The notes beneath the pieces were generated by a model, which did no database searches, was not told the DNA's origin, and worked only from the letters and a program-made list of their open reading frames with translations. DNA of 64,000 nt from an uncultured Nitrososphaeraceae archaeon. Lineage in GTDB: Archaea; Thermoproteota; Nitrososphaeria; Nitrososphaerales; Nitrososphaeraceae. Position numbers and translations under genes: made by a program. Shown here in pieces: positions 1-64,000 of the stretch (within the stretch, counting starts at the first letter, position 1; each line of letters opens with the position of its first letter). The stretch is from assembly GCA_963729045.1 (NCBI GenBank), contig CAVSMN010000009.1, forward strand, positions 32,001-96,000, read 5' to 3'.

Positions 1-852
1 GGAATAGTTTAGGAATTCATCAATTGCATCAGTGTACAAACTATATTTTCTAATATGATCCAGAGGAACATCGGATGGTGTTATTGGGCTTACATCTGCA
101 GGATTATTCTCATCATCTAAAATAATGCATGGTTCATGTCCAATACCGGTTGAAATATTTCTTATTAAAGAAGTCAATTCTTCGAATAGGTTCTTTAGTT
201 CAACTGAAGTCAGATCTCTAACTTTCTTATTTGGGACTTTACTATTTTGAACTGCCAATTCGATAAATTTCTTTGAAATTGATAATGTTCGTCCTAACCA
301 TCTTTTTATATCAATATTGTCCTGATCGCTATTCTTGATTAAAGACAAAAAATCGTCATAACCTAAAGATAGTGGATCAGCTCCTCTAGAGGGAGGGGGA
401 AAATACTTCAGCCCAGGTTTCAACACCCTATGTCGAACGTTAATGGGATTTAGAATATTCAAAATCTTGTGAGAGTCATTGCAAATTATTATGTTGCCAT
501 GACCAAACAATTCGACAATTAAGTAATATTTCATTCCTTGAATAGATTGAAAAACAAATTGAACTATTCGTTCTCCAGGTACAACAGAGATATCGATCAG
601 TTTTGAGCGTTCAAGATCAGTCTTAATTTTTTTTAAAGAGTCATTATCTTCAATAATAGAATATTTATATTTGGTAATACAGATTCCAAAGGAGGAAACT
701 AGAAGTGAAACATCATTTTTTTGTGAATGGTGAAATTTTAGGATCAGAGCGTTTTTTGTTATAAGAGAAATATTGCTTACATAATAAACATTATCAATAA
801 CTGTTTTGATGTTATTTACAATATATCTAAGTTCAATCTCTGAAATAGCCAT
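1..852 (-). CDS. rqcH: NFACT/RqcH (Rqc2/NEMF) ribosome quality-control protein, N-terminal part; runs off the window start
   Basis: Translated by hand from ATG at 852 (absent from the ORF track): MAISEIELRYIVNNI...PGERIVQF...LIVELFGHGNIIIC...RHRVLKPGLKYFPPP, the NFACT-N pattern (ER.., ELFG.GN). Confidence 0.85.
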   Translation of the reverse strand, partial: MAISEIELRYIVNNIKTVIDNVYYVSNISLITKNALILKFHHSQKNDVSLLVSSFGICITKYKYSIIEDNDSLKKIKTDLERSKLIDISVVPGERIVQFVFQSIQGMKYYLIVELFGHGNIIICNDSHKILNILNPINVRHRVLKPGLKYFPPPSRGADPLSLGYDDFLSLIKNSDQDNIDIKRWLGRTLSISKKFIELAVQNSKVPNKKVRDLTSVELKNLFEELTSLIRNISTGIGHEPCIILDDENNPADVSPITPSDVPLDHIRKYSLYTDAIDEFLNYS

Positions 853-1094
853 CTAAATTTATCATGATCTTGTTGAATATAATAAGATACAATATGCCAC
901 TATTCAGAATTAGATTAGCAGAACCAAATGAAGTTGAATTCAAGAATAGATTATTAGAATTGATTGTATTGTGAGACTGTGTTCAAACCCATGGATAGTC
1001 CAATTGGGGTCATTGTGCTTGCAGACTTTGTCTTTTTCTGATCCAAGAAAGTAGGAATTAAATGTGGCTGATTAAAAACTAATAGCGCATATCC

Positions 1095-1388
1095 TTGCAA
1101 ATAGAAGATAAAATATATTATTTAAGAGTCGTTATGGCTGCAATCGCAGGATCCATTTTGGGTGCCGTCGTAAAACCTAATTCTGATCAATCCAATACTA
1201 TAGGATTAACAATATTAGTAGGCATTATTTTTTATTCCGTATCTCATATAATTGCAAGTAGGATGGTTGGGGACATTCCTAAAGAAAAAAAGAAAAAAAT
1301 AATTACAATAGCAATTTTTGGTTTTATTTTCATGTTACTTACATTTATGGTATTAACATATACGGTGTTAAACCAACATATCATATGA
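1095..1388 (+). CDS. Small three-TM membrane protein, EMC6/Rab5ip-like
   Basis: Three hydrophobic helices; YLR...AAIAGSILG and C-terminal F..L.Y.V resemble EMC6-like proteins. Confidence 0.5.
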   Translation: MQIEDKIYYLRVVMAAIAGSILGAVVKPNSDQSNTIGLTILVGIIFYSVSHIIASRMVGDIPKEKKKKIITIAIFGFIFMLLTFMVLTYTVLNQHII

Positions 1389-1392
1389 AACG

Positions 1393-1986
1393 ATGGAAAT
1401 GATTTGGAATTATAAAACTCCTGGCATTCCTGATGAATTTTTTGACAGGATAGACAACGTACCAATTACAAAAGAAGACATACGATCGATAATAATTAGT
1501 AAACTACGACTAAAAGAAGGGTTTACAACATTAGATATTGGATGTGGTAGTGGTAGTATAACTGCGGAATTGATTCTTCAAACAAAAGGTAAAGTTTATG
1601 CCATTGATATGGACAAGGCTGCGATTGACCTAACGGAGAAAAATTTATCGAAATTTGGGATCTTAAATGATGCCATGATTATTCATGGATTAGCTCAGGA
1701 TGTATTACCCAAGTTGCCTAATGTTGACGCAATTGTAATAGGTGGAACTACTGGGGAAACCAAACAGATAATAAAATTAGCTATTTCCAAGTTAAATCAA
1801 GGGGGGAGATTAGTGGTCACATCCATCTTGATAGAAACTATATATAATGCACTTAGGACCATGCAAGATTCAGAATTGCAAGAGATAGATATAACTCAGG
1901 TGACTATTGCAAAGGCAAAAAAAACCAGCTCAGGGACTATGATGATTTCAAGAAATCCGGTAATAATCTTCTCCGGTACAAAGTAA
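1393..1986 (+). CDS. cbiT: Cobalt-precorrin-6B C15-methyltransferase (decarboxylating)
   Basis: PGIPDEFF, PITKEDIR, LDIGCGSGS, RNPV motifs; in an operon with cbiL and cbiF. Confidence 0.93.
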   Translation: MEMIWNYKTPGIPDEFFDRIDNVPITKEDIRSIIISKLRLKEGFTTLDIGCGSGSITAELILQTKGKVYAIDMDKAAIDLTEKNLSKFGILNDAMIIHGLAQDVLPKLPNVDAIVIGGTTGETKQIIKLAISKLNQGGRLVVTSILIETIYNALRTMQDSELQEIDITQVTIAKAKKTSSGTMMISRNPVIIFSGTK

Positions 1987-2025
1987 AATACAAAAACTTT
2001 AATTAATATTTTCTAAAAATCCTTT

Positions 2026-2757
2026 ATGGGTAATTTTACACTACATTGTGTTGGCTGTGGTCCTGGTGATCCCGATTTGCTAACTTTGAAAGCAATCAAT
2101 ATTATTAAAAATGCTGATGTGATTTATACCCCAACTGCTAGAGAGAATAAACCCAGTGTTGCATTGTCAATAGTCGAAAAATTTCTCGCCAAAGAAACTG
2201 AAATTCGTCAATTAGTTTTTCCCATGGTAAAAGATTATGAGAAATTAAGAGAACATTGGAAGAGTAATGCCAAAGAAATAGCAGATGCGGTCAGAATTGG
2301 AAAAAAAGCCGTTTATTTAACTGTAGGTGATCCATCTCTTTACAGTACTTGGATATATATTCACAAAGAAATGTGCAAGACCCATAAGGACATTGAGATA
2401 GAGATAGTACCAGGAATAACATCCATTTTCTCGTTTTCTGCCGAAATTAAAACTCCGATAGGAGAAGGAGAGGAAATAATAGGAATAATTCCCGCATGTT
2501 ATAATCTAGACAGGTTAAAAATAGCAGCAGAATGTTGTGATACACTGGTGTTCTTAAAGGACGGTCGATATTTTAATAATGTAATAGACATACTAATGGA
2601 ATCAAGTTTTCCAGAGGATTCAGATATTTTTATTGCTGAAGATGTCTCAACCGATAATGAAACATTACAAAAAAGGAAGCTTGTTGACGTGGCAAAAAAC
2701 AAAAATGAAAACAATGATAAGTACTTTTCAATAATGATAGCCAAAAAGAAAAAATGA
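2026..2757 (+). CDS. cbiL: Cobalt-precorrin-2 C20-methyltransferase
   Basis: GCGPGDPDLLTLKA, FPM, GDPSLYST, VPGITS motifs. Confidence 0.9.
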   Translation: MGNFTLHCVGCGPGDPDLLTLKAINIIKNADVIYTPTARENKPSVALSIVEKFLAKETEIRQLVFPMVKDYEKLREHWKSNAKEIADAVRIGKKAVYLTVGDPSLYSTWIYIHKEMCKTHKDIEIEIVPGITSIFSFSAEIKTPIGEGEEIIGIIPACYNLDRLKIAAECCDTLVFLKDGRYFNNVIDILMESSFPEDSDIFIAEDVSTDNETLQKRKLVDVAKNKNENNDKYFSIMIAKKKK

Positions 2758-3545
2758 TCCAAAAGAATACAGTTTATTTTGTAGGTTCAGGACCAGGAGA
2801 CCCTGAATTAATTACAATAAAAGCAAAGAATCTTTTAGAAAACGCCGATGTAATAATATATTCGGGATCGTTATTAAATCCCGAATTATTGAGGTATGCT
2901 AAAAGAGATGCTCAATTACACGATGCAGCGAAATTAGACAGATTAGAAATATATGAAATTCTAAAGGATTCTACAAGAAAGGGCAAGTTGGCGATTAGGT
3001 TTCATGATGGAGACCCAGCTATTTTTAGTACTATAAGGGAACAAATAGACAGATTAGAGAAAGATGAAATCGAATGTAGTGTTATTCCTGGAATTACATC
3101 ACTTCTTGGTGCAGCCGCATCGATGAATCTAGAATTAACTTTGCCTGGTATTACTCAAACAATAATCATAACTCGCGCAGAATTCAGAACACCTGTTCCA
3201 GACAGAGAGCGAATTTCAGAATTGTCAAAACATGGATCGACCATGGCATTTTATTTAAGCGTGCATTTACTTGAAAGGGTTATTGAAGAATTATTGGAGG
3301 GTGGAGTTTATACTAATGATACACCAGTTGCAATAATATATAAAGCAACATGGAAAGATCAAAAAATACTAAAGGGCACTCTTGGTACCATTACAAAGAA
3401 AGTCAAAGAAGAAAGGATTGTTAAAACTGCATTAATAGTGGTTGGAGATGTGATAGCACCAAAAAAATATGAATTTTCAAAAGTTTATGATTCACAGTTT
3501 ACCCATGGATATAGAAAAAGTAAAGAGAGTAATTCTAGCTCTTAA
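2754..3545 (+). CDS. cbiF: Cobalt-precorrin-4 C11-methyltransferase
   Basis: VGSGPGDPELIT, YSGSL, HDGDP, ELTLPGITQTIIITR, Y...FTHGYR; ATGA overlap with cbiL. Confidence 0.93.
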   Translation: MIQKNTVYFVGSGPGDPELITIKAKNLLENADVIIYSGSLLNPELLRYAKRDAQLHDAAKLDRLEIYEILKDSTRKGKLAIRFHDGDPAIFSTIREQIDRLEKDEIECSVIPGITSLLGAAASMNLELTLPGITQTIIITRAEFRTPVPDRERISELSKHGSTMAFYLSVHLLERVIEELLEGGVYTNDTPVAIIYKATWKDQKILKGTLGTITKKVKEERIVKTALIVVGDVIAPKKYEFSKVYDSQFTHGYRKSKESNSSS

Positions 3546-3838
3546 TTGAGAGGGACACGCTGTAATTCTTTTTGATTTACAGTCGCCCAAGCCCCCATAC
3601 CTCGTCCCTCAGGTCCATTGAAATCTATAATTTGACTCAATATGATTTCTGTAGGAGCCATTGGAGGCCATAACATTGCCATATAATCGCCCTCATTACC
3701 TGGTTTATTCATATCAGCCAAAACTAATTTTTCTGTTTTCAAACCAATATCACCAAGTCTTGATTTAACAGTTTCAAATAATTGCTTTTGACCATGAACT
3801 ATCACATAAACATTTTTTTCGGTATCAAGATTAGACAT
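3542..3838 (-). CDS. Hypothetical protein
   Basis: 98-aa ORF with ATG, TATA-like TTTATAAA upstream and normal protein composition. Confidence 0.7.
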   Translation of the reverse strand: MSNLDTEKNVYVIVHGQKQLFETVKSRLGDIGLKTEKLVLADMNKPGNEGDYMAMLWPPMAPTEIILSQIIDFNGPEGRGMGAWATVNQKELQRVPLN

Positions 3839-4255
3839 ACTAAACCTAATACGGAGTATTTATAAAATGATTACTAATCATCACCATATCATAAAAGTCC
3901 ATGGCGGTACAATTTCATTTTCAATATCATTATCATCATCATTTTTACCAGTCAAATCAACAACATATGTAATTGAAAAATTAATCGTTTTGAAGAATTT
4001 GTTATAAATTTCATGAGAATAAATAGGATCCAATAGTACAATTACTCAGGATTTTGCTATCATTGATTATTCATTTCTCAAAACATCAATGATAAAAAAA
4101 TAGTAGAAAATCACTATAATTTGTAAATTTTGTATGAATTTACATCACCTAGTTCGAAAAACACACTTGTAGAAAAGAATGTTTAAATATATTCAAAATT
4201 TGCAATTACTAATTAAAAAACATTTAATACCATCCTTGATTAACTTAGATGCAAC

Positions 4256-4519
4256 ATGACATTACCAAAGGGATTTGGTTCACAAACTAATACTCAAAAG
4301 AACAGAACATTTGATGAATGGTGGGCAACCGTACCCGGAGATTTGAAAACAAAAGCTCGCAAGGGCGATGAAGCCAACAAGGTTTTATTGAATCAGGTAA
4401 ATTATGTATTACTCCATCTTCATCTTCAGGGTAAACATGATACAAAACCATCACATGAAGAATTAAAAGACTGGCTTCATAGTGGTCAAGTAGACGTAAT
4501 GCGTCAAATCAAAAAATAA
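4256..4519 (+). CDS. Small His-containing helical protein with N-terminal MTLPKGFG extension; paralog of 57071-57292
   Basis: ORF; near-identical second copy in the window; followed by a T-tract. Confidence 0.85.
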   Translation: MTLPKGFGSQTNTQKNRTFDEWWATVPGDLKTKARKGDEANKVLLNQVNYVLLHLHLQGKHDTKPSHEELKDWLHSGQVDVMRQIKK

Positions 4520-4624
4520 TATTTTTTTTAAAGTAATATTTTTTTATTATATATTTAATATAACATAAAAACAACAAAAATAAAATATATATAAATATAC
4601 TATTAGATAAAAAGTATTCGAGTT

Positions 4625-5317
4625 TTGAAGAGAGGTAGTCATATAGCAATTTTCGATACTTTTAAAACTCATCAAGCAAAATCAACTAGAGAATCCAAGA
4701 GACAAAGAGGAATAATAGCACATATAGCGTTAGAAAAAGACCCGAGTGGAAAAACTAGGACTTCAATAGCTCATATTTTAGCCAAGAAATATGGGGTAGC
4801 CTGGCAAAATATTTACTCGGCTATTTTTAAAGATCTTGACGAGGTATTGATACCCGCAAACGTAGTAAAAGAGGGTGGCAGATTGCCAATAAAAAGGGGT
4901 CCAAAAGCCCTTCAAATTGAGGGAATACCGTACTATGAGCTCACTAATACAGGCCTTATAATTGCATCAACCATTGAGGAAACAGGTGACATTAGGTTGC
5001 GAATGAAGCTGCTTGAGCTTTACCTTTTGAATTCAAATGCGAATAATACAAGCATTAATGAAAATAATAGTATAATAAATGACGGAATTTTATTACTATC
5101 ACGATATGCCCCGACCTTTATTTTGAAAATAATAAACGAGTACATTGTGGCATATAATCGTGGAGAAATAGAAAGACTAGATAGGCTTGACATTGAAAAT
5201 CTTAAGAAGGTTATATCTAATCAAATAACAATTGAAAAAGAATTGGTAGAGGCCTGTATGGTGTTATCTAATGATAAGAAGGAAGTATTAAAGAACTTTA
5301 TAGAAAAGATTAGTTAA
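4625..5317 (+). CDS. Putative winged-helix DNA-binding protein
   Basis: TRTSIAH...WQNIYSAIFKDL...PYYELTNTGL wHTH-like pattern. Confidence 0.6.
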   Translation: MKRGSHIAIFDTFKTHQAKSTRESKRQRGIIAHIALEKDPSGKTRTSIAHILAKKYGVAWQNIYSAIFKDLDEVLIPANVVKEGGRLPIKRGPKALQIEGIPYYELTNTGLIIASTIEETGDIRLRMKLLELYLLNSNANNTSINENNSIINDGILLLSRYAPTFILKIINEYIVAYNRGEIERLDRLDIENLKKVISNQITIEKELVEACMVLSNDKKEVLKNFIEKIS

Positions 5318-5334
5318 TGAATGGCATCGAGATG

Positions 5335-6264
5335 CTATCTCAGGTAATGAACCGGTATTATTTTTAGATCAAATGCCAATTCGGTATGAAAGAATACTGA
5401 TTTGGCTTCATCTAATAAGATATTTAGATCTTTATATCTACTGCTAAAGTGGGTCAGACATAATCTATGTACGGAAGCCATTTTAGCTAGAGTTGCAGTT
5501 TCGATGGCAGTAGAATGATAGGATTCGATTGCCTTTGTAAGTTCATTGGATGAGAATGTTGATTCGAAGATCAGTAAATCACAATTTCTAAAAAAATCGC
5601 ACAGACTGTCAGATGGACGCGTGTCTCCAGAAATACCAATTTTCCTACCAGGTCTTGTAGGACCAACAATATCATGAGAATAAAATAATTTATCATCATA
5701 AATGACATCAACACCTTTTTGAAGTGAGCCATACAATTCTCCTTCAGGAATACCTAATTCTTTTGCTCGTCTCGCGTCAAATTTTCCGGGCCTATCATTT
5801 TCAAGCAAACAATATGCATATGAACAAATATTAGGACCATGTTCGGATTTACAGTATAATATCTTATAGTCCTTCTCCACTACAACAGTTCCTTGAGAAT
5901 TAGGAATTACATGAATGTCTAGTTGAAAAGTTAATTTGATGTGGAGCAATTTCATGTTCTCAACTAAGAAATCATATATTAGTTCTGGACCGAAAATATC
6001 AACCGCGGCCTTCCTACCTTGTAGTGATAGTGTTTGTAGAAAACCCAATATGCCCAAAATATGATCAGAGTGCATATGAGTAATGAATATCATAGTTTTC
6101 TTATTAAACCCCAATCCAGTACGAATAAAATTATATTGCATCCCCTCCCCGGCATCAAAAATCAACAAAGTCCCATTTCTATTTACTACAAGAGAAGAAA
6201 GTGACCGGTCTACTGCAGGCATCGCTGCAGACGTTCCAAGAAAAATAACTTCGAGATTTACCAT
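5335..6264 (-). CDS. rnz: Ribonuclease Z (tRNA 3' endonuclease)
   Basis: FLGTSAAMP, FDAGEG, THMHSDH, exosite GIPEG, SGDTRP, HST, THFSSRY. Confidence 0.95.
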   Translation of the reverse strand: MVNLEVIFLGTSAAMPAVDRSLSSLVVNRNGTLLIFDAGEGMQYNFIRTGLGFNKKTMIFITHMHSDHILGILGFLQTLSLQGRKAAVDIFGPELIYDFLVENMKLLHIKLTFQLDIHVIPNSQGTVVVEKDYKILYCKSEHGPNICSYAYCLLENDRPGKFDARRAKELGIPEGELYGSLQKGVDVIYDDKLFYSHDIVGPTRPGRKIGISGDTRPSDSLCDFFRNCDLLIFESTFSSNELTKAIESYHSTAIETATLAKMASVHRLCLTHFSSRYKDLNILLDEAKSVFFHTELAFDLKIIPVHYLR

Positions 6265-6271
6265 CTAATGC

Positions 6272-7174
6272 TCAATCACGTGATAAAATAGAGGACAAGG
6301 TTTTTGCAATCTCGCTACTCAAATCAATCTTTGAACAGGATCTTGGGATACTATTGGTAGAAACAATCTCATTTATTCCAGAACTCTTTAACAAATTTAT
6401 GGATTTCTCATCCGACAGGGCATGAACGCACATCACAAAGACTTTGCCGCAACTATTATTTTTTAATATATCCACAGCCCTGAGTATAGTTCCTCCACTA
6501 GATACCATATCATCAAGAATCACAATATCTCGATTCGTAACTGAAATATTTAGTTTTTCATCCATGGTAATATTTCCAGTGAATCTATCTCTATTTTTTC
6601 TTAACCCAAGGAAAGAAGCATTCATAATTCCAGCAAACTCTTTTGCTCTAGGAACTCCTCCAAGGTCTGGTGATACAATAATAGGTTCTGTTAAATTAAA
6701 ATTGTTAATGGCATATTTTGCCAGTAATGGCATAGAAGAAATATTAAAAATGTCATAATTGAAATAAGATAATGCCTTAGTACTGTGTATATCAACAGTT
6801 ATCAGATTACGAGTTCCAAAATATCCAAACAGTTTTGCTATCATAGACATGGTCACAAATTCTCCTTCCAGAAATACCCTATCCTGTCTAGCATAACCCA
6901 TGTAAGGGATAACCGGAATAACTTCAGAAGCGCCAGAGTCGTTACAATATGACAACATCATCAATGTCTGTAAAAAATGCGAATCTACAGGGGGATAAGT
7001 AGATTGTACAACAATGCATTTTTTATCAAGTAAATTCGCATTAATTGTTATTTTACTTTCTCCATCAGAAAAAGTGCGTAATTCGACTTCAACAGGATCA
7101 ACATTTAAACACGAAGCAATAGAATTCCCCAATTCTATCGAAGAAGGTCCCGGCAATACGACTACATCTTTCAT
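6272..7174 (-). CDS. prs: Ribose-phosphate pyrophosphokinase
   Basis: FSDGE, PYMGYARQD, VDIH, SPDLGG, LDDMVSSGGT. Confidence 0.95.
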   Translation of the reverse strand: MKDVVVLPGPSSIELGNSIASCLNVDPVEVELRTFSDGESKITINANLLDKKCIVVQSTYPPVDSHFLQTLMMLSYCNDSGASEVIPVIPYMGYARQDRVFLEGEFVTMSMIAKLFGYFGTRNLITVDIHSTKALSYFNYDIFNISSMPLLAKYAINNFNLTEPIIVSPDLGGVPRAKEFAGIMNASFLGLRKNRDRFTGNITMDEKLNISVTNRDIVILDDMVSSGGTILRAVDILKNNSCGKVFVMCVHALSDEKSINLLKSSGINEIVSTNSIPRSCSKIDLSSEIAKTLSSILSRD

Positions 7175-7481
7175 GACATGATTGAAATGATATGAGAATC
7201 TTAAAAATGTTGAACTATTAATAATATCTTATATTAAGTATGTTCGAATTTCTACAATAGATCAATTGGATTGATATAACTGATATGTATATCCGATTTG
7301 ATATCAATGTTCACAAGAATACACATTGGAAAAACATGATAAAAAATCAGGCAAGATCGCGAGAACATCCATACTTAGGAATGTGATTGAAAATTATTTA
7401 CCACTTTATGTTATAAATATGTAGAGATCAATTTGATACAATTATGTATCAGTATAAAATCATATTGTGCAATATATATAT

Positions 7482-9596
7482 CTATTGCTTAATAATCAGC
7501 AAGACCTCAGAATCAATTTTATCTAACTGTTCTCTAATAGCTTGAACTACTTGTTCGTTCGCGTTTAGGCTAGAAAAATCCAATAGTTGAAACCCATCAA
7601 CCAATTGAACATTTGGAGATAGATCAGAATTTGAGGAAAATTTAGAAATAATTGATGGGAGATCTGCAGACATTTTGGTTGAAAAGCCATGCATCAGTTT
7701 GCCATTATCCAAAGAGAGGCGCACTCTCCCAAATTTATCTAATATCAATATAGATTGCATTCTTGTTTTAAAGAATAATTTTTTTTTCTGATAAGTATTC
7801 ATAAAAATATAATAATTTCCTAGTTTATGTTCCAAAGTAATGTCCCCATCATTATGAAACAAGGTTTTTGCAATCTCTACTACTTCCTCTTGTTTTAACT
7901 CTCTAGAACCGACATTATTTAAGTCTAGAGTAACATTACCGATAACAGTGACTCTCAAAATTGAACGATCGCTTATATATTCCGATTGAACAGATAGTGA
8001 ATCAGGAGATGCATTTTTTCTAATAGCTACATCTTTAATCTCCGTTATTAATTGAGTAACATCTTCTGGAGTAGGATTATTAATGGTTTTCTCTTTCTCT
8101 TCATAAATCATTCCTGTGGCTACACCTATGGATGAAATGACATCGGCGTAATCTGCTTTTTTGTATTCAAAACTGAGTTTCTTAGCAACAAGTGGTACCA
8201 AAACGGAAGCACCTCCTCCTCCCCCGATAACCACTATTCTATTCTTTGATAATTTGTACTCTTTTACCATTGGAATTATATAATCCGATATCTTTGAAAC
8301 AGAAATATCTAGAACTTGACTAGCAATTTGCTCAGGCGACATTCCCATATAGATAGCCAACTTCGTAAATGCAATCCTAGCTGAATCCGCATTTCCATAT
8401 GCATTATCATTTTTTGGGATGAGACCTAATGCATTAGCGGCACATGTGTTGGTGATCCCGTATGCTTTTCCTCCAGGAACTTTGATACTAATATAGTCAT
8501 TAGGATCATTATTCAATGGACTAATAGGTACAATTTCACCCTTTATCAATTCATCAGGATCGGCAAAACAAGAATACTCTAATCCTGCAATGTGTGAGGA
8601 TCGAGGACCAACATCAATAATCTTTCTCTTTGATGAAAGTCTCAATAAAGACCCCCCAGCAACCCCACAAATTCTTACATCAAGTGATCTTATACAAGTT
8701 GGATGTTCCATTATGTTCACATAACGCATTTCAGGCTTTCCATCCTTAATTATACTGATGTTAGTTGAAGTACCACCAACTTCTATAAATATGCCTTCTA
8801 AAACCTGTAAGAAGAGCAAAGCGCCTACAACACTTGCAGCTGGACCTGAAAGCACTGTTATTATTGGCTTGTGCAAAAAAGAATCCAATGTGGTTACACC
8901 ACCATCACCTTTCATTATCATTACTGGTACATTTATGCCTAAGTTATTGACTGCAGATTTAACATAATTTGCGGTACTTGTGGCTTTTGGAAGAATGCTA
9001 GCATTAATTGTTGCTGTCAAAGTTCTGATCTCTAATCCATAAATTCCAGTTAATTCATGCCCGGCAGTACAAGGAAGTTTAGAATGCTTCATTACAAATA
9101 ATTCGTTACTTGGATCATCAACTCCGAAAGCCTCACTTACAACTATGGATTGAGCTCCCTCTGAAACCAGATTCTCTATGGATTTTTCGATCCCAGGCTC
9201 CTCTAAATATTTAGAGGTATCCAAAAAGGTATAACAGGTTCTAAGAAATTTATTAGAATTTAGGGATATATCTTTAATATGAGTTCTTTTCACGACATTT
9301 GTTTTTTCCATTCCTACCCCCATTCCAATAATGCCAACTTTTGATACGTCTCCCTCAAGAAAGGCGTTGACAGCTTGGGTGGTACTATGAGAAATTAACT
9401 CTATTTCTTTATGGTCTATGTTGCACATCTCAATTAATGTGGATAAGGCGTTAACAATGCCTACAGAAACACCGCCTTCTAAAGAGTGTGTTGTTGAAAC
9501 AGATTTTTTTCCTAGTATTTTTTTTTCAATTACGTCAATAGCTACGGCTTTGGTAAAGGTGCCCCCTACATCTATTCCGATCCTAATTTTTTTCAT
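7482..9596 (-). CDS. Hydantoinase A / 5-oxoprolinase ATP-binding family protein (no B subunit adjacent)
   Basis: IGIDVGGTFTKAV, HSTT, LSGPAASV, EVGGTST, AGGS motifs. Confidence 0.85.
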   Translation of the reverse strand: MKKIRIGIDVGGTFTKAVAIDVIEKKILGKKSVSTTHSLEGGVSVGIVNALSTLIEMCNIDHKEIELISHSTTQAVNAFLEGDVSKVGIIGMGVGMEKTNVVKRTHIKDISLNSNKFLRTCYTFLDTSKYLEEPGIEKSIENLVSEGAQSIVVSEAFGVDDPSNELFVMKHSKLPCTAGHELTGIYGLEIRTLTATINASILPKATSTANYVKSAVNNLGINVPVMIMKGDGGVTTLDSFLHKPIITVLSGPAASVVGALLFLQVLEGIFIEVGGTSTNISIIKDGKPEMRYVNIMEHPTCIRSLDVRICGVAGGSLLRLSSKRKIIDVGPRSSHIAGLEYSCFADPDELIKGEIVPISPLNNDPNDYISIKVPGGKAYGITNTCAANALGLIPKNDNAYGNADSARIAFTKLAIYMGMSPEQIASQVLDISVSKISDYIIPMVKEYKLSKNRIVVIGGGGGASVLVPLVAKKLSFEYKKADYADVISSIGVATGMIYEEKEKTINNPTPEDVTQLITEIKDVAIRKNASPDSLSVQSEYISDRSILRVTVIGNVTLDLNNVGSRELKQEEVVEIAKTLFHNDGDITLEHKLGNYYIFMNTYQKKKLFFKTRMQSILILDKFGRVRLSLDNGKLMHGFSTKMSADLPSIISKFSSNSDLSPNVQLVDGFQLLDFSSLNANEQVVQAIREQLDKIDSEVLLIIKQ

Positions 9597-9682
9597 ACCT
9601 TTTGCTCACTCGCTTTCATAAAAACCAGAAAAACGTTTGTTTCATGCATTCCAAGTAATTTAAATGCTACCATATCGAAGAG

Positions 9683-10486
9683 TTACATTTGTAGTGAGAC
9701 ATCAAATATTATTTCTTTGATTCCCATATATCTAAGGATTGACTGAAAGTTTTTTTTATCTGCAGAAACAAGAATTTCGAGCTTGCCTTTGCTATTCTTA
9801 TTCTTATCCAAGTCTCCAGTATATTTGAGATAATTCTTCACATCTTTTGCAACTTCAGCTGAAGAATTGATGAACTTTATAGAGGGTAAAATAGCTTCAA
9901 TATAATTTTTAACAAATGGTAAATGGGTACTACCTAATGCAATAACATCAATCGTGTTATCAATATTTGAGTCAATTATTTCTCGGATTTTATCATAGGT
10001 AAATTTCTGATCAAATAAAAATGATCCACTTTCAACTAGATTAATAATCTCTGAAGAATCTACCTTATCCACAAAAATCTGTTGGGGTATTTCTTTTTTT
10101 ATCAAGTAATTGAACTCTTTGCTATCAAGTGTACCTTTTGATGCCATTATTGCTATGTGTTTTTTCCTACTCAAGTTTATTGTCTTATCAAGCGGTAGTT
10201 TTGTTGAAATGATAGTTGTCGAAAAATTGTTCTTGATTTCATCATAAATTTGAACAGATGGGGTATTTGATGCCATTACTATTAGTTTTGGCTGATATTT
10301 CTCCAAAAATTTGATGGATTTTAGTATTATTGACTTTAATTCACTCTTAGTTTTATTTCCATACGGAAAATTCTTTTTATCTGCAAAATACAAAATATTC
10401 TCAGAGGGAATAATCTTCCTCAATTCTCTCACAACAGATAGCGAACCCAATCCTGAATCAAAAACTGCAATTGGCCTATATAGCAT
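9683..10486 (-). CDS. murI: Glutamate racemase (MurI)-like protein with Ser at both catalytic Cys positions
   Basis: IAVFDSGLGSLSV and FPYG.K motifs; ASNT and LGSTH in place of ACNT and LGCTH. Confidence 0.85.
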   Translation of the reverse strand: MLYRPIAVFDSGLGSLSVVRELRKIIPSENILYFADKKNFPYGNKTKSELKSIILKSIKFLEKYQPKLIVMASNTPSVQIYDEIKNNFSTTIISTKLPLDKTINLSRKKHIAIMASKGTLDSKEFNYLIKKEIPQQIFVDKVDSSEIINLVESGSFLFDQKFTYDKIREIIDSNIDNTIDVIALGSTHLPFVKNYIEAILPSIKFINSSAEVAKDVKNYLKYTGDLDKNKNSKGKLEILVSADKKNFQSILRYMGIKEIIFDVSLQM

Positions 10487-10529
10487 AATTAACAGTATCT
10501 AATAAGAGGTAAAAATGTTTGAAATATAA

Positions 10530-10997
10530 TTATTTTCCAATACAACAATTACCCTCAGGGATATGATATCCATGTGGACAAATCTTGGGATGTTTTAACA
10601 GGGTACATAGTGCATCGGTAAAAATTTCTTTCATATGATGCTCAATGCCACAAACCATCTCTTCATCTACATCGATTTTTAAGGCATCTTTCATAAGTAC
10701 TTCTAACAGTCGAGTGTTTCGTATCATTTTTTTCCCGATGTTCTCACCCTCTTTTGTAAGTGTCACTATGGAACCCTTTTTATAATCAATTAAAAGAGAA
10801 TCATTTAACTTATGAAGCATTTGAACCACCGATGGTTGTGTAACATTTAAAATTTTGGCTATGGAACTAACCTTTAACTCTTGGCCACTTTCTGAAATAG
10901 ACCACATTGCCTTCAAATACATTTCAACATGCTCGGCTTCTGCGGTGCCTACATACAATTGCTCTGGGAGTCCAGAATTTTTCGAATAAACAGTCAA
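10530..10997 (-). CDS. DtxR/MntR/IdeR-family metal-dependent repressor
   Basis: EMYLKA, IAKILNVTQPSVVQMLHKL HTH, RLLE, CGIEHH, CPHG..IP. Confidence 0.92.
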   Translation of the reverse strand: MTVYSKNSGLPEQLYVGTAEAEHVEMYLKAMWSISESGQELKVSSIAKILNVTQPSVVQMLHKLNDSLLIDYKKGSIVTLTKEGENIGKKMIRNTRLLEVLMKDALKIDVDEEMVCGIEHHMKEIFTDALCTLLKHPKICPHGYHIPEGNCCIGK

Positions 10998-11102
10998 TGT
11001 ATATGATTACACGTTATATTTTTTAACTTTATTGATTCAAAAGTAATTGAAGTAAAAAAGTTAAAGGTAAATTCATTCATTTTTGATAGAACGTCATCAG
11101 AC

Positions 11103-11465
11103 TTATTGCGAGATAGAACAAGGTAAGTTTCGTTCGTTTTTCTTAAATTGTAAAAGGACTTGTTTTTTGTTCAATATCAATTCTACTGACTGGATTTTAC
11201 TTTTGTAAAAGACAACTTTTTTTCCTTTTTCATTTATCACAATTCTATCTATGAATAAAAGTCCAAGATCCTTAAGTTTTTTTATTTTTTTGTATGTCGA
11301 GCTAATAGGTAGGTCATTTTCCTTGCAAATTTCAAAAACGGTTTTGGAATCTTCGATGGTAGACATTACAATCTTGTAAGAAAATCCATCAAATAATTCC
11401 TTCAATAAAATTGAAGCATTCTTATCTTCTTGATTCAGTAAATATCGCTGATCAGACAACATCAT
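11103..11465 (-). CDS. Winged-helix (ArsR-like) transcription regulator
   Basis: KTVFEICKENDLPISSTYKKIKKL..LGLL...GKK..FYKSK. Confidence 0.8.
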   Translation of the reverse strand: MMLSDQRYLLNQEDKNASILLKELFDGFSYKIVMSTIEDSKTVFEICKENDLPISSTYKKIKKLKDLGLLFIDRIVINEKGKKVVFYKSKIQSVELILNKKQVLLQFKKNERNLPCSISQ

Positions 11466-11496
11466 TTAGGCTACCCTAATTGTTAGGATAACCTAA
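11466..11496. promoter_or_regulatory. Two tandem palindromic operators, TTAGG-ctac-CCTAA (11466-11479) and TTAGG-ataa-CCTAA (11483-11496), putative DtxR-family boxes
   Basis: Perfect 5-bp inverted arms. They lie between the minus-strand TTTAAATA TATA-like element (~11497-11504) and the start of the wHTH-DtxR pair, and resemble DtxR/SirR boxes (TTAGGTTAACCTAA). Confidence 0.75.
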
Positions 11497-11792
11497 TATT
11501 TAAACGGTGTTATATTATTCAAGTTTAATCTACAAAATTTTAATATAATTTTTTCAAATTGTACATACTATATGCACCTATTTCAAAAAAATGGTTAATA
11601 ATTATTGGGATATTTGGATACTTTGAATAAGCAGTATTATACTAAAATATATTTTAACCCATGGTCATATCTAAACCAGTTTAGTTTTTGTTATTATATA
11701 AAAAATGAAGTTGTTTCCAAGTTCTAGCATTATAGAAAATCTAATTCCAAATAGATAAATTAATACGAACAAAAGCGTATAGTAGGTTCTTG

Positions 11793-13457
11793 CTATTTTA
11801 CTACAATCTCACCAACCATCGATGGGTGGTAAACACAGTAATAATCAAAAGTACCCTTATTATCAAATTTAAAGCTGAACGCTTGTTTTGAAAGTATAGC
11901 GTCCGAATCAAACAATTGACCTTCAGTAGGATCGCTGTCTGATCCGGAAGTAGCAGTATGCGATATGGTATCTGCATTATACCATGTAATTGTTTCACCT
12001 GAGTTTATAGTAATTGGATTTGGTGCGTATGAGTTGTCACCGCTGATGCCATTAATTGTTACCAGGACAGAACCTTCAGGTACAACACTAGATTGTGATG
12101 ATGGAGATTGAGCTTTTGGAATGGTACTTTGTGAGGTGGGCAATATTTTGTACAAATCCCCTGTATAGCTTAGGACATACATATACCCGTCAGGTCCTAC
12201 CTGGATATCGGTAATTCCACCGAAACCTTGTCCAAACGTAATTGGGATACTTTCAACAGGATTATCCACTTTTTTATCAGTTAATGCAGCTGCACCCCCT
12301 ACATTCGTGTTATTTATGACAATATCATCGCGTGCCTCATTTAAAGTAAATCTATATAAATTACCATTATTAATGTCACCTACAAACATATCATTTTCAT
12401 ATTCTTTACCCAACTTATCTGAATTCAAAAATTTTAGTGCAGTCGGACCTATAGGAATATGCCAAGCAAATTTGGGTTCTGCATATTTTCCGTTTCCAAA
12501 ACTCACAAGATCATTTGGTGTTGCCCCGTTACCCAACAGATCATCGTTAGAGAATCCTTGAATTAAGGACCAACCACTATTAAAGCCAGGAAAAACCAGG
12601 TTAATTTCATCGCCCGCTGTAGGACCATTCTCTGTATCCCATAAATTACCAGTCATAGGATCAAAATCGATACCGAAGCTATTTCTAATACCCATTGCAT
12701 AGTATACACCTAAAGGCAAGTCAGCACCAAAGATTGGTTCATCATCAACTAATCCACCATCTTGAGAAATTCTGAGAACGCCGCCTAAGCCATTAGGTGC
12801 TGGACCATTTCCTATATTTTGTGCTTGAGTCCTATGACCTCCTACTTCCCCCATTATCATATAGACATTATTGTCCGGTCCAATTGTTACTTTACCTCCA
12901 TTATGATCAGTTCGATTAAGATTATTTGGAATTGCAGTCAAATCCAAAAGGAGGACAGGATCTATTAATTTACCGTCCACATATTGATAACGATAAAGTC
13001 TATTTCCTAATGGGTCGATATTATTGGAAACATCACTACCATCCTCATTATTTCCAGATTCAGTGTAGGACAAGAAAACAAAAATTTTTCCATCCAAGTG
13101 ATTTGAAGCAGCAATCCCCAATAATCCGCGTTCGATTTTTGAGGCCACAGATAGATCAAGTAAGGGATTATCTTGTACCTGACCATCCAATACTCTCATA
13201 ACCCTCCCAGTATTTTTTTCAGTAACCAATATATCATTATTTCCCACAAAAGTCATGCTAGTTGGAAATGTCAAATCGGAAGTAACTTTTTCAACTGTTA
13301 GGCTATCATCATTGATTGTAGGTCCATCTGGGGAGGGCTGAGCTTTAGAGTAAGCTCCATAAGAAAAATAAACGGAAGAATAATTTGAAGATAATAGTAT
13401 TAAAATGATTGCGAAAGAATAAAACAACAGTTTAATGTTATACACAAGTCTTATCAA
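11793..13457 (-). CDS. Secreted PQQ-dependent glucose/sorbosone dehydrogenase family beta-propeller fused to a C-terminal type-1 Cu cupredoxin
   Basis: Signal/anchor; ERGLLG, HNGG, GIRNSFGIDFDP, TENGP..GDEIN; C-terminal HTATSG...YYCVYHPSM. Confidence 0.88.
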   Translation of the reverse strand: MIRLVYNIKLLFYSFAIILILLSSNYSSVYFSYGAYSKAQPSPDGPTINDDSLTVEKVTSDLTFPTSMTFVGNNDILVTEKNTGRVMRVLDGQVQDNPLLDLSVASKIERGLLGIAASNHLDGKIFVFLSYTESGNNEDGSDVSNNIDPLGNRLYRYQYVDGKLIDPVLLLDLTAIPNNLNRTDHNGGKVTIGPDNNVYMIMGEVGGHRTQAQNIGNGPAPNGLGGVLRISQDGGLVDDEPIFGADLPLGVYYAMGIRNSFGIDFDPMTGNLWDTENGPTAGDEINLVFPGFNSGWSLIQGFSNDDLLGNGATPNDLVSFGNGKYAEPKFAWHIPIGPTALKFLNSDKLGKEYENDMFVGDINNGNLYRFTLNEARDDIVINNTNVGGAAALTDKKVDNPVESIPITFGQGFGGITDIQVGPDGYMYVLSYTGDLYKILPTSQSTIPKAQSPSSQSSVVPEGSVLVTINGISGDNSYAPNPITINSGETITWYNADTISHTATSGSDSDPTEGQLFDSDAILSKQAFSFKFDNKGTFDYYCVYHPSMVGEIVVK

Positions 13458-13644
13458 CAGAAAAAATAAAACACGAATTAATTAAAAGGTTACGTAGTAT
13501 TGTTTTTAAAGATATTCACCAAAATAAGAAATTTAATGTACCCAAGTAGGGTCTTCATCTAATTATTCAGAAAAAAATCCAGGTTTATTTTAGAAATTAT
13601 GAATAATGCTAAATAGGACCATTGAAAACCTCTTGTGAGAACTA

Positions 13645-14283
13645 TTGCAGATAATCGATCTAACCTTGGAAATTGATGAATCTATTCAAGTTTTTCCAGA
13701 CTCACCAAAAGTAAACATTTTACAGTGGTCAAATTTCGACAATCACAAATATGCTTCAGAAGTATTGTTTTCTAGTACACATGTAGGTACACATGTAGAT
13801 GCTCCGTATCACTTTCAAAAGTACGGCAATACGGTAGAAAAAATTCCACTAAACAGGTTGATAATTAACGAAAATATCAAGGTATTAAAAATTGAAAAAG
13901 AAGATGACGAAAAGATCGAAGTAGATGATCTAAGGGAATACAACATTATGAAAAATGATACCATATTGATCAACACGAATTGGGTATTGAACAGAACTTT
14001 GGATAGATATTTCAATAAAAACCCTGGACTATCAGAAGCAGCGGCAAAATATCTGGCAGAAGCCGAGATTAATTTGGTAGGAATTGATGGTCCCAGTATT
14101 GATCCCGCTATCGATCATGACTTTAATTCGCATAGAATTTTTAGTGCTAATGACATTCCAATAATAGAAAATCTGATAAACCTAGATAGACTACTGAATA
14201 AAAAATTTACTTTTGTGGCATTACCATTAAAATTAAAGAACTGTTCTGGCTCACCCGTAAGAGCACTTGCCATAATGGCTTGA
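13645..14283 (+). CDS. Cyclase family / kynurenine formamidase-like metal hydrolase
   Basis: HVGTHVDAPYHF, VGID, IIENL, GSPVRALA. Confidence 0.9.
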   Translation: MQIIDLTLEIDESIQVFPDSPKVNILQWSNFDNHKYASEVLFSSTHVGTHVDAPYHFQKYGNTVEKIPLNRLIINENIKVLKIEKEDDEKIEVDDLREYNIMKNDTILINTNWVLNRTLDRYFNKNPGLSEAAAKYLAEAEINLVGIDGPSIDPAIDHDFNSHRIFSANDIPIIENLINLDRLLNKKFTFVALPLKLKNCSGSPVRALAIMA

Positions 14284-14677
14284 AAGAATCACAAAAGTAT
14301 TTGACAGCAAAGAAAGATTTTGAAATCAGTCGAATTAATTCCATAAAATCGTTATCGATCATGATAGGATGTTGAATAATATCACAAAGCTCAAGGATGT
14401 AAAATGAATGAGAGAATGAGAGAATGAGAGAAACCTTAGTTCTATGTGACTAGTATGTATTTAAAGTCGACACATAAAATTCCTCTAGCGCTAATAGTTA
14501 AATCACAAACCCTGATCCATTGAACCCAGGTCAACAACACAATTTTATTTTAAAAGAACATTCTGGGTCACCTTGTTTTTGCAATGGTATGATACAAATT
14601 TGCTTTTCAATGGTCAAGTATCAAAATCATGACAACTGAAATAGGAAATAGGAAATAGGAATTCATTTGTATAGATC

Positions 14678-15784
14678 TTAACAAATGTTTTTTCTATTCT
14701 TGGATTTTGTATTACTGATTAGGCCAACTAGTCTATAACCATATTCAAAATTATGTTTAACATGATTAATTCCATGGGTCAAATGTGTTTCGAATTTACC
14801 ATCCAAAATGTTTTCTATATAAAACTGGACCTTTTTGATTGAAATCTGTGAATGTCGAATTTGTTTATCAGATAAGGAACGACCAAGTTCGGATTCGATT
14901 TCTGTTTTAAAATCTTTTAATTCAATGAGCTTACCATATCGAAGAATTTTATTATAATTATTACAAATGTCATGTAACTTTTGTAGTTCTTTCTCAGGCA
15001 ATACAGATAAAGATTTTTTGACTTGATCAGGATCTCTTTGAACAATTTGTGCCAATCTTAATACCATTTCATCTGTCATGTAATCAGTGTTTACTAATTC
15101 AGAAGCATAGGATGGAGCATTGTCTCGTTTAACATCGGTGTAGGTTTTTTTCATAGTCGAAGGCATCCTAACAGTATCTATATTATCAATCGGTTCTTTT
15201 GAATTTTTAATAGATTTTCCTGGCAAAAATTGTAGTTCTTTTGACGGATAAGAATAAGCATGCTCTAGCAAAGATGACTTTTTGGACTCATAGTAAGTCT
15301 TTAACTGAAAAAGAGATACCTTTTTGCCATCTAAATCTGACTTGAAAAATATTATACAAAGGACATCCACAAGTAAGTTAGGAAACTGAATTTTCATATT
15401 TTTGTCAAAAGTATCATAGGTATGAAGGAAGTCATTACAAATTTCAAAGACAACATTGTCGAAAGTAGACAAAGTAAATGGAATAGAATTGACCTGTTTT
15501 TTTATCAAATGATCTATCAAAAACTTGTATGACATAATAAAAAAATCGTATACATCGCTCTTTTGTAATACAAAGGTATTTTTTTGTATGATAAAAGTTA
15601 TCGTCTTCAACAAAATCATATATGGATTTACAACCTTAATATCTGGAAATAAAGTGTGAAAATCCTTCATTATAGTAGTCATATAGTCATCATCACTTTC
15701 TAAATTATCAAGCCAATTAATCCCAAGTTCTTTATAACTTTTCTTAAACAGAACATTGAAATCAATATTTGAGTCACTATCCAT
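14678..15784 (-). CDS. Hypothetical protein ending in an HD-domain-like first helix
   Basis: 368-aa ORF; C-terminal THGINHVKHN. Confidence 0.7.
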   Translation of the reverse strand: MDSDSNIDFNVLFKKSYKELGINWLDNLESDDDYMTTIMKDFHTLFPDIKVVNPYMILLKTITFIIQKNTFVLQKSDVYDFFIMSYKFLIDHLIKKQVNSIPFTLSTFDNVVFEICNDFLHTYDTFDKNMKIQFPNLLVDVLCIIFFKSDLDGKKVSLFQLKTYYESKKSSLLEHAYSYPSKELQFLPGKSIKNSKEPIDNIDTVRMPSTMKKTYTDVKRDNAPSYASELVNTDYMTDEMVLRLAQIVQRDPDQVKKSLSVLPEKELQKLHDICNNYNKILRYGKLIELKDFKTEIESELGRSLSDKQIRHSQISIKKVQFYIENILDGKFETHLTHGINHVKHNFEYGYRLVGLISNTKSKNRKNIC

Positions 15785-15879
15785 TTTTAGACATGATATA
15801 TGGTATTTTTTTGTTATTAAACATTAGAAAATAATTTAGGTGAAGAAAATTATATTAAAATGTTATCTAAATAGATACT

Positions 15880-16560
15880 CTAGTTATTTTTTTTGGGGTC
15901 ATCGTCAGAATTTCCGTCAGAATTTCCGTCAGAATTATCGATAGCCCAGGGAAACCATTTACCAATTATTTTGGCCCAATCAAATTTAAATGTAAAATAT
16001 AATACCAAAGCTAATAGTAATATAGTTAATACAGAAATCAAAATAGTCGAATATTCATTATTATAATCCGTTACAACAAGGAATCTTTCCATTATTGGTC
16101 TGCCCAATAATACGGTTCCCCATACAATTATTGCCCCTAGAATAAACTTGCCTGCGAATGTAAATATCGCAAATTTAGGTAGGCTGTATTTGGCAATCCC
16201 GAGGGGGATATATACCAGATCGTCTGGTATAGGAGTTAAAGCGGCCACAAAAACTCCTATGCCACCATATTTGCCTAATAGTTTTTGAAGAGGAAGCATC
16301 CTGGTTTTTGTCTTTTTACTTAGAATGTTCCTACCATAATAGCTTGCGGTAAAGATTATTGTTTTGGCCAGAACTGCCCCAATAGTACTCACTAAAACAA
16401 TTAGGTTGGGGTCCAGACTTTTATCTAAGGCTGAAGTGACTAAGATGGGAAAATAAGGGACTGGAATGAATGGAATAATACTACCTATAAAGCTGATTAA
16501 AAATATACCAATGTAACCTGAACTGCTATAAACAGAATAAAGGTCCGGTATATCAATCAA
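15880..16560 (-). CDS. DedA/VTT (SNARE-associated) membrane protein
   Basis: IPFIPVPY, ALTPIPDD..YIPLG, AGK motifs. Confidence 0.88.
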   Translation of the reverse strand: MIDIPDLYSVYSSSGYIGIFLISFIGSIIPFIPVPYFPILVTSALDKSLDPNLIVLVSTIGAVLAKTIIFTASYYGRNILSKKTKTRMLPLQKLLGKYGGIGVFVAALTPIPDDLVYIPLGIAKYSLPKFAIFTFAGKFILGAIIVWGTVLLGRPIMERFLVVTDYNNEYSTILISVLTILLLALVLYFTFKFDWAKIIGKWFPWAIDNSDGNSDGNSDDDPKKNN

Positions 16561-16645
16561 ACAAGAGAATATTAAATTACCAAATATAACTACTTTATCA
16601 ATTTTATTAATTTTTTATAATAAATATAGTAAATATTAGAAGTCT

Positions 16646-19072
16646 TTATCCCCCCTTTTGTTCCTTCTTATCTTTTTCGGCCACGGACTTTCTCATCGAG
16701 GCTATCTTTTGTTGTCGTCTAGGTTGAATAAATAGAATATAGAGAGACCCACCCAGATATATTGCAAGTAAGATGAGTTGAGCCACCACGGTTTCTACTG
16801 TTGGGTGGATCCCAGTCATCGTTGCAACATTAATATCTAATCGAGGTACTATGTTATATATAGGAGTAGTAGAAATCCATCCAAGTTCCTGAAATTCACG
16901 TACTGCATTACCTAAGAAGGTTATTGACATAAAAGCTCCAACTGCCATGGTAAGTCCAAACAAAACTCTTAATGGTAATTTCCTTCCCAGTTTTCGAATT
17001 ATGAAGACAACTGCAATTATTACAGCCATGCCCAATACTAACCCTGCAAGTACGTATATCTCCATATATTTTGCAAAAGAAAATAGAGCTTGATAAAACA
17101 AGACTGTTTCAAAGCCTTCCCTATACACAGTAAAGAAAGACAACAAAACAAATACCATAAAACTACCTGTAGTCGTTGCTTGCCAGACTTTAGCCTTAAC
17201 AAATTCAATCCATTTCTTAGTTTCAATCTTGTTTAGAACCCAGAAGCTGACCCAGAATAGCACAGCTACTGCAGCGATGCCAGCAATAGCCTCAATAAGT
17301 GCTCTTTGTGCACCAGATATTTCTATTATAAATTGAGCAATAACCCATGTTACAGCAGTCAGTGCTATAGCAAGCACAATTCCAGCGTATACATGCTTTT
17401 TGAACTTTTCATTTCGCGATGCTTCCAAGTATGTCAAAATGGCACCTAGTATCAAGGCAGCCTCCAAACCTTCTCTAAAAATAATTGAAAATGATGAAGA
17501 AAATGCAATAGCAGGTGCAACTACCCCGATACCTGAAACAAACCGTTCGGATTCATCTAATCCACTTTTAAGTTCTGCAATCTTGGAAACGACCTCATCA
17601 GATGGAGCATTTGACGAAATGAGGTTGCGTAATTCAGCAAATTTTATCTCCATTTCGAGAGTAAAATCTGGATCAATTGGTCTTAAGGGTATTTCAATAT
17701 TTTCATAACTGTCAAGATATGCAGATCTAGCGGTTGCTAATGCTTGAGAAGTATCATTTTGATTGTAGATAGATATTACCTCATCCAATTTAAGTCTGAT
17801 TTTATCTATATCGTTACGAACCTGACCCTTGAAATCTTCCGAGGCTTCGCCCATAGAACGCCTCTCTCCCGTGTAAACTCCAAACCCTTGTTTTAGAGAA
17901 TCAATATTGGCAGTATTCGTAACAAAAGAAGATGGTATTGTAAAATTATTGTTTGACTGTGCAGCACTGGGGGTACTTAGCAACTGTTTGGAAACTTGCA
18001 GATCATCTTTTATGTTAGAAATATAAGCTTCAATGTCAGCAAGTGAGGTTTGATTTTTGATTAAAGCACGCAGATTTTCTCTCATATTTGTTTCTATTTG
18101 CAACATTAAGGTGGAATTTACTTCTTCGATTGGGGCTTCAAGGTATTCAAAATTATCTAAATACGCAGAGGATACATTTTTGTCTGCAGCAAGATAATTA
18201 CCATTTTGAATGGAGGAAATTGCATTATTTAGCAGAATATCTATGTTATCATAATATACCTGGAGGGATGGATCAACGGTGCTAGTTGTGCTTGGCATAC
18301 GAATATTATTAGATTCATTCAGATCATTCTCTATTGCAGAAACTATTCTTGAAAATTCTTGCGTATTATCACTTTTGGAATCTATTATTGTATTCAAATT
18401 TGTGATAAAATATTCTATCTCATTAGATTTTGCATCAGTCATATTTGGTTTTAATATTTCAAAAATTGTATTTGATTGATTCATCAATCCTCTTGTATTC
18501 TCATAATCTATCATGCCAAAGTTTGCAGCATCAGCGTCGGCAATTTTTGAAGAGTTCAAATATAACCCATATGAATTAGAAGCGTCTCTTAGTAGATATG
18601 ACATGGTTTGAGATTCAAGAATTGAAAAATCTTGTGCAGAAAGCGTATCTTTCAATTTTGAATAAAAAGCGTTGATTATGTTTTTGGAGTCAGTTAAGTC
18701 AGTAAGAATAATAGGAGAATTGGGATCAGCACGAGATTGTATTCCGACTTCAGTAAGGTTAGATTCCAAATTACTAGCCAATTCTTCATCAACTGCAATC
18801 GCAATAGGTTTAGTCGATGGATAAATTACTGAGTGAGGAATATAAGCGTGCTCGAATAACAGAGAATTGTTATTATTATTTATTTTATTTAATAGGATAT
18901 CAAGTTGCGTATCTATTCTATTTAGATTAATATTCAAAAGCAATAGATCCTCATTTGATATTGTAGGATTTTCAGTAGAAGTAGAATTTTGAGCTAGAAC
19001 ATTATTTACAGATGAAATTGATATATTTGCGATCAACAATAGTAGGATAAAAGTTGCAAGTAGTTTTACCAC
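16646..19072 (-). CDS. FTR1-family iron permease with a large extracellular N-terminal region
   Basis: Two RExxE motifs (FREGLEA, YREGFET) in the TM domain; signal peptide. Confidence 0.92.
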   Translation of the reverse strand: MVKLLATFILLLLIANISISSVNNVLAQNSTSTENPTISNEDLLLLNINLNRIDTQLDILLNKINNNNNSLLFEHAYIPHSVIYPSTKPIAIAVDEELASNLESNLTEVGIQSRADPNSPIILTDLTDSKNIINAFYSKLKDTLSAQDFSILESQTMSYLLRDASNSYGLYLNSSKIADADAANFGMIDYENTRGLMNQSNTIFEILKPNMTDAKSNEIEYFITNLNTIIDSKSDNTQEFSRIVSAIENDLNESNNIRMPSTTSTVDPSLQVYYDNIDILLNNAISSIQNGNYLAADKNVSSAYLDNFEYLEAPIEEVNSTLMLQIETNMRENLRALIKNQTSLADIEAYISNIKDDLQVSKQLLSTPSAAQSNNNFTIPSSFVTNTANIDSLKQGFGVYTGERRSMGEASEDFKGQVRNDIDKIRLKLDEVISIYNQNDTSQALATARSAYLDSYENIEIPLRPIDPDFTLEMEIKFAELRNLISSNAPSDEVVSKIAELKSGLDESERFVSGIGVVAPAIAFSSSFSIIFREGLEAALILGAILTYLEASRNEKFKKHVYAGIVLAIALTAVTWVIAQFIIEISGAQRALIEAIAGIAAVAVLFWVSFWVLNKIETKKWIEFVKAKVWQATTTGSFMVFVLLSFFTVYREGFETVLFYQALFSFAKYMEIYVLAGLVLGMAVIIAVVFIIRKLGRKLPLRVLFGLTMAVGAFMSITFLGNAVREFQELGWISTTPIYNIVPRLDINVATMTGIHPTVETVVAQLILLAIYLGGSLYILFIQPRRQQKIASMRKSVAEKDKKEQKGG

Positions 19073-19130
19073 ATTCTTTTACCTCGAATACAAGCACTAA
19101 AAATTAGACATGGCGTTAATACTAATGACA

Positions 19131-19144
19131 TTAGGCCTCCCTAA
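19131..19144. promoter_or_regulatory. TTAGG-cctc-CCTAA palindrome upstream of the FTR1 gene, putative DtxR box
   Basis: Same arms as the 11466 and 11483 boxes; lies between the minus-strand TTTAAA (19162-19167) and the FTR1 start. Confidence 0.75.
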
Positions 19145-19324
19145 TTTTGTTAGATATGCAATTTAAACATTCTTTGATAAATTTGCTATGTTTGACATAA
19201 CATGATTAAAAGTATTACAATAATATGGCAAAATTATCTAATTAATTATATAAAAATATTATCATGAATTAAATATAATAGTACATAGTTGTCGAAAAAT
19301 AAAAAAAATAAAAAAATTGTTAAA

Positions 19325-19786
19325 TCAAAGGGTTAATGCGACGTCCGAAGATAACGTATTTGATAGTGTTTCAGTCTTATTCAAATCAGTTAGAGTGACA
19401 TTTGTTTTTACATTTGTTAGAGAAGGGTCAGCAAATGAAGTAGCAAATTGGATAATCCCACCATCAGTTATTGTAAAGCCGTTTGGATAGGAAGAAGTCT
19501 TTATTAGAGTTCCATTAGCTGCAAACACCTCCATTTTTCCGTTAATGGTGGAATCCACTAGCGAAAGATCCTTGGTTTGATAGTCAACCAAAAGTTTTAC
19601 TTGATTAAGGGATGGATTTGAAGTTAAAGGTCCGAAAGTAGCATTATTTAGACCTATAGTAATTTTTTCTAATGATTGTGCGTTTATGCCATTAAATGAA
19701 TAGGCACCAAAAAGTAACAAAGTAGCAGCAAATAGAGTTGCAGAAAGCAGCACAATACTTTTGTGATTTGCTAATGAATTAGACAT
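19325..19786 (-). CDS. Secreted hypothetical protein (likely start MSNSLANH, shorter than the track ORF)
   Basis: Signal peptide followed by a beta-rich domain; the upstream ORF extension is AT-rich and promoter-like. Confidence 0.75.
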   Translation of the reverse strand: MSNSLANHKSIVLLSATLFAATLLLFGAYSFNGINAQSLEKITIGLNNATFGPLTSNPSLNQVKLLVDYQTKDLSLVDSTINGKMEVFAANGTLIKTSSYPNGFTITDGGIIQFATSFADPSLTNVKTNVTLTDLNKTETLSNTLSSDVALTL

Positions 19787-19921
19787 CAGTTTAAAATTTA
19801 ATATAATACTATAAAAACAATATGTTAAGATATAATTATACATTTTAGTAAAATAATTTATAAGAAATTTATTAAAAAAACAAAATTGGATTTTATGAAG
19901 ATAAAAAATCAAAAAGTGAGA

Positions 19922-21151
19922 TTATTTATTTTCATAAGCCACCTCCTGGTGATACGAAATATCCAGGCCCAAGTCCTCTTCTTCTTCCTTAGCTCTAATC
20001 CCTATAGTATAGTCTAGAATCTTTAAGATTACAAATGTTCCAACAAATCCCATTAGAGCACCAACTCCAACCCCTAAAGCCTGGATTGGTAACTGCATTG
20101 GATTTCCATATAGCCAACCGTTTGGACCAATTGGATTAATTGCCTGCGTCGCAAATAGACCTATCCACAAGCTGCCAATTATTCCAGTAATTCCGTGAAC
20201 AGAGCTTACATCCAAAACATCATCAATCTTTAATCTCTCCTTTATCAATACAATTCCGTAATAGGATGCCAAGCCCAATACTATACCTAAAATGAATGCC
20301 CATTGACCTGTAATGAAACCAGCCGTTGGAGTTATTCCAGCCAACCCAGAAATTGCACCATTTATTGCTGCGCTAACGGTAGGCTTTCCAGTCCTCTTCC
20401 AACTTAGTAGTATCCAAACAAGTGCACAAGTACATGCTCCTATTTGTGTGGCAAGTAGGGCACTTGCAGCAAGGGCTCCTGATGCTAGAGCACTACCGGC
20501 GTTGAAACCAAACCACCCTAGCCACAGAAGAGTAGCTCCTATAGCCGCAAGCGGAAGATTATGAGGCACCATAATTTCTGGACCAAATCCTTTTCGTCTA
20601 CCCAAGACCAAAGCCGACGCTAGCGCCGCCATACCCGCACTTGTGTGGATAACGATACCTCCTGCAAAATCAAAGACGCCTATCTTTGCCAGCCAACCGC
20701 CACCCCATATCCAATGGGCGAGCGGGTAGTAAATTACAAGGCTCCATACTATTATGAAAATGAAAAAAGCGTTCCATTTCATACGTTCTGCAAAAGCGCC
20801 AGTAATCAGTAGAGGAGTAATGACTGCGAACATCATTTGATAGGTAGCAAAGTTAACTCCAGGTATTGTGGGGGCCCAAACAACCGAATCGTTATATGGT
20901 ACATTGTTAAAGAAAAACCACTGAAGGTCCCCTATAATTCCATTAACGTCCGGTGCAAACACTAACGTGAAGCCTACTATGAACCAAAGGGTTGATAGTA
21001 ACGCCATTCCCGTCATAGTTTGCATAATAACGGACAAAGAATTTTTTAATCTGATTAACCCTGCTTCAAAAAAACCCAGAGCAGGAGTCATCAAAAATAC
21101 TAATCCAGTGGAGATTAACATCCACGTCGTATCACCAGTATCTATTGCCAA
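19922..21151 (-). CDS. amt: Ammonium transporter (Amt/Mep)
   Basis: FDFAGGIVIH, PHN, LWLGWFGFNAGS, DD..DV..VHG twin-His motifs; TTG start. Confidence 0.97.
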   Translation of the reverse strand: MAIDTGDTTWMLISTGLVFLMTPALGFFEAGLIRLKNSLSVIMQTMTGMALLSTLWFIVGFTLVFAPDVNGIIGDLQWFFFNNVPYNDSVVWAPTIPGVNFATYQMMFAVITPLLITGAFAERMKWNAFFIFIIVWSLVIYYPLAHWIWGGGWLAKIGVFDFAGGIVIHTSAGMAALASALVLGRRKGFGPEIMVPHNLPLAAIGATLLWLGWFGFNAGSALASGALAASALLATQIGACTCALVWILLSWKRTGKPTVSAAINGAISGLAGITPTAGFITGQWAFILGIVLGLASYYGIVLIKERLKIDDVLDVSSVHGITGIIGSLWIGLFATQAINPIGPNGWLYGNPMQLPIQALGVGVGALMGFVGTFVILKILDYTIGIRAKEEEEDLGLDISYHQEVAYENK

Positions 21152-21515
21152 CGGTCACAAAAGGTTTATAGTAGATTATAAAGTTTTTCCTTTTTTGCTT
21201 AAAAATTTCAATCAAAATGAATAGATTAATAAAATTATCATAAAATTTTGATTTTTTGATTAACAGATTTTAAAACATACAATTATTAAGGTTTATAATT
21301 TTGATTCCTTCGAATGTGTAGAAAATTATGCTGATTTATTCTATATAGGGATTGGTTGCCAAAGTAGAAGTTAGAATTAAGGAAAAAATTTTGCAATTGT
21401 AGTAACTCTCATTTCAGTCACTTAGGATAATGAAAAATTAATCGGAGAACAGTATCTGATTTTAAGTATCTCTATCTCTAAGAACAAAAAAATGATAAAT
21501 TATCTTTCTTTTTGT

Positions 21516-21854
21516 TTACTTATTGAAATTTAAGAAATTTTCCCAAAAATTCTTGAATTCCAGTTTCTTTGTTTCAAAGCTTCCCTTATCTGTCAATTGA
21601 GATTGAGGTTCAAAGCTTCCCTTATCTGTCAATTGAGATTGAGTGGTATTAGCTGTGGAATTTTCAGACAAACCTGTATGACAGGATTGACCATTGTTAC
21701 AGGTAGTTACAACACAGGTATCGTTTCTACAATTTTTTTCGTAATATGTAGAACTACTACTATTGCTATTAAGCGAATATCCATAAGGAACTTGAACTAC
21801 GGAAAACCCAATAACTAATATTAGCATAAAAATAAGATAGGCATTCATTAACAA
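21516..21854 (-). CDS. Small secreted protein with four Cys and a 12-aa duplication
   Basis: Signal-like N-terminus; CRNDTCVVTTCNNGQSC; 36-nt-period direct repeat at 21573-21643. Confidence 0.6.
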   Translation of the reverse strand: MLMNAYLIFMLILVIGFSVVQVPYGYSLNSNSSSSTYYEKNCRNDTCVVTTCNNGQSCHTGLSENSTANTTQSQLTDKGSFEPQSQLTDKGSFETKKLEFKNFWENFLNFNK

Positions 21855-21972
21855 AAATTACTGTTCATCGCATTTTTAAATTTTGATGCAATCTAAAAGA
21901 TGATTACTTACTAAATATCAACAATAAGAAATCAAAAAAAATATTATACATAAAATATCACTGAAATAAAAT

Positions 21973-23001
21973 ATGAAAGCCCTTTTCTTTAATAAGCCAG
22001 GCATTGAAAATTTGATCTTTGGTGATTACCAATTACCAGATATGAGAGAAAATGAAGTCTTGGTAGAAACTAAGTGTATTAGTGTCAACCCCATTGACTA
22101 TTATACTATAACCGGAATACACGGAGTAAACGGCCCAGCAATGAAAATAAATCCGTATCCTCATATAGCCGGCTCTGAAATATCGGGGATTGTAAAAAGC
22201 AAAGGCGAGAGAGTAAATAATACAATTAAAGAAGGTGATCGAGTTATAATATATAATAGAGTATTTGACGGAATTTGTAAATATTGTATAAATAATCATC
22301 AAATGCTTTGTGAAAATGGCGGAATGGTAGGTATTTCAAGAAACGGCGGATTTGCAGAATATATTACAGTTCCTCAACAAAATATCATAAAAATTCCCGA
22401 CGAACTAGATTGGGAACTTGCCTCTGGTTTGCCAATAGCCGGCTTAACAGCTTTCAATGCAATACAAGAATCAACACTCAAATCAAAAGATAATCTTGTG
22501 ATATTTGGTGGTTCTGGCAATACCGGCCTTTTTTGTTCCCAATTTGGTAAGATTCTTGATGCGATAACAATATCACTTTCTACTAAACCATGGATTAAGG
22601 AATATGGCGCGGACTACGTTTTACCAATTGACGAGAACCTCAGAGAAAAAATATCAGAGATTACCAATGGAGCCATGGCTGATGTTGTCATAAATTCACT
22701 TGGAGAAAAGACGTGGGCCAAAGGAATGGAGATAGTTGGAAAACTAGGAAAAATAATTACATTTGGTGTACTTACTGGCGGTAACTTATTCATAGATGGC
22801 AGACTATTGTATAATAAACAAATTACAATTAAAGGTACTACTGGAGGATCTGTTGAAGGTTTACTAAACCTTGTAGAAATGGCAAAAGGGCAAGACATTA
22901 GAACCAGAATTTGGAAAAGATATTCTCTTGAGGATTCAAGAATGGCGATAGAAAAGGTTTTTGACAAAAACAAAGAAGGTAGAATCATTATTGAAAACTA
23001 A
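21973..23001 (+). CDS. MDR-family (Zn-ADH/quinone reductase-like) oxidoreductase
   Basis: SVNPID, GSEISG, structural-Zn lobe DGICKYC...LC, GGFAEY, GGSGNTG. Confidence 0.88.
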   Translation: MKALFFNKPGIENLIFGDYQLPDMRENEVLVETKCISVNPIDYYTITGIHGVNGPAMKINPYPHIAGSEISGIVKSKGERVNNTIKEGDRVIIYNRVFDGICKYCINNHQMLCENGGMVGISRNGGFAEYITVPQQNIIKIPDELDWELASGLPIAGLTAFNAIQESTLKSKDNLVIFGGSGNTGLFCSQFGKILDAITISLSTKPWIKEYGADYVLPIDENLREKISEITNGAMADVVINSLGEKTWAKGMEIVGKLGKIITFGVLTGGNLFIDGRLLYNKQITIKGTTGGSVEGLLNLVEMAKGQDIRTRIWKRYSLEDSRMAIEKVFDKNKEGRIIIEN

Positions 23002-23152
23002 CGAATTTCAGTTATGAATCTTCACTAGTAATATAGTATTTAATGAATATTATACAAAGTAATATCATATTACATAATTGAAATCATAATGATACATTCT
23101 AAATTACTAACTAAGGTATTACTTTTATAATAAGAAAAATTATTGATAGTAT

Positions 23153-23464
23153 ATGAATAATCTAGGCAAGTTATCCGTTGTAATGATAGCTATTTTCGTA
23201 GCAGGTAATTCCATATATCCAGTTAGTCAGCTGGTAAACGCACAATTGGATATTTTAGAGACACCTACAAATCCAAATAACACCTCAACAACAACAACAA
23301 CGACAGCAACTGCAAAAGCCGTGGACACTGATAAAAATGCAAAGATAAAAGAAGCATTAGCTAACATATTTGAAATATATCAAGCTCTCGCAGGAAAGGG
23401 TGATGTAGATTCTTTGCTAAAGCTAAATACCATAGAGAGGATATTGATAGAGTTATCGAGATAA
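23153..23464 (+). CDS. Secreted hypothetical protein with a Thr-rich linker
   Basis: Signal peptide ending ..VNAQ; poly-Thr; C-terminal helices. Confidence 0.7.
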   Translation: MNNLGKLSVVMIAIFVAGNSIYPVSQLVNAQLDILETPTNPNNTSTTTTTTATAKAVDTDKNAKIKEALANIFEIYQALAGKGDVDSLLKLNTIERILIELSR

Positions 23465-23551
23465 ATATAATATAATAACTTTAATTTTTTTTTTGTTTTA
23501 ATTTAATAATAATTTTTCGGTTTTATATAAGTAATTAAAAAAAAGAGTGGT

Positions 23552-24800
23552 TTATGTTGTTGTTGTGTTTTGACCTGTAGTTGTAGTGTTTTCACCGTTC
23601 CATGCTAATGGAGTACCAAGCATGTATGGTTTTACATTCACTGGAATGCTGTTTGCACCAGTTGGTGGAATTGCATTTGATGGGTTTGCATCATCAGTCA
23701 AGCCTAATAAGTTGCTTGTACCATTGTCTGGACCATCAACTACAATTAATCCTGCTTGACCTTTGAACAATTGTGAGTAGTCATGGTTTACAAAAGCGTA
23801 AACTCCTGGTTGGTCAAATACTACATCAACAATTGCATCATTAGATCCACCTACTGTGTATGTTTGTTTACCAATTCCGCTAACTATGCTACCATCAGTG
23901 ACTCTGTCAAGTATTTCACCTACAATGTGGAAGTTGGTTGGAAGGTCACCGTGATTAAGTAAGAAGAATCTTACGTGGTCGCCTTGTTTAAAGAACAATG
24001 TTGTTGCATTTGGTGTCTTGGTAATTACTGGATCATATCCAAATGGGATACCATTTATCCATGAAGCAGTTGGAGCATGTGCGAACATTGCTGCGGCATC
24101 ATATTGGCCAGATGGGTCTAGATAGTATTCTGAGAATTGGAATGCAACTTCTTTAGCATCTGGAGATACGTCTGCTGTTGTTAGTGCATTAGTACCATTC
24201 TCTATAGCCTACACCTTCATAACCTGTATAACCATCTACTGGATCAACAATCACAATACCAACCATTCCTTGGAATACGTGTTGGTCCATTGCCAAATAC
24301 AGCATTTCCTTCACAGTGATATTTGAAGACTCCTGGTTGACTTGCAACAAAGGTATATTGCTTTGAATCGCTTACATTAATTGGACCAAAGTTTGGAACT
24401 GCACTTATTGTGGATGCATGATGATCCAAGCTGTGAATCAATGTATTATTTGGATGGTTAATGATATTAACATTCAAAATATCACCTTGAGTTACATCGA
24501 ATAGTTGGTCCTGGGATAGTGACCATTCCATGTTAATGCGGCTACACTTTGACCACTTGGTAATGTGAGATTTTTCTCAATAGCAACAAATGTTACATTT
24601 TTCACTGGTGCTTCACTTTCAGATGCCTCTTCAGTAGAGATCGGTGTGAAAGCTCCGCCCATAACTAAATTCATATTGGCTAATGTTAATTGACCTTGTT
24701 CACTTGATATTGCAAGTGATTTCATGTTTATGCCAGGAAGTAAAATTAATCCGGACATTAGAACAGCTGACAAAGCAAAAATTGCTAGTTTACTCTTCAT
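23552..24800 (-). pseudogene. nirK: AOA-type copper nitrite reductase NirK interrupted by four +1 insertions (pseudogene or sequencing error)
   Basis: Removing single bases at 24521, 24496, 24295-7 and 24208-9 restores one 414-aa ORF with WNGTIPGPTIRVTQGD, HSLDHH, YHCEG, DQHVFQGM, NFHIVGE and FVNHD Cu ligands. Confidence 0.85.
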
Positions 24801-25502
24801 TGAGCTAAATTAGATAGAAGATATTTTTAAACCTTTTGGACATAAGAATTATATAGAAAAATGTATCATTTCCAAAATTTTTATAAATATTTTCAACTAT
24901 TGTAAATAATTCAAAATATCCCTCAAAGAAATAAAATATTGAACAGTTATTAAACATATCAAATATTTTTTATATTTTATAGATTAATTTGAATAAACTT
25001 AGGTATTTCTGGGAGATATATGTCAATTTAGTGTATAAAGGATAGTCGATCAAGGATAATTTCCCATATAAAAGGAGATAACCAGTTCATTCGATTTATT
25101 TCAGATGCTAGAGTTTTCAATAATAATTAATAAAATGTGGATAATTTTGCCTATGAATGAGGTTTGAATTAACTTCTCACAGGGAAGGGCATTATCTAAA
25201 ATATGACGAATATTTCATAATCAATTTCGCATTTAAGTTATAATTGAACAAATTTCTACTCAATTGTGACATAAATAGCTATAGACAGTATACGTAGGTT
25301 ATCCAAGATGTGAGGATGTTACCTAAAACCTTGGTGACGATGTAAAGACTCCGTCAGTTCCAAAAAAATCGCCACCTTATAGAGCAGTATATTGTGACCT
25401 TCTCAGAGAATATGAAGTCAGGTTTTGGATACCACACATATGCATCGGGAAAGACGTATCAAAATAAGTTGAATTTAGCAAAATAATGTGATTTTACATC
25501 TT

Positions 25503-25955
25503 TTAGTCTATTGGATCTTTATTTTCTTTAACCTTTTCCTCTAAATAATCCGGCAACTGCATAATTGGAATATTCAAATATTCAGCAATAGAGCATACTT
25601 GGTATATTTGAAATAGAAATTCTTTTGGATCAATTTCTTCCTTAAAGCAGTGTATAGCCATATTTTCAAGAAATGAGTCCGCTTGTATTTCGGTTAATTT
25701 CAGACCATTTAGTCTATTCTTTAGCCTTATTGATGAAGCGAATCGAGTCAGATCAAGATTGTTCTTTTTCAACAAAACTGCAACAGTCCTCAGCAGGTCC
25801 ATATCTTTTATGCTTTCTCTTTTAGCTTGGACAATAATGTTTGAGACGCTACCATAGCTTATTTCAAGTTCATCTGCAATAATATTACGAGGCTTGGCCT
25901 CAAGCCATGCACTTATTACTCTTTTCTTGATAGCGGATGGAACCTTTTGACCCAT
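25503..25955 (-). CDS. HTH protein, probably C-terminally truncated; mobile-element-like accessory gene
   Basis: RNIIADELEISYGSVSNII HTH; ends where a coiled coil appears to begin (LEEKVKENK). Confidence 0.6.
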   Translation of the reverse strand: MGQKVPSAIKKRVISAWLEAKPRNIIADELEISYGSVSNIIVQAKRESIKDMDLLRTVAVLLKKNNLDLTRFASSIRLKNRLNGLKLTEIQADSFLENMAIHCFKEEIDPKEFLFQIYQVCSIAEYLNIPIMQLPDYLEEKVKENKDPID

Positions 25956-26037
25956 TTGTAATACTAATCTATAAATATTCACATATAATTAAAGAACTCC
26001 ATTACAGCACGAAATACGATAAGAGCAAAATCAGGGT

Positions 26038-26121
26038 ATTTGACCATCATTTGACCATCATTTGACCATCATTTGACCATCATTTGACCATCATTTGACA
26101 CAATCATTTGACCATCATTTC
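26038..26121. repeat. 11-bp tandem repeat ATTTGACCATC x7 (sixth unit has two extra A)
   Basis: Read directly from the sequence; intergenic. Confidence 0.95.
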
Positions 26122-26207
26122 AAGGAATAAGAAAATAAAGTCAAGAATTATTTATTCACAACTCAGAGACTAGTGACACTAATAACCAACGATTGTACGT
26201 TATACTT

Positions 26208-26978
26208 TTAAGATAATTTATTTTTTAATAAATACTTGTGAATCAAAGACCCGTATTGGATAGCTTTCTTAGGATGCATGGCTGCTTCTTTTGGAACACC
26301 TATTCTCATTGCAACCTCTCGCAAAATATGCTTTCTTAACAAATCATCTTGGCCCTTTATTTTATATTCCAAAGGGATAGTTTTTGCATATTCAATAAAT
26401 GCTCTTGATAGAAATGGTTGGTATGATCTAATATTCAGTTCTGCTATCACATTGGAAATTTCTCTCATCATGTGATCTTCATTGGCTAATTTTTCTTCCA
26501 TGTAAGTGGTTACTGAGTCTTCACCATTTTGATAATATGATCTATATCGATCATAGCCACAAAATAACTCATCAAAACCATTGGCGGTTAGGAAAGAATC
26601 TCCTAATTCATGATGTTTTATGATTTTACTAATCTGATAAAAAGCAATACAGTTTTCAATGTGTGAAAGAATGTTACAAGATATTTTTGATTTTACAGAC
26701 TTAATGTCATCTAGGATGTCTCCCTCCTTAATTTCATAAGCTATGTGATTCATAGACAAAGAGAGAGAATTGGAAATAGATTTAGAAAATACAAGGTCAT
26801 GGGAATTGGCAAAACCAATTGTTACTAGGTAGACTTGTTTATCCAGATCTTTACAAATTTTTGCCAATAAAGAACTATCAACCCCTCCAGAAAATGCAAT
26901 TACAATCTTATCAGAATTTTTTATGAACTTTTCTACCGTAGAATACAAATATTGGGTTAATTCGTCGGATATGAGCAC
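26208..26978 (-). CDS. Asparagine synthase C-terminal (PP-loop ATPase) domain protein without a glutaminase domain; likely GTG start at 26978
   Basis: AFSGGVDSSLLA, GFDELFCGY, RKHILR, KKAIQYGS. Confidence 0.85.
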   Translation of the reverse strand: MLISDELTQYLYSTVEKFIKNSDKIVIAFSGGVDSSLLAKICKDLDKQVYLVTIGFANSHDLVFSKSISNSLSLSMNHIAYEIKEGDILDDIKSVKSKISCNILSHIENCIAFYQISKIIKHHELGDSFLTANGFDELFCGYDRYRSYYQNGEDSVTTYMEEKLANEDHMMREISNVIAELNIRSYQPFLSRAFIEYAKTIPLEYKIKGQDDLLRKHILREVAMRIGVPKEAAMHPKKAIQYGSLIHKYLLKNKLS

Positions 26979-27048
26979 TTTTACGTTTGGGTTACCTTTG
27001 AATATATTTGTAATAATTATAATAGAGAGAAAATAAATAAAAATAGAT

Positions 27049-27834
27049 TTGGATAAAGATCTGAAATACATAGGTCAAAGCAAAAACTTAATCAAGAATA
27101 GAACAGGCTATTCAATCTCAAAACTATTGGACTTTCTAGAAATAGAATATAATTACGATAATGTTTTAAATGATTCAAAATTAAGTATAGATTTTAAAAT
27201 TGGAGATAAGTTCATTAAAATAATTGAAAACGATACCGACATGAATGAATTCAAAATCATTCAAGAGAAATTCCCATTTGTAGATATGATTGCGATAGGA
27301 AGATCATCTTACCTAGGCAAAATAAATGAGATGCAGAACATCTTCCTGTTTGACAAAGAAAGTAAACAAGTTGGTTCCATATTTATCGAAGACCCATCAT
27401 TATCCTTTGATTATGCTCACATTTTACCGCTGGTCGAAAAGTGTTCAATAATTCATGGTCATACATCTACTGTCATGGTAGAAATCATCGGGGAAATGAA
27501 GAATAACCTAGTGATCGACTTCTCAGAGGCTAAAAAATTAATAAAAGAAGCTTTATATCAAATCGATCATAAATTTTTTATTAATAGAAAATATCTAAAG
27601 AAGGAAGATAAAGATCACTTTTTTATTGAATTTGATGGTCCAAAAGGATATTTTGATTTAAAAGTTCCAAAATATACAACTTATCTTTTAGAAGGCGAGG
27701 CGACTGTGGAAAATCTTTCCACAGAAATAATAAGAATGCTAGCAGATAAAATGCCTGAGAATGTGCAGGCACTTGGTGTATATATATACGAGGGAGTCAA
27801 TAAAGGTGCTCATATTCTTTCTTATATCCGGTAA
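27049..27834 (+). CDS. queD: 6-carboxytetrahydropterin synthase (QueD/PTPS) with an N-terminal extension
   Basis: FDYAH, C..IHGH, VIDF, DHK, ATVENL, YE T-fold motifs. Confidence 0.85.
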   Translation: MDKDLKYIGQSKNLIKNRTGYSISKLLDFLEIEYNYDNVLNDSKLSIDFKIGDKFIKIIENDTDMNEFKIIQEKFPFVDMIAIGRSSYLGKINEMQNIFLFDKESKQVGSIFIEDPSLSFDYAHILPLVEKCSIIHGHTSTVMVEIIGEMKNNLVIDFSEAKKLIKEALYQIDHKFFINRKYLKKEDKDHFFIEFDGPKGYFDLKVPKYTTYLLEGEATVENLSTEIIRMLADKMPENVQALGVYIYEGVNKGAHILSYIR

Positions 27835-28003
27835 ACCTAATATTGAATAAAATTCTGACACTTTCATTTCAATAGAACTATATTCTAAAATTATTCAAGA
27901 TTCGAACTACGTCTAAAATTCTATTTAGAAGGGTACAGAACTTTCATTGAGACATCTAGGAAGGTTAATAACTAATTAATAAATGAGTATTACAAATTAA
28001 AAA

Positions 28004-30376
28004 TTGAGTTCAAAGATTACAGAAAAGATATGGTCGTCAGATATTGAGAGAAAGATCATAGAAGAATGGAAAGCTAATAATGTTTATGACAACGTTGAAA
28101 CTAATCAGAGTAAAGATGAATATTTTGTAATAGATACACCCCCTCCCTATCCATCAGGAAGACCGTGGCATATTGGTGCAGCTGCTCACTATTCGCAAAT
28201 TGATATGATATCAAGAGTTGCCCGCTTAAAGGGCTTTAAAGTTATTTTTCCGATTGGCGTGGATCGTAATGGCATTCCTGTGGAAATTCATACAGAAAAA
28301 AAATACAAGATCAGAATGAGAAATACAGAAAGGAAAGAATTTTTGAAGTTATGTAAGCTAACTCTTGACGATACTGAAAGTGAATTTATAGAAATTCTCC
28401 AAAGCCTGGGTTTAAGTGCGAATTTTAAACAGAAATACCAGACTGATTCTCCGGATTTCAGAGCTTTTACTCAGTCAACATTCATTGAAATGTGGAACAA
28501 GGGATTAGTATATCTTGGAAATAGACCAAACAACTACTGCATTGATTGTGGTACCACAATAGCAGATGCAGAAATCACATATGAAGATATTGAGACTAAA
28601 TTAGTTTACATAAAATTTTTCTTAGAGAATAGTAATGAATTCATCGTTATTGCCACTACCAGACCAGAACTCCTATTTGCATGTCAAGTGGTAATTGTGA
28701 ATCCAGATGATGAGAGATATATAGAAATGCAAGGAAAGACTTTGAGAATTCCGATCTTTAATAGAGAAGTGAAAATAAGACCACATCACTCTGCTAACAA
28801 AGACTTTGGATCTGGAGCAGTTATGATTTGTAGTTATGGTGACCTAAAGGATGTTCAATTATTCAGAGAATTGGGTCTGATGGAAATTAGATCTATCGAT
28901 TTGAATGGAAAAACAACAGAATTTGCAGGGATGTTTTCCAATTTACGTATAAAGGAAGCAAGAAGTAAAATAATAGACGAGCTAGAAAAGCAAGGATTAG
29001 TAGAAAAGATTGAAATTATTTCCCATAGAACTCCCCTTTGTGAAAGAAGTAAAACCCAGATTGAAATTATTTCTTTGGAAGATTATTATCTAAAACAAGT
29101 TGATTTTAAGTCGAATTTGTTAGAACAATCCAAAGATATAAGATTTTATCCAGAAATGCATAGACAAATCCTATTAAATTGGATAAATTCAATTGCCATA
29201 GACTGGCCTATCTCGAGAAGAAGATTTTATGGAACTGAAATTCCGATATGGTATTGTACAAAATGTAAAAAACCAAACCTTCCTGAACCTGGAAAATATT
29301 ATAGACCCTGGGATGAAACCCCACCATTTGATAAATGCATATCGTGTAATAATGACAAGTTTGAAGGAGAGAAGAAGATTTTTGACACATGGATGGATTC
29401 GAGCATAACCCCTCTTTATATTACGAAATTTTACAAAAATAGAGAAATTTTTAATAAAATTTACCCTGTCTCCATTAGACCTCAAGGAAAAGACATTGTA
29501 AGGACGTGGCTTTACTATACTCTTTTAAGATGCTTGTACCTTACGAACCAAATTCCATGGCAGAGTGCGTGGATAATGGGATATGGAGTTGATGAAAAAG
29601 GGGAGAAAATGAGTAAAAGTAAAGGAAACGTAATTGACCCTCTCCCTATAATTAAAAAATATGGTGCCGATGCATTTAGGTTTTGGTCTGCAAGTGAGAC
29701 AAATGTTGGGTATGATTTTAGATGCTCGGAGCAAAAAATACAAAGTGCGCAAAAATTCTTATCAAAATTGTGGAATATTGGAAGATTCATCTCTAATTTT
29801 GAAATAATTGATGAAAATAATAAACCTCAAGAGCTAAAAGCAACTGATAAATGGATTTTATCAGAACTTGCAAGCATGACCAAAAAATGTCTTGAAGGTT
29901 ATGAAGAATTGAATTTTTTTATCCCCGCTAATGCATTGAGAGAGTTTACATGGAATATTTTTGCCGCCCATTATATTGAAATGATAAAAAGTAGAGCATA
30001 CAACGATGAATCAGAAGAAGAAAGGAAATCAGCTCTATATACAATTCATAAATGTTTTAGAACCATATTGCTTTTGTTAGAACCGATTTCTCCATTCATT
30101 ACATATGAGCTGTGGAAGAAAATCTATGAGGACGGAGAGATGGTTTCAGAGCAAAAAAAAATTCCCTCTGTGGAGAAAGAATATGATGCATTTATTTCAT
30201 CCACACAACACATTATCAAATTCAATTCAGAAATATGGAATAAGAAAAAGGAAACCATTTCTAGTGTTACAAATAAGCCGCTTTCCTTAAAAGACCCTAT
30301 AAAAACACAGATACCCAGCGAACTAGAGTTATTTAAGGATGATTTGATAATGATGCACAATATTATAGTAGAGTAA
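28004..30376 (+). CDS. valS: Valine--tRNA ligase
   Basis: DTPPPYPSG..HIGA, ATTRPE, DWPISR, DTWMDSS, PQGKDI, KMSKSKGN. Confidence 0.95.
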   Translation: MSSKITEKIWSSDIERKIIEEWKANNVYDNVETNQSKDEYFVIDTPPPYPSGRPWHIGAAAHYSQIDMISRVARLKGFKVIFPIGVDRNGIPVEIHTEKKYKIRMRNTERKEFLKLCKLTLDDTESEFIEILQSLGLSANFKQKYQTDSPDFRAFTQSTFIEMWNKGLVYLGNRPNNYCIDCGTTIADAEITYEDIETKLVYIKFFLENSNEFIVIATTRPELLFACQVVIVNPDDERYIEMQGKTLRIPIFNREVKIRPHHSANKDFGSGAVMICSYGDLKDVQLFRELGLMEIRSIDLNGKTTEFAGMFSNLRIKEARSKIIDELEKQGLVEKIEIISHRTPLCERSKTQIEIISLEDYYLKQVDFKSNLLEQSKDIRFYPEMHRQILLNWINSIAIDWPISRRRFYGTEIPIWYCTKCKKPNLPEPGKYYRPWDETPPFDKCISCNNDKFEGEKKIFDTWMDSSITPLYITKFYKNREIFNKIYPVSIRPQGKDIVRTWLYYTLLRCLYLTNQIPWQSAWIMGYGVDEKGEKMSKSKGNVIDPLPIIKKYGADAFRFWSASETNVGYDFRCSEQKIQSAQKFLSKLWNIGRFISNFEIIDENNKPQELKATDKWILSELASMTKKCLEGYEELNFFIPANALREFTWNIFAAHYIEMIKSRAYNDESEEERKSALYTIHKCFRTILLLLEPISPFITYELWKKIYEDGEMVSEQKKIPSVEKEYDAFISSTQHIIKFNSEIWNKKKETISSVTNKPLSLKDPIKTQIPSELELFKDDLIMMHNIIVE

Positions 30377-30414
30377 GAAATTTCTAAAAAAGAAGGTAAA
30401 TAGGCTATTGAGTG

Positions 30415-30783
30415 TTAAGCCTTATTTCCACTAACTATATCCAGAATATCTTCTGCCAAATCAATTACGTTTTGAGACTCTAGGTTAGGCTCTAAAGTAA
30501 TCAACAACATTTTCTTATCTAAATAAAACGTTAGCAGTGATAACTTCTCACGTTCTACATATACAAAACGAGCTCTACCCATAGTATCGTCAAACCTTTC
30601 TCTCATAGACTTTCTAAGGGCAGTATGAGTCAAATACAATTCTTCGCTTGGTTGATCAACAATAGAATCAATTCCGTGACGCATTCCACCAACTATCAAA
30701 GAGCCGGTTTCATCAATTAATCCAGCATAGCGGATACCCTCATTTAGCTCAAAAATAGTATCAATTATTTTTTGGTAGTCCAT
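30415..30783 (-). CDS. Roadblock/longin-like thaumarchaeal small protein
   Basis: IRYAGLID..G.LI.GGMR...MR..FD..MG pattern; related to 39518-39892. Confidence 0.65.
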   Translation of the reverse strand: MDYQKIIDTIFELNEGIRYAGLIDETGSLIVGGMRHGIDSIVDQPSEELYLTHTALRKSMRERFDDTMGRARFVYVEREKLSLLTFYLDKKMLLITLEPNLESQNVIDLAEDILDIVSGNKA

Positions 30784-31053
30784 AAATAAATAGAATAGTC
30801 ACTATTTATTGAATGTTAAGATTATCTTCATGTTTATTTCAATATAATCCAAAAAACATTTTTATTCGAATGTATAGAAATAGTAAAAACTTTGTAATTA
30901 TGAAGATCTTATTATAAGTAAATCTTCTTAATCGTATTAACCTATAACGTATAAACGACATAACTTTTTAATAATTTTTTTGTTAATTAACATATGAGGA
31001 ACAAAAGTATAGAAGAAAGGTATAGAAGAGAAACAGAGGCAAGAAAAGAAGCA

Positions 31054-33123
31054 CTAATTTGCAGCTATTTCCCTCACACTAAGGTTCTTTATATCGACGT
31101 TTGAAGTTCCGTCCCATCGGAATGTAGCTACCGGACCTCCCCATGAAATCAATTCATCTGGACTTCCCCCACATCTATCACCGTCTTCACCGAATCCGCC
31201 GCTATCCGTATAACCAAACACTTTCTTCCATTGACCATTATTGTTTTCGTCGACCCAGTTTTCGAGTTTTACAGCAGGCTCACCATTTACGACAGTGTTA
31301 TACATGATAGCTTTATACCCTATCCATTTATCTTCGATAGAATCTATGTTTTTCTGGGCAGGTGTAAATGAGTAACCACCTGAATGCCATTGTTCTTTAG
31401 CAAAACGAGAACGTCCATCTTTGAACAAGCCTCCTTTGTAAGAGGTTCCTTCACAGGGTTCATCCGAGTTATGATGACCACCACGAGAATACCATGTTAA
31501 ATCAAAGTCAGAATCCGAAGCCGAATTTATCTTAACATATCCGGTCATTTCTATATTCCTCCAATCTTTTATGTCTTGCATGTATCCCTGGGCTGACAGT
31601 TCTTTTTGATCATATGTTTTAATAGCATCTTGGTGATATCCAGAACTAGTCATTACATTCATCCTAACCTTATCAGATGTTACCTTATATGATCCATCAG
31701 CATTTTTCTTCAATGTCAGTTTGGGATCAAACCTATTGTCAGAAGACGGGTTATTCATATTCATGAACCATTTTTCACCGTTTGGTTTGTCAGGATAAAT
31801 TTTCTTTATACCAAACACATCTGTTTGGTTACCTGTGCCTGTACCTGGGTCTGTTTGGTTACCTGGGTCTGTACCTGGGTCTGTTTGGGCTGTACCTGGG
31901 TCTGTACCTGGGTCTGTACCTGGGTCTGTACCTGGGTCTGTACCTGGGTCTGTTGAGGAAGGTTTAGAAAATGCTCGGATCTCAGAAATAGAAGCCCAAT
32001 CATTTTCTGTATTACCATTTACAGTAACTCGAATGTACTTTGCTGTCAAATTAGAGTCTTGAATCAAATAACGTTCATATGAATTGGTTTCCCAGTGCTT
32101 TTGCCTTCAAATAAAGAGGAGTAAAGGTAGTACCGTCCTGAGAGGTGGAAAGATTGAAATTGTTTATCCTTACATCACCTCTATGCCATGCAATATCTAC
32201 AGCACAAAGTATATCATTTTTCTCAAGCTCAATTTGAATATAAGAGCCTGACCCGTAGTTTGACCATCGAGTGTTAAAGTTATTGTCAAGTACGTTTTGG
32301 GGTCAGTATTACCATCATAACCACTAGCACCTATTCTAGTAACTTTATCTTGAATACATCCTGCAGGCAATTGACCTGGGTTGGGGTCTGGACCGGGACC
32401 TGGACCGGGACCGGGATCAGTTGAGGAAGGTTTAGAAAATGCTCGGATCTCAGAAATAGAAGCCCAATCATTTTCTGTATTACCATTTACAGTAACTCGA
32501 ATGTACTTAGCATGCAAGTTGGGATCATTAACTACATATGGTTCATATGAATTAGTATCACCGCTGGACCTGCCAGAAAAGAGAGGAGTAAAGGTAGTAC
32601 CGTCCTGAGAGGTTGAAATCATAAAGTTGTTTATCCTTACATCACCTCGATGCCATGCAATATCTACAGCACAAAGTATATCATTTTTCTCAAGCTCGAT
32701 TTGAATATAAGAGCCTGACCCGTAGTTTGACCATCGAGTGTTAAAGTTATTGTCAAGTACGTTTTGTGGTACAGTATTACCATCATAACCACTAGCACCT
32801 ATTCTAGTAACTTTATCTTGAATACATCCTGCAGGCAATTGTTGAGCAGGACTAGGAGCTGGTGCGGGAGCTGGTGCGGGAGCTGGTGCGGGAGCTGGTG
32901 CGGGAGCTGGTGCGGGTGTAGGAGATGGTTCAGGATTGGGGTTTGGCCAAGGCCAAGAATTTCCACCGCTTCCCGGTGAAGGCATTCCGTCTAGATATCC
33001 ACCTATTATATCATTGATGTTCACACTAGCATATGCATTGACTACAAGGTTGGATAATCCAGGTGTAGAAAGAATTAATGTTAACGCTAGAAAAACATAT
33101 AAAAAGTTATTATATTTTTTCAT
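31054..33123 (-). CDS. Secreted modular protein: signal, Pro-Ala linker, two F5/8 type C (CBM32) domains, TDPG linker, C-terminal beta-sandwich/lyase-like domain; second CBM32 disrupted by compensating indels
   Basis: DNNFNTRWS...AKYIRVTV.GN..NDWASISEI occurs twice. The two track ORFs are in the same frame, with indels near 32300, 32112 and 32091. Confidence 0.8.
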
Positions 33124-33441
33124 TTATACACTTACCTCCATTTAAAATTGTATTTCTTTGTAAATTCAAATCAATTTCGATAAGTAATAGTGCAGTATTT
33201 ATGCTCATTCTAAGAAATTAAGAGAATGTCATATTTATGAGACGCTTGTTTTTGTTATCAAAGAAAAATAAAGTAATTAGTTATGAAAGCATGATGATCA
33301 AAAATTCTTATTTAAATTATACCATCATTATTTTACTACTTTTTAAGACATAAGAAGAGAATGTTAAATAAAATTATATGAATTTTTATTACAAATTAAA
33401 ACATATTTCATAAATATTAACAACCGTAATATAAATTAGAA

Positions 33442-34368
33442 TTGTTTCAATATATTAAGATTAAAAATGTAGCAATCATAAGTGCATTTATTGTCTTTAT
33501 TATTAGTTCTTCGACATCATTTGGTTTAAATAATAAGATTTTTGCTGCCCCCATTGACCTGCCTAAAGTCAGTCTGAACCATAATGGAGGCATAACTGAT
33601 CTCAGCCCAACATTAACTGTGAAAGATAAAATAATGACCAAAGTCGGTCAACCAGAGGACACGGAGACTATTGAATATAAATCGTTAATATATGCTATAA
33701 ACAGGGGAGATCAGATATCGTTTAACTTTGAAGAGGAGCCCTCTCAAGTTGATGCTTTTCTCATAGATTACGAAACAGATTATAGCACTTTATGGGCCTT
33801 AGAAAAAACGCCAACCGGAGAGTATATTGCAAATACTCCCTCACCTGGTCTTTACAATCTCGATGTACATGCTATATATCCAGACGGTGAATACGTATCA
33901 TACTCTAAGTTACTCAACGTTGTAGATAACAATCTCAATCTTCTAAGTTTAACTCCTCAAAATAATCAATGTGGTAACGAGGTAACACTGGATAAGTTAA
34001 CTGCAAGTGGCAATCCAGCTACAAGCATTTTGAATCAAGTAATTAATCAGCCATTAATTAAAGAGTTGTCATTTGGGATTATCGATGAATTGAACGTCCA
34101 ATTAAATGATGTTAAAAACATTTGTGGAATTCAATTAGGGCTCAAAAATTCACAAAATGATATCAATTTCTTTGCAGTACAAAGTTCAACAGACGGATCA
34201 CAATATTCTGATCCAATAGTTTTTGCAAACACAGGATTCAGCGGTGAGTTACCAGAAATGTACATATACCCATCTTCAGTTGAAGCCAAATTCTTAAAAT
34301 TAATTCCTCTTGGAGGTACATTGGAAAAAGGCTTAGGAATTACTGACTTTAAGTTATTTGGTCAGTAA
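33442..34368 (+). CDS. Secreted protein with an Ig-like and a C-terminal galactose-binding-like domain
   Basis: Signal peptide; FAVQSSTDGSQY...AKFLKL resembles the CBM32 domains of the divergent neighbour. Confidence 0.65.
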   Translation: MFQYIKIKNVAIISAFIVFIISSSTSFGLNNKIFAAPIDLPKVSLNHNGGITDLSPTLTVKDKIMTKVGQPEDTETIEYKSLIYAINRGDQISFNFEEEPSQVDAFLIDYETDYSTLWALEKTPTGEYIANTPSPGLYNLDVHAIYPDGEYVSYSKLLNVVDNNLNLLSLTPQNNQCGNEVTLDKLTASGNPATSILNQVINQPLIKELSFGIIDELNVQLNDVKNICGIQLGLKNSQNDINFFAVQSSTDGSQYSDPIVFANTGFSGELPEMYIYPSSVEAKFLKLIPLGGTLEKGLGITDFKLFGQ

Positions 34369-34420
34369 TGCCTAAGGCAATGGTTTAAAACATAAAAAAT
34401 AATAAGCTTATTTTGAATTT

Positions 34421-34912
34421 TTATGTTTGAATTTGAACAATAAAATCAATTTCTACTGGAGAATTTAACGGTAAACTATTTACTCCTACAGCTACTCTAG
34501 AGTGTCGGCCTAGATCTCCAAATACCTCAATAAGGAAATCTGAAGCTCCGTTAATGACTTTTGGATGATCCGTGAAAGCATCATCACAGTTAACGTAACC
34601 TGTTATTTTGACTATTCTTTTTACTTTATCCAAGTCACCAATAAGGCTCTTAATAATAGAGAAGGCGTTTAAACAACAAATTTTACAAGCTAGTTGAGCA
34701 TTCTCGATTGAAACTTGTTTGCCCACTTTACCTCTAAATTTCAGGTCGTTTGATGAAGAATTTATGTCAATTGGAAGTTGACCTGAAATAAAAACTAGAT
34801 CGTTGACATTTACTATCGGGACGTATGAACCTAATGCTTTTGGTTTTCCAATTGGAATAACAAGATTCAAAGACTCTATTTTTTTTTCTGGTGTCATGTT
34901 TGAATATTCCAT
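34421..34912 (-). CDS. RidA/YjgF/UK114 family protein
   Basis: FISGQLP, HPKVINGASD, GRHSRVAVGVNSLP..PVEI. Confidence 0.92.
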   Translation of the reverse strand: MEYSNMTPEKKIESLNLVIPIGKPKALGSYVPIVNVNDLVFISGQLPIDINSSSNDLKFRGKVGKQVSIENAQLACKICCLNAFSIIKSLIGDLDKVKRIVKITGYVNCDDAFTDHPKVINGASDFLIEVFGDLGRHSRVAVGVNSLPLNSPVEIDFIVQIQT

Positions 34913-34980
34913 AATTAGAATTAAAAGGTTAACTTTTGTATTCAGTAACCTTTTTAATATCTTTGACTTTTGTTGTAATT

Positions 34981-35790
34981 ATGTCAAAGGAGGGTGACCT
35001 TCCAAAACTTCCAATCAAAAACAGGAAAATAGGTACTATAGGTATCTCTGTTATTGTGATAGGTTTATCATTGTTATTTATATATATATTGTGGGCATCC
35101 TTTGGGTATATTGGACCTTCGTTCTCATCTGATGTTTTAAATTTGCAACAATCAACTTTAAGAGCCCAATATCACTTACCAGAAGAACCAGTAATTACAG
35201 ATCCTACAGTACTACAAACCCCACCCTCACTTCGCCAGTTTTTGACAGACAATGCAACTAGTGGTTCAACCAATGCAACTAGTGGTTCAACCAATGCAAC
35301 TAGTGGTTCAACCAATGCAACTAGTGGTTCAACCAATGCAACTAGTGGTTCAACCAATGCAACTAGTGGTTCAACCAATGCAACTAGTGGTTCAACCAAT
35401 GCAACTAGTGGTTCAACCAATGCAACTAGTGGTTCAACCAATGCAACTAGTGGTTCAACCAATGCAACTGATCAAGCTTCAGATAATGCTCAAGTATCAA
35501 TAGTTCCAGGAGCATCTACTTTGACCGATACGGCATTCAGTCCAAATTCTATCGAAGTCACTGTTGGTCAAACTGTAGTGTGGACAAACGATGATTCCGC
35601 ATTCCATACAGTAACATCTGGAACTGCTGGTGCAACAGACGTTGGTAAGGAATTTGATTCGGGTCTAACTGGTCCAACAGCACTAACTAGTAAGGGGAAA
35701 ACCTTTGAGCATACGTTCGATAGAATTGGCGATTATCCTTATTTTTGTACCTTACATCCAGCAATGGTTGGCACTGTGATAGTGAAGTAA
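34981..35790 (+). CDS. Membrane-anchored blue-copper (plastocyanin-like) protein on an NATSGST-repeat stalk
   Basis: N-terminal TM helix; HTVTSG...YFCTLHPAM type-1 Cu ligands; likely start ATG at 34981. Confidence 0.88.
   Translation: MSKEGDLPKLPIKNRKIGTIGISVIVIGLSLLFIYILWASFGYIGPSFSSDVLNLQQSTLRAQYHLPEEPVITDPTVLQTPPSLRQFLTDNATSGSTNATSGSTNATSGSTNATSGSTNATSGSTNATSGSTNATSGSTNATSGSTNATSGSTNATSGSTNATDQASDNAQVSIVPGASTLTDTAFSPNSIEVTVGQTVVWTNDDSAFHTVTSGTAGATDVGKEFDSGLTGPTALTSKGKTFEHTFDRIGDYPYFCTLHPAMVGTVIVK
35251..35469 (+). repeat. Perfect 21-bp coding tandem repeat AATGCAACTAGTGGTTCAACC x10 plus a partial unit
   Basis: Read directly; encodes (NATSGST)10-NAT. Confidence 0.97.
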
Positions 35791-36132
35791 AACAAAAAGG
35801 CATTTAATTTGTCTGTCTTCGTTGATGAAATTAAAGACGTAGATATATCCATTAGATTTGTTTAGTGTTCATAGTGGGTTTAAATAATCATCTTTACTCC
35901 AAATGCAGATAAAGAACAACAAAGATAATTGCCACCGGAACAGAGATCTCAACATGAAATTGAAAAGGAGCAAAAGAAAAGAACATAGTTGAACACAAAA
36001 TTCTAGTCTTATGTTTCCTGCTAATCTGTGGTTAAAGATTTACCCATTTTATCTAATTGCGATATTTTCAGAAAGTGTATAAAAAAAGGGATGATCAGTA
36101 CATAATAAATATAATCATGCATCTTCAGAGTC

Positions 36133-38244
36133 ATGGATAATCGTTTTGACAATGCAAAACCCAATTCGTTGATCAAAGAAAATAGTCCCTATCTATTACA
36201 ACATGCTTATAATCCAGTTAACTGGTTGGCATGGAATGACGATTCCATCAATTTGGCAAAAAAAGAGGACAAACCAATCTTTCTCAGCATAGGATACAGT
36301 TCATGTCATTGGTGTCATGTAATGGCACATGAGTCATTTGAAGATACCGAAGTTGCAAAAACCATGAATGAAAAATTCATTAATATAAAGGTCGATAGAG
36401 AGGAAAGACCAGATATAGATGACATATATCAAAGAGCATGCCAACTAGTAAATGGTAATGGGGGTTGGCCATTATCGGTATTTTTGACTCCTGACCTCAA
36501 GCCATTTTATGTCGGTACATATTTTCCAAAGGATAGCAGATATGGTATGCCCGGTTTTACCGAGATTTTGAATCAACTTTCTCAGGCCTATACCCATAAG
36601 AAAAGCGACATAAATAAGACCACCTCAGAATTTGTAGGAGCGCTGATAAACACATCAAAAGATATTTTGATCAACAAAACTGTAGAAATTGACAAGACAG
36701 TTCTAGACGAATCTGCATTAAATTTATTGCAAATGGCAGACTTTATTCATGGAGGTTTTGGAATCGCCCCTAAATTTCCTAATGTATCTAACTTATTATT
36801 TTTGCTTCGTTACTATGATATATCGAGTATTGAAAAATTCCAAGACTTTGTAACTTTAACAAGTGAAAAAATGATCTTCGGAGGGATACACGATCATCTG
36901 GGGGGCGGGTTCTCGAGATATTCGACCGATCAAAAATGGTTAGTACCCCATTTTGAAAAAATGTTGTATGATAATGCATTATTGGTTATTTTGTTTTCTG
37001 AACTGTATCAAATCACCAAGGAAAAAATATTTAGAGATACTGTTGAGAAAACCTTGGATTACATTTTACGGGTGCTTACAAATAAGGAAGGAATTTTCTT
37101 TTCAGCTGAAGATGCAGATTCTGACGGAGAAGAGGGAAAATTTTATGTATGGTCTAAAAGAGAGGTCACCTCAATCATTCAAAATCCTTTACACCAAAAT
37201 ATCTTCTGCGAATACTTTGATATAACAGAAGTAGGGAATTTTGAAGGGAATAACATACTAAATATCAAAACCTCCGACGAACATCTAGCAAGAAAGTATG
37301 GACTAGATGTGAAAGAGGTTAAAAACATCATAGCTGTAAATTCTACAAAGCTTTTTGATATCAGGGAGAAAAGGATAAAGCCTCAAAAAGATGATAAAAC
37401 AATTTTATCATGGAATGCGCTATCCATATCTGCTTTTATCAAAGGTTATAAGATAACGGGTAAAGAAGAATATATAAGAACTGCTCTAACCGCAGTGGAC
37501 GTCATCGAAACAAAGTTAAAATCCAAGGAAGGCTATTTATATAGAATTTATAAACAAGATAAGGCCAAAATACTTGCTTATTTGGATGATTATGCTTTTT
37601 ACATAAATTCTCTTTTGGATCTACTTGAGGTAAAGACAGATCCAAGGTTCATCGAACTAGCATCTTATTATACAGATGTTTTGATAAAGCATTTTTGGGA
37701 CGAACAAGAAAATAATTTCTATTACTCTTCCGACCTGCATGAATCGATTCTCACCAGAACCAAAGTCTTGTATGATTTGGCTTTACCAAGTGGAAATTCG
37801 GTTTCAATATCAAATTTGATCCGTCTTTATCACATAACAGGGAAAAACAATTATTTAGAGATGGCTGAGAAAATGATGAAAGGATCCATATCATCCGCAC
37901 TGGATAATCCATTTGGTTTTGGCTGGTTATTATCATCGACATACCTATATGTTAAGAAACCAACCGAAATTACCATTTTTTCAAAAGATGATAAATCGGA
38001 TATGATTGATAAAATGAATAAGTTATATATTCCAAATGGTATTTTTTCTATTTTACACGAGGACAGCCTGTCAGAAACGCTAGATCAGTACAATTTATTC
38101 AAAAATAAGACACTAATTAAAGAAAAACCTGCTAGCGATTTTGCAATAATATGCAAAGACTTTACTTGTTCGCCTCCATTGACCGATTTGAAAAAAATAA
38201 TGGATATTTTGTCTTCAAATACATCAAAGGAAAGAATTAAATAA
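36133..38244 (+). CDS. YyaL/SPATA20 family thioredoxin-like plus (alpha/alpha)6 domain protein
   Basis: [44 protein letters not shown]. Confidence 0.93.
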
Positions 38245-38265
38245 TTTTTTTATGATTGTATCACA

Positions 38266-39083
38266 GTGTCAATTCTTCCGCAATTCAGATTTTTTTTTGT
38301 CATTGGATTAATTATTTTGGGTATGGGATCAGTTTCTAATATGGATGTTTTTGGTCAAATGGAACAAACATCCAATAATTTTGATAAGGCGAAGTCATCT
38401 AGTGATGAGGCGATTTCTTTAATTGATTCTTTGAAAGGATCATCATTACTTGATTCGGTAGTTGAAGGTATGCAAAATTTTTCTTTCCCGATAGCAAACC
38501 AATCAGATAATAACGACAATGACACTGAACTGAGATCTCGCAAACATTAGACAATGCCTTAAATTATCTTGGACCGAATAATACTACATCAAATATTACA
38601 ACTGTTTCTCCGGATAAAAACAATATTACCATTTCAGATAACAGTAACAATCTAACCAATGATGATATTACTAGCAATAATAACGGTAATAATAACATAG
38701 AAAACATGCAATCTATGATGATACTGCCCTATCCTATGACGATTTCTTCAAAGGATTACATTCCGCTATATAGTTCAATGCCATTGAAAATTTTGAATGG
38801 AAACATTCTCGCAAAACTTCCGTGTAATTCAACTAATCCATTATTGCAAATCGTAGGCACTTCTGCCGATAATAATGTGTTTCCCATTCAGATGAATCTA
38901 GTTTCTAACTTTTCAAAATTAGGGAGTATGTGTATGTACCAATCACTAATTCCCAATGATTTATCCAATCTTTTATATTCACATACGATAACCAATATTT
39001 ATTTATACAATCCGCTTAACTTCTCACTCGAAGTCCCAACAACAACTTCCATTTTTATTGGAATACATAAATTGACAGAGTGA
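38266..39083 (+). pseudogene. Secreted protein split by a 5-bp direct duplication (ACTGA ACTGA, 38524-38533)
   Basis: Removing one ACTGA joins the two track ORFs through an open Asn/Thr-rich linker into 270 aa. Confidence 0.75.
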
Positions 39084-39090
39084 TCATTTT

Positions 39091-39399
39091 TTAGATCGAA
39101 TACATTATTCCACCAGAGACTATAGGAATAGATTCTAAGTTCGACAGATCTTTTATACGAGCGATAATGGCATTGAACCAAAGACTATCGATGCCTTGAC
39201 TCCAAATTGTTATTTTTTTATAGTCCCTTTCTTTCCCTTGATGAAAAAAACCTTTGCAATCTTCGACTGTCATGTTATTATATTTTTGACTAATTTCTTC
39301 AATAGCTAAATTTGCTTCTGATGGCAAATACAATATAGTTAGAGTAGGATATGGAATAGTATCCGCAGAAGTAGATGATGATGATGCATCGTTAGCCAT
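39091..39399 (-). CDS. Hypothetical protein
   Basis: 102-aa ORF with ATG and normal composition. Confidence 0.7.
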   Translation of the reverse strand: MANDASSSSTSADTIPYPTLTILYLPSEANLAIEEISQKYNNMTVEDCKGFFHQGKERDYKKITIWSQGIDSLWFNAIIARIKDLSNLESIPIVSGGIMYSI

Positions 39400-39517
39400 G
39401 GTTATATTATGTTTTAGACTTATATGATGATTTCGTTGAAATATTTAAAAGATTTTGAGACGATAAATCATTGAAAATTCATAAAAGGCTATATGTTTAT
39501 TATTTTAATATAACAAC

Positions 39518-39892
39518 ATGAAGGCTGATCAATTCACAAAAAGCATACTAGATTTAGATAATGATATTTTATTCAGTGGAGTTATTGAAAAATCCGGACA
39601 TTTAAATATTAGCAATCAAAGGGATTCGCTGGACAAACATCTAAAAGGAAGAAATGCGGAACTGATTATTTCTGAATCTGCATATGCAATTGATTTAAGG
39701 AAGGCGTTCATTAAATCTTTTGGAAGTTTAAACTCTATTTGTTATCAATATAGTTCGCTAAAAATATTGATTATCCCAGTCAAAGAACATGTGTTATTCT
39801 TAGTAATCAACAAAAATGTTAAAGCAGATGATTTGACTCAGAAAGTTTACAATATTATTAATTCAACCAAAGAACTGGATTTATACTCTTAA
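39518..39892 (+). CDS. Roadblock/longin-like thaumarchaeal small protein
   Basis: ILDLDNDILFSGVI..SG...LR..F...FG.L pattern, as in 30415-30783. Confidence 0.6.
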   Translation: MKADQFTKSILDLDNDILFSGVIEKSGHLNISNQRDSLDKHLKGRNAELIISESAYAIDLRKAFIKSFGSLNSICYQYSSLKILIIPVKEHVLFLVINKNVKADDLTQKVYNIINSTKELDLYS

Positions 39893-39952
39893 AGAGGTCC
39901 TTTATGATTGAATAAAAAATAACTTGATTTTGTTGTTAGTAATTTATAAAAA

Positions 39953-40570
39953 TTATTCTTTATGGTTCTGATGCTGTGACCAAAAATCTAACAACCTAAA
40001 ATAAGAGGAAGTTGCTTCTTTAATGGTATGAAGATATGCCTCTCGTAATTGTTCCCATAACAAAAAATAGTTAAAATTATTTTCCAAAGTTTTCTCGACA
40101 TATCCTTGTTTCTCATCGAGCCTGTTTGAATTCAAGTTATTTGTAACCAAGGAATCATTTTGTGATTTTTGTAGAATGGCCTTTTGTTCTGCTTCTAGTT
40201 TGGCCTTTTGTTCTGCTTCTAGTTTGGCCTTTTGTTCTGCTTCTAGTTTGGCCTTTTGTTCTGCTTCTAGTTTGGCCTTTTGTTCTGCTTCTAGTTTGGC
40301 CTTTTGTTCTGCTTCTAGTTTGGCCTTTTGTTCTGCTTCTAGTTTGGCCTTTTGTTCTGCTTCTAGTTTGGCCTTTTGTTCTGCTTCTAGTTTGGCCTTT
40401 TGTTCTGCTTCTAGTTTGGCCTTTTGTTCTGCTTCTAGTTTGGCCTTTTGTTCTGCTTCTAGTTTGGCCTTTTGTTCTGCTTCTAGTTTGGCCTTTTGTT
40501 CTGCTTCTAGTTTGGCCTTTTGTTCTGCTTCTTCTTTATTGGGTGTTACGTAACCTTTTGGAAGTGTCAT
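39953..40570 (-). CDS. Charged helical repeat protein: MTLPKGY tag, (EAEQKAKL)x15, amphipathic C-terminal helix
   Basis: ORF with a 24-bp perfect repeat. Confidence 0.8.
   Translation of the reverse strand: MTLPKGYVTPNKEEAEQKAKLEAEQKAKLEAEQKAKLEAEQKAKLEAEQKAKLEAEQKAKLEAEQKAKLEAEQKAKLEAEQKAKLEAEQKAKLEAEQKAKLEAEQKAKLEAEQKAKLEAEQKAKLEAEQKAILQKSQNDSLVTNNLNSNRLDEKQGYVEKTLENNFNYFLLWEQLREAYLHTIKEATSSYFRLLDFWSQHQNHKE
40172..40531 (-). repeat. 24-bp coding tandem repeat x15
   Basis: TGGCCTTTTGTTCTGCTTCTAGTT repeated on the + strand. Confidence 0.97.
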
Positions 40571-40627
40571 AGCTGAAGTGACACGAGTGAAGATTAATGT
40601 TTTTCTAAGATTCTTAAAATAATTAAT

Positions 40628-41386
40628 TCAAATTAATGCGATTATTGAATCAAAATTTTTTTTTGACTTGTCCTTTTTATAGATGGATAACAGATTTAAG
40701 AATTCTACTCTCTTTTTATCATAATTAACAAATTTTTTTATTTGATCTGAAATGATACCTTTGAAAATTAACCCTTGAAATGCGGATGTAACATTATTAA
40801 CTTTTCTTATGCAACTAGCACTTTCAAAATCCACTATAGTGCATTTTGAACCACAGTGGGAAATTATTACATGATTATCCAACTTGTTTAGTTGACCATG
40901 ATCTATGTGTAGTTTGTCAAGTGTGTAACATTGAGTCAAAATATTAATGATGATTTTTCGTATCAACTCTAAGTTCATTTTTGATTTTAAGAACCAATTT
41001 CTTGCGGACAAACCTTCTATAAACTCCATTAAGAGAGCATTTCTTGTATAAGAGTAAACCTTGGGTCCCAAATGGTTTCTATTTATACGCTGGTAAAATT
41101 CAAATTCATTTTTCATATCAGTTCTACACGAGTCAATTCTCTTAATTTTTAGTGCCATGGTTTTACTATGTATATTTTGAACTTTGAGTACCAGTCCTTC
41201 ACTTCCTTTCCCCAAAATCCTAATAGCCTTTAGAAGAGTATTGCCTTCCAGAATTACAAATTTCAGATTTAACGATCTAAGTTCACTCAACCTAGAATAA
41301 TAATCAGAGGTACTAAATCTGGGATAACATAATAAATCAATCAAATTAGCTGATGATAAAATAAATTTGTTAGAATACTCTTGCAT
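40628..41386 (-). CDS. Archaeal atypical Ser/Thr protein kinase (RIO-like)
   Basis: LGKGSEGLV, ALKIKR, LMEFIEG, DHGQL, VDFESA. Confidence 0.85.
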   Translation of the reverse strand: MQEYSNKFILSSANLIDLLCYPRFSTSDYYSRLSELRSLNLKFVILEGNTLLKAIRILGKGSEGLVLKVQNIHSKTMALKIKRIDSCRTDMKNEFEFYQRINRNHLGPKVYSYTRNALLMEFIEGLSARNWFLKSKMNLELIRKIIINILTQCYTLDKLHIDHGQLNKLDNHVIISHCGSKCTIVDFESASCIRKVNNVTSAFQGLIFKGIISDQIKKFVNYDKKRVEFLNLLSIYKKDKSKKNFDSIIALI

Positions 41387-42770
41387 CCGTATATAATAAT
41401 TCAGAAACGGTATTTTTTATATGTTCATCCAAAGAAGGATATTGACCAAGAGTATATATTTTGAAGGATCGAATAAAATCACTCTTCAAGCCTCTAGGGA
41501 TCCCTATTAGATCAGGCTTATTCGTGAGAACAAATTCCAAATAGTCTTTTGCGTTAGTGAATTCTCTAAAAAGAAGGGACCTAGTTCTGGAATTGTTGTC
41601 TAACCATTTTAACGGAGAACCAGCATTAATCTCTATAAATTTTTCTAGGTCATGTATTCTAAATATTTCGGGACCTATTTTAATAGATAATTTAGAAATT
41701 GTTAGAGATTCATATAACAAAGCAATAACACAAACTTTTTCCTTTTCATGCACTCTACCGTGATATTTCAATACTCTAAAACCATATGATTCGACAAATT
41801 TACATATGGACCTGGTCATTTTCTTTAGCTGTCCCCAGATGACATCAGACGGTCTATCACTATATTTGAATTCAATTACCAGAATGAAAGAAGACAATAA
41901 ATCTTTGAGATCATTGTTTGAGTGAGATACCGGTTCCTCTCGAAAATAATTATTGCCAGGATTTGATAAAAACTTTCTTGAACTCTGGATTAGAGTCGCT
42001 ACTGAGCGTGATGAAATAGCACTGCCCAAATTTCTATTTTCATCTATTGGATCTAATATTACCAGAAAACTATCAAAAATCCTCTTATACTTTTCCTGTT
42101 CATGATCGGGTCTTATGATGTTGATAACAGAGTTATCAGTAGAGTATGTAGAAAAAAATTGGATAGTAGATAAAAAAGATCCAAATTTCAAAATTAAGAC
42201 TTCACAAACATATCCACTAAACCCTTCTATAGAAATCTCCGCTCCATAAATTTTTAGAGATTTCAAAAACTTCTTAAGTACTCTCACTTGATTTTTCTTT
42301 TCCTGGTTCAAATTATTGATTACATAAGAGGTATGGAACGGAGAACGGTCAGCTGCACTTTTCCAATCCCCGAAGGAAACATTATAGCACGGGACAATGT
42401 TAAATTTAACTCCATCAACATAAGCTTCCACATAAGGATGATCTGCATATCTAAGATACGGAGAGTATTCCTTTAGAGATTGCATTCCAATTAACTTTCC
42501 GTAAGCTTCAAAATGACCATAATCAACATCATTTTTAAATTTGATAAAAATATCGATATCGGCTTCATTTTTAAGCCAGGTTCCTTTAGCAAAAGATCCA
42601 CCGAATACGATTTCATTTATCATAAAACCAAGTTTATATTCAGAAACACAAGATTCAAGTTTATTCATCACCTTGTTAGCCATAGCATGAAGGGTAATTT
42701 CTTCTTCTAATTTAGGAGTACATTCCTTCAATATTCCTTCGATTAATTTATTGATAATAGGATTACTCAT
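41370..42770 (-). CDS. cca: CCA-adding enzyme (class I)
   Basis: GSFAKGTWL..ADIDIF, YADHPYV, SAADRSPFH, YGAE...GFSGY. Confidence 0.96.
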   Translation of the reverse strand: MSNPIINKLIEGILKECTPKLEEEITLHAMANKVMNKLESCVSEYKLGFMINEIVFGGSFAKGTWLKNEADIDIFIKFKNDVDYGHFEAYGKLIGMQSLKEYSPYLRYADHPYVEAYVDGVKFNIVPCYNVSFGDWKSAADRSPFHTSYVINNLNQEKKNQVRVLKKFLKSLKIYGAEISIEGFSGYVCEVLILKFGSFLSTIQFFSTYSTDNSVINIIRPDHEQEKYKRIFDSFLVILDPIDENRNLGSAISSRSVATLIQSSRKFLSNPGNNYFREEPVSHSNNDLKDLLSSFILVIEFKYSDRPSDVIWGQLKKMTRSICKFVESYGFRVLKYHGRVHEKEKVCVIALLYESLTISKLSIKIGPEIFRIHDLEKFIEINAGSPLKWLDNNSRTRSLLFREFTNAKDYLEFVLTNKPDLIGIPRGLKSDFIRSFKIYTLGQYPSLDEHIKNTVSELLYTDARVF

Positions 42771-42776
42771 TTCTTT

Positions 42777-43358
42777 TTATGCTCGTGCATCAATGGTAAA
42801 TAAATCAGAATATATAGGACCATCTGCTGTGAGGATGCTTTGCTTTAATTTAATTTGGTATATTTCATCTGTAAATGGATCAAATTGAAAAACAGGATCA
42901 AAAGATATACGACTCTTAAAATGTCGATTTATACGAAAAATTGTAAGATGAGGGACATATACAGATTTTTCTTCACTAAAATCATTTTGTGTTTCCTTCC
43001 CGTAGCCGATATCTTTTTCCAGCAATTTTGAAATTGCATCATAAAGGTCATTTAATTTTTTAGAACTTTGATTATCCAGCCCTAACCAGATAACACTAGG
43101 ATTAGAGTTTTTTGGAAAACACCCTACGTTAGTGAATCTAATCTCAAATGGATCAAAATCTAAACTTTTCAAATTGGATATAATTTCTTTTACTTCAAAA
43201 TCGGTCTTTTCCCCCAAAAACATTATTGTCAAGTGAAGATTATACTTGTTGATGAGTCTAACATGATGTGGAACAAATTCATATTGTTTCATAATTTGAT
43301 TCTGAATATTGATTATTTTCTCAACCTTTGGAATATCTATTGCCACAAATATACGCAT
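42777..43358 (-). CDS. thpR: RNA 2',3'-cyclic phosphodiesterase (2H family)
   Basis: MRIFVAIDI; two HxT motifs (LHLTIMFLG, PHLTIFR). Confidence 0.92.
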   Translation of the reverse strand: MRIFVAIDIPKVEKIINIQNQIMKQYEFVPHHVRLINKYNLHLTIMFLGEKTDFEVKEIISNLKSLDFDPFEIRFTNVGCFPKNSNPSVIWLGLDNQSSKKLNDLYDAISKLLEKDIGYGKETQNDFSEEKSVYVPHLTIFRINRHFKSRISFDPVFQFDPFTDEIYQIKLKQSILTADGPIYSDLFTIDARA

Positions 43359-43456
43359 GAATACAATCAGATGAAGTTCTAACTATATTAATTCTCAATA
43401 ATCAAAGTAATCAAAAAACAAATATTGATAGAATGTTCACAAGATTAGATTAGAGG

Positions 43457-44056
43457 TTGTCGGTTCTAGACCAATTCATAATTTGCTTAACGGGAATGCC
43501 TGGTGCAGGAAAATCGACGGTTGCTACTTTCCTCAAAAGTAAAGGATTTCATCTAATAACTATGGGAGACATAATAAGGGAAAAAGCGGTTGAAAACAAC
43601 TTGCCGATGGATGACAAAAGTCTTGGCGATTTGATGAAAAATTTAAGAAAGCATCACGGAAATGAAGTTGTTGCAAGGTTAGTGATGGAGAAGATTAAAG
43701 AATTGGAAAATGTTAGTCTTATTGTAGTAGATGGAATTAGAAGTTATGAAGAGTATATGGTATTAAAAAACATAGGTTTTGTAAAGTTATTGGCCATTCA
43801 TGCATCATCAATTATTAGATATAACCATATAAAATTACGAGACAGGTCTGATACACCATCAAATCATGAAAAGTTTTTACAAAGAGATGAACGTGAGATG
43901 AGTGTAGGTATAAGCAAAGCAATAGCTCTGGCGGACGAATCGATTTCAAATAATGATCTATCTTTAATCGAGCTTAAGAATCACGTAGAAGTAATTATTA
44001 AGAAGTGGTCAGATGAGTATAATAACCGGAAGCAAAAAACTTTTCTTACCATATAG
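43457..44056 (+). CDS. UPF0200 P-loop nucleotide kinase (dephospho-CoA/adenylate kinase-like)
   Basis: TGMPGAGKST, MGDIIRE, VDGIRS, RD.RE...G..AIALAD. Confidence 0.85.
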   Translation: MSVLDQFIICLTGMPGAGKSTVATFLKSKGFHLITMGDIIREKAVENNLPMDDKSLGDLMKNLRKHHGNEVVARLVMEKIKELENVSLIVVDGIRSYEEYMVLKNIGFVKLLAIHASSIIRYNHIKLRDRSDTPSNHEKFLQRDEREMSVGISKAIALADESISNNDLSLIELKNHVEVIIKKWSDEYNNRKQKTFLTI

Positions 44057-44063
44057 AACAAAA

Positions 44064-44450
44064 ATGGAACTTGAAAGTATAGAAGTTATTGTTATAACTC
44101 CAATTAATTTGACTGAAGACATACAAAAAGTGGTTTTTGCTGTCAAAAACCTATTACCAGATTCAGAACTAGCAATAAGAAAGAATAATTTGTATACCAA
44201 GATGAATAATTTTGATGGTTTGAGAAAAATAAAAGACAAGATAAGGTCAAAAAAAACATTGGCTGTTTTACAGAGAATTCTGTATAACAATTACAATATG
44301 CAAAGTACTTGGTTTTTACTAAATAAACAGGCTGCATTTTCTGACGTAGTGGTATTAGTAGAAAACGAAAATGAATCCCCATTGGGACCCATAAAAATAA
44401 CTTTGAACGGCTGCGAATTAGAAAGAATTAATGAATGGTTTGAGAAATAG
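44064..44450 (+). CDS. UPF0201/DUF54 putative RNA-binding protein
   Basis: TED..KV..AV.N, LNKQAAF, ESPLGPI. Confidence 0.85.
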   Translation: MELESIEVIVITPINLTEDIQKVVFAVKNLLPDSELAIRKNNLYTKMNNFDGLRKIKDKIRSKKTLAVLQRILYNNYNMQSTWFLLNKQAAFSDVVVLVENENESPLGPIKITLNGCELERINEWFEK

Positions 44451-44467
44451 AGGAATAAATAAAACAC

Positions 44468-45364
44468 TCACTCTGCTGAAAGGTCCCAGTAATTAGCATC
44501 TTTAAATTCGATTTTGGGTTTTCCAAGAGATTTCCACTCCTTAAATGATTTTGGATATAGCTTCACGTTTGAAATTCCAGCGGTCTTTAAGGCAAAAAAG
44601 GCTAATCCTGACAACGTTCCGACGCTTCCACAGTAAGTAATTATCTCATTGTTTAAGTCAATACCCCTATTTTCCATGAATCGTTTAAGTTCAGAAGGAT
44701 TTCTTAAAATGGAATTTTCCGAGCGCAACATGGTGTATGGAATATTCTTTGAATTAGGAATATGTTCTGTTAAGAAATTCAATCTTTCTCGAGAATCAAT
44801 TATGATCTTATTTTTATCATTTTGAGCATTTTCTATATATTCAGCATCTGCAAATATGGAATAGTCGATATCAATAGAATGTGAAACTTTAGAATATTTA
44901 TTAGATTTTCTTTCAATTTCTAAACCTAATTTTTTCCAATTATCATAGGTAACTTCCAATAATGCAACATTTCTGTGCCCAACAAACTTAAATGACCACG
45001 CTACCCTTGACGCTAGTGCACCAAATGTATCATCATAAATGACTACAGAAGTATCATTTGATATACCAAGGTTATTCAAAATATTAATTATAGACTCTGG
45101 GTCATCGTTGGATAATAATTCAGCCAATGGTAAAGAAACGGCCGTCTTTATATGACCTTTCAAATATTCGTCTCTTTTTCTGACATCCACAACTCTAACT
45201 TTATTTTTTTTTATTAGGGTTCTTAGAGTATCAATATCACATACAAGATTCAAAGAAGGTGTTGATGGAGGTTTTGCTTTTACACGTTTATTTACTATCT
45301 TTGCCTTTACCTTTACTTTGACATCATTTTTCTTTCGCTTTATGGATTTGCTCAAGCAGCACAT
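44468..45364 (-). CDS. Tandem-domain rhodanese (sulfurtransferase) with a Lys-rich N-terminal tail; exact start uncertain
   Basis: VVDVR..EY..GHI, VVIYDD, YCGSVGT active-site loop. Confidence 0.9.
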   Translation of the reverse strand: MCCLSKSIKRKKNDVKVKVKAKIVNKRVKAKPPSTPSLNLVCDIDTLRTLIKKNKVRVVDVRKRDEYLKGHIKTAVSLPLAELLSNDDPESIINILNNLGISNDTSVVIYDDTFGALASRVAWSFKFVGHRNVALLEVTYDNWKKLGLEIERKSNKYSKVSHSIDIDYSIFADAEYIENAQNDKNKIIIDSRERLNFLTEHIPNSKNIPYTMLRSENSILRNPSELKRFMENRGIDLNNEIITYCGSVGTLSGLAFFALKTAGISNVKLYPKSFKEWKSLGKPKIEFKDANYWDLSAE

Positions 45365-47196
45365 TCGCCTCTAGCAGTTTTTGCGACAAAATTGGTATCG
45401 GTTCCATAATCTTTGTAAAAATCAGGGGCGGCGGAAAATGCAGGTAATTCAATTATAGGTAAAAGTAGCTTCTTCATGTCATCTACATTCTTAATTTCGC
45501 CAGCTCCATTTCCATTTGAAATTTTGTAAATCCATTCATTTAATTTTTCATTACCTGTCCTTTCTTTCTTGAAATGTTCAAATATTTTGAGAACTACATC
45601 CAGCACCTTTTTAGCTGGAACACGCATTATTGCCTTGCCCAGTTCGCCATTTTCGCCAGTACTACCCGCAAAAAGCATTGTATAGATTGGAACCATGGAT
45701 GTTCCAATCCTAGTAGCACCACCATAGAAACCGATAGTTGCGACTTCATGCTGTCCACAAGAATTAGGACATCCACTAATTTTGATAGTAGAATCAACAA
45801 AGTCTTTATCTAAATCAATATTTAATTCCAAAAATTTACTTTGGATTTCTTTTGCAAGCCTATGAGAATTAGTAATAGCTAGATTACATGATGTAGTTCC
45901 GGAACAACCTACAGTAGATACAATTGTATTTGCACCAGGATTTCCTAGTCCATTGCCAGATAGTTTTTGGAAAACCTTTGGTAATTGATCTGCTTTTATA
46001 TATCGGACAAGAAAGTTTTGCTGAGGAGTAGTTCGGGCTTTTTTTTCTAACGAAAATTCCCGGATACATTCTGCAAAAATCCGTAACTGACTAGAGGTGA
46101 TATCGCCTGCACCTAAGGTTATATACACACTGTAATAACCAGACTGTTTCTGAGCAACAACATTGGTATTTAGCCATCGAGTGTATGGCGTGTCTGCAGA
46201 ATTGGAATTTATTACTGGTAATTTAATTTTACTCTTCGTAGAGATAGAGGAAATTGAAGTATTATTCAAATCTCCAGTATTCAAAAAACCATCGTATGAT
46301 TTTCTTGTGGGTATAGAAATTGTTGCTTCAACCAGGATTCGTTCCTTCAATAATAAGCCCTGAAATTTTTCCCATCCGATTTCGCTGACCAAATAACGCA
46401 TTCTATTTCTTGCAAGATTTTCTCTATTTCCTAGTCGGTCATAAAGTCGAATTGTAGCTATAGAAGTAGATAAAAGCCTAGATTCTGGAGTAAACTCCTC
46501 TAATAAATGGCCTATAAACGAGGCAGCGCCTAAACCACCTCCCAAGTAGATCCGGAAGCCCCTTACTCCATCACGGACTGTAGGAACGAGGCCCACGTCG
46601 GCTATCCTTACATAACCATGTTCTGGACAACATGAAAAATTAAATTTAAATTTTCTGGGAAGATTCTGACAAATAGGATTTCTTAGAAAAAACCTCGCTA
46701 TTGCTTTAGCGTAAGGAGTAGTATCAAATGGTTCATTAGGACATACTCCTGCAAAATGACTGCACATTACATTTCTAATGGTATTACCGCAAGCCTCCCT
46801 AGAAGTAAGTCCTACTTCAGCTAAACCGCGAAATACTTCACTTACATCTTCCAATTGCACCCAGTGCAATTGAATATTTTGTCTGGTAGATACATGAGCA
46901 GATCCGATTGAGAATGATTCTGATAGACTGGCAATCTTTTCAAGCTGGGTAGGCGTGATATCACCACCTGGAACCTTTATTCTTATCATACTAAATTCAC
47001 TATTTAATCTAGAGCCATACGCACCGTTTTGAAGTCTAAAACGCCTAAATTCATCTGCATTCAATTTATCTTGACGATATAGTTTTACCTTATTAGCAAA
47101 ATATTCAGATTCTTCTGCTAAACCCCATTTTTCATTAGTCTCAAGTTCTTTATTTTTCGCTGAAGAAAGAACATCATAATCAATAGATTTTGCCAA
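45352..47196 (-). CDS. sir: Ferredoxin-dependent siroheme sulfite(/nitrite) reductase
   Basis: STRQNIQLH, LPRKFK, CSGTTSC and ISGCPNSCGQH siroheme/4Fe-4S ligands. Confidence 0.9.
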   Translation of the reverse strand: MAKSIDYDVLSSAKNKELETNEKWGLAEESEYFANKVKLYRQDKLNADEFRRFRLQNGAYGSRLNSEFSMIRIKVPGGDITPTQLEKIASLSESFSIGSAHVSTRQNIQLHWVQLEDVSEVFRGLAEVGLTSREACGNTIRNVMCSHFAGVCPNEPFDTTPYAKAIARFFLRNPICQNLPRKFKFNFSCCPEHGYVRIADVGLVPTVRDGVRGFRIYLGGGLGAASFIGHLLEEFTPESRLLSTSIATIRLYDRLGNRENLARNRMRYLVSEIGWEKFQGLLLKERILVEATISIPTRKSYDGFLNTGDLNNTSISSISTKSKIKLPVINSNSADTPYTRWLNTNVVAQKQSGYYSVYITLGAGDITSSQLRIFAECIREFSLEKKARTTPQQNFLVRYIKADQLPKVFQKLSGNGLGNPGANTIVSTVGCSGTTSCNLAITNSHRLAKEIQSKFLELNIDLDKDFVDSTIKISGCPNSCGQHEVATIGFYGGATRIGTSMVPIYTMLFAGSTGENGELGKAIMRVPAKKVLDVVLKIFEHFKKERTGNEKLNEWIYKISNGNGAGEIKNVDDMKKLLLPIIELPAFSAAPDFYKDYGTDTNFVAKTARGECAA

Positions 47197-47337
47197 TGTT
47201 AATTATATTGTGTTTAACAAACCTTATATTTTTTATGGAATATGCTTATTTGACATATATTGAGCAATTTTCGGAATCATTTACTAATTCAAATTTAGAA
47301 AAACTTATAGTTACAATTAAAAAACCTATATTAAGGT

Positions 47338-47465
47338 GGGGTCGTAGCGAAGCCAGGCATCGCAACGGGCTCCAGATCAAATAATGGGCAATTATTGAAG
47401 AAACCCGTGGATCAGGGGTTCAAATAATATAAGTACATATATTAGAACAATTCCCTTCGGCCCCA
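47338..47465 (+). tRNA. trnW: tRNA-Trp(CCA) with two 27-nt introns (37/38: 47376-47402; T-loop 58/59: 47424-47450)
   Basis: Acceptor GGGGTCG/CGGCCCC, D stem GCGA/TCGC, anticodon stem ACGGG/CCCGT with CT-CCA-G|A loop, T stem AGGGG/CCCTT; BHB motif at the second intron. Confidence 0.9.
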
Positions 47466-47703
47466 TCTCCCCTCAATCATTCTTGAGTTTACACAATGAC
47501 AATTAGACTAGACATTTAATGGATTAGAAGGAATAAAGGGTTGTAACATAATTATCAAAAATTAGCAGTAATAAATTATTGCACATATATACACATTATG
47601 ATTAAATGGATAGAATCATGCGGTCCAATTAACAAAGAGTGAAAAATTTGAGTATTAACCAATATAAACTCGAAAAGATGATTATTAATAAAATTTTGGA
47701 AAA

Positions 47704-48021
47704 TTATTTGTTCTTCTTGAAGCTAAAATAACAAGAATGACATCGATCTTTACCATAAATAACGCCAGAGTTACCACATTCAGAGCATTTTTTCTCATTA
47801 TCAACAGTGGAATCCAAGGATTTTATCTTTTGAATACATTTGTCACACAACGGAGCATCCAAATTATGACTAGATATGAAGACGTCTCCACATTGTGAAC
47901 ATCTGAAACTATAAATTTTTCCTCTAGGTTTCCATTTCCTGAATGGATTAGAGGTGAAAGTATATAGTATTTTTCTAAATGGATTGGCCATAAGGTATAT
48001 AGTATTTATGCAATCAGACAT
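47704..48021 (-). CDS. Small protein with four CxxC pairs (double Zn ribbon)
   Basis: CSQC, CDKC, CSEC, CHSC. Confidence 0.7.
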   Translation of the reverse strand: MSDCINTIYLMANPFRKILYTFTSNPFRKWKPRGKIYSFRCSQCGDVFISSHNLDAPLCDKCIQKIKSLDSTVDNEKKCSECGNSGVIYGKDRCHSCYFSFKKNK

Positions 48022-48079
48022 TTTAGTTTAATGGCATAGGAAATTCAAGAAAGGATAATACGACAACCAAAACAGAGAA

Positions 48080-48349
48080 CTATAAGCTTCTATATAGTTG
48101 TCTATTCCCTATTCGGATAAAAAAAACTCCTGAGGAAATCAATATCAAAGAAATAAATAAAAATAAGGGATTTATCAATTGTCTAAGATATTCAGGTGCA
48201 CTTGAAAGATAATTGCAATGCTCCTCACAAATCTTTGTAACTGGAAACAGTAGTAAAATCAATCCAAATAAAATCAACATGATGACTCCAACTGTAGAGA
48301 TCAAAGCACCTAGTTTAATCATACGACGATATCTCAATGAAGTACCCAT
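48080..48349 (-). CDS. Small two-TM membrane protein
   Basis: Two hydrophobic helices flanking a CEEHC loop. Confidence 0.6.
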   Translation of the reverse strand: MGTSLRYRRMIKLGALISTVGVIMLILFGLILLLFPVTKICEEHCNYLSSAPEYLRQLINPLFLFISLILISSGVFFIRIGNRQLYRSL

Positions 48350-48369
48350 CCAACAATCTTACCTTAATA

Positions 48370-49008
48370 CTAATATTCAAGTTTGGATGCATCTATAGTA
48401 ACGTATCTGTATTCACCATTTTTTGAGACCCTATTGAATTGTTTGTTATAATATAAAAAAGGAACATTGTCTTTCGTGTGAAGGTCCCAAATCTTATGTA
48501 CTTGATCGAAATACACTTTTCTTTTTTTCATTTTGCGTCTGATTATTTCATGACATAATATATGAGATATTTTTGCACAATTATTATCAGCAAAAAACTT
48601 TTCATTTTTGAAATCTGAAGAAAAAACTTTGGGTCTCAACCAAGCGGCTTGTCCAAAATTCTCACCGTGATATGCATCCATACGACAATCCGACCATAAA
48701 GGTCCAAAATAAGTGAGATAGAAATGAAATATGGAGAAACCTCTTTCTCGATGATCCCTTAATAGATATGCGAGATTGATCCTATCGAATAATCTTCCAG
48801 GAATTACTGGTAAGATATCCACCTCTACAGACAAATCTTCTTTAAATTCACGTTTAATCCACCACTGAAAAAATCGCACCATCGAAGAAACATAACCCCA
48901 ATCTTCTTGATATCGTTTCTTCCATTCTTCATTTTTTGATACATAAATAAAAAAAAGCTTATCTTGCAATAATAACCACACATCATACATCAATAAAATT
49001 TTTGACAC
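48370..49008 (-). CDS. Hypothetical protein with a possible zincin-like metal site
   Basis: SHILCHE helix and downstream VH..WD.H. Confidence 0.65.
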   Translation of the reverse strand: MSKILLMYDVWLLLQDKLFFIYVSKNEEWKKRYQEDWGYVSSMVRFFQWWIKREFKEDLSVEVDILPVIPGRLFDRINLAYLLRDHRERGFSIFHFYLTYFGPLWSDCRMDAYHGENFGQAAWLRPKVFSSDFKNEKFFADNNCAKISHILCHEIIRRKMKKRKVYFDQVHKIWDLHTKDNVPFLYYNKQFNRVSKNGEYRYVTIDASKLEY

Positions 49009-49078
49009 ATTAAAAGTCTATTAAAAACACATTCGCATACAAAAAGTTCATAATTTAGGAGCAATATAGACAAACTAG

Positions 49079-49495
49079 ATGTCGTTTAGAAAATTAGGTG
49101 CTGTAATACTTTTAGTTTCAGATATGAATAAATCTGTTCAGTTCTATAGAGAAACTCTAAATTTGCCATTAAAGAAAGAATCTGACGAATGGACAGAATT
49201 TTTCAATAAGGAAACAGTATTAGCATTGCATCCGATTAAACACAAAGAGCATCCGAAGCAGCTGAAATCGGGCCAACATATTCTGCTTGGTTTTTCTGCA
49301 AGTGATTTTGATAACACAATAAACAAACTAAAAGAGAAAGGTGTAGTTTTTTTTAAAAATCCTAAGGAAGAAGTTTTTGGACAGCATGCAATAATAGAAG
49401 ATCCAGATGGTCATCTGATTTCAATTGTAAAATTAACAGGCAACCAAAATGAAGAGGAAGGATTTGATTTTTTGGGGTTAGTTGGTGCAGAATAG
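49079..49495 (+). CDS. VOC/glyoxalase family protein
   Basis: VSDM.KSV.FY...L, EVFGQ.A..EDPDGH. Confidence 0.9.
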   Translation: MSFRKLGAVILLVSDMNKSVQFYRETLNLPLKKESDEWTEFFNKETVLALHPIKHKEHPKQLKSGQHILLGFSASDFDNTINKLKEKGVVFFKNPKEEVFGQHAIIEDPDGHLISIVKLTGNQNEEEGFDFLGLVGAE

Positions 49496-49667
49496 ATAAA
49501 TCATCATTTTTTATATAAACAAATAACGATACAAGGTAACAATTCGTATATAGCAAAATCATATTAGATCAAAATACAATATCAAATATCATACAAAACT
49601 CATAGGCTATAGTAATCAACGTATCAAAGGATTTTGAAAAAAAAGAAGGCGCCATTAATGGATTGAA

Positions 49668-51167
49668 TTATGGGACTTTTTTACCCGGATTTAGTAAATT
49701 TAGTGGATCAAATGACTTTTTGAGATAACTAAAATAAGAATAAACGAAATTATTGTATACATTCTTTATGAAAGGAGTCCTAGATATTCCATCACCGTGT
49801 TCTGCAGTGATAGTTCCACGATATTCAAATATTTTTTTAAAAGTCTCATAAGTAATATTTTGTAGAAGCCTCGCTTGTTTGGAATGATCCTTGGAATTAT
49901 TATGATTATCTAAAATGGGACGCGTATGGAGGTTTCCATTACCTACATGACCGTATATGACATACGGAAGATCATATTTGTTATAAAGTGATAAAAGATA
50001 AATAACATATTCATAAAGATGATCGATTGAAACCGCAGTATCCTCAATTATAGTAAATGGTTTTCTGTTTCCCACGGTATTCTTTATAGCCATGTTCAAT
50101 GCATTTTTCCTTGAGTGCCATAATTTATTTATTGAAACTATGTCATGAGCATGTTCTACGATCTTGCCGTCAGGATATATTCTCCTTTTTAGTAAATTGT
50201 GTATGTTAGATATCTTGTCCTGAAATTGATAAAAATATTCTACAAATAGCAAGCAACCATTCTCATTTAACGTATTCAATTTAATTGAAGAATCCATAAC
50301 GGAATAATCCAAAAGTTCAACAGCGACAGGCACAGTGGAGAGAATTTTCTTGGTATATAAACAAGCAGACAAGACATCAGAAAAATACACTAAGAAGAGA
50401 GATCTGAAAAGAGGTAGATCCAAGACCTTTATTCTAAGAGAATTAAAGATTGATAATGTTCCTTCTGAAGCTGCAAAAATATTTTGAGGTTTAAATTCGG
50501 GAGTAAAAATAGAATCTAATCTATAACCACAGGAATTCTTACTGACATCAGGATAAAATGAAGCCAATTTATTTTGAATAGAAATTAGAGGAGATAGAAT
50601 TTTTTTTAATCTACTGTCACAAATACCATTTTCAGCAAAACCTTCCTCTCCGTCTGAATAGATAATGTCAACATGATCCAAATATCTAAGGATACTCCCG
50701 TATCCTAAACCATGTGGTCCAGAAGAATTATTGGAAACCATCCCTCCAATGGTGCAATAATTACTACTTGCAGGATCAGGTGGTAGAAACTTGTTTTGTT
50801 TTTTTAATTCTTTATCCAAGATACCCTTAACTACACCAGGCTGAACGCTTACAGTGCCCGACTGGATATCCAAATCAAGAATCTTGTTCATGTATTTAGT
50901 AAAATCCAAAATCAATCCATTAGATAGGCTTTGACCAAGTAAACTTGTGCCTGCACCACGACAAGTAACAGACAAGCCATTTTTGCTAGCATAATTCAAA
51001 GACGTTACTATATCCGCTTTATCTTTAGGGAAACAAACTAATTCGGGGTAAATTTGATGATAGCTTGAATCTACAGAATAATAATCTCTAATCCAGGATT
51101 CATTAGAAATATCACCGCTGTAGGAAAGCTTTAGTTCATCATATACATCCATTGAATAATTAAACAC
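49668..51167 (-). CDS. FAD-linked oxidase (GlcD/D-lactate dehydrogenase family)
   Basis: RGAGTSL.GQ, PDPAS...TIGG, SEGTL, GHVGNGNLH, AEHGDG, FDP..LLNPGK. Confidence 0.9.
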   Translation of the reverse strand: MFNYSMDVYDELKLSYSGDISNESWIRDYYSVDSSYHQIYPELVCFPKDKADIVTSLNYASKNGLSVTCRGAGTSLLGQSLSNGLILDFTKYMNKILDLDIQSGTVSVQPGVVKGILDKELKKQNKFLPPDPASSNYCTIGGMVSNNSSGPHGLGYGSILRYLDHVDIIYSDGEEGFAENGICDSRLKKILSPLISIQNKLASFYPDVSKNSCGYRLDSIFTPEFKPQNIFAASEGTLSIFNSLRIKVLDLPLFRSLFLVYFSDVLSACLYTKKILSTVPVAVELLDYSVMDSSIKLNTLNENGCLLFVEYFYQFQDKISNIHNLLKRRIYPDGKIVEHAHDIVSINKLWHSRKNALNMAIKNTVGNRKPFTIIEDTAVSIDHLYEYVIYLLSLYNKYDLPYVIYGHVGNGNLHTRPILDNHNNSKDHSKQARLLQNITYETFKKIFEYRGTITAEHGDGISRTPFIKNVYNNFVYSYFSYLKKSFDPLNLLNPGKKVP

Positions 51168-51490
51168 CTACATACAATATAATATTTTTAGTGTATGAAG
51201 AAAAAAGGATTAACTTCATGAAAATCTTTAATTTTTTTATCTCGATATAATAACCTTACTGGTTTTTGATCAATAGAAGGAAAAGAAAAAAGTAGGTGAA
51301 CAATGACATTAAAGAGGTATTTAAGTGAATATAAAACATTATAGAAATGGTTACCAAAGACCAATGATTGGTATAAAGATGACAGTAAAACAAATATCAA
51401 TATCCATAAAAATTTGATCTGTTGTTCATAGTTAGTCAGTAAGATTTTGCAGCATGGTATACCATATTTATATCTGATATTTCAATCATA

Positions 51491-51787
51491 GTGATTGTAA
51501 TGAAAGTAAAATACGGGTTTCTCGGGATACTAATCATAACTTTGATACTTACTTCTACTAATCCAGGAGTTTTTGTAGGACTAGAATGGGTTTGGGCTAG
51601 TAATACGGTTATTTCAACAGTTGATGTTGGAGATGGTCCGTCTGCTCTGGCGTTTAACCCAAGCAATAATAACATCTATGTGACCAACCCAGTGTCAGAT
51701 GATGTCTCTGTTATCCAAACAAATAGCTCCAAACCTATTGTTGATGGAATATCCGATCAATCCATAAGCATTAGCAATTTGGTTTGA
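51491..51787 (+). pseudogene. Truncated YVTN beta-propeller surface protein (one blade remaining)
   Basis: Signal peptide plus NTVISTVDVGDGPSALAFNPSNNNIYVTN..SDDVSVI, then stop; surrounded by non-coding DNA. Confidence 0.65.
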
Positions 51788-52241
51788 TCGTATGGAAACA
51801 ATATGTAGACTACGATGATTCTTCTATAGCATATCAATAGACATGTATTAATTTATCCTAATATTATGGACGACCCGATGTCAGGAGTAATTACTCTCAT
51901 TACAGTAAACCTAAGTAGAAATAAATTGCATGTTAAACTAATTGTAATATATAAACAAGAAATAGAACATGAACTGGATGAGGTGTTATAAAAATAACTC
52001 CAAGAATTATTCAACCGCAACCATCCGAAAGCTTCACAGGTTTAGGAAATAACATACATGTGTAAGGTAAGTTTAGTAATTGAAACATTGCACTATCAAA
52101 ATATGAAGATCGCAAGGATATTTTATTCATATATATTCATTCATTGACAATCATCAATTAAGATAACAGAGTCGAGTCCTAGAAAATTATCAAGAATAAA
52201 ATAATTATTTTCGTCTTATTTGATCAAAATAAAAATGAAAA

Positions 52242-53135
52242 CTATTTTGTAATTATATGACTCAGATTCTCCAATATAAAGATTGTATGTTCTGCCTGAG
52301 ATACAACTTTGTTATTACCCTCAACAAGAATAGGATAGGATCTAATATTTTTCTTCTTAATAAGATAGTCTAACATTTCACGAGCTTTAGATTCAGTGAA
52401 ATCATTTACTAGCCAACGTAACGCAAATGGAAGTGTTTTAAACCTATTCCATAGATATATGATGAATTCATCCGTGTCCTTATTTTTAGTAGGTTTTCTT
52501 GATACTAGTGAAAAAATATTTCTGGTCTTACCCTCATAAACTATGCCTAGTCCATCTTTAGTTGTTACAAATGGTTCTATTGCGTAGGCCTGATTAGGCA
52601 TTAGTGAAAATGAAGGTCCATAAGTCTTAATGTTAGGGATAGATTTTCCGGCATGTATGACATACTGTTCTAAAGAATGTCCACTAAGATTTTGAATCGG
52701 TTTTAGACCATTGTAGGTTATGGTATTCTCAATTGTTTTTCCAATATCACTTGATTTAGTAGCACGCTTTGCAATCTTGGTAGCTTCATATAATGACAAT
52801 TCTGCTATTTTTATTAATTGATCATATTTTGAATCATATGAAACAGTAACTGCGGTATCTGCAACGTAACCATCTATATGTACGCCTAAATCAATTTTAA
52901 CAACGTCAGTATCCTTTATCACAATTTGATCGTCTGGTTCAGCAGTATAATGAGCAGCTATCTCATTCAAACTAATATTAACAGGAAAAGCAGGTTGACC
53001 ACCTCGCTCATTTATTTCACTCTCGATAGAATCACATATTTCATAAAGTGTCCTACCGACATGATTTTTTTTCCTAGCGTTTTCTCTAACTTGAGCAGCT
53101 ATTCGACCTGCACGAATATAATTATCTAGAGACAT
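52242..53135 (-). CDS. map: Methionine aminopeptidase type II
   Basis: AFPVN..NEIAAHYT, KIDLGVHIDGY.AD, NLSGH, AIEPF, QAEHT. Confidence 0.96.
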   Translation of the reverse strand: MSLDNYIRAGRIAAQVRENARKKNHVGRTLYEICDSIESEINERGGQPAFPVNISLNEIAAHYTAEPDDQIVIKDTDVVKIDLGVHIDGYVADTAVTVSYDSKYDQLIKIAELSLYEATKIAKRATKSSDIGKTIENTITYNGLKPIQNLSGHSLEQYVIHAGKSIPNIKTYGPSFSLMPNQAYAIEPFVTTKDGLGIVYEGKTRNIFSLVSRKPTKNKDTDEFIIYLWNRFKTLPFALRWLVNDFTESKAREMLDYLIKKKNIRSYPILVEGNNKVVSQAEHTIFILENLSHIITK

Positions 53136-53237
53136 GAATTAGAGATAATAACCCCCCACAATATAACAATAATGCAAATAATGATTTATATTAATTGAAA
53201 TAAGATTAAAATTAGACAAAAAATTTCTCATTAGAAA

Positions 53238-53311
53238 GGGATCGTAGTCTAGCTTGGTAGGATGCCAGCCTTGGGCGCTGGAGGTCGTCGGTTCAAATCC
53301 GGCCGGTCCCA
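53238..53311 (+). tRNA. trnP: tRNA-Pro(UGG), intronless, CCA not encoded
   Basis: GGGATCG/CGGTCCC acceptor; CCAGC-CT-TGG-GC-GCTGG anticodon arm; GTTCAAATC T-loop. Confidence 0.96.
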
Positions 53312-53346
53312 TTATTAATTAATAGCCAAAAACAAAAAGAAAAAAA

Positions 53347-53751
53347 TTATACTCTTCTGCCTCTACGACCACCAGGTTTTCTAGTAGTATCATGAGGAAC
53401 TGGGGTAACGTCATCTATTCTACCTATACGAAATCCAGCTCGAGCCAGGGCTCTTATGGCAGCCTGAGCACCAGGACCAGGAATTCTTGGTCCAACTCCA
53501 CCTACTGCTCTTACGCGTATATGGAGTGCATTAATACCCTTTGTTTTGGCAGCGTCAGCTGCAGAAACGGCAGATTTCATAGCTGCATACGGAGAAGATT
53601 CATAACGATCTGCTGTTACATGGCGTCCGCCCGAACTAATGGAAATAGTTTCTGCACCGCTTATGTCTGTTATATGGACTAAAGTATTATTATAACTACT
53701 AAAAATATGGGCTACCCCCCATTTATATTGAGTAATTTCCTCTTGTGACAT
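53347..53751 (-). CDS. rps11: 30S ribosomal protein S11 (uS11)
   Basis: [41 protein letters not shown]. Confidence 0.98.
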
Positions 53752-53790
53752 GAATGTAGAATTTTTTGATTGTCACATTTAAAAACCTTC

Positions 53791-54819
53791 TTAAGTAAAA
53801 TGCGTATATCCTTTTTTTTTAAGCAATTTCTTATTTCCATTGGAAGTGAGAACAAATACTCGCCCATTCCCACTAACTACTTTGCCGATAATATACAATT
53901 TTAGTTGATGCATTTTCAAAATCTTGGAAATTTCCAGTAGATTTTTTTCTGATATTGTTCCTACTATATTGTATTCCTCACCTCCATAAAATACTAGGTC
54001 GTGAAAATCAAGATTATTTATTGATAAAAACTCCTTCAATTTTGGTGGAATAGGAATCTTGTCCTCCTCTATTAGTAAGTTCACTCCACTTTGTTTTGAT
54101 AGCTCTTGTAGTGAAGAGGCAAGGCCATCACTAGAATCCATGGATGAAGAAAAATAATGGGCAATAAATATTCCAAATTCATAAGAAGGAGAAGGTTTTA
54201 AGACGGAATCAATCGATCTTTTTCTAAAGTAACTATCTGGGCTTGATAGATTGTTTATTAGAATTTTCAATCCTGAAGAACTATAACCGAAAATACCAGA
54301 AACAACCACATAATCACCAATACATGCCCCATTTCTTCTAGGTATGTTTGCTACCGAAGATAAAGATCCAAACATACAGCAATCAATTATGATTTCCTTA
54401 GATTCATTAATATCACCACCAACAATATCTATTCCAAACTCTTTTGAAGCTAAAGACAACCCATTAATTAGTCTAGAAATTTCAGAGTTTTTTAATGATT
54501 TGGGTAACCCTAATGATATTAAAGCGGCTTTTGGCATTATTCCTTTTGAAACCAGATCACTCACACTAGAAACCACAGATTTTCGGGCTATTTGTTCAAA
54601 TGTCATTTTGGGTGGGACGTCAGTATGTTCAACTAACATGTCACACGTAACAGCCAAAAATTTATTATCATTAAATTCATTAGATGAAGAATTTAATGAA
54701 TCTAAAGGCATAATTGATATGTCATCCTTACCTAAATATGGTTCCATATTATTGTTACCAAATTTAGATACAATTAAATTCAGTATTTGTTTCTCATTAA
54801 ATTTTTTCATAGATTTCAA
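53791..54819 (-). CDS. thiL: Thiamine-monophosphate kinase
   Basis: GKDD, DMLVEHTD, SDL, IVGGD, MDSSDGL, GGEEY. Confidence 0.92.
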   Translation of the reverse strand: MKSMKKFNEKQILNLIVSKFGNNNMEPYLGKDDISIMPLDSLNSSSNEFNDNKFLAVTCDMLVEHTDVPPKMTFEQIARKSVVSSVSDLVSKGIMPKAALISLGLPKSLKNSEISRLINGLSLASKEFGIDIVGGDINESKEIIIDCCMFGSLSSVANIPRRNGACIGDYVVVSGIFGYSSSGLKILINNLSSPDSYFRKRSIDSVLKPSPSYEFGIFIAHYFSSSMDSSDGLASSLQELSKQSGVNLLIEEDKIPIPPKLKEFLSINNLDFHDLVFYGGEEYNIVGTISEKNLLEISKILKMHQLKLYIIGKVVSGNGRVFVLTSNGNKKLLKKKGYTHFT

Positions 54820-56122
54820 TTATTTTATTATGAAATAATTTATACATAGAATCTACTTTTTCTTTTGTTGACTCCAATGATATTCTAAATGCATGTTCGG
54901 TATTTGAGAAACGTATAAGAATCCAAGAACTTTCGTCCAGAATAAATTTCAAACCATCAGTATATAATACATCTGTTGAATAGGATTTTAACGAAGATAG
55001 TATTTTCTCAAAGAGATATTTACTATCAATTTTAGGATCTATAGAATGCTTTGTTCGTATTTGTTTAAATTTTGAAGATAGATTCATACATTCATTAATT
55101 GTATTCTGATCTAATGAGCTGATAATAACGCTCGCCAATAACCCATCCCTACAAGAAGTAAAGCTTGGCATGATGAATCCCCCGCTACTTCCCTCTCCAC
55201 CTGCTTGTGAATCGGTTTCAAAAATCCTTTTTATCACGTTTGATTCTCCAACTTTAGATACAAAGACTTGACCACCATGATTATTGACATATTGTTCAAT
55301 TGAGAGACTAGAGTCGAGGCTAATGGTAAATCTTTTGAATCCGTTATTGCGTACAACGCCAGCAATACATAACAATAAAGTCGAATCAGGATTAAGCTGA
55401 ATGCCTTCATTGTTAACGATTACCAGTCGATCCCCATCCAAGTCAAAGGCAAAACCAAAATTCAACTTATTTATTTTAACTAATTCACATAATTCCACCA
55501 AGGGATCAGACGTTGGGTCGGGACCACGAGAAGAGAATCCCAGCTTGTCATTTATTCCAAGATATTTTACATGATAGGAATCAAGCAACTGATTAGCATA
55601 ATTGCATGCTGCCCCCCCTCCAAAATCGATACCAACTTTGAAATTATCATTTGATTGATTTGGTTGTGGAATATAGTTTGTTATATCGTTCAAAAAGCTG
55701 GCATTAATTTTGAAATATTGGCCAATTTTAACATGATCTTGGATTTTCGTTTTTAATACCTGATCTAAATCTTCCTCAAATAATCCTCTCCCTTTTATAA
55801 GCATCTTCAACCCATTCCAAGTTAGCGGGTTATGTGATGCTGTAATCATTAAAGCACCAGAATATTTTCTGGACTCTCTAAACAAAACTGGTGTAGGTGC
55901 AATACCTAGATCATAAACATTAATCCCTTGTTCTAAAAGACATCCGATTACGATATCTGTAATTATGCCTCCTGATGGTCTACTATCTCTTGCAATTACA
56001 CAAGTCTGCATATCATAATTATTTTTCAAATAAGATCCATAAACCCTAGAAAAACGGGCTATCTCTTGTATACTAAGGTCATCTCCAAATATCCCCCTTA
56101 TTCCTGAGATAGATATCTTCAC
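54797..56122 (-). CDS. Phosphomannomutase/phosphoglucomutase family; likely GTG start at 56122
   Basis: SISGIRG, ITASHNP, DLDGDR, KVGE, GGEGS, IR.SNTE. Confidence 0.9.
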   Translation of the reverse strand: MKISISGIRGIFGDDLSIQEIARFSRVYGSYLKNNYDMQTCVIARDSRPSGGIITDIVIGCLLEQGINVYDLGIAPTPVLFRESRKYSGALMITASHNPLTWNGLKMLIKGRGLFEEDLDQVLKTKIQDHVKIGQYFKINASFLNDITNYIPQPNQSNDNFKVGIDFGGGAACNYANQLLDSYHVKYLGINDKLGFSSRGPDPTSDPLVELCELVKINKLNFGFAFDLDGDRLVIVNNEGIQLNPDSTLLLCIAGVVRNNGFKRFTISLDSSLSIEQYVNNHGGQVFVSKVGESNVIKRIFETDSQAGGEGSSGGFIMPSFTSCRDGLLASVIISSLDQNTINECMNLSSKFKQIRTKHSIDPKIDSKYLFEKILSSLKSYSTDVLYTDGLKFILDESSWILIRFSNTEHAFRISLESTKEKVDSMYKLFHNKIIEIYEKI

Positions 56123-56184
56123 GAAAATAATGAGGTAGATGCAATAATTTATGTTAACTGGATTAAAAAAAGAAAAGTAATAGA

Positions 56185-56595
56185 TCAGGAGAAACGCGAA
56201 CCGGTCAACAGTACTTCGCATTGTTCACAGATTCTTTTGTCTATATTTGACTCAATACTATGGTGGACATCACATATTATGAAAGTATATCGCATAAAAT
56301 TACATAGTTGAATAAATTTTGTCATCGTACTTGGAGAATAAGCATTATTTGTAGAAAGATCTTTGGATATATCGTTTATCATTTTCATAACTTCAAAATT
56401 ATCTTCCAGTTTAGCTACCAATGAAAGATCGCCCCGTGTTCCTCTGATGTAATTACTAACTGCAGCTTGAGTAATCCCAAGAAGTTTTGCTACAGTCTCT
56501 TCTTTAAGATCATAATCTCGAATTAATCTTTTAGACAAAATAGCACGAATAGCAGGAATCAAAGATTTGGATTCAATTTCAGAGGGTAACAACAT
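56185..56595 (-). CDS. Archaeal XRE-type HTH regulator (ThiR N-domain-like) with a Cys/His C-terminus
   Basis: LPSEIE...IPAIRA, VAKLLGITQAAVSNY..G.RG, C..H, CEQC. Confidence 0.85.
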   Translation of the reverse strand: MLLPSEIESKSLIPAIRAILSKRLIRDYDLKEETVAKLLGITQAAVSNYIRGTRGDLSLVAKLEDNFEVMKMINDISKDLSTNNAYSPSTMTKFIQLCNFMRYTFIICDVHHSIESNIDKRICEQCEVLLTGSRFS

Positions 56596-56676
56596 AATAA
56601 TAATTCCTAAATTTCTAATTATATAAAGATTTTTTTAAAAATTAAAATAAACAAAAAATAATTGGGTGATATGGAT

Positions 56677-56970
56677 TTAGCCTTCTTCCCAGCCTTTATC
56701 AAATACACCGTTTTTATGTAATGGAACTGGTTGGCCTGCAGTATATTCTAATGGTCTCATCCAGAATATAGCATGAGTTGGACAAACACCTAGACATGCA
56801 CCGTCAGAAATACATCTCTCGGGATAAAAGACAAATGCTTTGCCTCTTTTCCAACCTTCAACAGGTTTAACACGAAGTACATCCGGACCTAATGCGGTAC
56901 AAATTTCTACACAAAGCGCACACCCAATGCATCTTTGTTCATCAACATCTGGAAGTATAGCAATTGGCAT
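56677..56970 (-). CDS. Dicluster ferredoxin
   Basis: CIGCALCVEIC and CISDGACLGVCP. Confidence 0.93.
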   Translation of the reverse strand: MPIAILPDVDEQRCIGCALCVEICTALGPDVLRVKPVEGWKRGKAFVFYPERCISDGACLGVCPTHAIFWMRPLEYTAGQPVPLHKNGVFDKGWEEG

Positions 56971-57070
56971 CTAATAATTCACTACTCGTCTTGTAACGAT
57001 AAAACTATTTAAACTATATGCCAATAACAAAACAGTGTTATACAAAAGATAAAAAACTAGATAGTAATAT

Positions 57071-57292
57071 CTATTTTTTAATTTGACGCATTACGTCTAC
57101 TTGACCACTATGAAGCCAGTCTTTTAATTCTTCATGTGATGGTTTTGCATCATGCTTACCCTGAAGATGAAGATGGAGTAATACATAATTTACCTGATTC
57201 AATAAAACCTTGTTGGCTTCATCGCCCTTGCGAGCTTTTGCTTTTAATTCCTCCGGAACGGTTGCCCACCATTCCTCAAATGATCTTACCAT
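57071..57292 (-). CDS. Small His-containing helical protein; untagged paralog of 4256-4519
   Basis: Near-identical to 4256-4519 over the C-terminal ~55 aa. Confidence 0.85.
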   Translation of the reverse strand: MVRSFEEWWATVPEELKAKARKGDEANKVLLNQVNYVLLHLHLQGKHDAKPSHEELKDWLHSGQVDVMRQIKK

Positions 57293-57421
57293 TAAAAAAT
57301 CAGCGCTTAGTTACTTTATAAATATTTTGAAATATTAAACCACAAATATAGAAATTAGCATGAAAAAGTCTTAAAATTACGACCTAGAAAATACATATAA
57401 CCTATAATCAGTTTTTAAGGT

Positions 57422-58249
57422 ATGCCCTTTTTGATTGATGATATTAATTACGCACAAAAGGAATTAAACACATTTAGATTAAAAACCTCGGGCATCAGAG
57501 ATGGGTCCATCCATGAGAGATTCATTTTTCCTTTTCTTTGCGGTTCATATTTCACATACAGAAAGGTAGACGTAGAAAGAATAACCTCAATAGCTAAAGC
57601 GGTATCTAAAGATCCAACTTACTTAGATGTTGGATGTGGTTATGGCGATTTCTTGGAAAAAATTATTCAATATTTACCTAATGCAGAAGGTATTGAAAAG
57701 AGCGCCGACATATTTTTCAAATTAAGAAGATACAAGCCAGATTATATTAAAATTGGTGATGCATATAATGGAATAGAAAAAAAATATGATCTAATATTTG
57801 TTGGATGGATGGAGCCTGGGGTCGATTACAGGGATAAAATTGCTGCAAGTACAGATGTAATAATTACAACTTTCGATAAGGGTGGACAATGTGGAATGAA
57901 TGGAGAATGCGAAATGGATGAGTATGGGTTTGAAAAAATAGCAAGCTGGATAACTCCATCCTGGATTGACGTTAATACAGAACTATTGAACAAATATTAT
58001 TCAAAAATACCACACAGAACCATTGAATTTTTAAAACAGCTAAGGGGAGCGCACAATTTATGGTATGTTTATTCTAAACCAAAATACAAAGACATCATAA
58101 AAGAAACATTAATCAAATCTAGTAAAAAAGATTACAGTAAGGATGTTTATGAGCATGAAAAAATCTTGGATGAATGTGGGTTTAGTTATAATGAAATGCT
58201 CCCTTCAAATCCGGATATTTGCTTATGGAAAATAAAATTTGAGGAATAA
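57422..58249 (+). CDS. Class I SAM-dependent methyltransferase-like protein, copy A
   Basis: YLDVGCGYGDF motif I, GIE motif II, KYDLIF motif IV. Confidence 0.85.
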   Translation: MPFLIDDINYAQKELNTFRLKTSGIRDGSIHERFIFPFLCGSYFTYRKVDVERITSIAKAVSKDPTYLDVGCGYGDFLEKIIQYLPNAEGIEKSADIFFKLRRYKPDYIKIGDAYNGIEKKYDLIFVGWMEPGVDYRDKIAASTDVIITTFDKGGQCGMNGECEMDEYGFEKIASWITPSWIDVNTELLNKYYSKIPHRTIEFLKQLRGAHNLWYVYSKPKYKDIIKETLIKSSKKDYSKDVYEHEKILDECGFSYNEMLPSNPDICLWKIKFEE

Positions 58250-59058
58250 TGCCTCCAGAAATAAATGATTTAGGTATTGCATTAAATGCATTAAAAGAAT
58301 TTAGAAAATATTCTATTTCATCTCATCATGAGAGATTCATTTTTCCTTTTCTTTGCGGTTCATATTTCACATACAGAAAGGTAGACGTAGAAAGAATAAC
58401 CTCAATAGCTAAAGCGGTATCTAAAGATCCAACTTACTTAGATGTTGGATGTGGTTATGGCGATTTCTTGGAAAAAATTATTCAATATTTACCTAATGCA
58501 GAAGGTATTGAAAAGAGCGCCGACATATTTTTCAAATTAAGAAGATACAAGCCAGATTATATTAAAATTGGTGATGCATATAATGGAATAGAAAAAAAAT
58601 ATGATCTAATATTTGTTGGATGGATGGAGCCTGGGGTCGATTACAGGGATAAAATTGCTGCAAGTACAGATGTAATAATTACAACTTTGGATCAAGGTTT
58701 GAGCCTTGCAGTAGAGTTTGAGGGACACGGGTTTGAAAAAATAGCAAGCTGGATAACTCCATCCTGGGATGATATAAACACAGAAATAACTAACAAATAT
58801 TATTCAAAAATACCACACAGAACCATTGAATTTTTAAAACAGCTAAGGGGAGCGCACAATTTATGGTATGTTTATTCTAAACCAAAATACAAAGACATCA
58901 TAAAAGAAACATTAAGAAAATGTCTTAAATATGAAGGGCAAAGGGAAATACATACATATGAATTTGAGGATGTTTTAGATGACGCAGGATATGGATATTT
59001 AGAGAGCATTAAAAGTAGTAATGAAGAGTATCTATTGTGGAATATTGATTTTAGTTAG
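58249..59058 (+). CDS. Class I SAM-dependent methyltransferase-like protein, copy B (TAATG overlap with A)
   Basis: Same motifs; DNA identical to copy A over three blocks. Confidence 0.85.
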   Translation: MPPEINDLGIALNALKEFRKYSISSHHERFIFPFLCGSYFTYRKVDVERITSIAKAVSKDPTYLDVGCGYGDFLEKIIQYLPNAEGIEKSADIFFKLRRYKPDYIKIGDAYNGIEKKYDLIFVGWMEPGVDYRDKIAASTDVIITTLDQGLSLAVEFEGHGFEKIASWITPSWDDINTEITNKYYSKIPHRTIEFLKQLRGAHNLWYVYSKPKYKDIIKETLRKCLKYEGQREIHTYEFEDVLDDAGYGYLESIKSSNEEYLLWNIDFS

Positions 59059-59105
59059 TAATAATGCAAAAAGACTAATATGATAAATAAATTAAGTAGT
59101 TTTCA

Positions 59106-60368
59106 TTGAAAGTTACAACGTTAGGAGCTGCCAGAGAAGTTGGAAGATCCGCATTCTTGATTAATTCAAATAATACAAATATTCTACTAGATTACGGAGT
59201 TCTTTTGAAGAAGGAACCTCTTTTTCCGATTCAAGTGAATCCAAAGGATATTGATGCAGTCGTAATAACTCATGCACATCTGGATCATTCAGGATGTGCT
59301 CCATCCCTTTTTCTTCAAGAAGATTCAAATCTAGAAGCTTTAGCAACTATGCCTACATTTGAACTCTCCGAGCTACTAATTCAAGATATGATAAAAATAT
59401 CAGGCTTCTATCTTCCTTTTCAGTATCATGATTTAGTGAACATGTTAAATCATGCAAGACATCTAGATTACAAGAGTAGTCACACCATAAGGGACACAAA
59501 CATTACTTTTCATGAATCGGGACACGTTATCGGTGGTGCAACAGTTTTAGTTGAATCAGATGGAAAAAAACTGTTCTATACCGGCGATATGAATACACGA
59601 GGTTCCAAGGTTCTGAGACCTGCCGACCTTGATGTAGGCGAAATTGATATGTTAATAATTGAGAGTACTTATTCCCAAGCAGAGCAGGTTCCCAGGGAAC
59701 AATCTGAAAGGGAATTAGTAAAATTTGCAAAGGAAGTGGTCGAGAGGAACGGTGTATTTTTTATACCTGCATTTTCTGTGGAAAGAGCCCAAGAAATTGC
59801 TTGCGTACTTAAAACATATAATTTTCCATACAAAATTGCTATGGATGGGATGGCATTAAAAACCAATGATATCATGCTCAGATATCCAAAGTATCTTAGA
59901 GACCCTCAGATGTTTAAGAGTTCGATTGAAGATGTTGAAAGAATAACAAGCTGGCAAAGAAGGAAAAGGGTAGTTAAAGAACCCGGAGTAATAATTTCTC
60001 CGGCTGGTATGTTAGTTGGCGGTACAGCGGTTTTTTATATAGAGGAAATTTGCAAGAGCCAATACAATGGAATTGCTCTGGTTTCCTATCAAGGGGAGGG
60101 AACGCCAGGAAGATCTTTACTCGATAAGAGACAAGTAACTTATAATGGAAGAACAATAAAATGTTTGGCAGAAGTAAATAGATTTGACTTTTCAGGACAT
60201 AATAGTAGGACAGAATTATTTGAGATTTTAGATAAGGTGAAAGGAAACCCTCAAGTAATGACTGTTCATGGCGATAACTTATCATGCACCAAATTTGCAG
60301 AAGAAATTATTGAAAAGTATGGGTATAAGGCTCATGCTCCAGAAGCCGGTGAGATAACCACGGTTTAA
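59106..60368 (+). CDS. Metallo-beta-lactamase beta-CASP ribonuclease (aCPSF-like, no KH domains)
   Basis: LGAAREVGRS, THAHLDHSG, GHVIG, YTGD, IESTY, FSGH, VHG. Confidence 0.92.
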   Translation: MKVTTLGAAREVGRSAFLINSNNTNILLDYGVLLKKEPLFPIQVNPKDIDAVVITHAHLDHSGCAPSLFLQEDSNLEALATMPTFELSELLIQDMIKISGFYLPFQYHDLVNMLNHARHLDYKSSHTIRDTNITFHESGHVIGGATVLVESDGKKLFYTGDMNTRGSKVLRPADLDVGEIDMLIIESTYSQAEQVPREQSERELVKFAKEVVERNGVFFIPAFSVERAQEIACVLKTYNFPYKIAMDGMALKTNDIMLRYPKYLRDPQMFKSSIEDVERITSWQRRKRVVKEPGVIISPAGMLVGGTAVFYIEEICKSQYNGIALVSYQGEGTPGRSLLDKRQVTYNGRTIKCLAEVNRFDFSGHNSRTELFEILDKVKGNPQVMTVHGDNLSCTKFAEEIIEKYGYKAHAPEAGEITTV

Positions 60369-60427
60369 CCAAGAAAAGAATACAATGTTACATATAACAG
60401 CAACCCCCTGGTAAAATTTTCTTACAA

Positions 60428-61309
60428 TTGAATAGCAGATGTACTCTCAATATTAATTCAACCATTAATAGCGGACAATCCTTTCTTTGGGAAAAAAGAG
60501 ATAAATCATGGTATGGAATATATGAAGAATCGATATTAAAAATAACTGAATATGAAAACAATGGTGAAAAAGCATACGAATATGATTCTTTTCCTAAAAT
60601 AGAGAACTGGCAACAGCATGTATTTAGATTTGATGACAAATACGATCAGATTATGAATGAAATTTCTGGAAAGGACATAATAATAGACAATGTAACGAAA
60701 AAATATCCGGGATTACGAATTATGAGACAAAGACCAATTCAATGTATTATATCATTCCTATGTTCTAGTAATAACAATATCCCAAGAATTCGACTGATAT
60801 TGAGAAATCTCTCCAAGAAATTTGGAAAAAAAGTGGAATGGGATAGTAATGAATTTTATACATTTCCAAGTCTAACAACGCTACACACTACTTCTGTACC
60901 AGAACTCTTACTTTGTGGATTAGGATATAGAGCAGAATTTGTAATAAAAACAGTAAGAGAAATAGTAAAACAAGAAACTGACATGGTAAAATTAGCAGAA
61001 ATGGATTACGATAAAGCAAAACAAGAAATATTGAAGTTAAGTGGAGTTGGAGACAAAATAGCAGATTGTATATTATTATTTTCTTTAAACAAATTAGAAG
61101 CATTTCCAATTGATACTTGGATTATAAAATTTTTTCAAAAAAAATTGAATCAAATCTTAGACGAAGATATGAAAATAAATGAAAAGATTACTCCCAACCA
61201 ATATAGAGTGTTATCGAAAAAAATTAGAGAACACTATGGAAGATATTCTGGATATGCCCAGCAATATCTTTATTATAGTATCAGAGAAGAAAATGGAAGA
61301 AAATGGTAG
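60428..61309 (+). CDS. ogg: 8-oxoguanine DNA glycosylase/AP lyase (OGG1-type HhH-GPD)
   Basis: TINSGQSF.W, GLRIMRQ, SSNNNIPRI, GLGYRA, GVGDKIADC, FPIDTW. Confidence 0.9.
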   Translation: MNSRCTLNINSTINSGQSFLWEKRDKSWYGIYEESILKITEYENNGEKAYEYDSFPKIENWQQHVFRFDDKYDQIMNEISGKDIIIDNVTKKYPGLRIMRQRPIQCIISFLCSSNNNIPRIRLILRNLSKKFGKKVEWDSNEFYTFPSLTTLHTTSVPELLLCGLGYRAEFVIKTVREIVKQETDMVKLAEMDYDKAKQEILKLSGVGDKIADCILLFSLNKLEAFPIDTWIIKFFQKKLNQILDEDMKINEKITPNQYRVLSKKIREHYGRYSGYAQQYLYYSIREENGRKW

Positions 61310-61324
61310 TAGGCTATAATCCAT

Positions 61325-62111
61325 CTACTTATTTCTCTTTTTTTTATTATCGGTCGATTTCTTTGAAGATTTAGAAGTTGATTTCCTAGAACTGGAGGGC
61401 GTATTTTTTGTTGTTTTGGTGGACGTCCTAGAACTAGAGGGCGTATTTTTTGTTGTTTTGGTGGACGTCCTAGAACTAGAGGGCGTATTTTTTGTTGTTT
61501 TGGTTGTAACATTTTTCTCTATTTTTAGTATTCTTTTATCCATTTCCTTAAGTAAAGATTGAGTCTGTTTAATAGATACGGACTGCTTTTCAATAGAATT
61601 GAGACCTTTTTGTAATGGTTGCGTTACTTTTTGTATCTTTTGAATTTCTTTAAACAGTTTATCCACATTCTTATTAATGATCTCTAAGTTTTTCGTTATA
61701 GGAGTTAAATCAATGTCCCTATGATCAGAACTCTTTTTCATAGTTTCCTTTCTACTTGCGCGATTCGATTTTCCCTCTTCATCTTCATCATCCTCATCAT
61801 CTTCATCATCCTCTTCATCATCCTCTTCATCATCCTCTTCATCATCCTCTTCATCATCCTCATTCATCATCCTCTTCTAATTCTAATTCTAATTCATCAT
61901 CCTCTTCATCATCCTCTTCTAATTCTTTTTCTAATTCTTTTTCTAATTCTTCTTTTTTATCTTCGTTATTATCTTCTTTTTTATCTTCGTTATTATCTAA
62001 ATTATTAGATTTTGAAGTGTCATCATCTAGAGATAGAACGTGATCATCAGCTACTATTAATTTCTCTTTTTTATTAATGATAATAGGAAAATATTGAACT
62101 TCTAAAGACAT
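61325..62111 (-). CDS. Charge-segregated protein (acidic N-terminus, coiled coil, basic Ser/Thr repeat C-terminus) split by one +1 insertion at 61862
   Basis: Removing the extra base in the (GAGGATGATGAA)n tract fuses the two ORFs into ~261 aa; 42-bp repeat x3 at 61385-61504. Confidence 0.7.
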
Positions 62112-62188
62112 ATCTATACAGTGAAATAAAATACCAAATATTAAAACTGATCTCTATAAAATATTACAAAGTAATAAAAAAATACTAG

Positions 62189-63532
62189 CTAACTTAGTGG
62201 TTTCAATTCCTCCGTAAAAGTATTGTAAATAGACAATGCTTCTTCTTCGCTTTTCGCTCCCACAATCGTGGCGGCTCCACTCGTAAGGAAGCTAATAAGT
62301 AGTTGATTTTGAAAGGACACTGTTATACCCAAATTGCCTTTTGATTTCAATATATACCCATTAGATTCGGCGATTTTCAAAATGTTTGTTAAATCAACCT
62401 CGTTTGTAATTTGGGCGGGGGTAACAGTGTATGTTCTCTTGCCTCGATCTCTTCCGCATAATTCTTCTACCATAATAGACGGAATTTTGATATCTTTTTG
62501 TTCAACATGCAATCCGCAAGAGGGACATTCATCATGTCTATTCATTTGAATTTTATCAAAAACTAAATCATTTAGATCGACGTATAATAATTTATTGACT
62601 AATGATGGCTGCTGTCCAATTGCGATTTTTACTGCTTCAGATACCTGAATTCCAGAGACAAGATAAAGAATTGATGGATGTACTCCCTCAGTGCTACATG
62701 TTGGCATTTCATCCTCAGACAATTCAGGAAAGATGCATCTAAGACAAGCACTCTGATTTGGGAGAATAGTACAGACTGAACCAACCATTCCAAGAGCTCC
62801 AGCATAAATAAAAGGTATGCCTAGTCTTAAGCAAGCATCGTTTAGAGCATATCTAGCATCGATACTATCCAAAGCATCAATAACTATATCATATCCTTTA
62901 ATTATTTTTTCAGCGGTAAATTTAGTAACAGAAATGGGAATAGCTTCTATTTTAACACTAGGATTCATTTTCTGTAAACGTTCCAAGGCAGCTTCAACTT
63001 TTACCTTTCCTATATCTGCATCAGTGTACAAATGTTGTCTGTGAAGATTAGAGATCTCTATTACATCTCTGTCAACTATTCGAATCTCTCCTATTCCCAT
63101 TCCAACTAATTGAGCTAAAACCGGGTTTCCTATTCCTCCTGCACCGACAACACATATTTTTGTATCTTTGAGTTTTTCCATCCCGACATAACCAATTTCC
63201 TCGAGCATAATTTGCCTCGAATATCTTAGCATATCTTGATTAGTTATTTCAGCTCCACCGGCAACTGCAGGCAAAATATAAATAGAATCACCTTCTTTCA
63301 AAACTGAACCCATCCCTGCATTGTTAAAACGCATATTTTTTCCATTAATATAAATATTAATTAATGCTCTAGGCTTTCCATTAATGTCTATAACTCTACG
63401 TTTAAAATCATCACCCATAATACCGGATACAATGTTGAATGCTTCATCCAAAGTTGAAGCATCAATAGACATTTTTTTTTCTCCTGCACCTTTGTTTAAA
63501 ACTGATGGAACAACAAATTCTATTGTGGTCAA
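62189..63532 (-). CDS. MoaD/ThiS (SAMP-like) ubiquitin-like domain fused to a MoeB/ThiF E1 adenylyltransferase
   Basis: INIYING...ILPAVAGG then RYSRQ, VGAGGIG, SNLHRQ, CLRC, PTCSTEG, CPSC, ELCGR. Confidence 0.92.
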   Translation of the reverse strand: MTTIEFVVPSVLNKGAGEKKMSIDASTLDEAFNIVSGIMGDDFKRRVIDINGKPRALINIYINGKNMRFNNAGMGSVLKEGDSIYILPAVAGGAEITNQDMLRYSRQIMLEEIGYVGMEKLKDTKICVVGAGGIGNPVLAQLVGMGIGEIRIVDRDVIEISNLHRQHLYTDADIGKVKVEAALERLQKMNPSVKIEAIPISVTKFTAEKIIKGYDIVIDALDSIDARYALNDACLRLGIPFIYAGALGMVGSVCTILPNQSACLRCIFPELSEDEMPTCSTEGVHPSILYLVSGIQVSEAVKIAIGQQPSLVNKLLYVDLNDLVFDKIQMNRHDECPSCGLHVEQKDIKIPSIMVEELCGRDRGKRTYTVTPAQITNEVDLTNILKIAESNGYILKSKGNLGITVSFQNQLLISFLTSGAATIVGAKSEEEALSIYNTFTEELKPLS

Positions 63533-63574
63533 TTTATAATTAACACCGTAATTTTTCGATTTATATCCGTTTGT

Positions 63575-64000
63575 TCAACGTATCATTGCAGAAACTAGCC
63601 TGATATCAGGTTTTACTGAACTAGGAGTAGGAAGAAGATCAGTAATAGATTCAGTAGTTTTAAGTCCGTTACCAGTAACATAACATACTATATTTTCGTC
63701 TTTATCGATTTTATTTTCCTCTATTAGTTTCTTTAAAACACCTACTGCCACACCACCAGCAGGTTCGGTGAATATTCCTTCGGATTTTGCAAGCAATAAA
63801 ATGGCATTTTTAATTTCAGAATCAGTAACTTTTTCCCCTATTCCATTATATTGTCTTAGACGTTTTAGTACATATAATCCGTCACCAGGATCCCCTATTG
63901 CCAAGCTTTTTGCAATAGTATTAGGTTTTTCTACGGGTATAACTTCATTAGATCTATTCTTATAAGCATCAACAATAGGTGCACATCCATTAGGTTGGGC
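63575..64000 (-). CDS. thrC: Threonine synthase-family PLP enzyme, C-terminal part; runs off the window end
   Basis: AQPNGCAPI...PNTIAKSLAIGDPGDG, EGIFTEPAGG, TGNGLKT. Confidence 0.88.
   Translation of the reverse strand, partial: AQPNGCAPIVDAYKNRSNEVIPVEKPNTIAKSLAIGDPGDGLYVLKRLRQYNGIGEKVTDSEIKNAILLLAKSEGIFTEPAGGVAVGVLKKLIEENKIDKDENIVCYVTGNGLKTTESITDLLPTPSSVKPDIRLVSAMIR

Follow-up and report, generated by a model that had tools for sequence, protein, structure and literature searches.

The window analysed here, a 64,000-nucleotide stretch of DNA from an uncultured Nitrososphaeraceae archaeon, encodes two unrelated proteins, P0001 and P0002, that begin with the same six residues followed by Phe or Tyr (MTLPKG[FY], hereafter the tag), together with an untagged paralogue of the first, P0003. 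The coordinates that an earlier note had given for the three open reading frames (ORFs) were correct, with P0002 and P0003 on the minus strand.

P0001 (4256..4519, plus strand) is a small His-rich protein of 87 amino acids with the N-terminus MTLPKGFGSQ, in which the tag, delimited from the ORF and from family conservation (M1-F7, MTLPKGF; codons at 4256..4276, plus strand), is joined to the core by a variable polar linker defined by alignment A1 and AF2 (residues 8-16, GSQTNTQKN; 4277..4303, plus strand), and the core is predicted by AF2 to form four helices. In the family alignment (A1) the linker columns were variable and the tag and core were both conserved, the core being invariant at 29 positions, H54, H61 and H67 among them. 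Residues 1-16 had a pLDDT <50 in the AF2 model, P0001 being the sole tagged carrier modelled, and the mean pLDDT (53.5) was too weak for a fold search. Pfam and NCBIfam searches placed P0001 in no family, the ESM Atlas gave no usable match, and a hydropathy scan found no hydrophobic or transmembrane segment.

P0003 (57071..57292, minus strand; 73 amino acids), likewise placed in no family by Pfam and NCBIfam searches, starts with MVRSFEEWW. It is identical to residues 17-87 of P0001 at 65 of 71 positions (92%), with its MVR start falling at P0001 residue 15, and is thus the near-identical, untagged paralogue that had been described. Within the P0001 family, MT[LM]PKG[FYH] was present in 92 of 122 rows and the tag was absent from 30; in two starred clades of a quick, poorly resolved tree, short forms nested among the long forms of their own lineage.

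P0002 (39953..40570, minus strand) is a repeat protein of 205 amino acids, composed of the tag (M1-Y7, MTLPKGY; codons at 40550..40570, minus strand, delimited from the ORF and homologues; N-terminus MTLPKGYVTPNK), then 14 EAEQKAKL units and a conserved helical C-terminal part of about 45 residues. The units are encoded by a perfect 24-bp tandem array (40177..40532, minus strand; 14.8 copies, 100% matches), and the 14 full units of the window protein compare with 3-5 same or similar ones in its homologues, all seven of which begin with MTLPKGYV; loci L029 and L057 likewise bear a P0002-type tag. The hydropathy scan found neither a hydrophobic segment nor a membrane anchor, and Pfam returned low-complexity matches only, with no TolA C-terminal domain. 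The Lys/Ala/Glu-rich repeats score 65.2 bits against TolA (TIGR02794, cut-off 59.45), but TolA has an N-terminal membrane anchor and a C-terminal domain III that P0002 lacks, and since the match is confined to the low-complexity repeats we read the likeness as compositional and rejected P0002 as a TolA.

The tag within the window and across protein families

The tag is encoded by ATG ACA TTA CCA AAG GGA TTT in P0001 and by ATG ACA CTT CCA AAA GGT TAC in P0002; as had been pointed out, different codons are used for Leu, Lys and Gly, and the two are therefore not a DNA copy. Translation of the window in all six frames gave M.LPKG only twice, each time at an ORF start, and none of the 70 remaining window ORFs had the tag. 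One pair among 72 non-overlapping ORFs had residues 2-6 in common, against 0.003 expected from position-specific residue frequencies, and a pair sharing these residues arose in 60 of 20000 column shuffles. The shuffles, together with a strict N-terminal test on the scan matches described below, led us to reject a chance origin.

A pattern scan of one genome per species, with the Thr codon fixed as ACA (a non-random sample), gave at least 121 matches, at least 38 of them from ammonia-oxidising archaea (AOA). The 38 AOA matches listed comprised 22 AmoX loci, 13 of the P0001 family, two P0002-like and one of a long family represented by locus L048. By the strict test (ORF of at least 60 amino acids, no upstream in-frame start), 29 of these 38 were N-terminal, compared with none of 46 among the listed non-AOA matches with Leu at position 3. 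The only real-looking N-termini among the listed non-AOA matches (4 of 83) belonged to family 1 glycoside hydrolases (MTFPKGFLWGG...), in which position 3 is Phe instead of Leu and the peptide runs straight into a conserved catalytic-domain motif; being part of the fold and lacking a linker, this likeness was judged coincidental.

At least four unrelated families (AmoX, P0001, P0002 and L048) thus bear the tag at the start of the reading frame, a number that is a lower bound because of the fixed ACA codon and the restriction to the matches listed. In all four the tag is followed by a polar or Gly-rich stretch, and they are alike at residues 1-9 only, with no common similarity beyond, which substantiates the claim that unrelated proteins share it. 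The tag was present in 45 of the 120 L048-family proteins listed, and distant paralogues begin with MSSRKEDK or MASRKDN, so that two tag-bearing families (P0001 and L048) include untagged paralogues. The L048 family showed no hydrophobic segment in the hydropathy scan and only a sub-threshold ApoLp-III match in Pfam, with DUF2795 in some members; its nearest named Atlas clusters were of phasin type (scores 0.79-0.89, under the 0.9 level).

A resemblance to AmoX, whose start the earlier note had given as M-x-LPKGFG, proved to be real. AmoX (orf38, AmoD), a small membrane subunit of ammonia monooxygenase (AMO), begins with MTLPKG[FY]GS, identical to the tag of the window proteins, in Nitrososphaera viennensis and in both Nitrosopumilaceae and Nitrososphaeraceae. 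Inspection of an unbiased sample of AmoX-like cluster representatives found the tag in 25 of 34; among those that lack it (9 of 34), at least P0135 looks like a complete untagged AmoX, and the fragment P0153 is apparently of the same type. Table S9 of PMC10030591 gives for N. viennensis AmoX (NVIE_027280) a peptide starting MTLPKGYGSGGRK, and its peptide MTLPKGYGSGGRKGGSGGGGGESRDDIER matches soil-type scan loci. The likeness between AmoX and P0001 reaches residues 8-9 (GS), but P0001 and P0002, both without a transmembrane segment, are not homologous to AmoX and show no similarity to it past residues 1-9.

Archaeal AmoA (PF12942) lies directly downstream of the tagged gene in L011 and L014, and an AmoA motif was found downstream in 9 of the 13 AmoX loci whose flank reached 250 nt or more; amoA and amoX are described as typically linked (PMC10030591). 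His67 of NmAmoD corresponds to H67 of the AmoX-type loci, numbering from the tag Met. The 98-residue soil forms have two hydrophobic regions and the 120-residue marine form an extra C-terminal one, its first helix (33-55, by eye) falling under the threshold; this pattern agrees with PMC3379541 and with the two transmembrane helices of soil AmoX or three of marine AmoX expected within some 100-120 residues. A PDB search for AmoX produced a single, irrelevant match (E = 0.18).

Codon usage and promoter context of the tag

Across 22 AmoX and 13 P0001-type loci, four Leu, four Pro, two Lys and up to three Gly codons encode residues that are fixed, and the linker beyond them is variable in sequence and, in AmoX, also in length. 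Residues kept constant while synonymous codons vary freely argue that selection acts on the protein. The heptapeptide is conserved in relatives of both window proteins, and the protein-level conservation that the earlier note proposed is confirmed.

An A-rich BRE/TATA-like element, aaaaaacatttaata (4215..4229, plus strand), the putative promoter of P0001, ends 26 nt before the ATG, and the same element stands at the same distance in the Nitrosocosmicus P0001-orthologue loci L009, L046, L072, L098 and L120. The putative P0002 promoter, gaaaaacattaatc (40592..40605, minus strand), is also BRE/TATA-like and ends about 21 nt before the ATG. A TATA/BRE-like element stands equally far upstream of the AmoX start codon, and the common TATA, BRE and start codon of amoX had been described earlier (PMC3379541). 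In every tagged gene examined, about 21-26 nt separated the end of the element from the ATG, a spacing that implies transcripts with little or no leader. Untagged P0003 has a TATA-like element, aaatatttataaag (57314..57330, minus strand), about 21-23 nt before its ATG, and a promoter of the leaderless type does therefore not require the tag. A bacterial promoter scan of the 4256 region was set aside as not applicable to archaea.

These elements are relevant to two alternatives. The tag might act in translation, the nascent peptide or the first leaderless codons setting initiation or early elongation in strongly expressed genes, several of which would have arrived at the best start by convergence or by copying. 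The implied leaderless transcripts, the shared start architecture of amoX and the place of the amo genes among the most highly transcribed (PMC10030591) fit this explanation, but the free synonymous variation makes an effect of the RNA sequence unlikely, P0003 has equal promoter geometry, and the tag occurs in four families among the matches listed and in none of the other 70 window ORFs, rather than in highly expressed genes generally; we consider it distinctly unlikely. Alternatively, the shared residues could be a passive relic, the 5' end of amoX (promoter and first codons) having been captured by other genes and not yet decayed. Consistently with such a capture, AmoX and P0001 are alike as far as the GS at residues 8-9 and all tagged genes have similar A-rich elements. 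However, the upstream DNA of the different families has nothing in common beyond the generic TATA element, the tag is conserved within each family next to a linker that is free to vary, and the diversity at synonymous sites points to long-standing purifying selection on the residues, which together leave the relic explanation very improbable.

The mature N-terminus of AmoX and possible roles of the tag

Cross-linking MS of N. viennensis (PMC10030591) shows that mature AmoX begins with acetyl-TLPKGY, Met having been removed and Thr2 acetylated; high-confidence cross-linked peptides include TLP[K]GYGSGGR with an acetylated N-terminus. Lys5 was cross-linked to AmoC (K10, K165, K180), AmoY (K48, K56, K58, K79), AmoZ (K67) and K5 of a second AmoX, and K13 of the linker to many partners (PMC10030591), as would suit a flexible leash. 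The AmoX tag lysines were also cross-linked to the S-layer protein, AtpI and the oligosaccharyl transferase (PMC10030591), and the in-gel cross-links are thus promiscuous and do not fix the location or topology of the tag. The cross-link and complexome supplements of PMC10030591 contained no P0001- or L048-family peptides, which is weak evidence since the sample was a membrane gel band. The acetylated, uncut peptide and the Lys5 cross-links indicate that the AmoX tag is translated, retained and exposed; together with its position at ORF starts, the acetylated peptide upholds the view that the motif lies at the true N-terminus.

The KG of the tag and the F or Y behind it are similar to the site at which archaeal prepilins are cut ([KR]G, then a hydrophobic residue), and archaeal class III signal peptides, like the tag, carry near their start a Lys-Gly pair and then a hydrophobic or aromatic residue. 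In those peptides an H-domain follows and prepilin peptidase cleaves after Lys-Gly, whereas the 20 residues after Gly6 (residues 7-26) are hydrophilic in all tag carriers (mean Kyte-Doolittle -0.2 to -2.1), hydrophobic segments are absent altogether from P0001, P0002 and the L048 family, and uncut acetylated TLPKGYGSGGR was seen in many high-confidence spectra of AmoX (PMC10030591). A class III (type IV pilin-like) signal peptide is already contradicted by these data and has next to no probability. A Sec/Tat signal peptide was likewise rejected, as P0001, P0002 and the L048 family lack a hydrophobic h-region, and membrane anchoring by the tag alone was set aside as a matter of judgement, the tag having two strongly hydrophobic residues and a Lys.

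A further explanation is that the tag is a processing or turnover signal rather than a localisation label, ensuring Met removal and acetylation, with the acetylated end shielded in the assembled carrier and serving for degradation or quality control when the carrier is unassembled. Eukaryotic Ac/N-degrons provide an analogy; mature AmoX does start at acetyl-Thr2, every family has the tag right at its N-terminus, and half-life could differ between tagged and untagged paralogues. On the other hand, Pro4, Gly6 and the aromatic position 7 are conserved beyond the known requirements of Met excision and acetylation, and AmoC of the same organism is N-acetylated on the unrelated AQMPALIPK (PMC10030591), so acetylation does not need the heptapeptide. 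We hold this explanation to be unlikely.

That two unrelated soil-AOA proteins share the start of AmoX suggests a small portable address label. Like a short linear motif, the tag has a seven-residue core in a flexible region, is more conserved than its flanks and recurs in unrelated proteins. Our preferred reading, a tentative one with somewhat less than even chances, is that the tag is an N-terminal docking motif confined to this lineage, which belonged ancestrally to AmoX, was copied afterwards to soluble proteins of Nitrososphaeraceae and has a shared partner near AMO. MT[LM]PKG[FY] would be an AOA-specific motif at the very N-terminus, with a polar or Gly-rich linker between it and the carrier; an origin on AmoX is suggested by its presence there in both Nitrosopumilaceae and Nitrososphaeraceae, and within the latter it would have been added to at least three unrelated soluble families (P0001, P0002 and the possibly phasin-like L048). 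As a protein-level docking peptide it may use Leu3, Pro4 and the aromatic position 7 as anchors and leave Lys5 exposed. Asking whether the P0001-type core is the tag receptor, we predicted a complex of the P0003 core (alignment A2) with AmoX 1-36 (alignment A3), which scored 0.00 and 0.01 (mark 0.32), values that weigh neither way on binding.

The shared partner may lie on the cytoplasmic face of the AMO complex or close by, where tagged soluble proteins would be brought to the site of the AmoX tail. Such recruitment to AMO is a plausible candidate role; in the available data the AmoX tag is the only one placed near AMO, AmoX being itself an AMO subunit, and the phasin likeness of L048, a lead with a score of 0.89, points away from AMO. 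In a more specific version, the tag would be an address label directing its carriers to the cytoplasmic base of archaeal AMO. A 2026 cryo-EM preprint (bioRxiv 10.64898/2026.08.31.748207) describes a loop-rich 'AmoH' density, modelled as poly-Ala with no sequence assigned, that touches AmoC at its C-terminus and AmoY and AmoZ at their cytoplasmic ends, and the Lys5 cross-link neighbours of AmoX are these same proteins. The acetylated tail of AmoX (residues 2-8), tethered by a Gly-rich leash, would then form part of, or plug into, this density, and the label, copied in Nitrososphaeraceae to soluble proteins, would let P0001, P0002 and the possibly phasin-like family dock on AMO or its arrays; we regard this version as quite improbable. 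The portions available of PMC10030591, PMC3379541, PMC13058606 and the preprint describe AmoX with no mention of its N-terminal peptide or of other carriers.

The proposed docking motif has counterparts elsewhere. Encapsulin cargo-loading and microcompartment encapsulation peptides are also short, sit on flexible linkers of unrelated carriers and are missing from untagged relatives; the tag differs in that one carrier, AmoX, is an integral membrane enzyme subunit. To our knowledge, its sequence does not resemble these peptides, and Pfam searches of 68 window ORFs found no shell or compartment genes.

Archaeal AMO drives much of global nitrification, and its accessory subunits were identified only in 2023. 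The tag would provide a sequence criterion by which candidates for AMO-associated or co-regulated proteins could be picked from any AOA genome, acetyl-TLPKGF is a concrete, synthesisable probe for fishing out a tag reader, and natural pairs of tagged and untagged paralogues can serve as controls. If the tag instead serves in turnover or in the control of translation, it would be a defined N-terminal signal of a kind that is rare among archaea; if it is a label for the AMO base, its carriers would form the first list of cytoplasmic AMO-associated factors.

The N-terminal peptide in the window and in the families of its carriers

Two unrelated proteins of the window share the start MTLPKG[FY], as the earlier note had claimed. 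P0001, a His-rich protein encoded by an 87-aa ORF (4256-4519, + strand), begins with MTLPKGFGSQ, and P0002, a repeat protein of 205 aa (39953-40570, - strand), begins with MTLPKGYVTPNK, followed by 14 EAEQKAKL units and lastly by a unique helical tail. Both DNA readings (ATG ACA TTA CCA AAG GGA TTT in P0001, ATG ACA CTT CCA AAA GGT TAC in P0002) agree with the claim that different codons encode Leu, Lys and Gly in the two tags. The near-identical untagged paralogue that had been proposed, P0003 (57071-57292, - strand, 73 aa), indeed starts with MVRSFEEWW and is identical to residues 17-87 of P0001 at 65 of 71 positions. In the six-frame translation of the window M.LPKG occurs twice, each time at an ORF start; residues 2-6 are common to one pair among the 72 window ORFs (expected 0.003), and column shuffles gave any pair sharing these residues in 60 of 20000 cases.

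The window (33% G+C) has an ordinary chromosomal gene content, including an Amt transporter, plastocyanin-like proteins, ribosomal protein S11, a Val-tRNA ligase-type enzyme and a CCA-adding enzyme, and no amo genes were found within its 64 kb. By record title, Candidatus Nitrosocosmicus provides the closest relatives of the tagged genes. We also observed a glucose/sorbosone dehydrogenase fused to a C-terminal plastocyanin-like domain (11793-13457) and an 808-aa fusion protein with an FTR1-type iron permease as its C-terminal portion (16646-19072, - strand).

The tag is present in relatives of both window proteins. All seven P0002 relatives start with MTLPKGYV, while their repeats differ in number and sequence: the window protein has 14 units, encoded by a 24-bp tandem array (40177-40532, - strand; 14.8 copies, 100% matches), whereas the relatives have 3-5 units or other units, such as EAEEKTKR or ADDKSKQQ, and the array is young and variable in copy number. 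From its charged repeats alone, P0002 scores 65.2 bits against the TolA equivalog model TIGR02794 (curated cut-off 59.45), which could make automatic annotation mislabel it as TolA.

For P0001, 328 relatives were retrieved at E<=0.01; those few with a name belong to Nitrososphaeraceae/Nitrosocosmicus, besides generic "Thermoproteota archaeon" entries and one Segetibacter sp. record. Among 122 rows (P0001, P0003 and 120 of the 328 relatives), 92 carry MT[LM]PKG[FYH], a count that takes in rare MAYP[KT]GF variants and proteins whose start was called at MPKG; the remaining 30 rows lack the tag and start at or beside MVR, MAR or MRK, directly ahead of the core. The family alignment shows conservation of both tag and core (29 core positions are invariant) and variability at residues 8-16. 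No family or fold could be assigned to the core. Its His residues at 54, 56, 61, 67 and 75 are invariant or near-invariant (residues 50-75, window 4400-4480) and are accompanied by invariant Asp and Glu residues, a set that could be a metal site in a copper-dependent organism. One locus titled Nitrosopumilus sp. (L072, on the 3-kb contig JACDHC010000238.1) has a Nitrosocosmicus-type 87-aa gene and promoter and was probably placed there by a binning error; besides it, nothing of this family was seen in Nitrosopumilaceae.

In a quick tree of the core (68 columns, 122 rows, SH-aLRT support only, five starred branches), the untagged forms were not one single clade, and two clades with starred support (96 and 99) united them with the tagged forms of their own lineage. 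P0001 and P0003 are 92% identical, but the identity of the pair to tagged forms from other lineages is only about 70-75%. This lineage-wise grouping suggests that the cores may have been homogenised within genomes by gene conversion, or that the short form may have arisen repeatedly. The persistence of tagged and untagged forms side by side argues that the tag does something beyond the core; that it is a passive relic, carried along without a role of its own, is very improbable.

AmoX and the long L048 proteins as further carriers

We scanned one genome per species for the pattern ATGACAYTNCCNAARGGNTWY, with the Thr codon fixed as ACA. The scan yielded at least 121 matches, a sample of unknown order, so that all counts from it are lower bounds. 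Among the matches listed, 38 of 121 were from ammonia-oxidising archaea (AOA), as assigned from the title of the record or, for generic titles ("Thermoproteota archaeon"), from the gene family; the AOA class makes up well under 1% of species. These 38 comprised 22 membrane proteins of 98-120 aa, 13 members of the 87-aa family, two P0002-like repeat proteins and one long protein, L048. Of the 38 listed AOA matches, 29 passed a strict N-terminal test, which required an ORF of 60 aa or more and the absence of any in-frame start upstream of it; in eight of the nine failures a start codon may lie upstream within a short open stretch, and the ninth (L029) was cut at a contig end. Only 4 of the 83 listed non-AOA matches passed, all of them family 1 glycosidases with the N-terminus MTFPKGF, which has Phe and not Leu at position 3. 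None of the 46 listed non-AOA matches with Leu at this position passed, most of them lying inside ABC-transporter or other genes, or in tiny ORFs.

The tagged membrane protein of 98-120 aa is AmoX, a subunit of ammonia monooxygenase (AMO). In two loci (L011 and L014) the gene for archaeal AmoA (PF12942) follows immediately downstream in the same orientation, and an AmoA motif lies downstream in 9 of the 13 AmoX loci whose flank reaches 250 nt or more, consistently with the typical linkage of amoA and amoX (PMC10030591; PMC13058606). Two hydrophobic segments are present in the soil forms, to which the marine forms add another at the C-terminus, in agreement with the description in PMC3379541. 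AmoX is the subunit called AmoD in a cryo-EM preprint that names His67 in NmAmoD (bioRxiv 10.64898/2026.08.31.748207), and the His of the 120-aa tagged sequences falls at 67 counted from the tag Met. The link to the AmoX N-terminus, which the earlier note had given as M-x-LPKGFG, was confirmed by these loci and by N. viennensis AmoX (NVIE_027280, 102 aa), whose peptide is MTLPKGYGSGGRKGGSGGGGGESR (PMC10030591 Table S9).

A search blind to the tag (phmmer, one AmoX query, cluster representatives at 50% identity) gave 37 matches, 34 of them AmoX-like. The tag was present in 25 of these 34 (24 exact, one as MTYLKGY), in one case behind an over-extended start. Two of the nine untagged representatives start at the internal Met of MIGRRVE, and most others seem to be fragments or to have miscalled starts. 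P0135 (86 aa, starting MSKKEAPKDEIERMIG) looks like a complete AmoX that lacks the tag and offers a possible natural control for AmoX; the fragment P0153 is apparently of the same type, since the two have sequence in common after the P0135 start.

The long carrier L048 has 301 relatives. Among 120 listed family members, 45 contain MT[LM]PKG[FY]K: in 24 it opens the protein, and in 21 it follows an over-extended start. The 75 with no pattern match include some truncated orthologues or proteins with MPKGF starts, and about 65 distant paralogues whose likeness to L048 is limited to the C-terminal helical domain and which have starts such as MSSRKEDKERK, MASRKDN or MSNTRKEQ. The family is a second natural contrast between tagged and untagged proteins. 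Some members have DUF2795 at the C-terminal end, and the nearest named Atlas clusters are of the phasin type (scores 0.79-0.89), a likeness that we take as a lead only. L048 and an 87-aa gene (L047) lie about 2.5 kb apart, convergently, on one 9.2-kb contig (DATDFS010000156.1).

AmoX sequences were public already, and a common amoX start codon was noted in 2012 (PMC3379541). The string MTLPKG was not found in the literature searched (about 1.7 million PMC articles lay outside the search), nor was the phrase "N-terminal motif" in the AOA/amoX literature searched. The peptide is unmentioned in the text portions searched of PMC10030591, PMC3379541, PMC13058606 and bioRxiv 10.64898/2026.08.31.748207, figures and bioRxiv supplements being outside the search, and it may have been mentioned earlier.

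Conservation of the residues and exposure of the AmoX N-terminus

Across the 22 AmoX loci, the tag uses TTA, CTT, CTA or CTC for Leu, all four Pro codons, both Lys codons and three Gly codons, and the 13 loci of the 87-aa family show similar synonymous variation; the Thr codon is uninformative, as the scan pattern fixed it. The Gly-rich AmoX linker behind the tag varies several-fold in length. Free codons and a variable linker indicate that residues are kept and not RNA, in line with the earlier view that conservation acts on the protein and does not reflect a DNA copy. An A-rich BRE/TATA-like element ends about 21-26 nt ahead of the ATG in all tagged genes and in P0003, the geometry expected for archaeal leaderless mRNAs, and nothing else shared was visible in the upstream DNA of the different tagged families. 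Since P0003 has the same promoter geometry, the tag is no requirement for leaderless expression. An effect of the nascent peptide on translation seems rather improbable to us.

In N. viennensis, TLP[K]GYGSGGR with an acetylated N-terminus appears in high-confidence DSSO cross-link spectra (PMC10030591 Table S9), so that AmoX loses its initiator Met, carries an acetyl group on Thr2 and has a correctly assigned start codon; AmoX starts at the tag and not downstream of it. A processing or turnover signal is an unlikely reading of the tag. A prepilin-type signal peptide can practically be dismissed, since the residues that follow Gly6 are hydrophilic and the acetylated peptide is uncut.

Among the matches listed in Table S9, AmoX Lys5 links to AmoC (K10, K165, K180), AmoY (K48, K56, K58, K79) and AmoZ (K67) within AMO, to AmoX K13, K98 and K5 of a second AmoX, and elsewhere to Amt1 K483, AtpI K212, NVIE_028080 K304, oligosaccharyl transferase and many S-layer lysines. 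The K13-K5 link has 89 spectrum matches, K13-K13 has 14 and K5-K5 has one. Same-residue links must join two AmoX molecules, and thus N-tails that belong to separate protomers or to adjacent complexes come within cross-linker reach. Links to the S-layer and other abundant proteins point to promiscuous in-gel cross-linking, as the authors noted (PMC10030591); the cross-links show tag exposure and a rough neighbourhood only, leaving topology unsettled. The AmoX tail would be cytoplasmic, judging from an Arg pair ahead of the first helix and from the account given in the preprint, in which helices one and two of AmoD take the place of the first helices in bacterial AmoC (bioRxiv 10.64898/2026.08.31.748207).

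A possible docking function around AMO

The tag is a seven-residue N-terminal peptide, conserved at the protein level, acetylated and exposed on AmoX, and followed by a polar or Gly-rich linker. AmoX carries it across the two major AOA families, and in Nitrososphaeraceae it is also found on at least three families of soluble proteins unrelated to each other. We propose, as the most likely reading, that it may be a docking motif for a shared partner. In the preprint, the AMO subunit AmoH, modelled as poly-Ala, is a loop-rich trimer that closes the cytoplasmic base; it contacts the C-terminus of AmoC as well as AmoF and AmoG (other names for AmoY and AmoZ) at their cytoplasmic ends (bioRxiv 10.64898/2026.08.31.748207). 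AmoC, AmoY and AmoZ are also the subunits cross-linked by AmoX Lys5, and this coincidence of neighbours, which is no evidence of identity, makes the AmoX tail, or a protein reading the tail, a candidate for the AmoH site. As all 11 marine-type scan matches listed are AmoX, the tag may have originated on AmoX, and the soluble carriers would use it to reach the same partner as AmoX.
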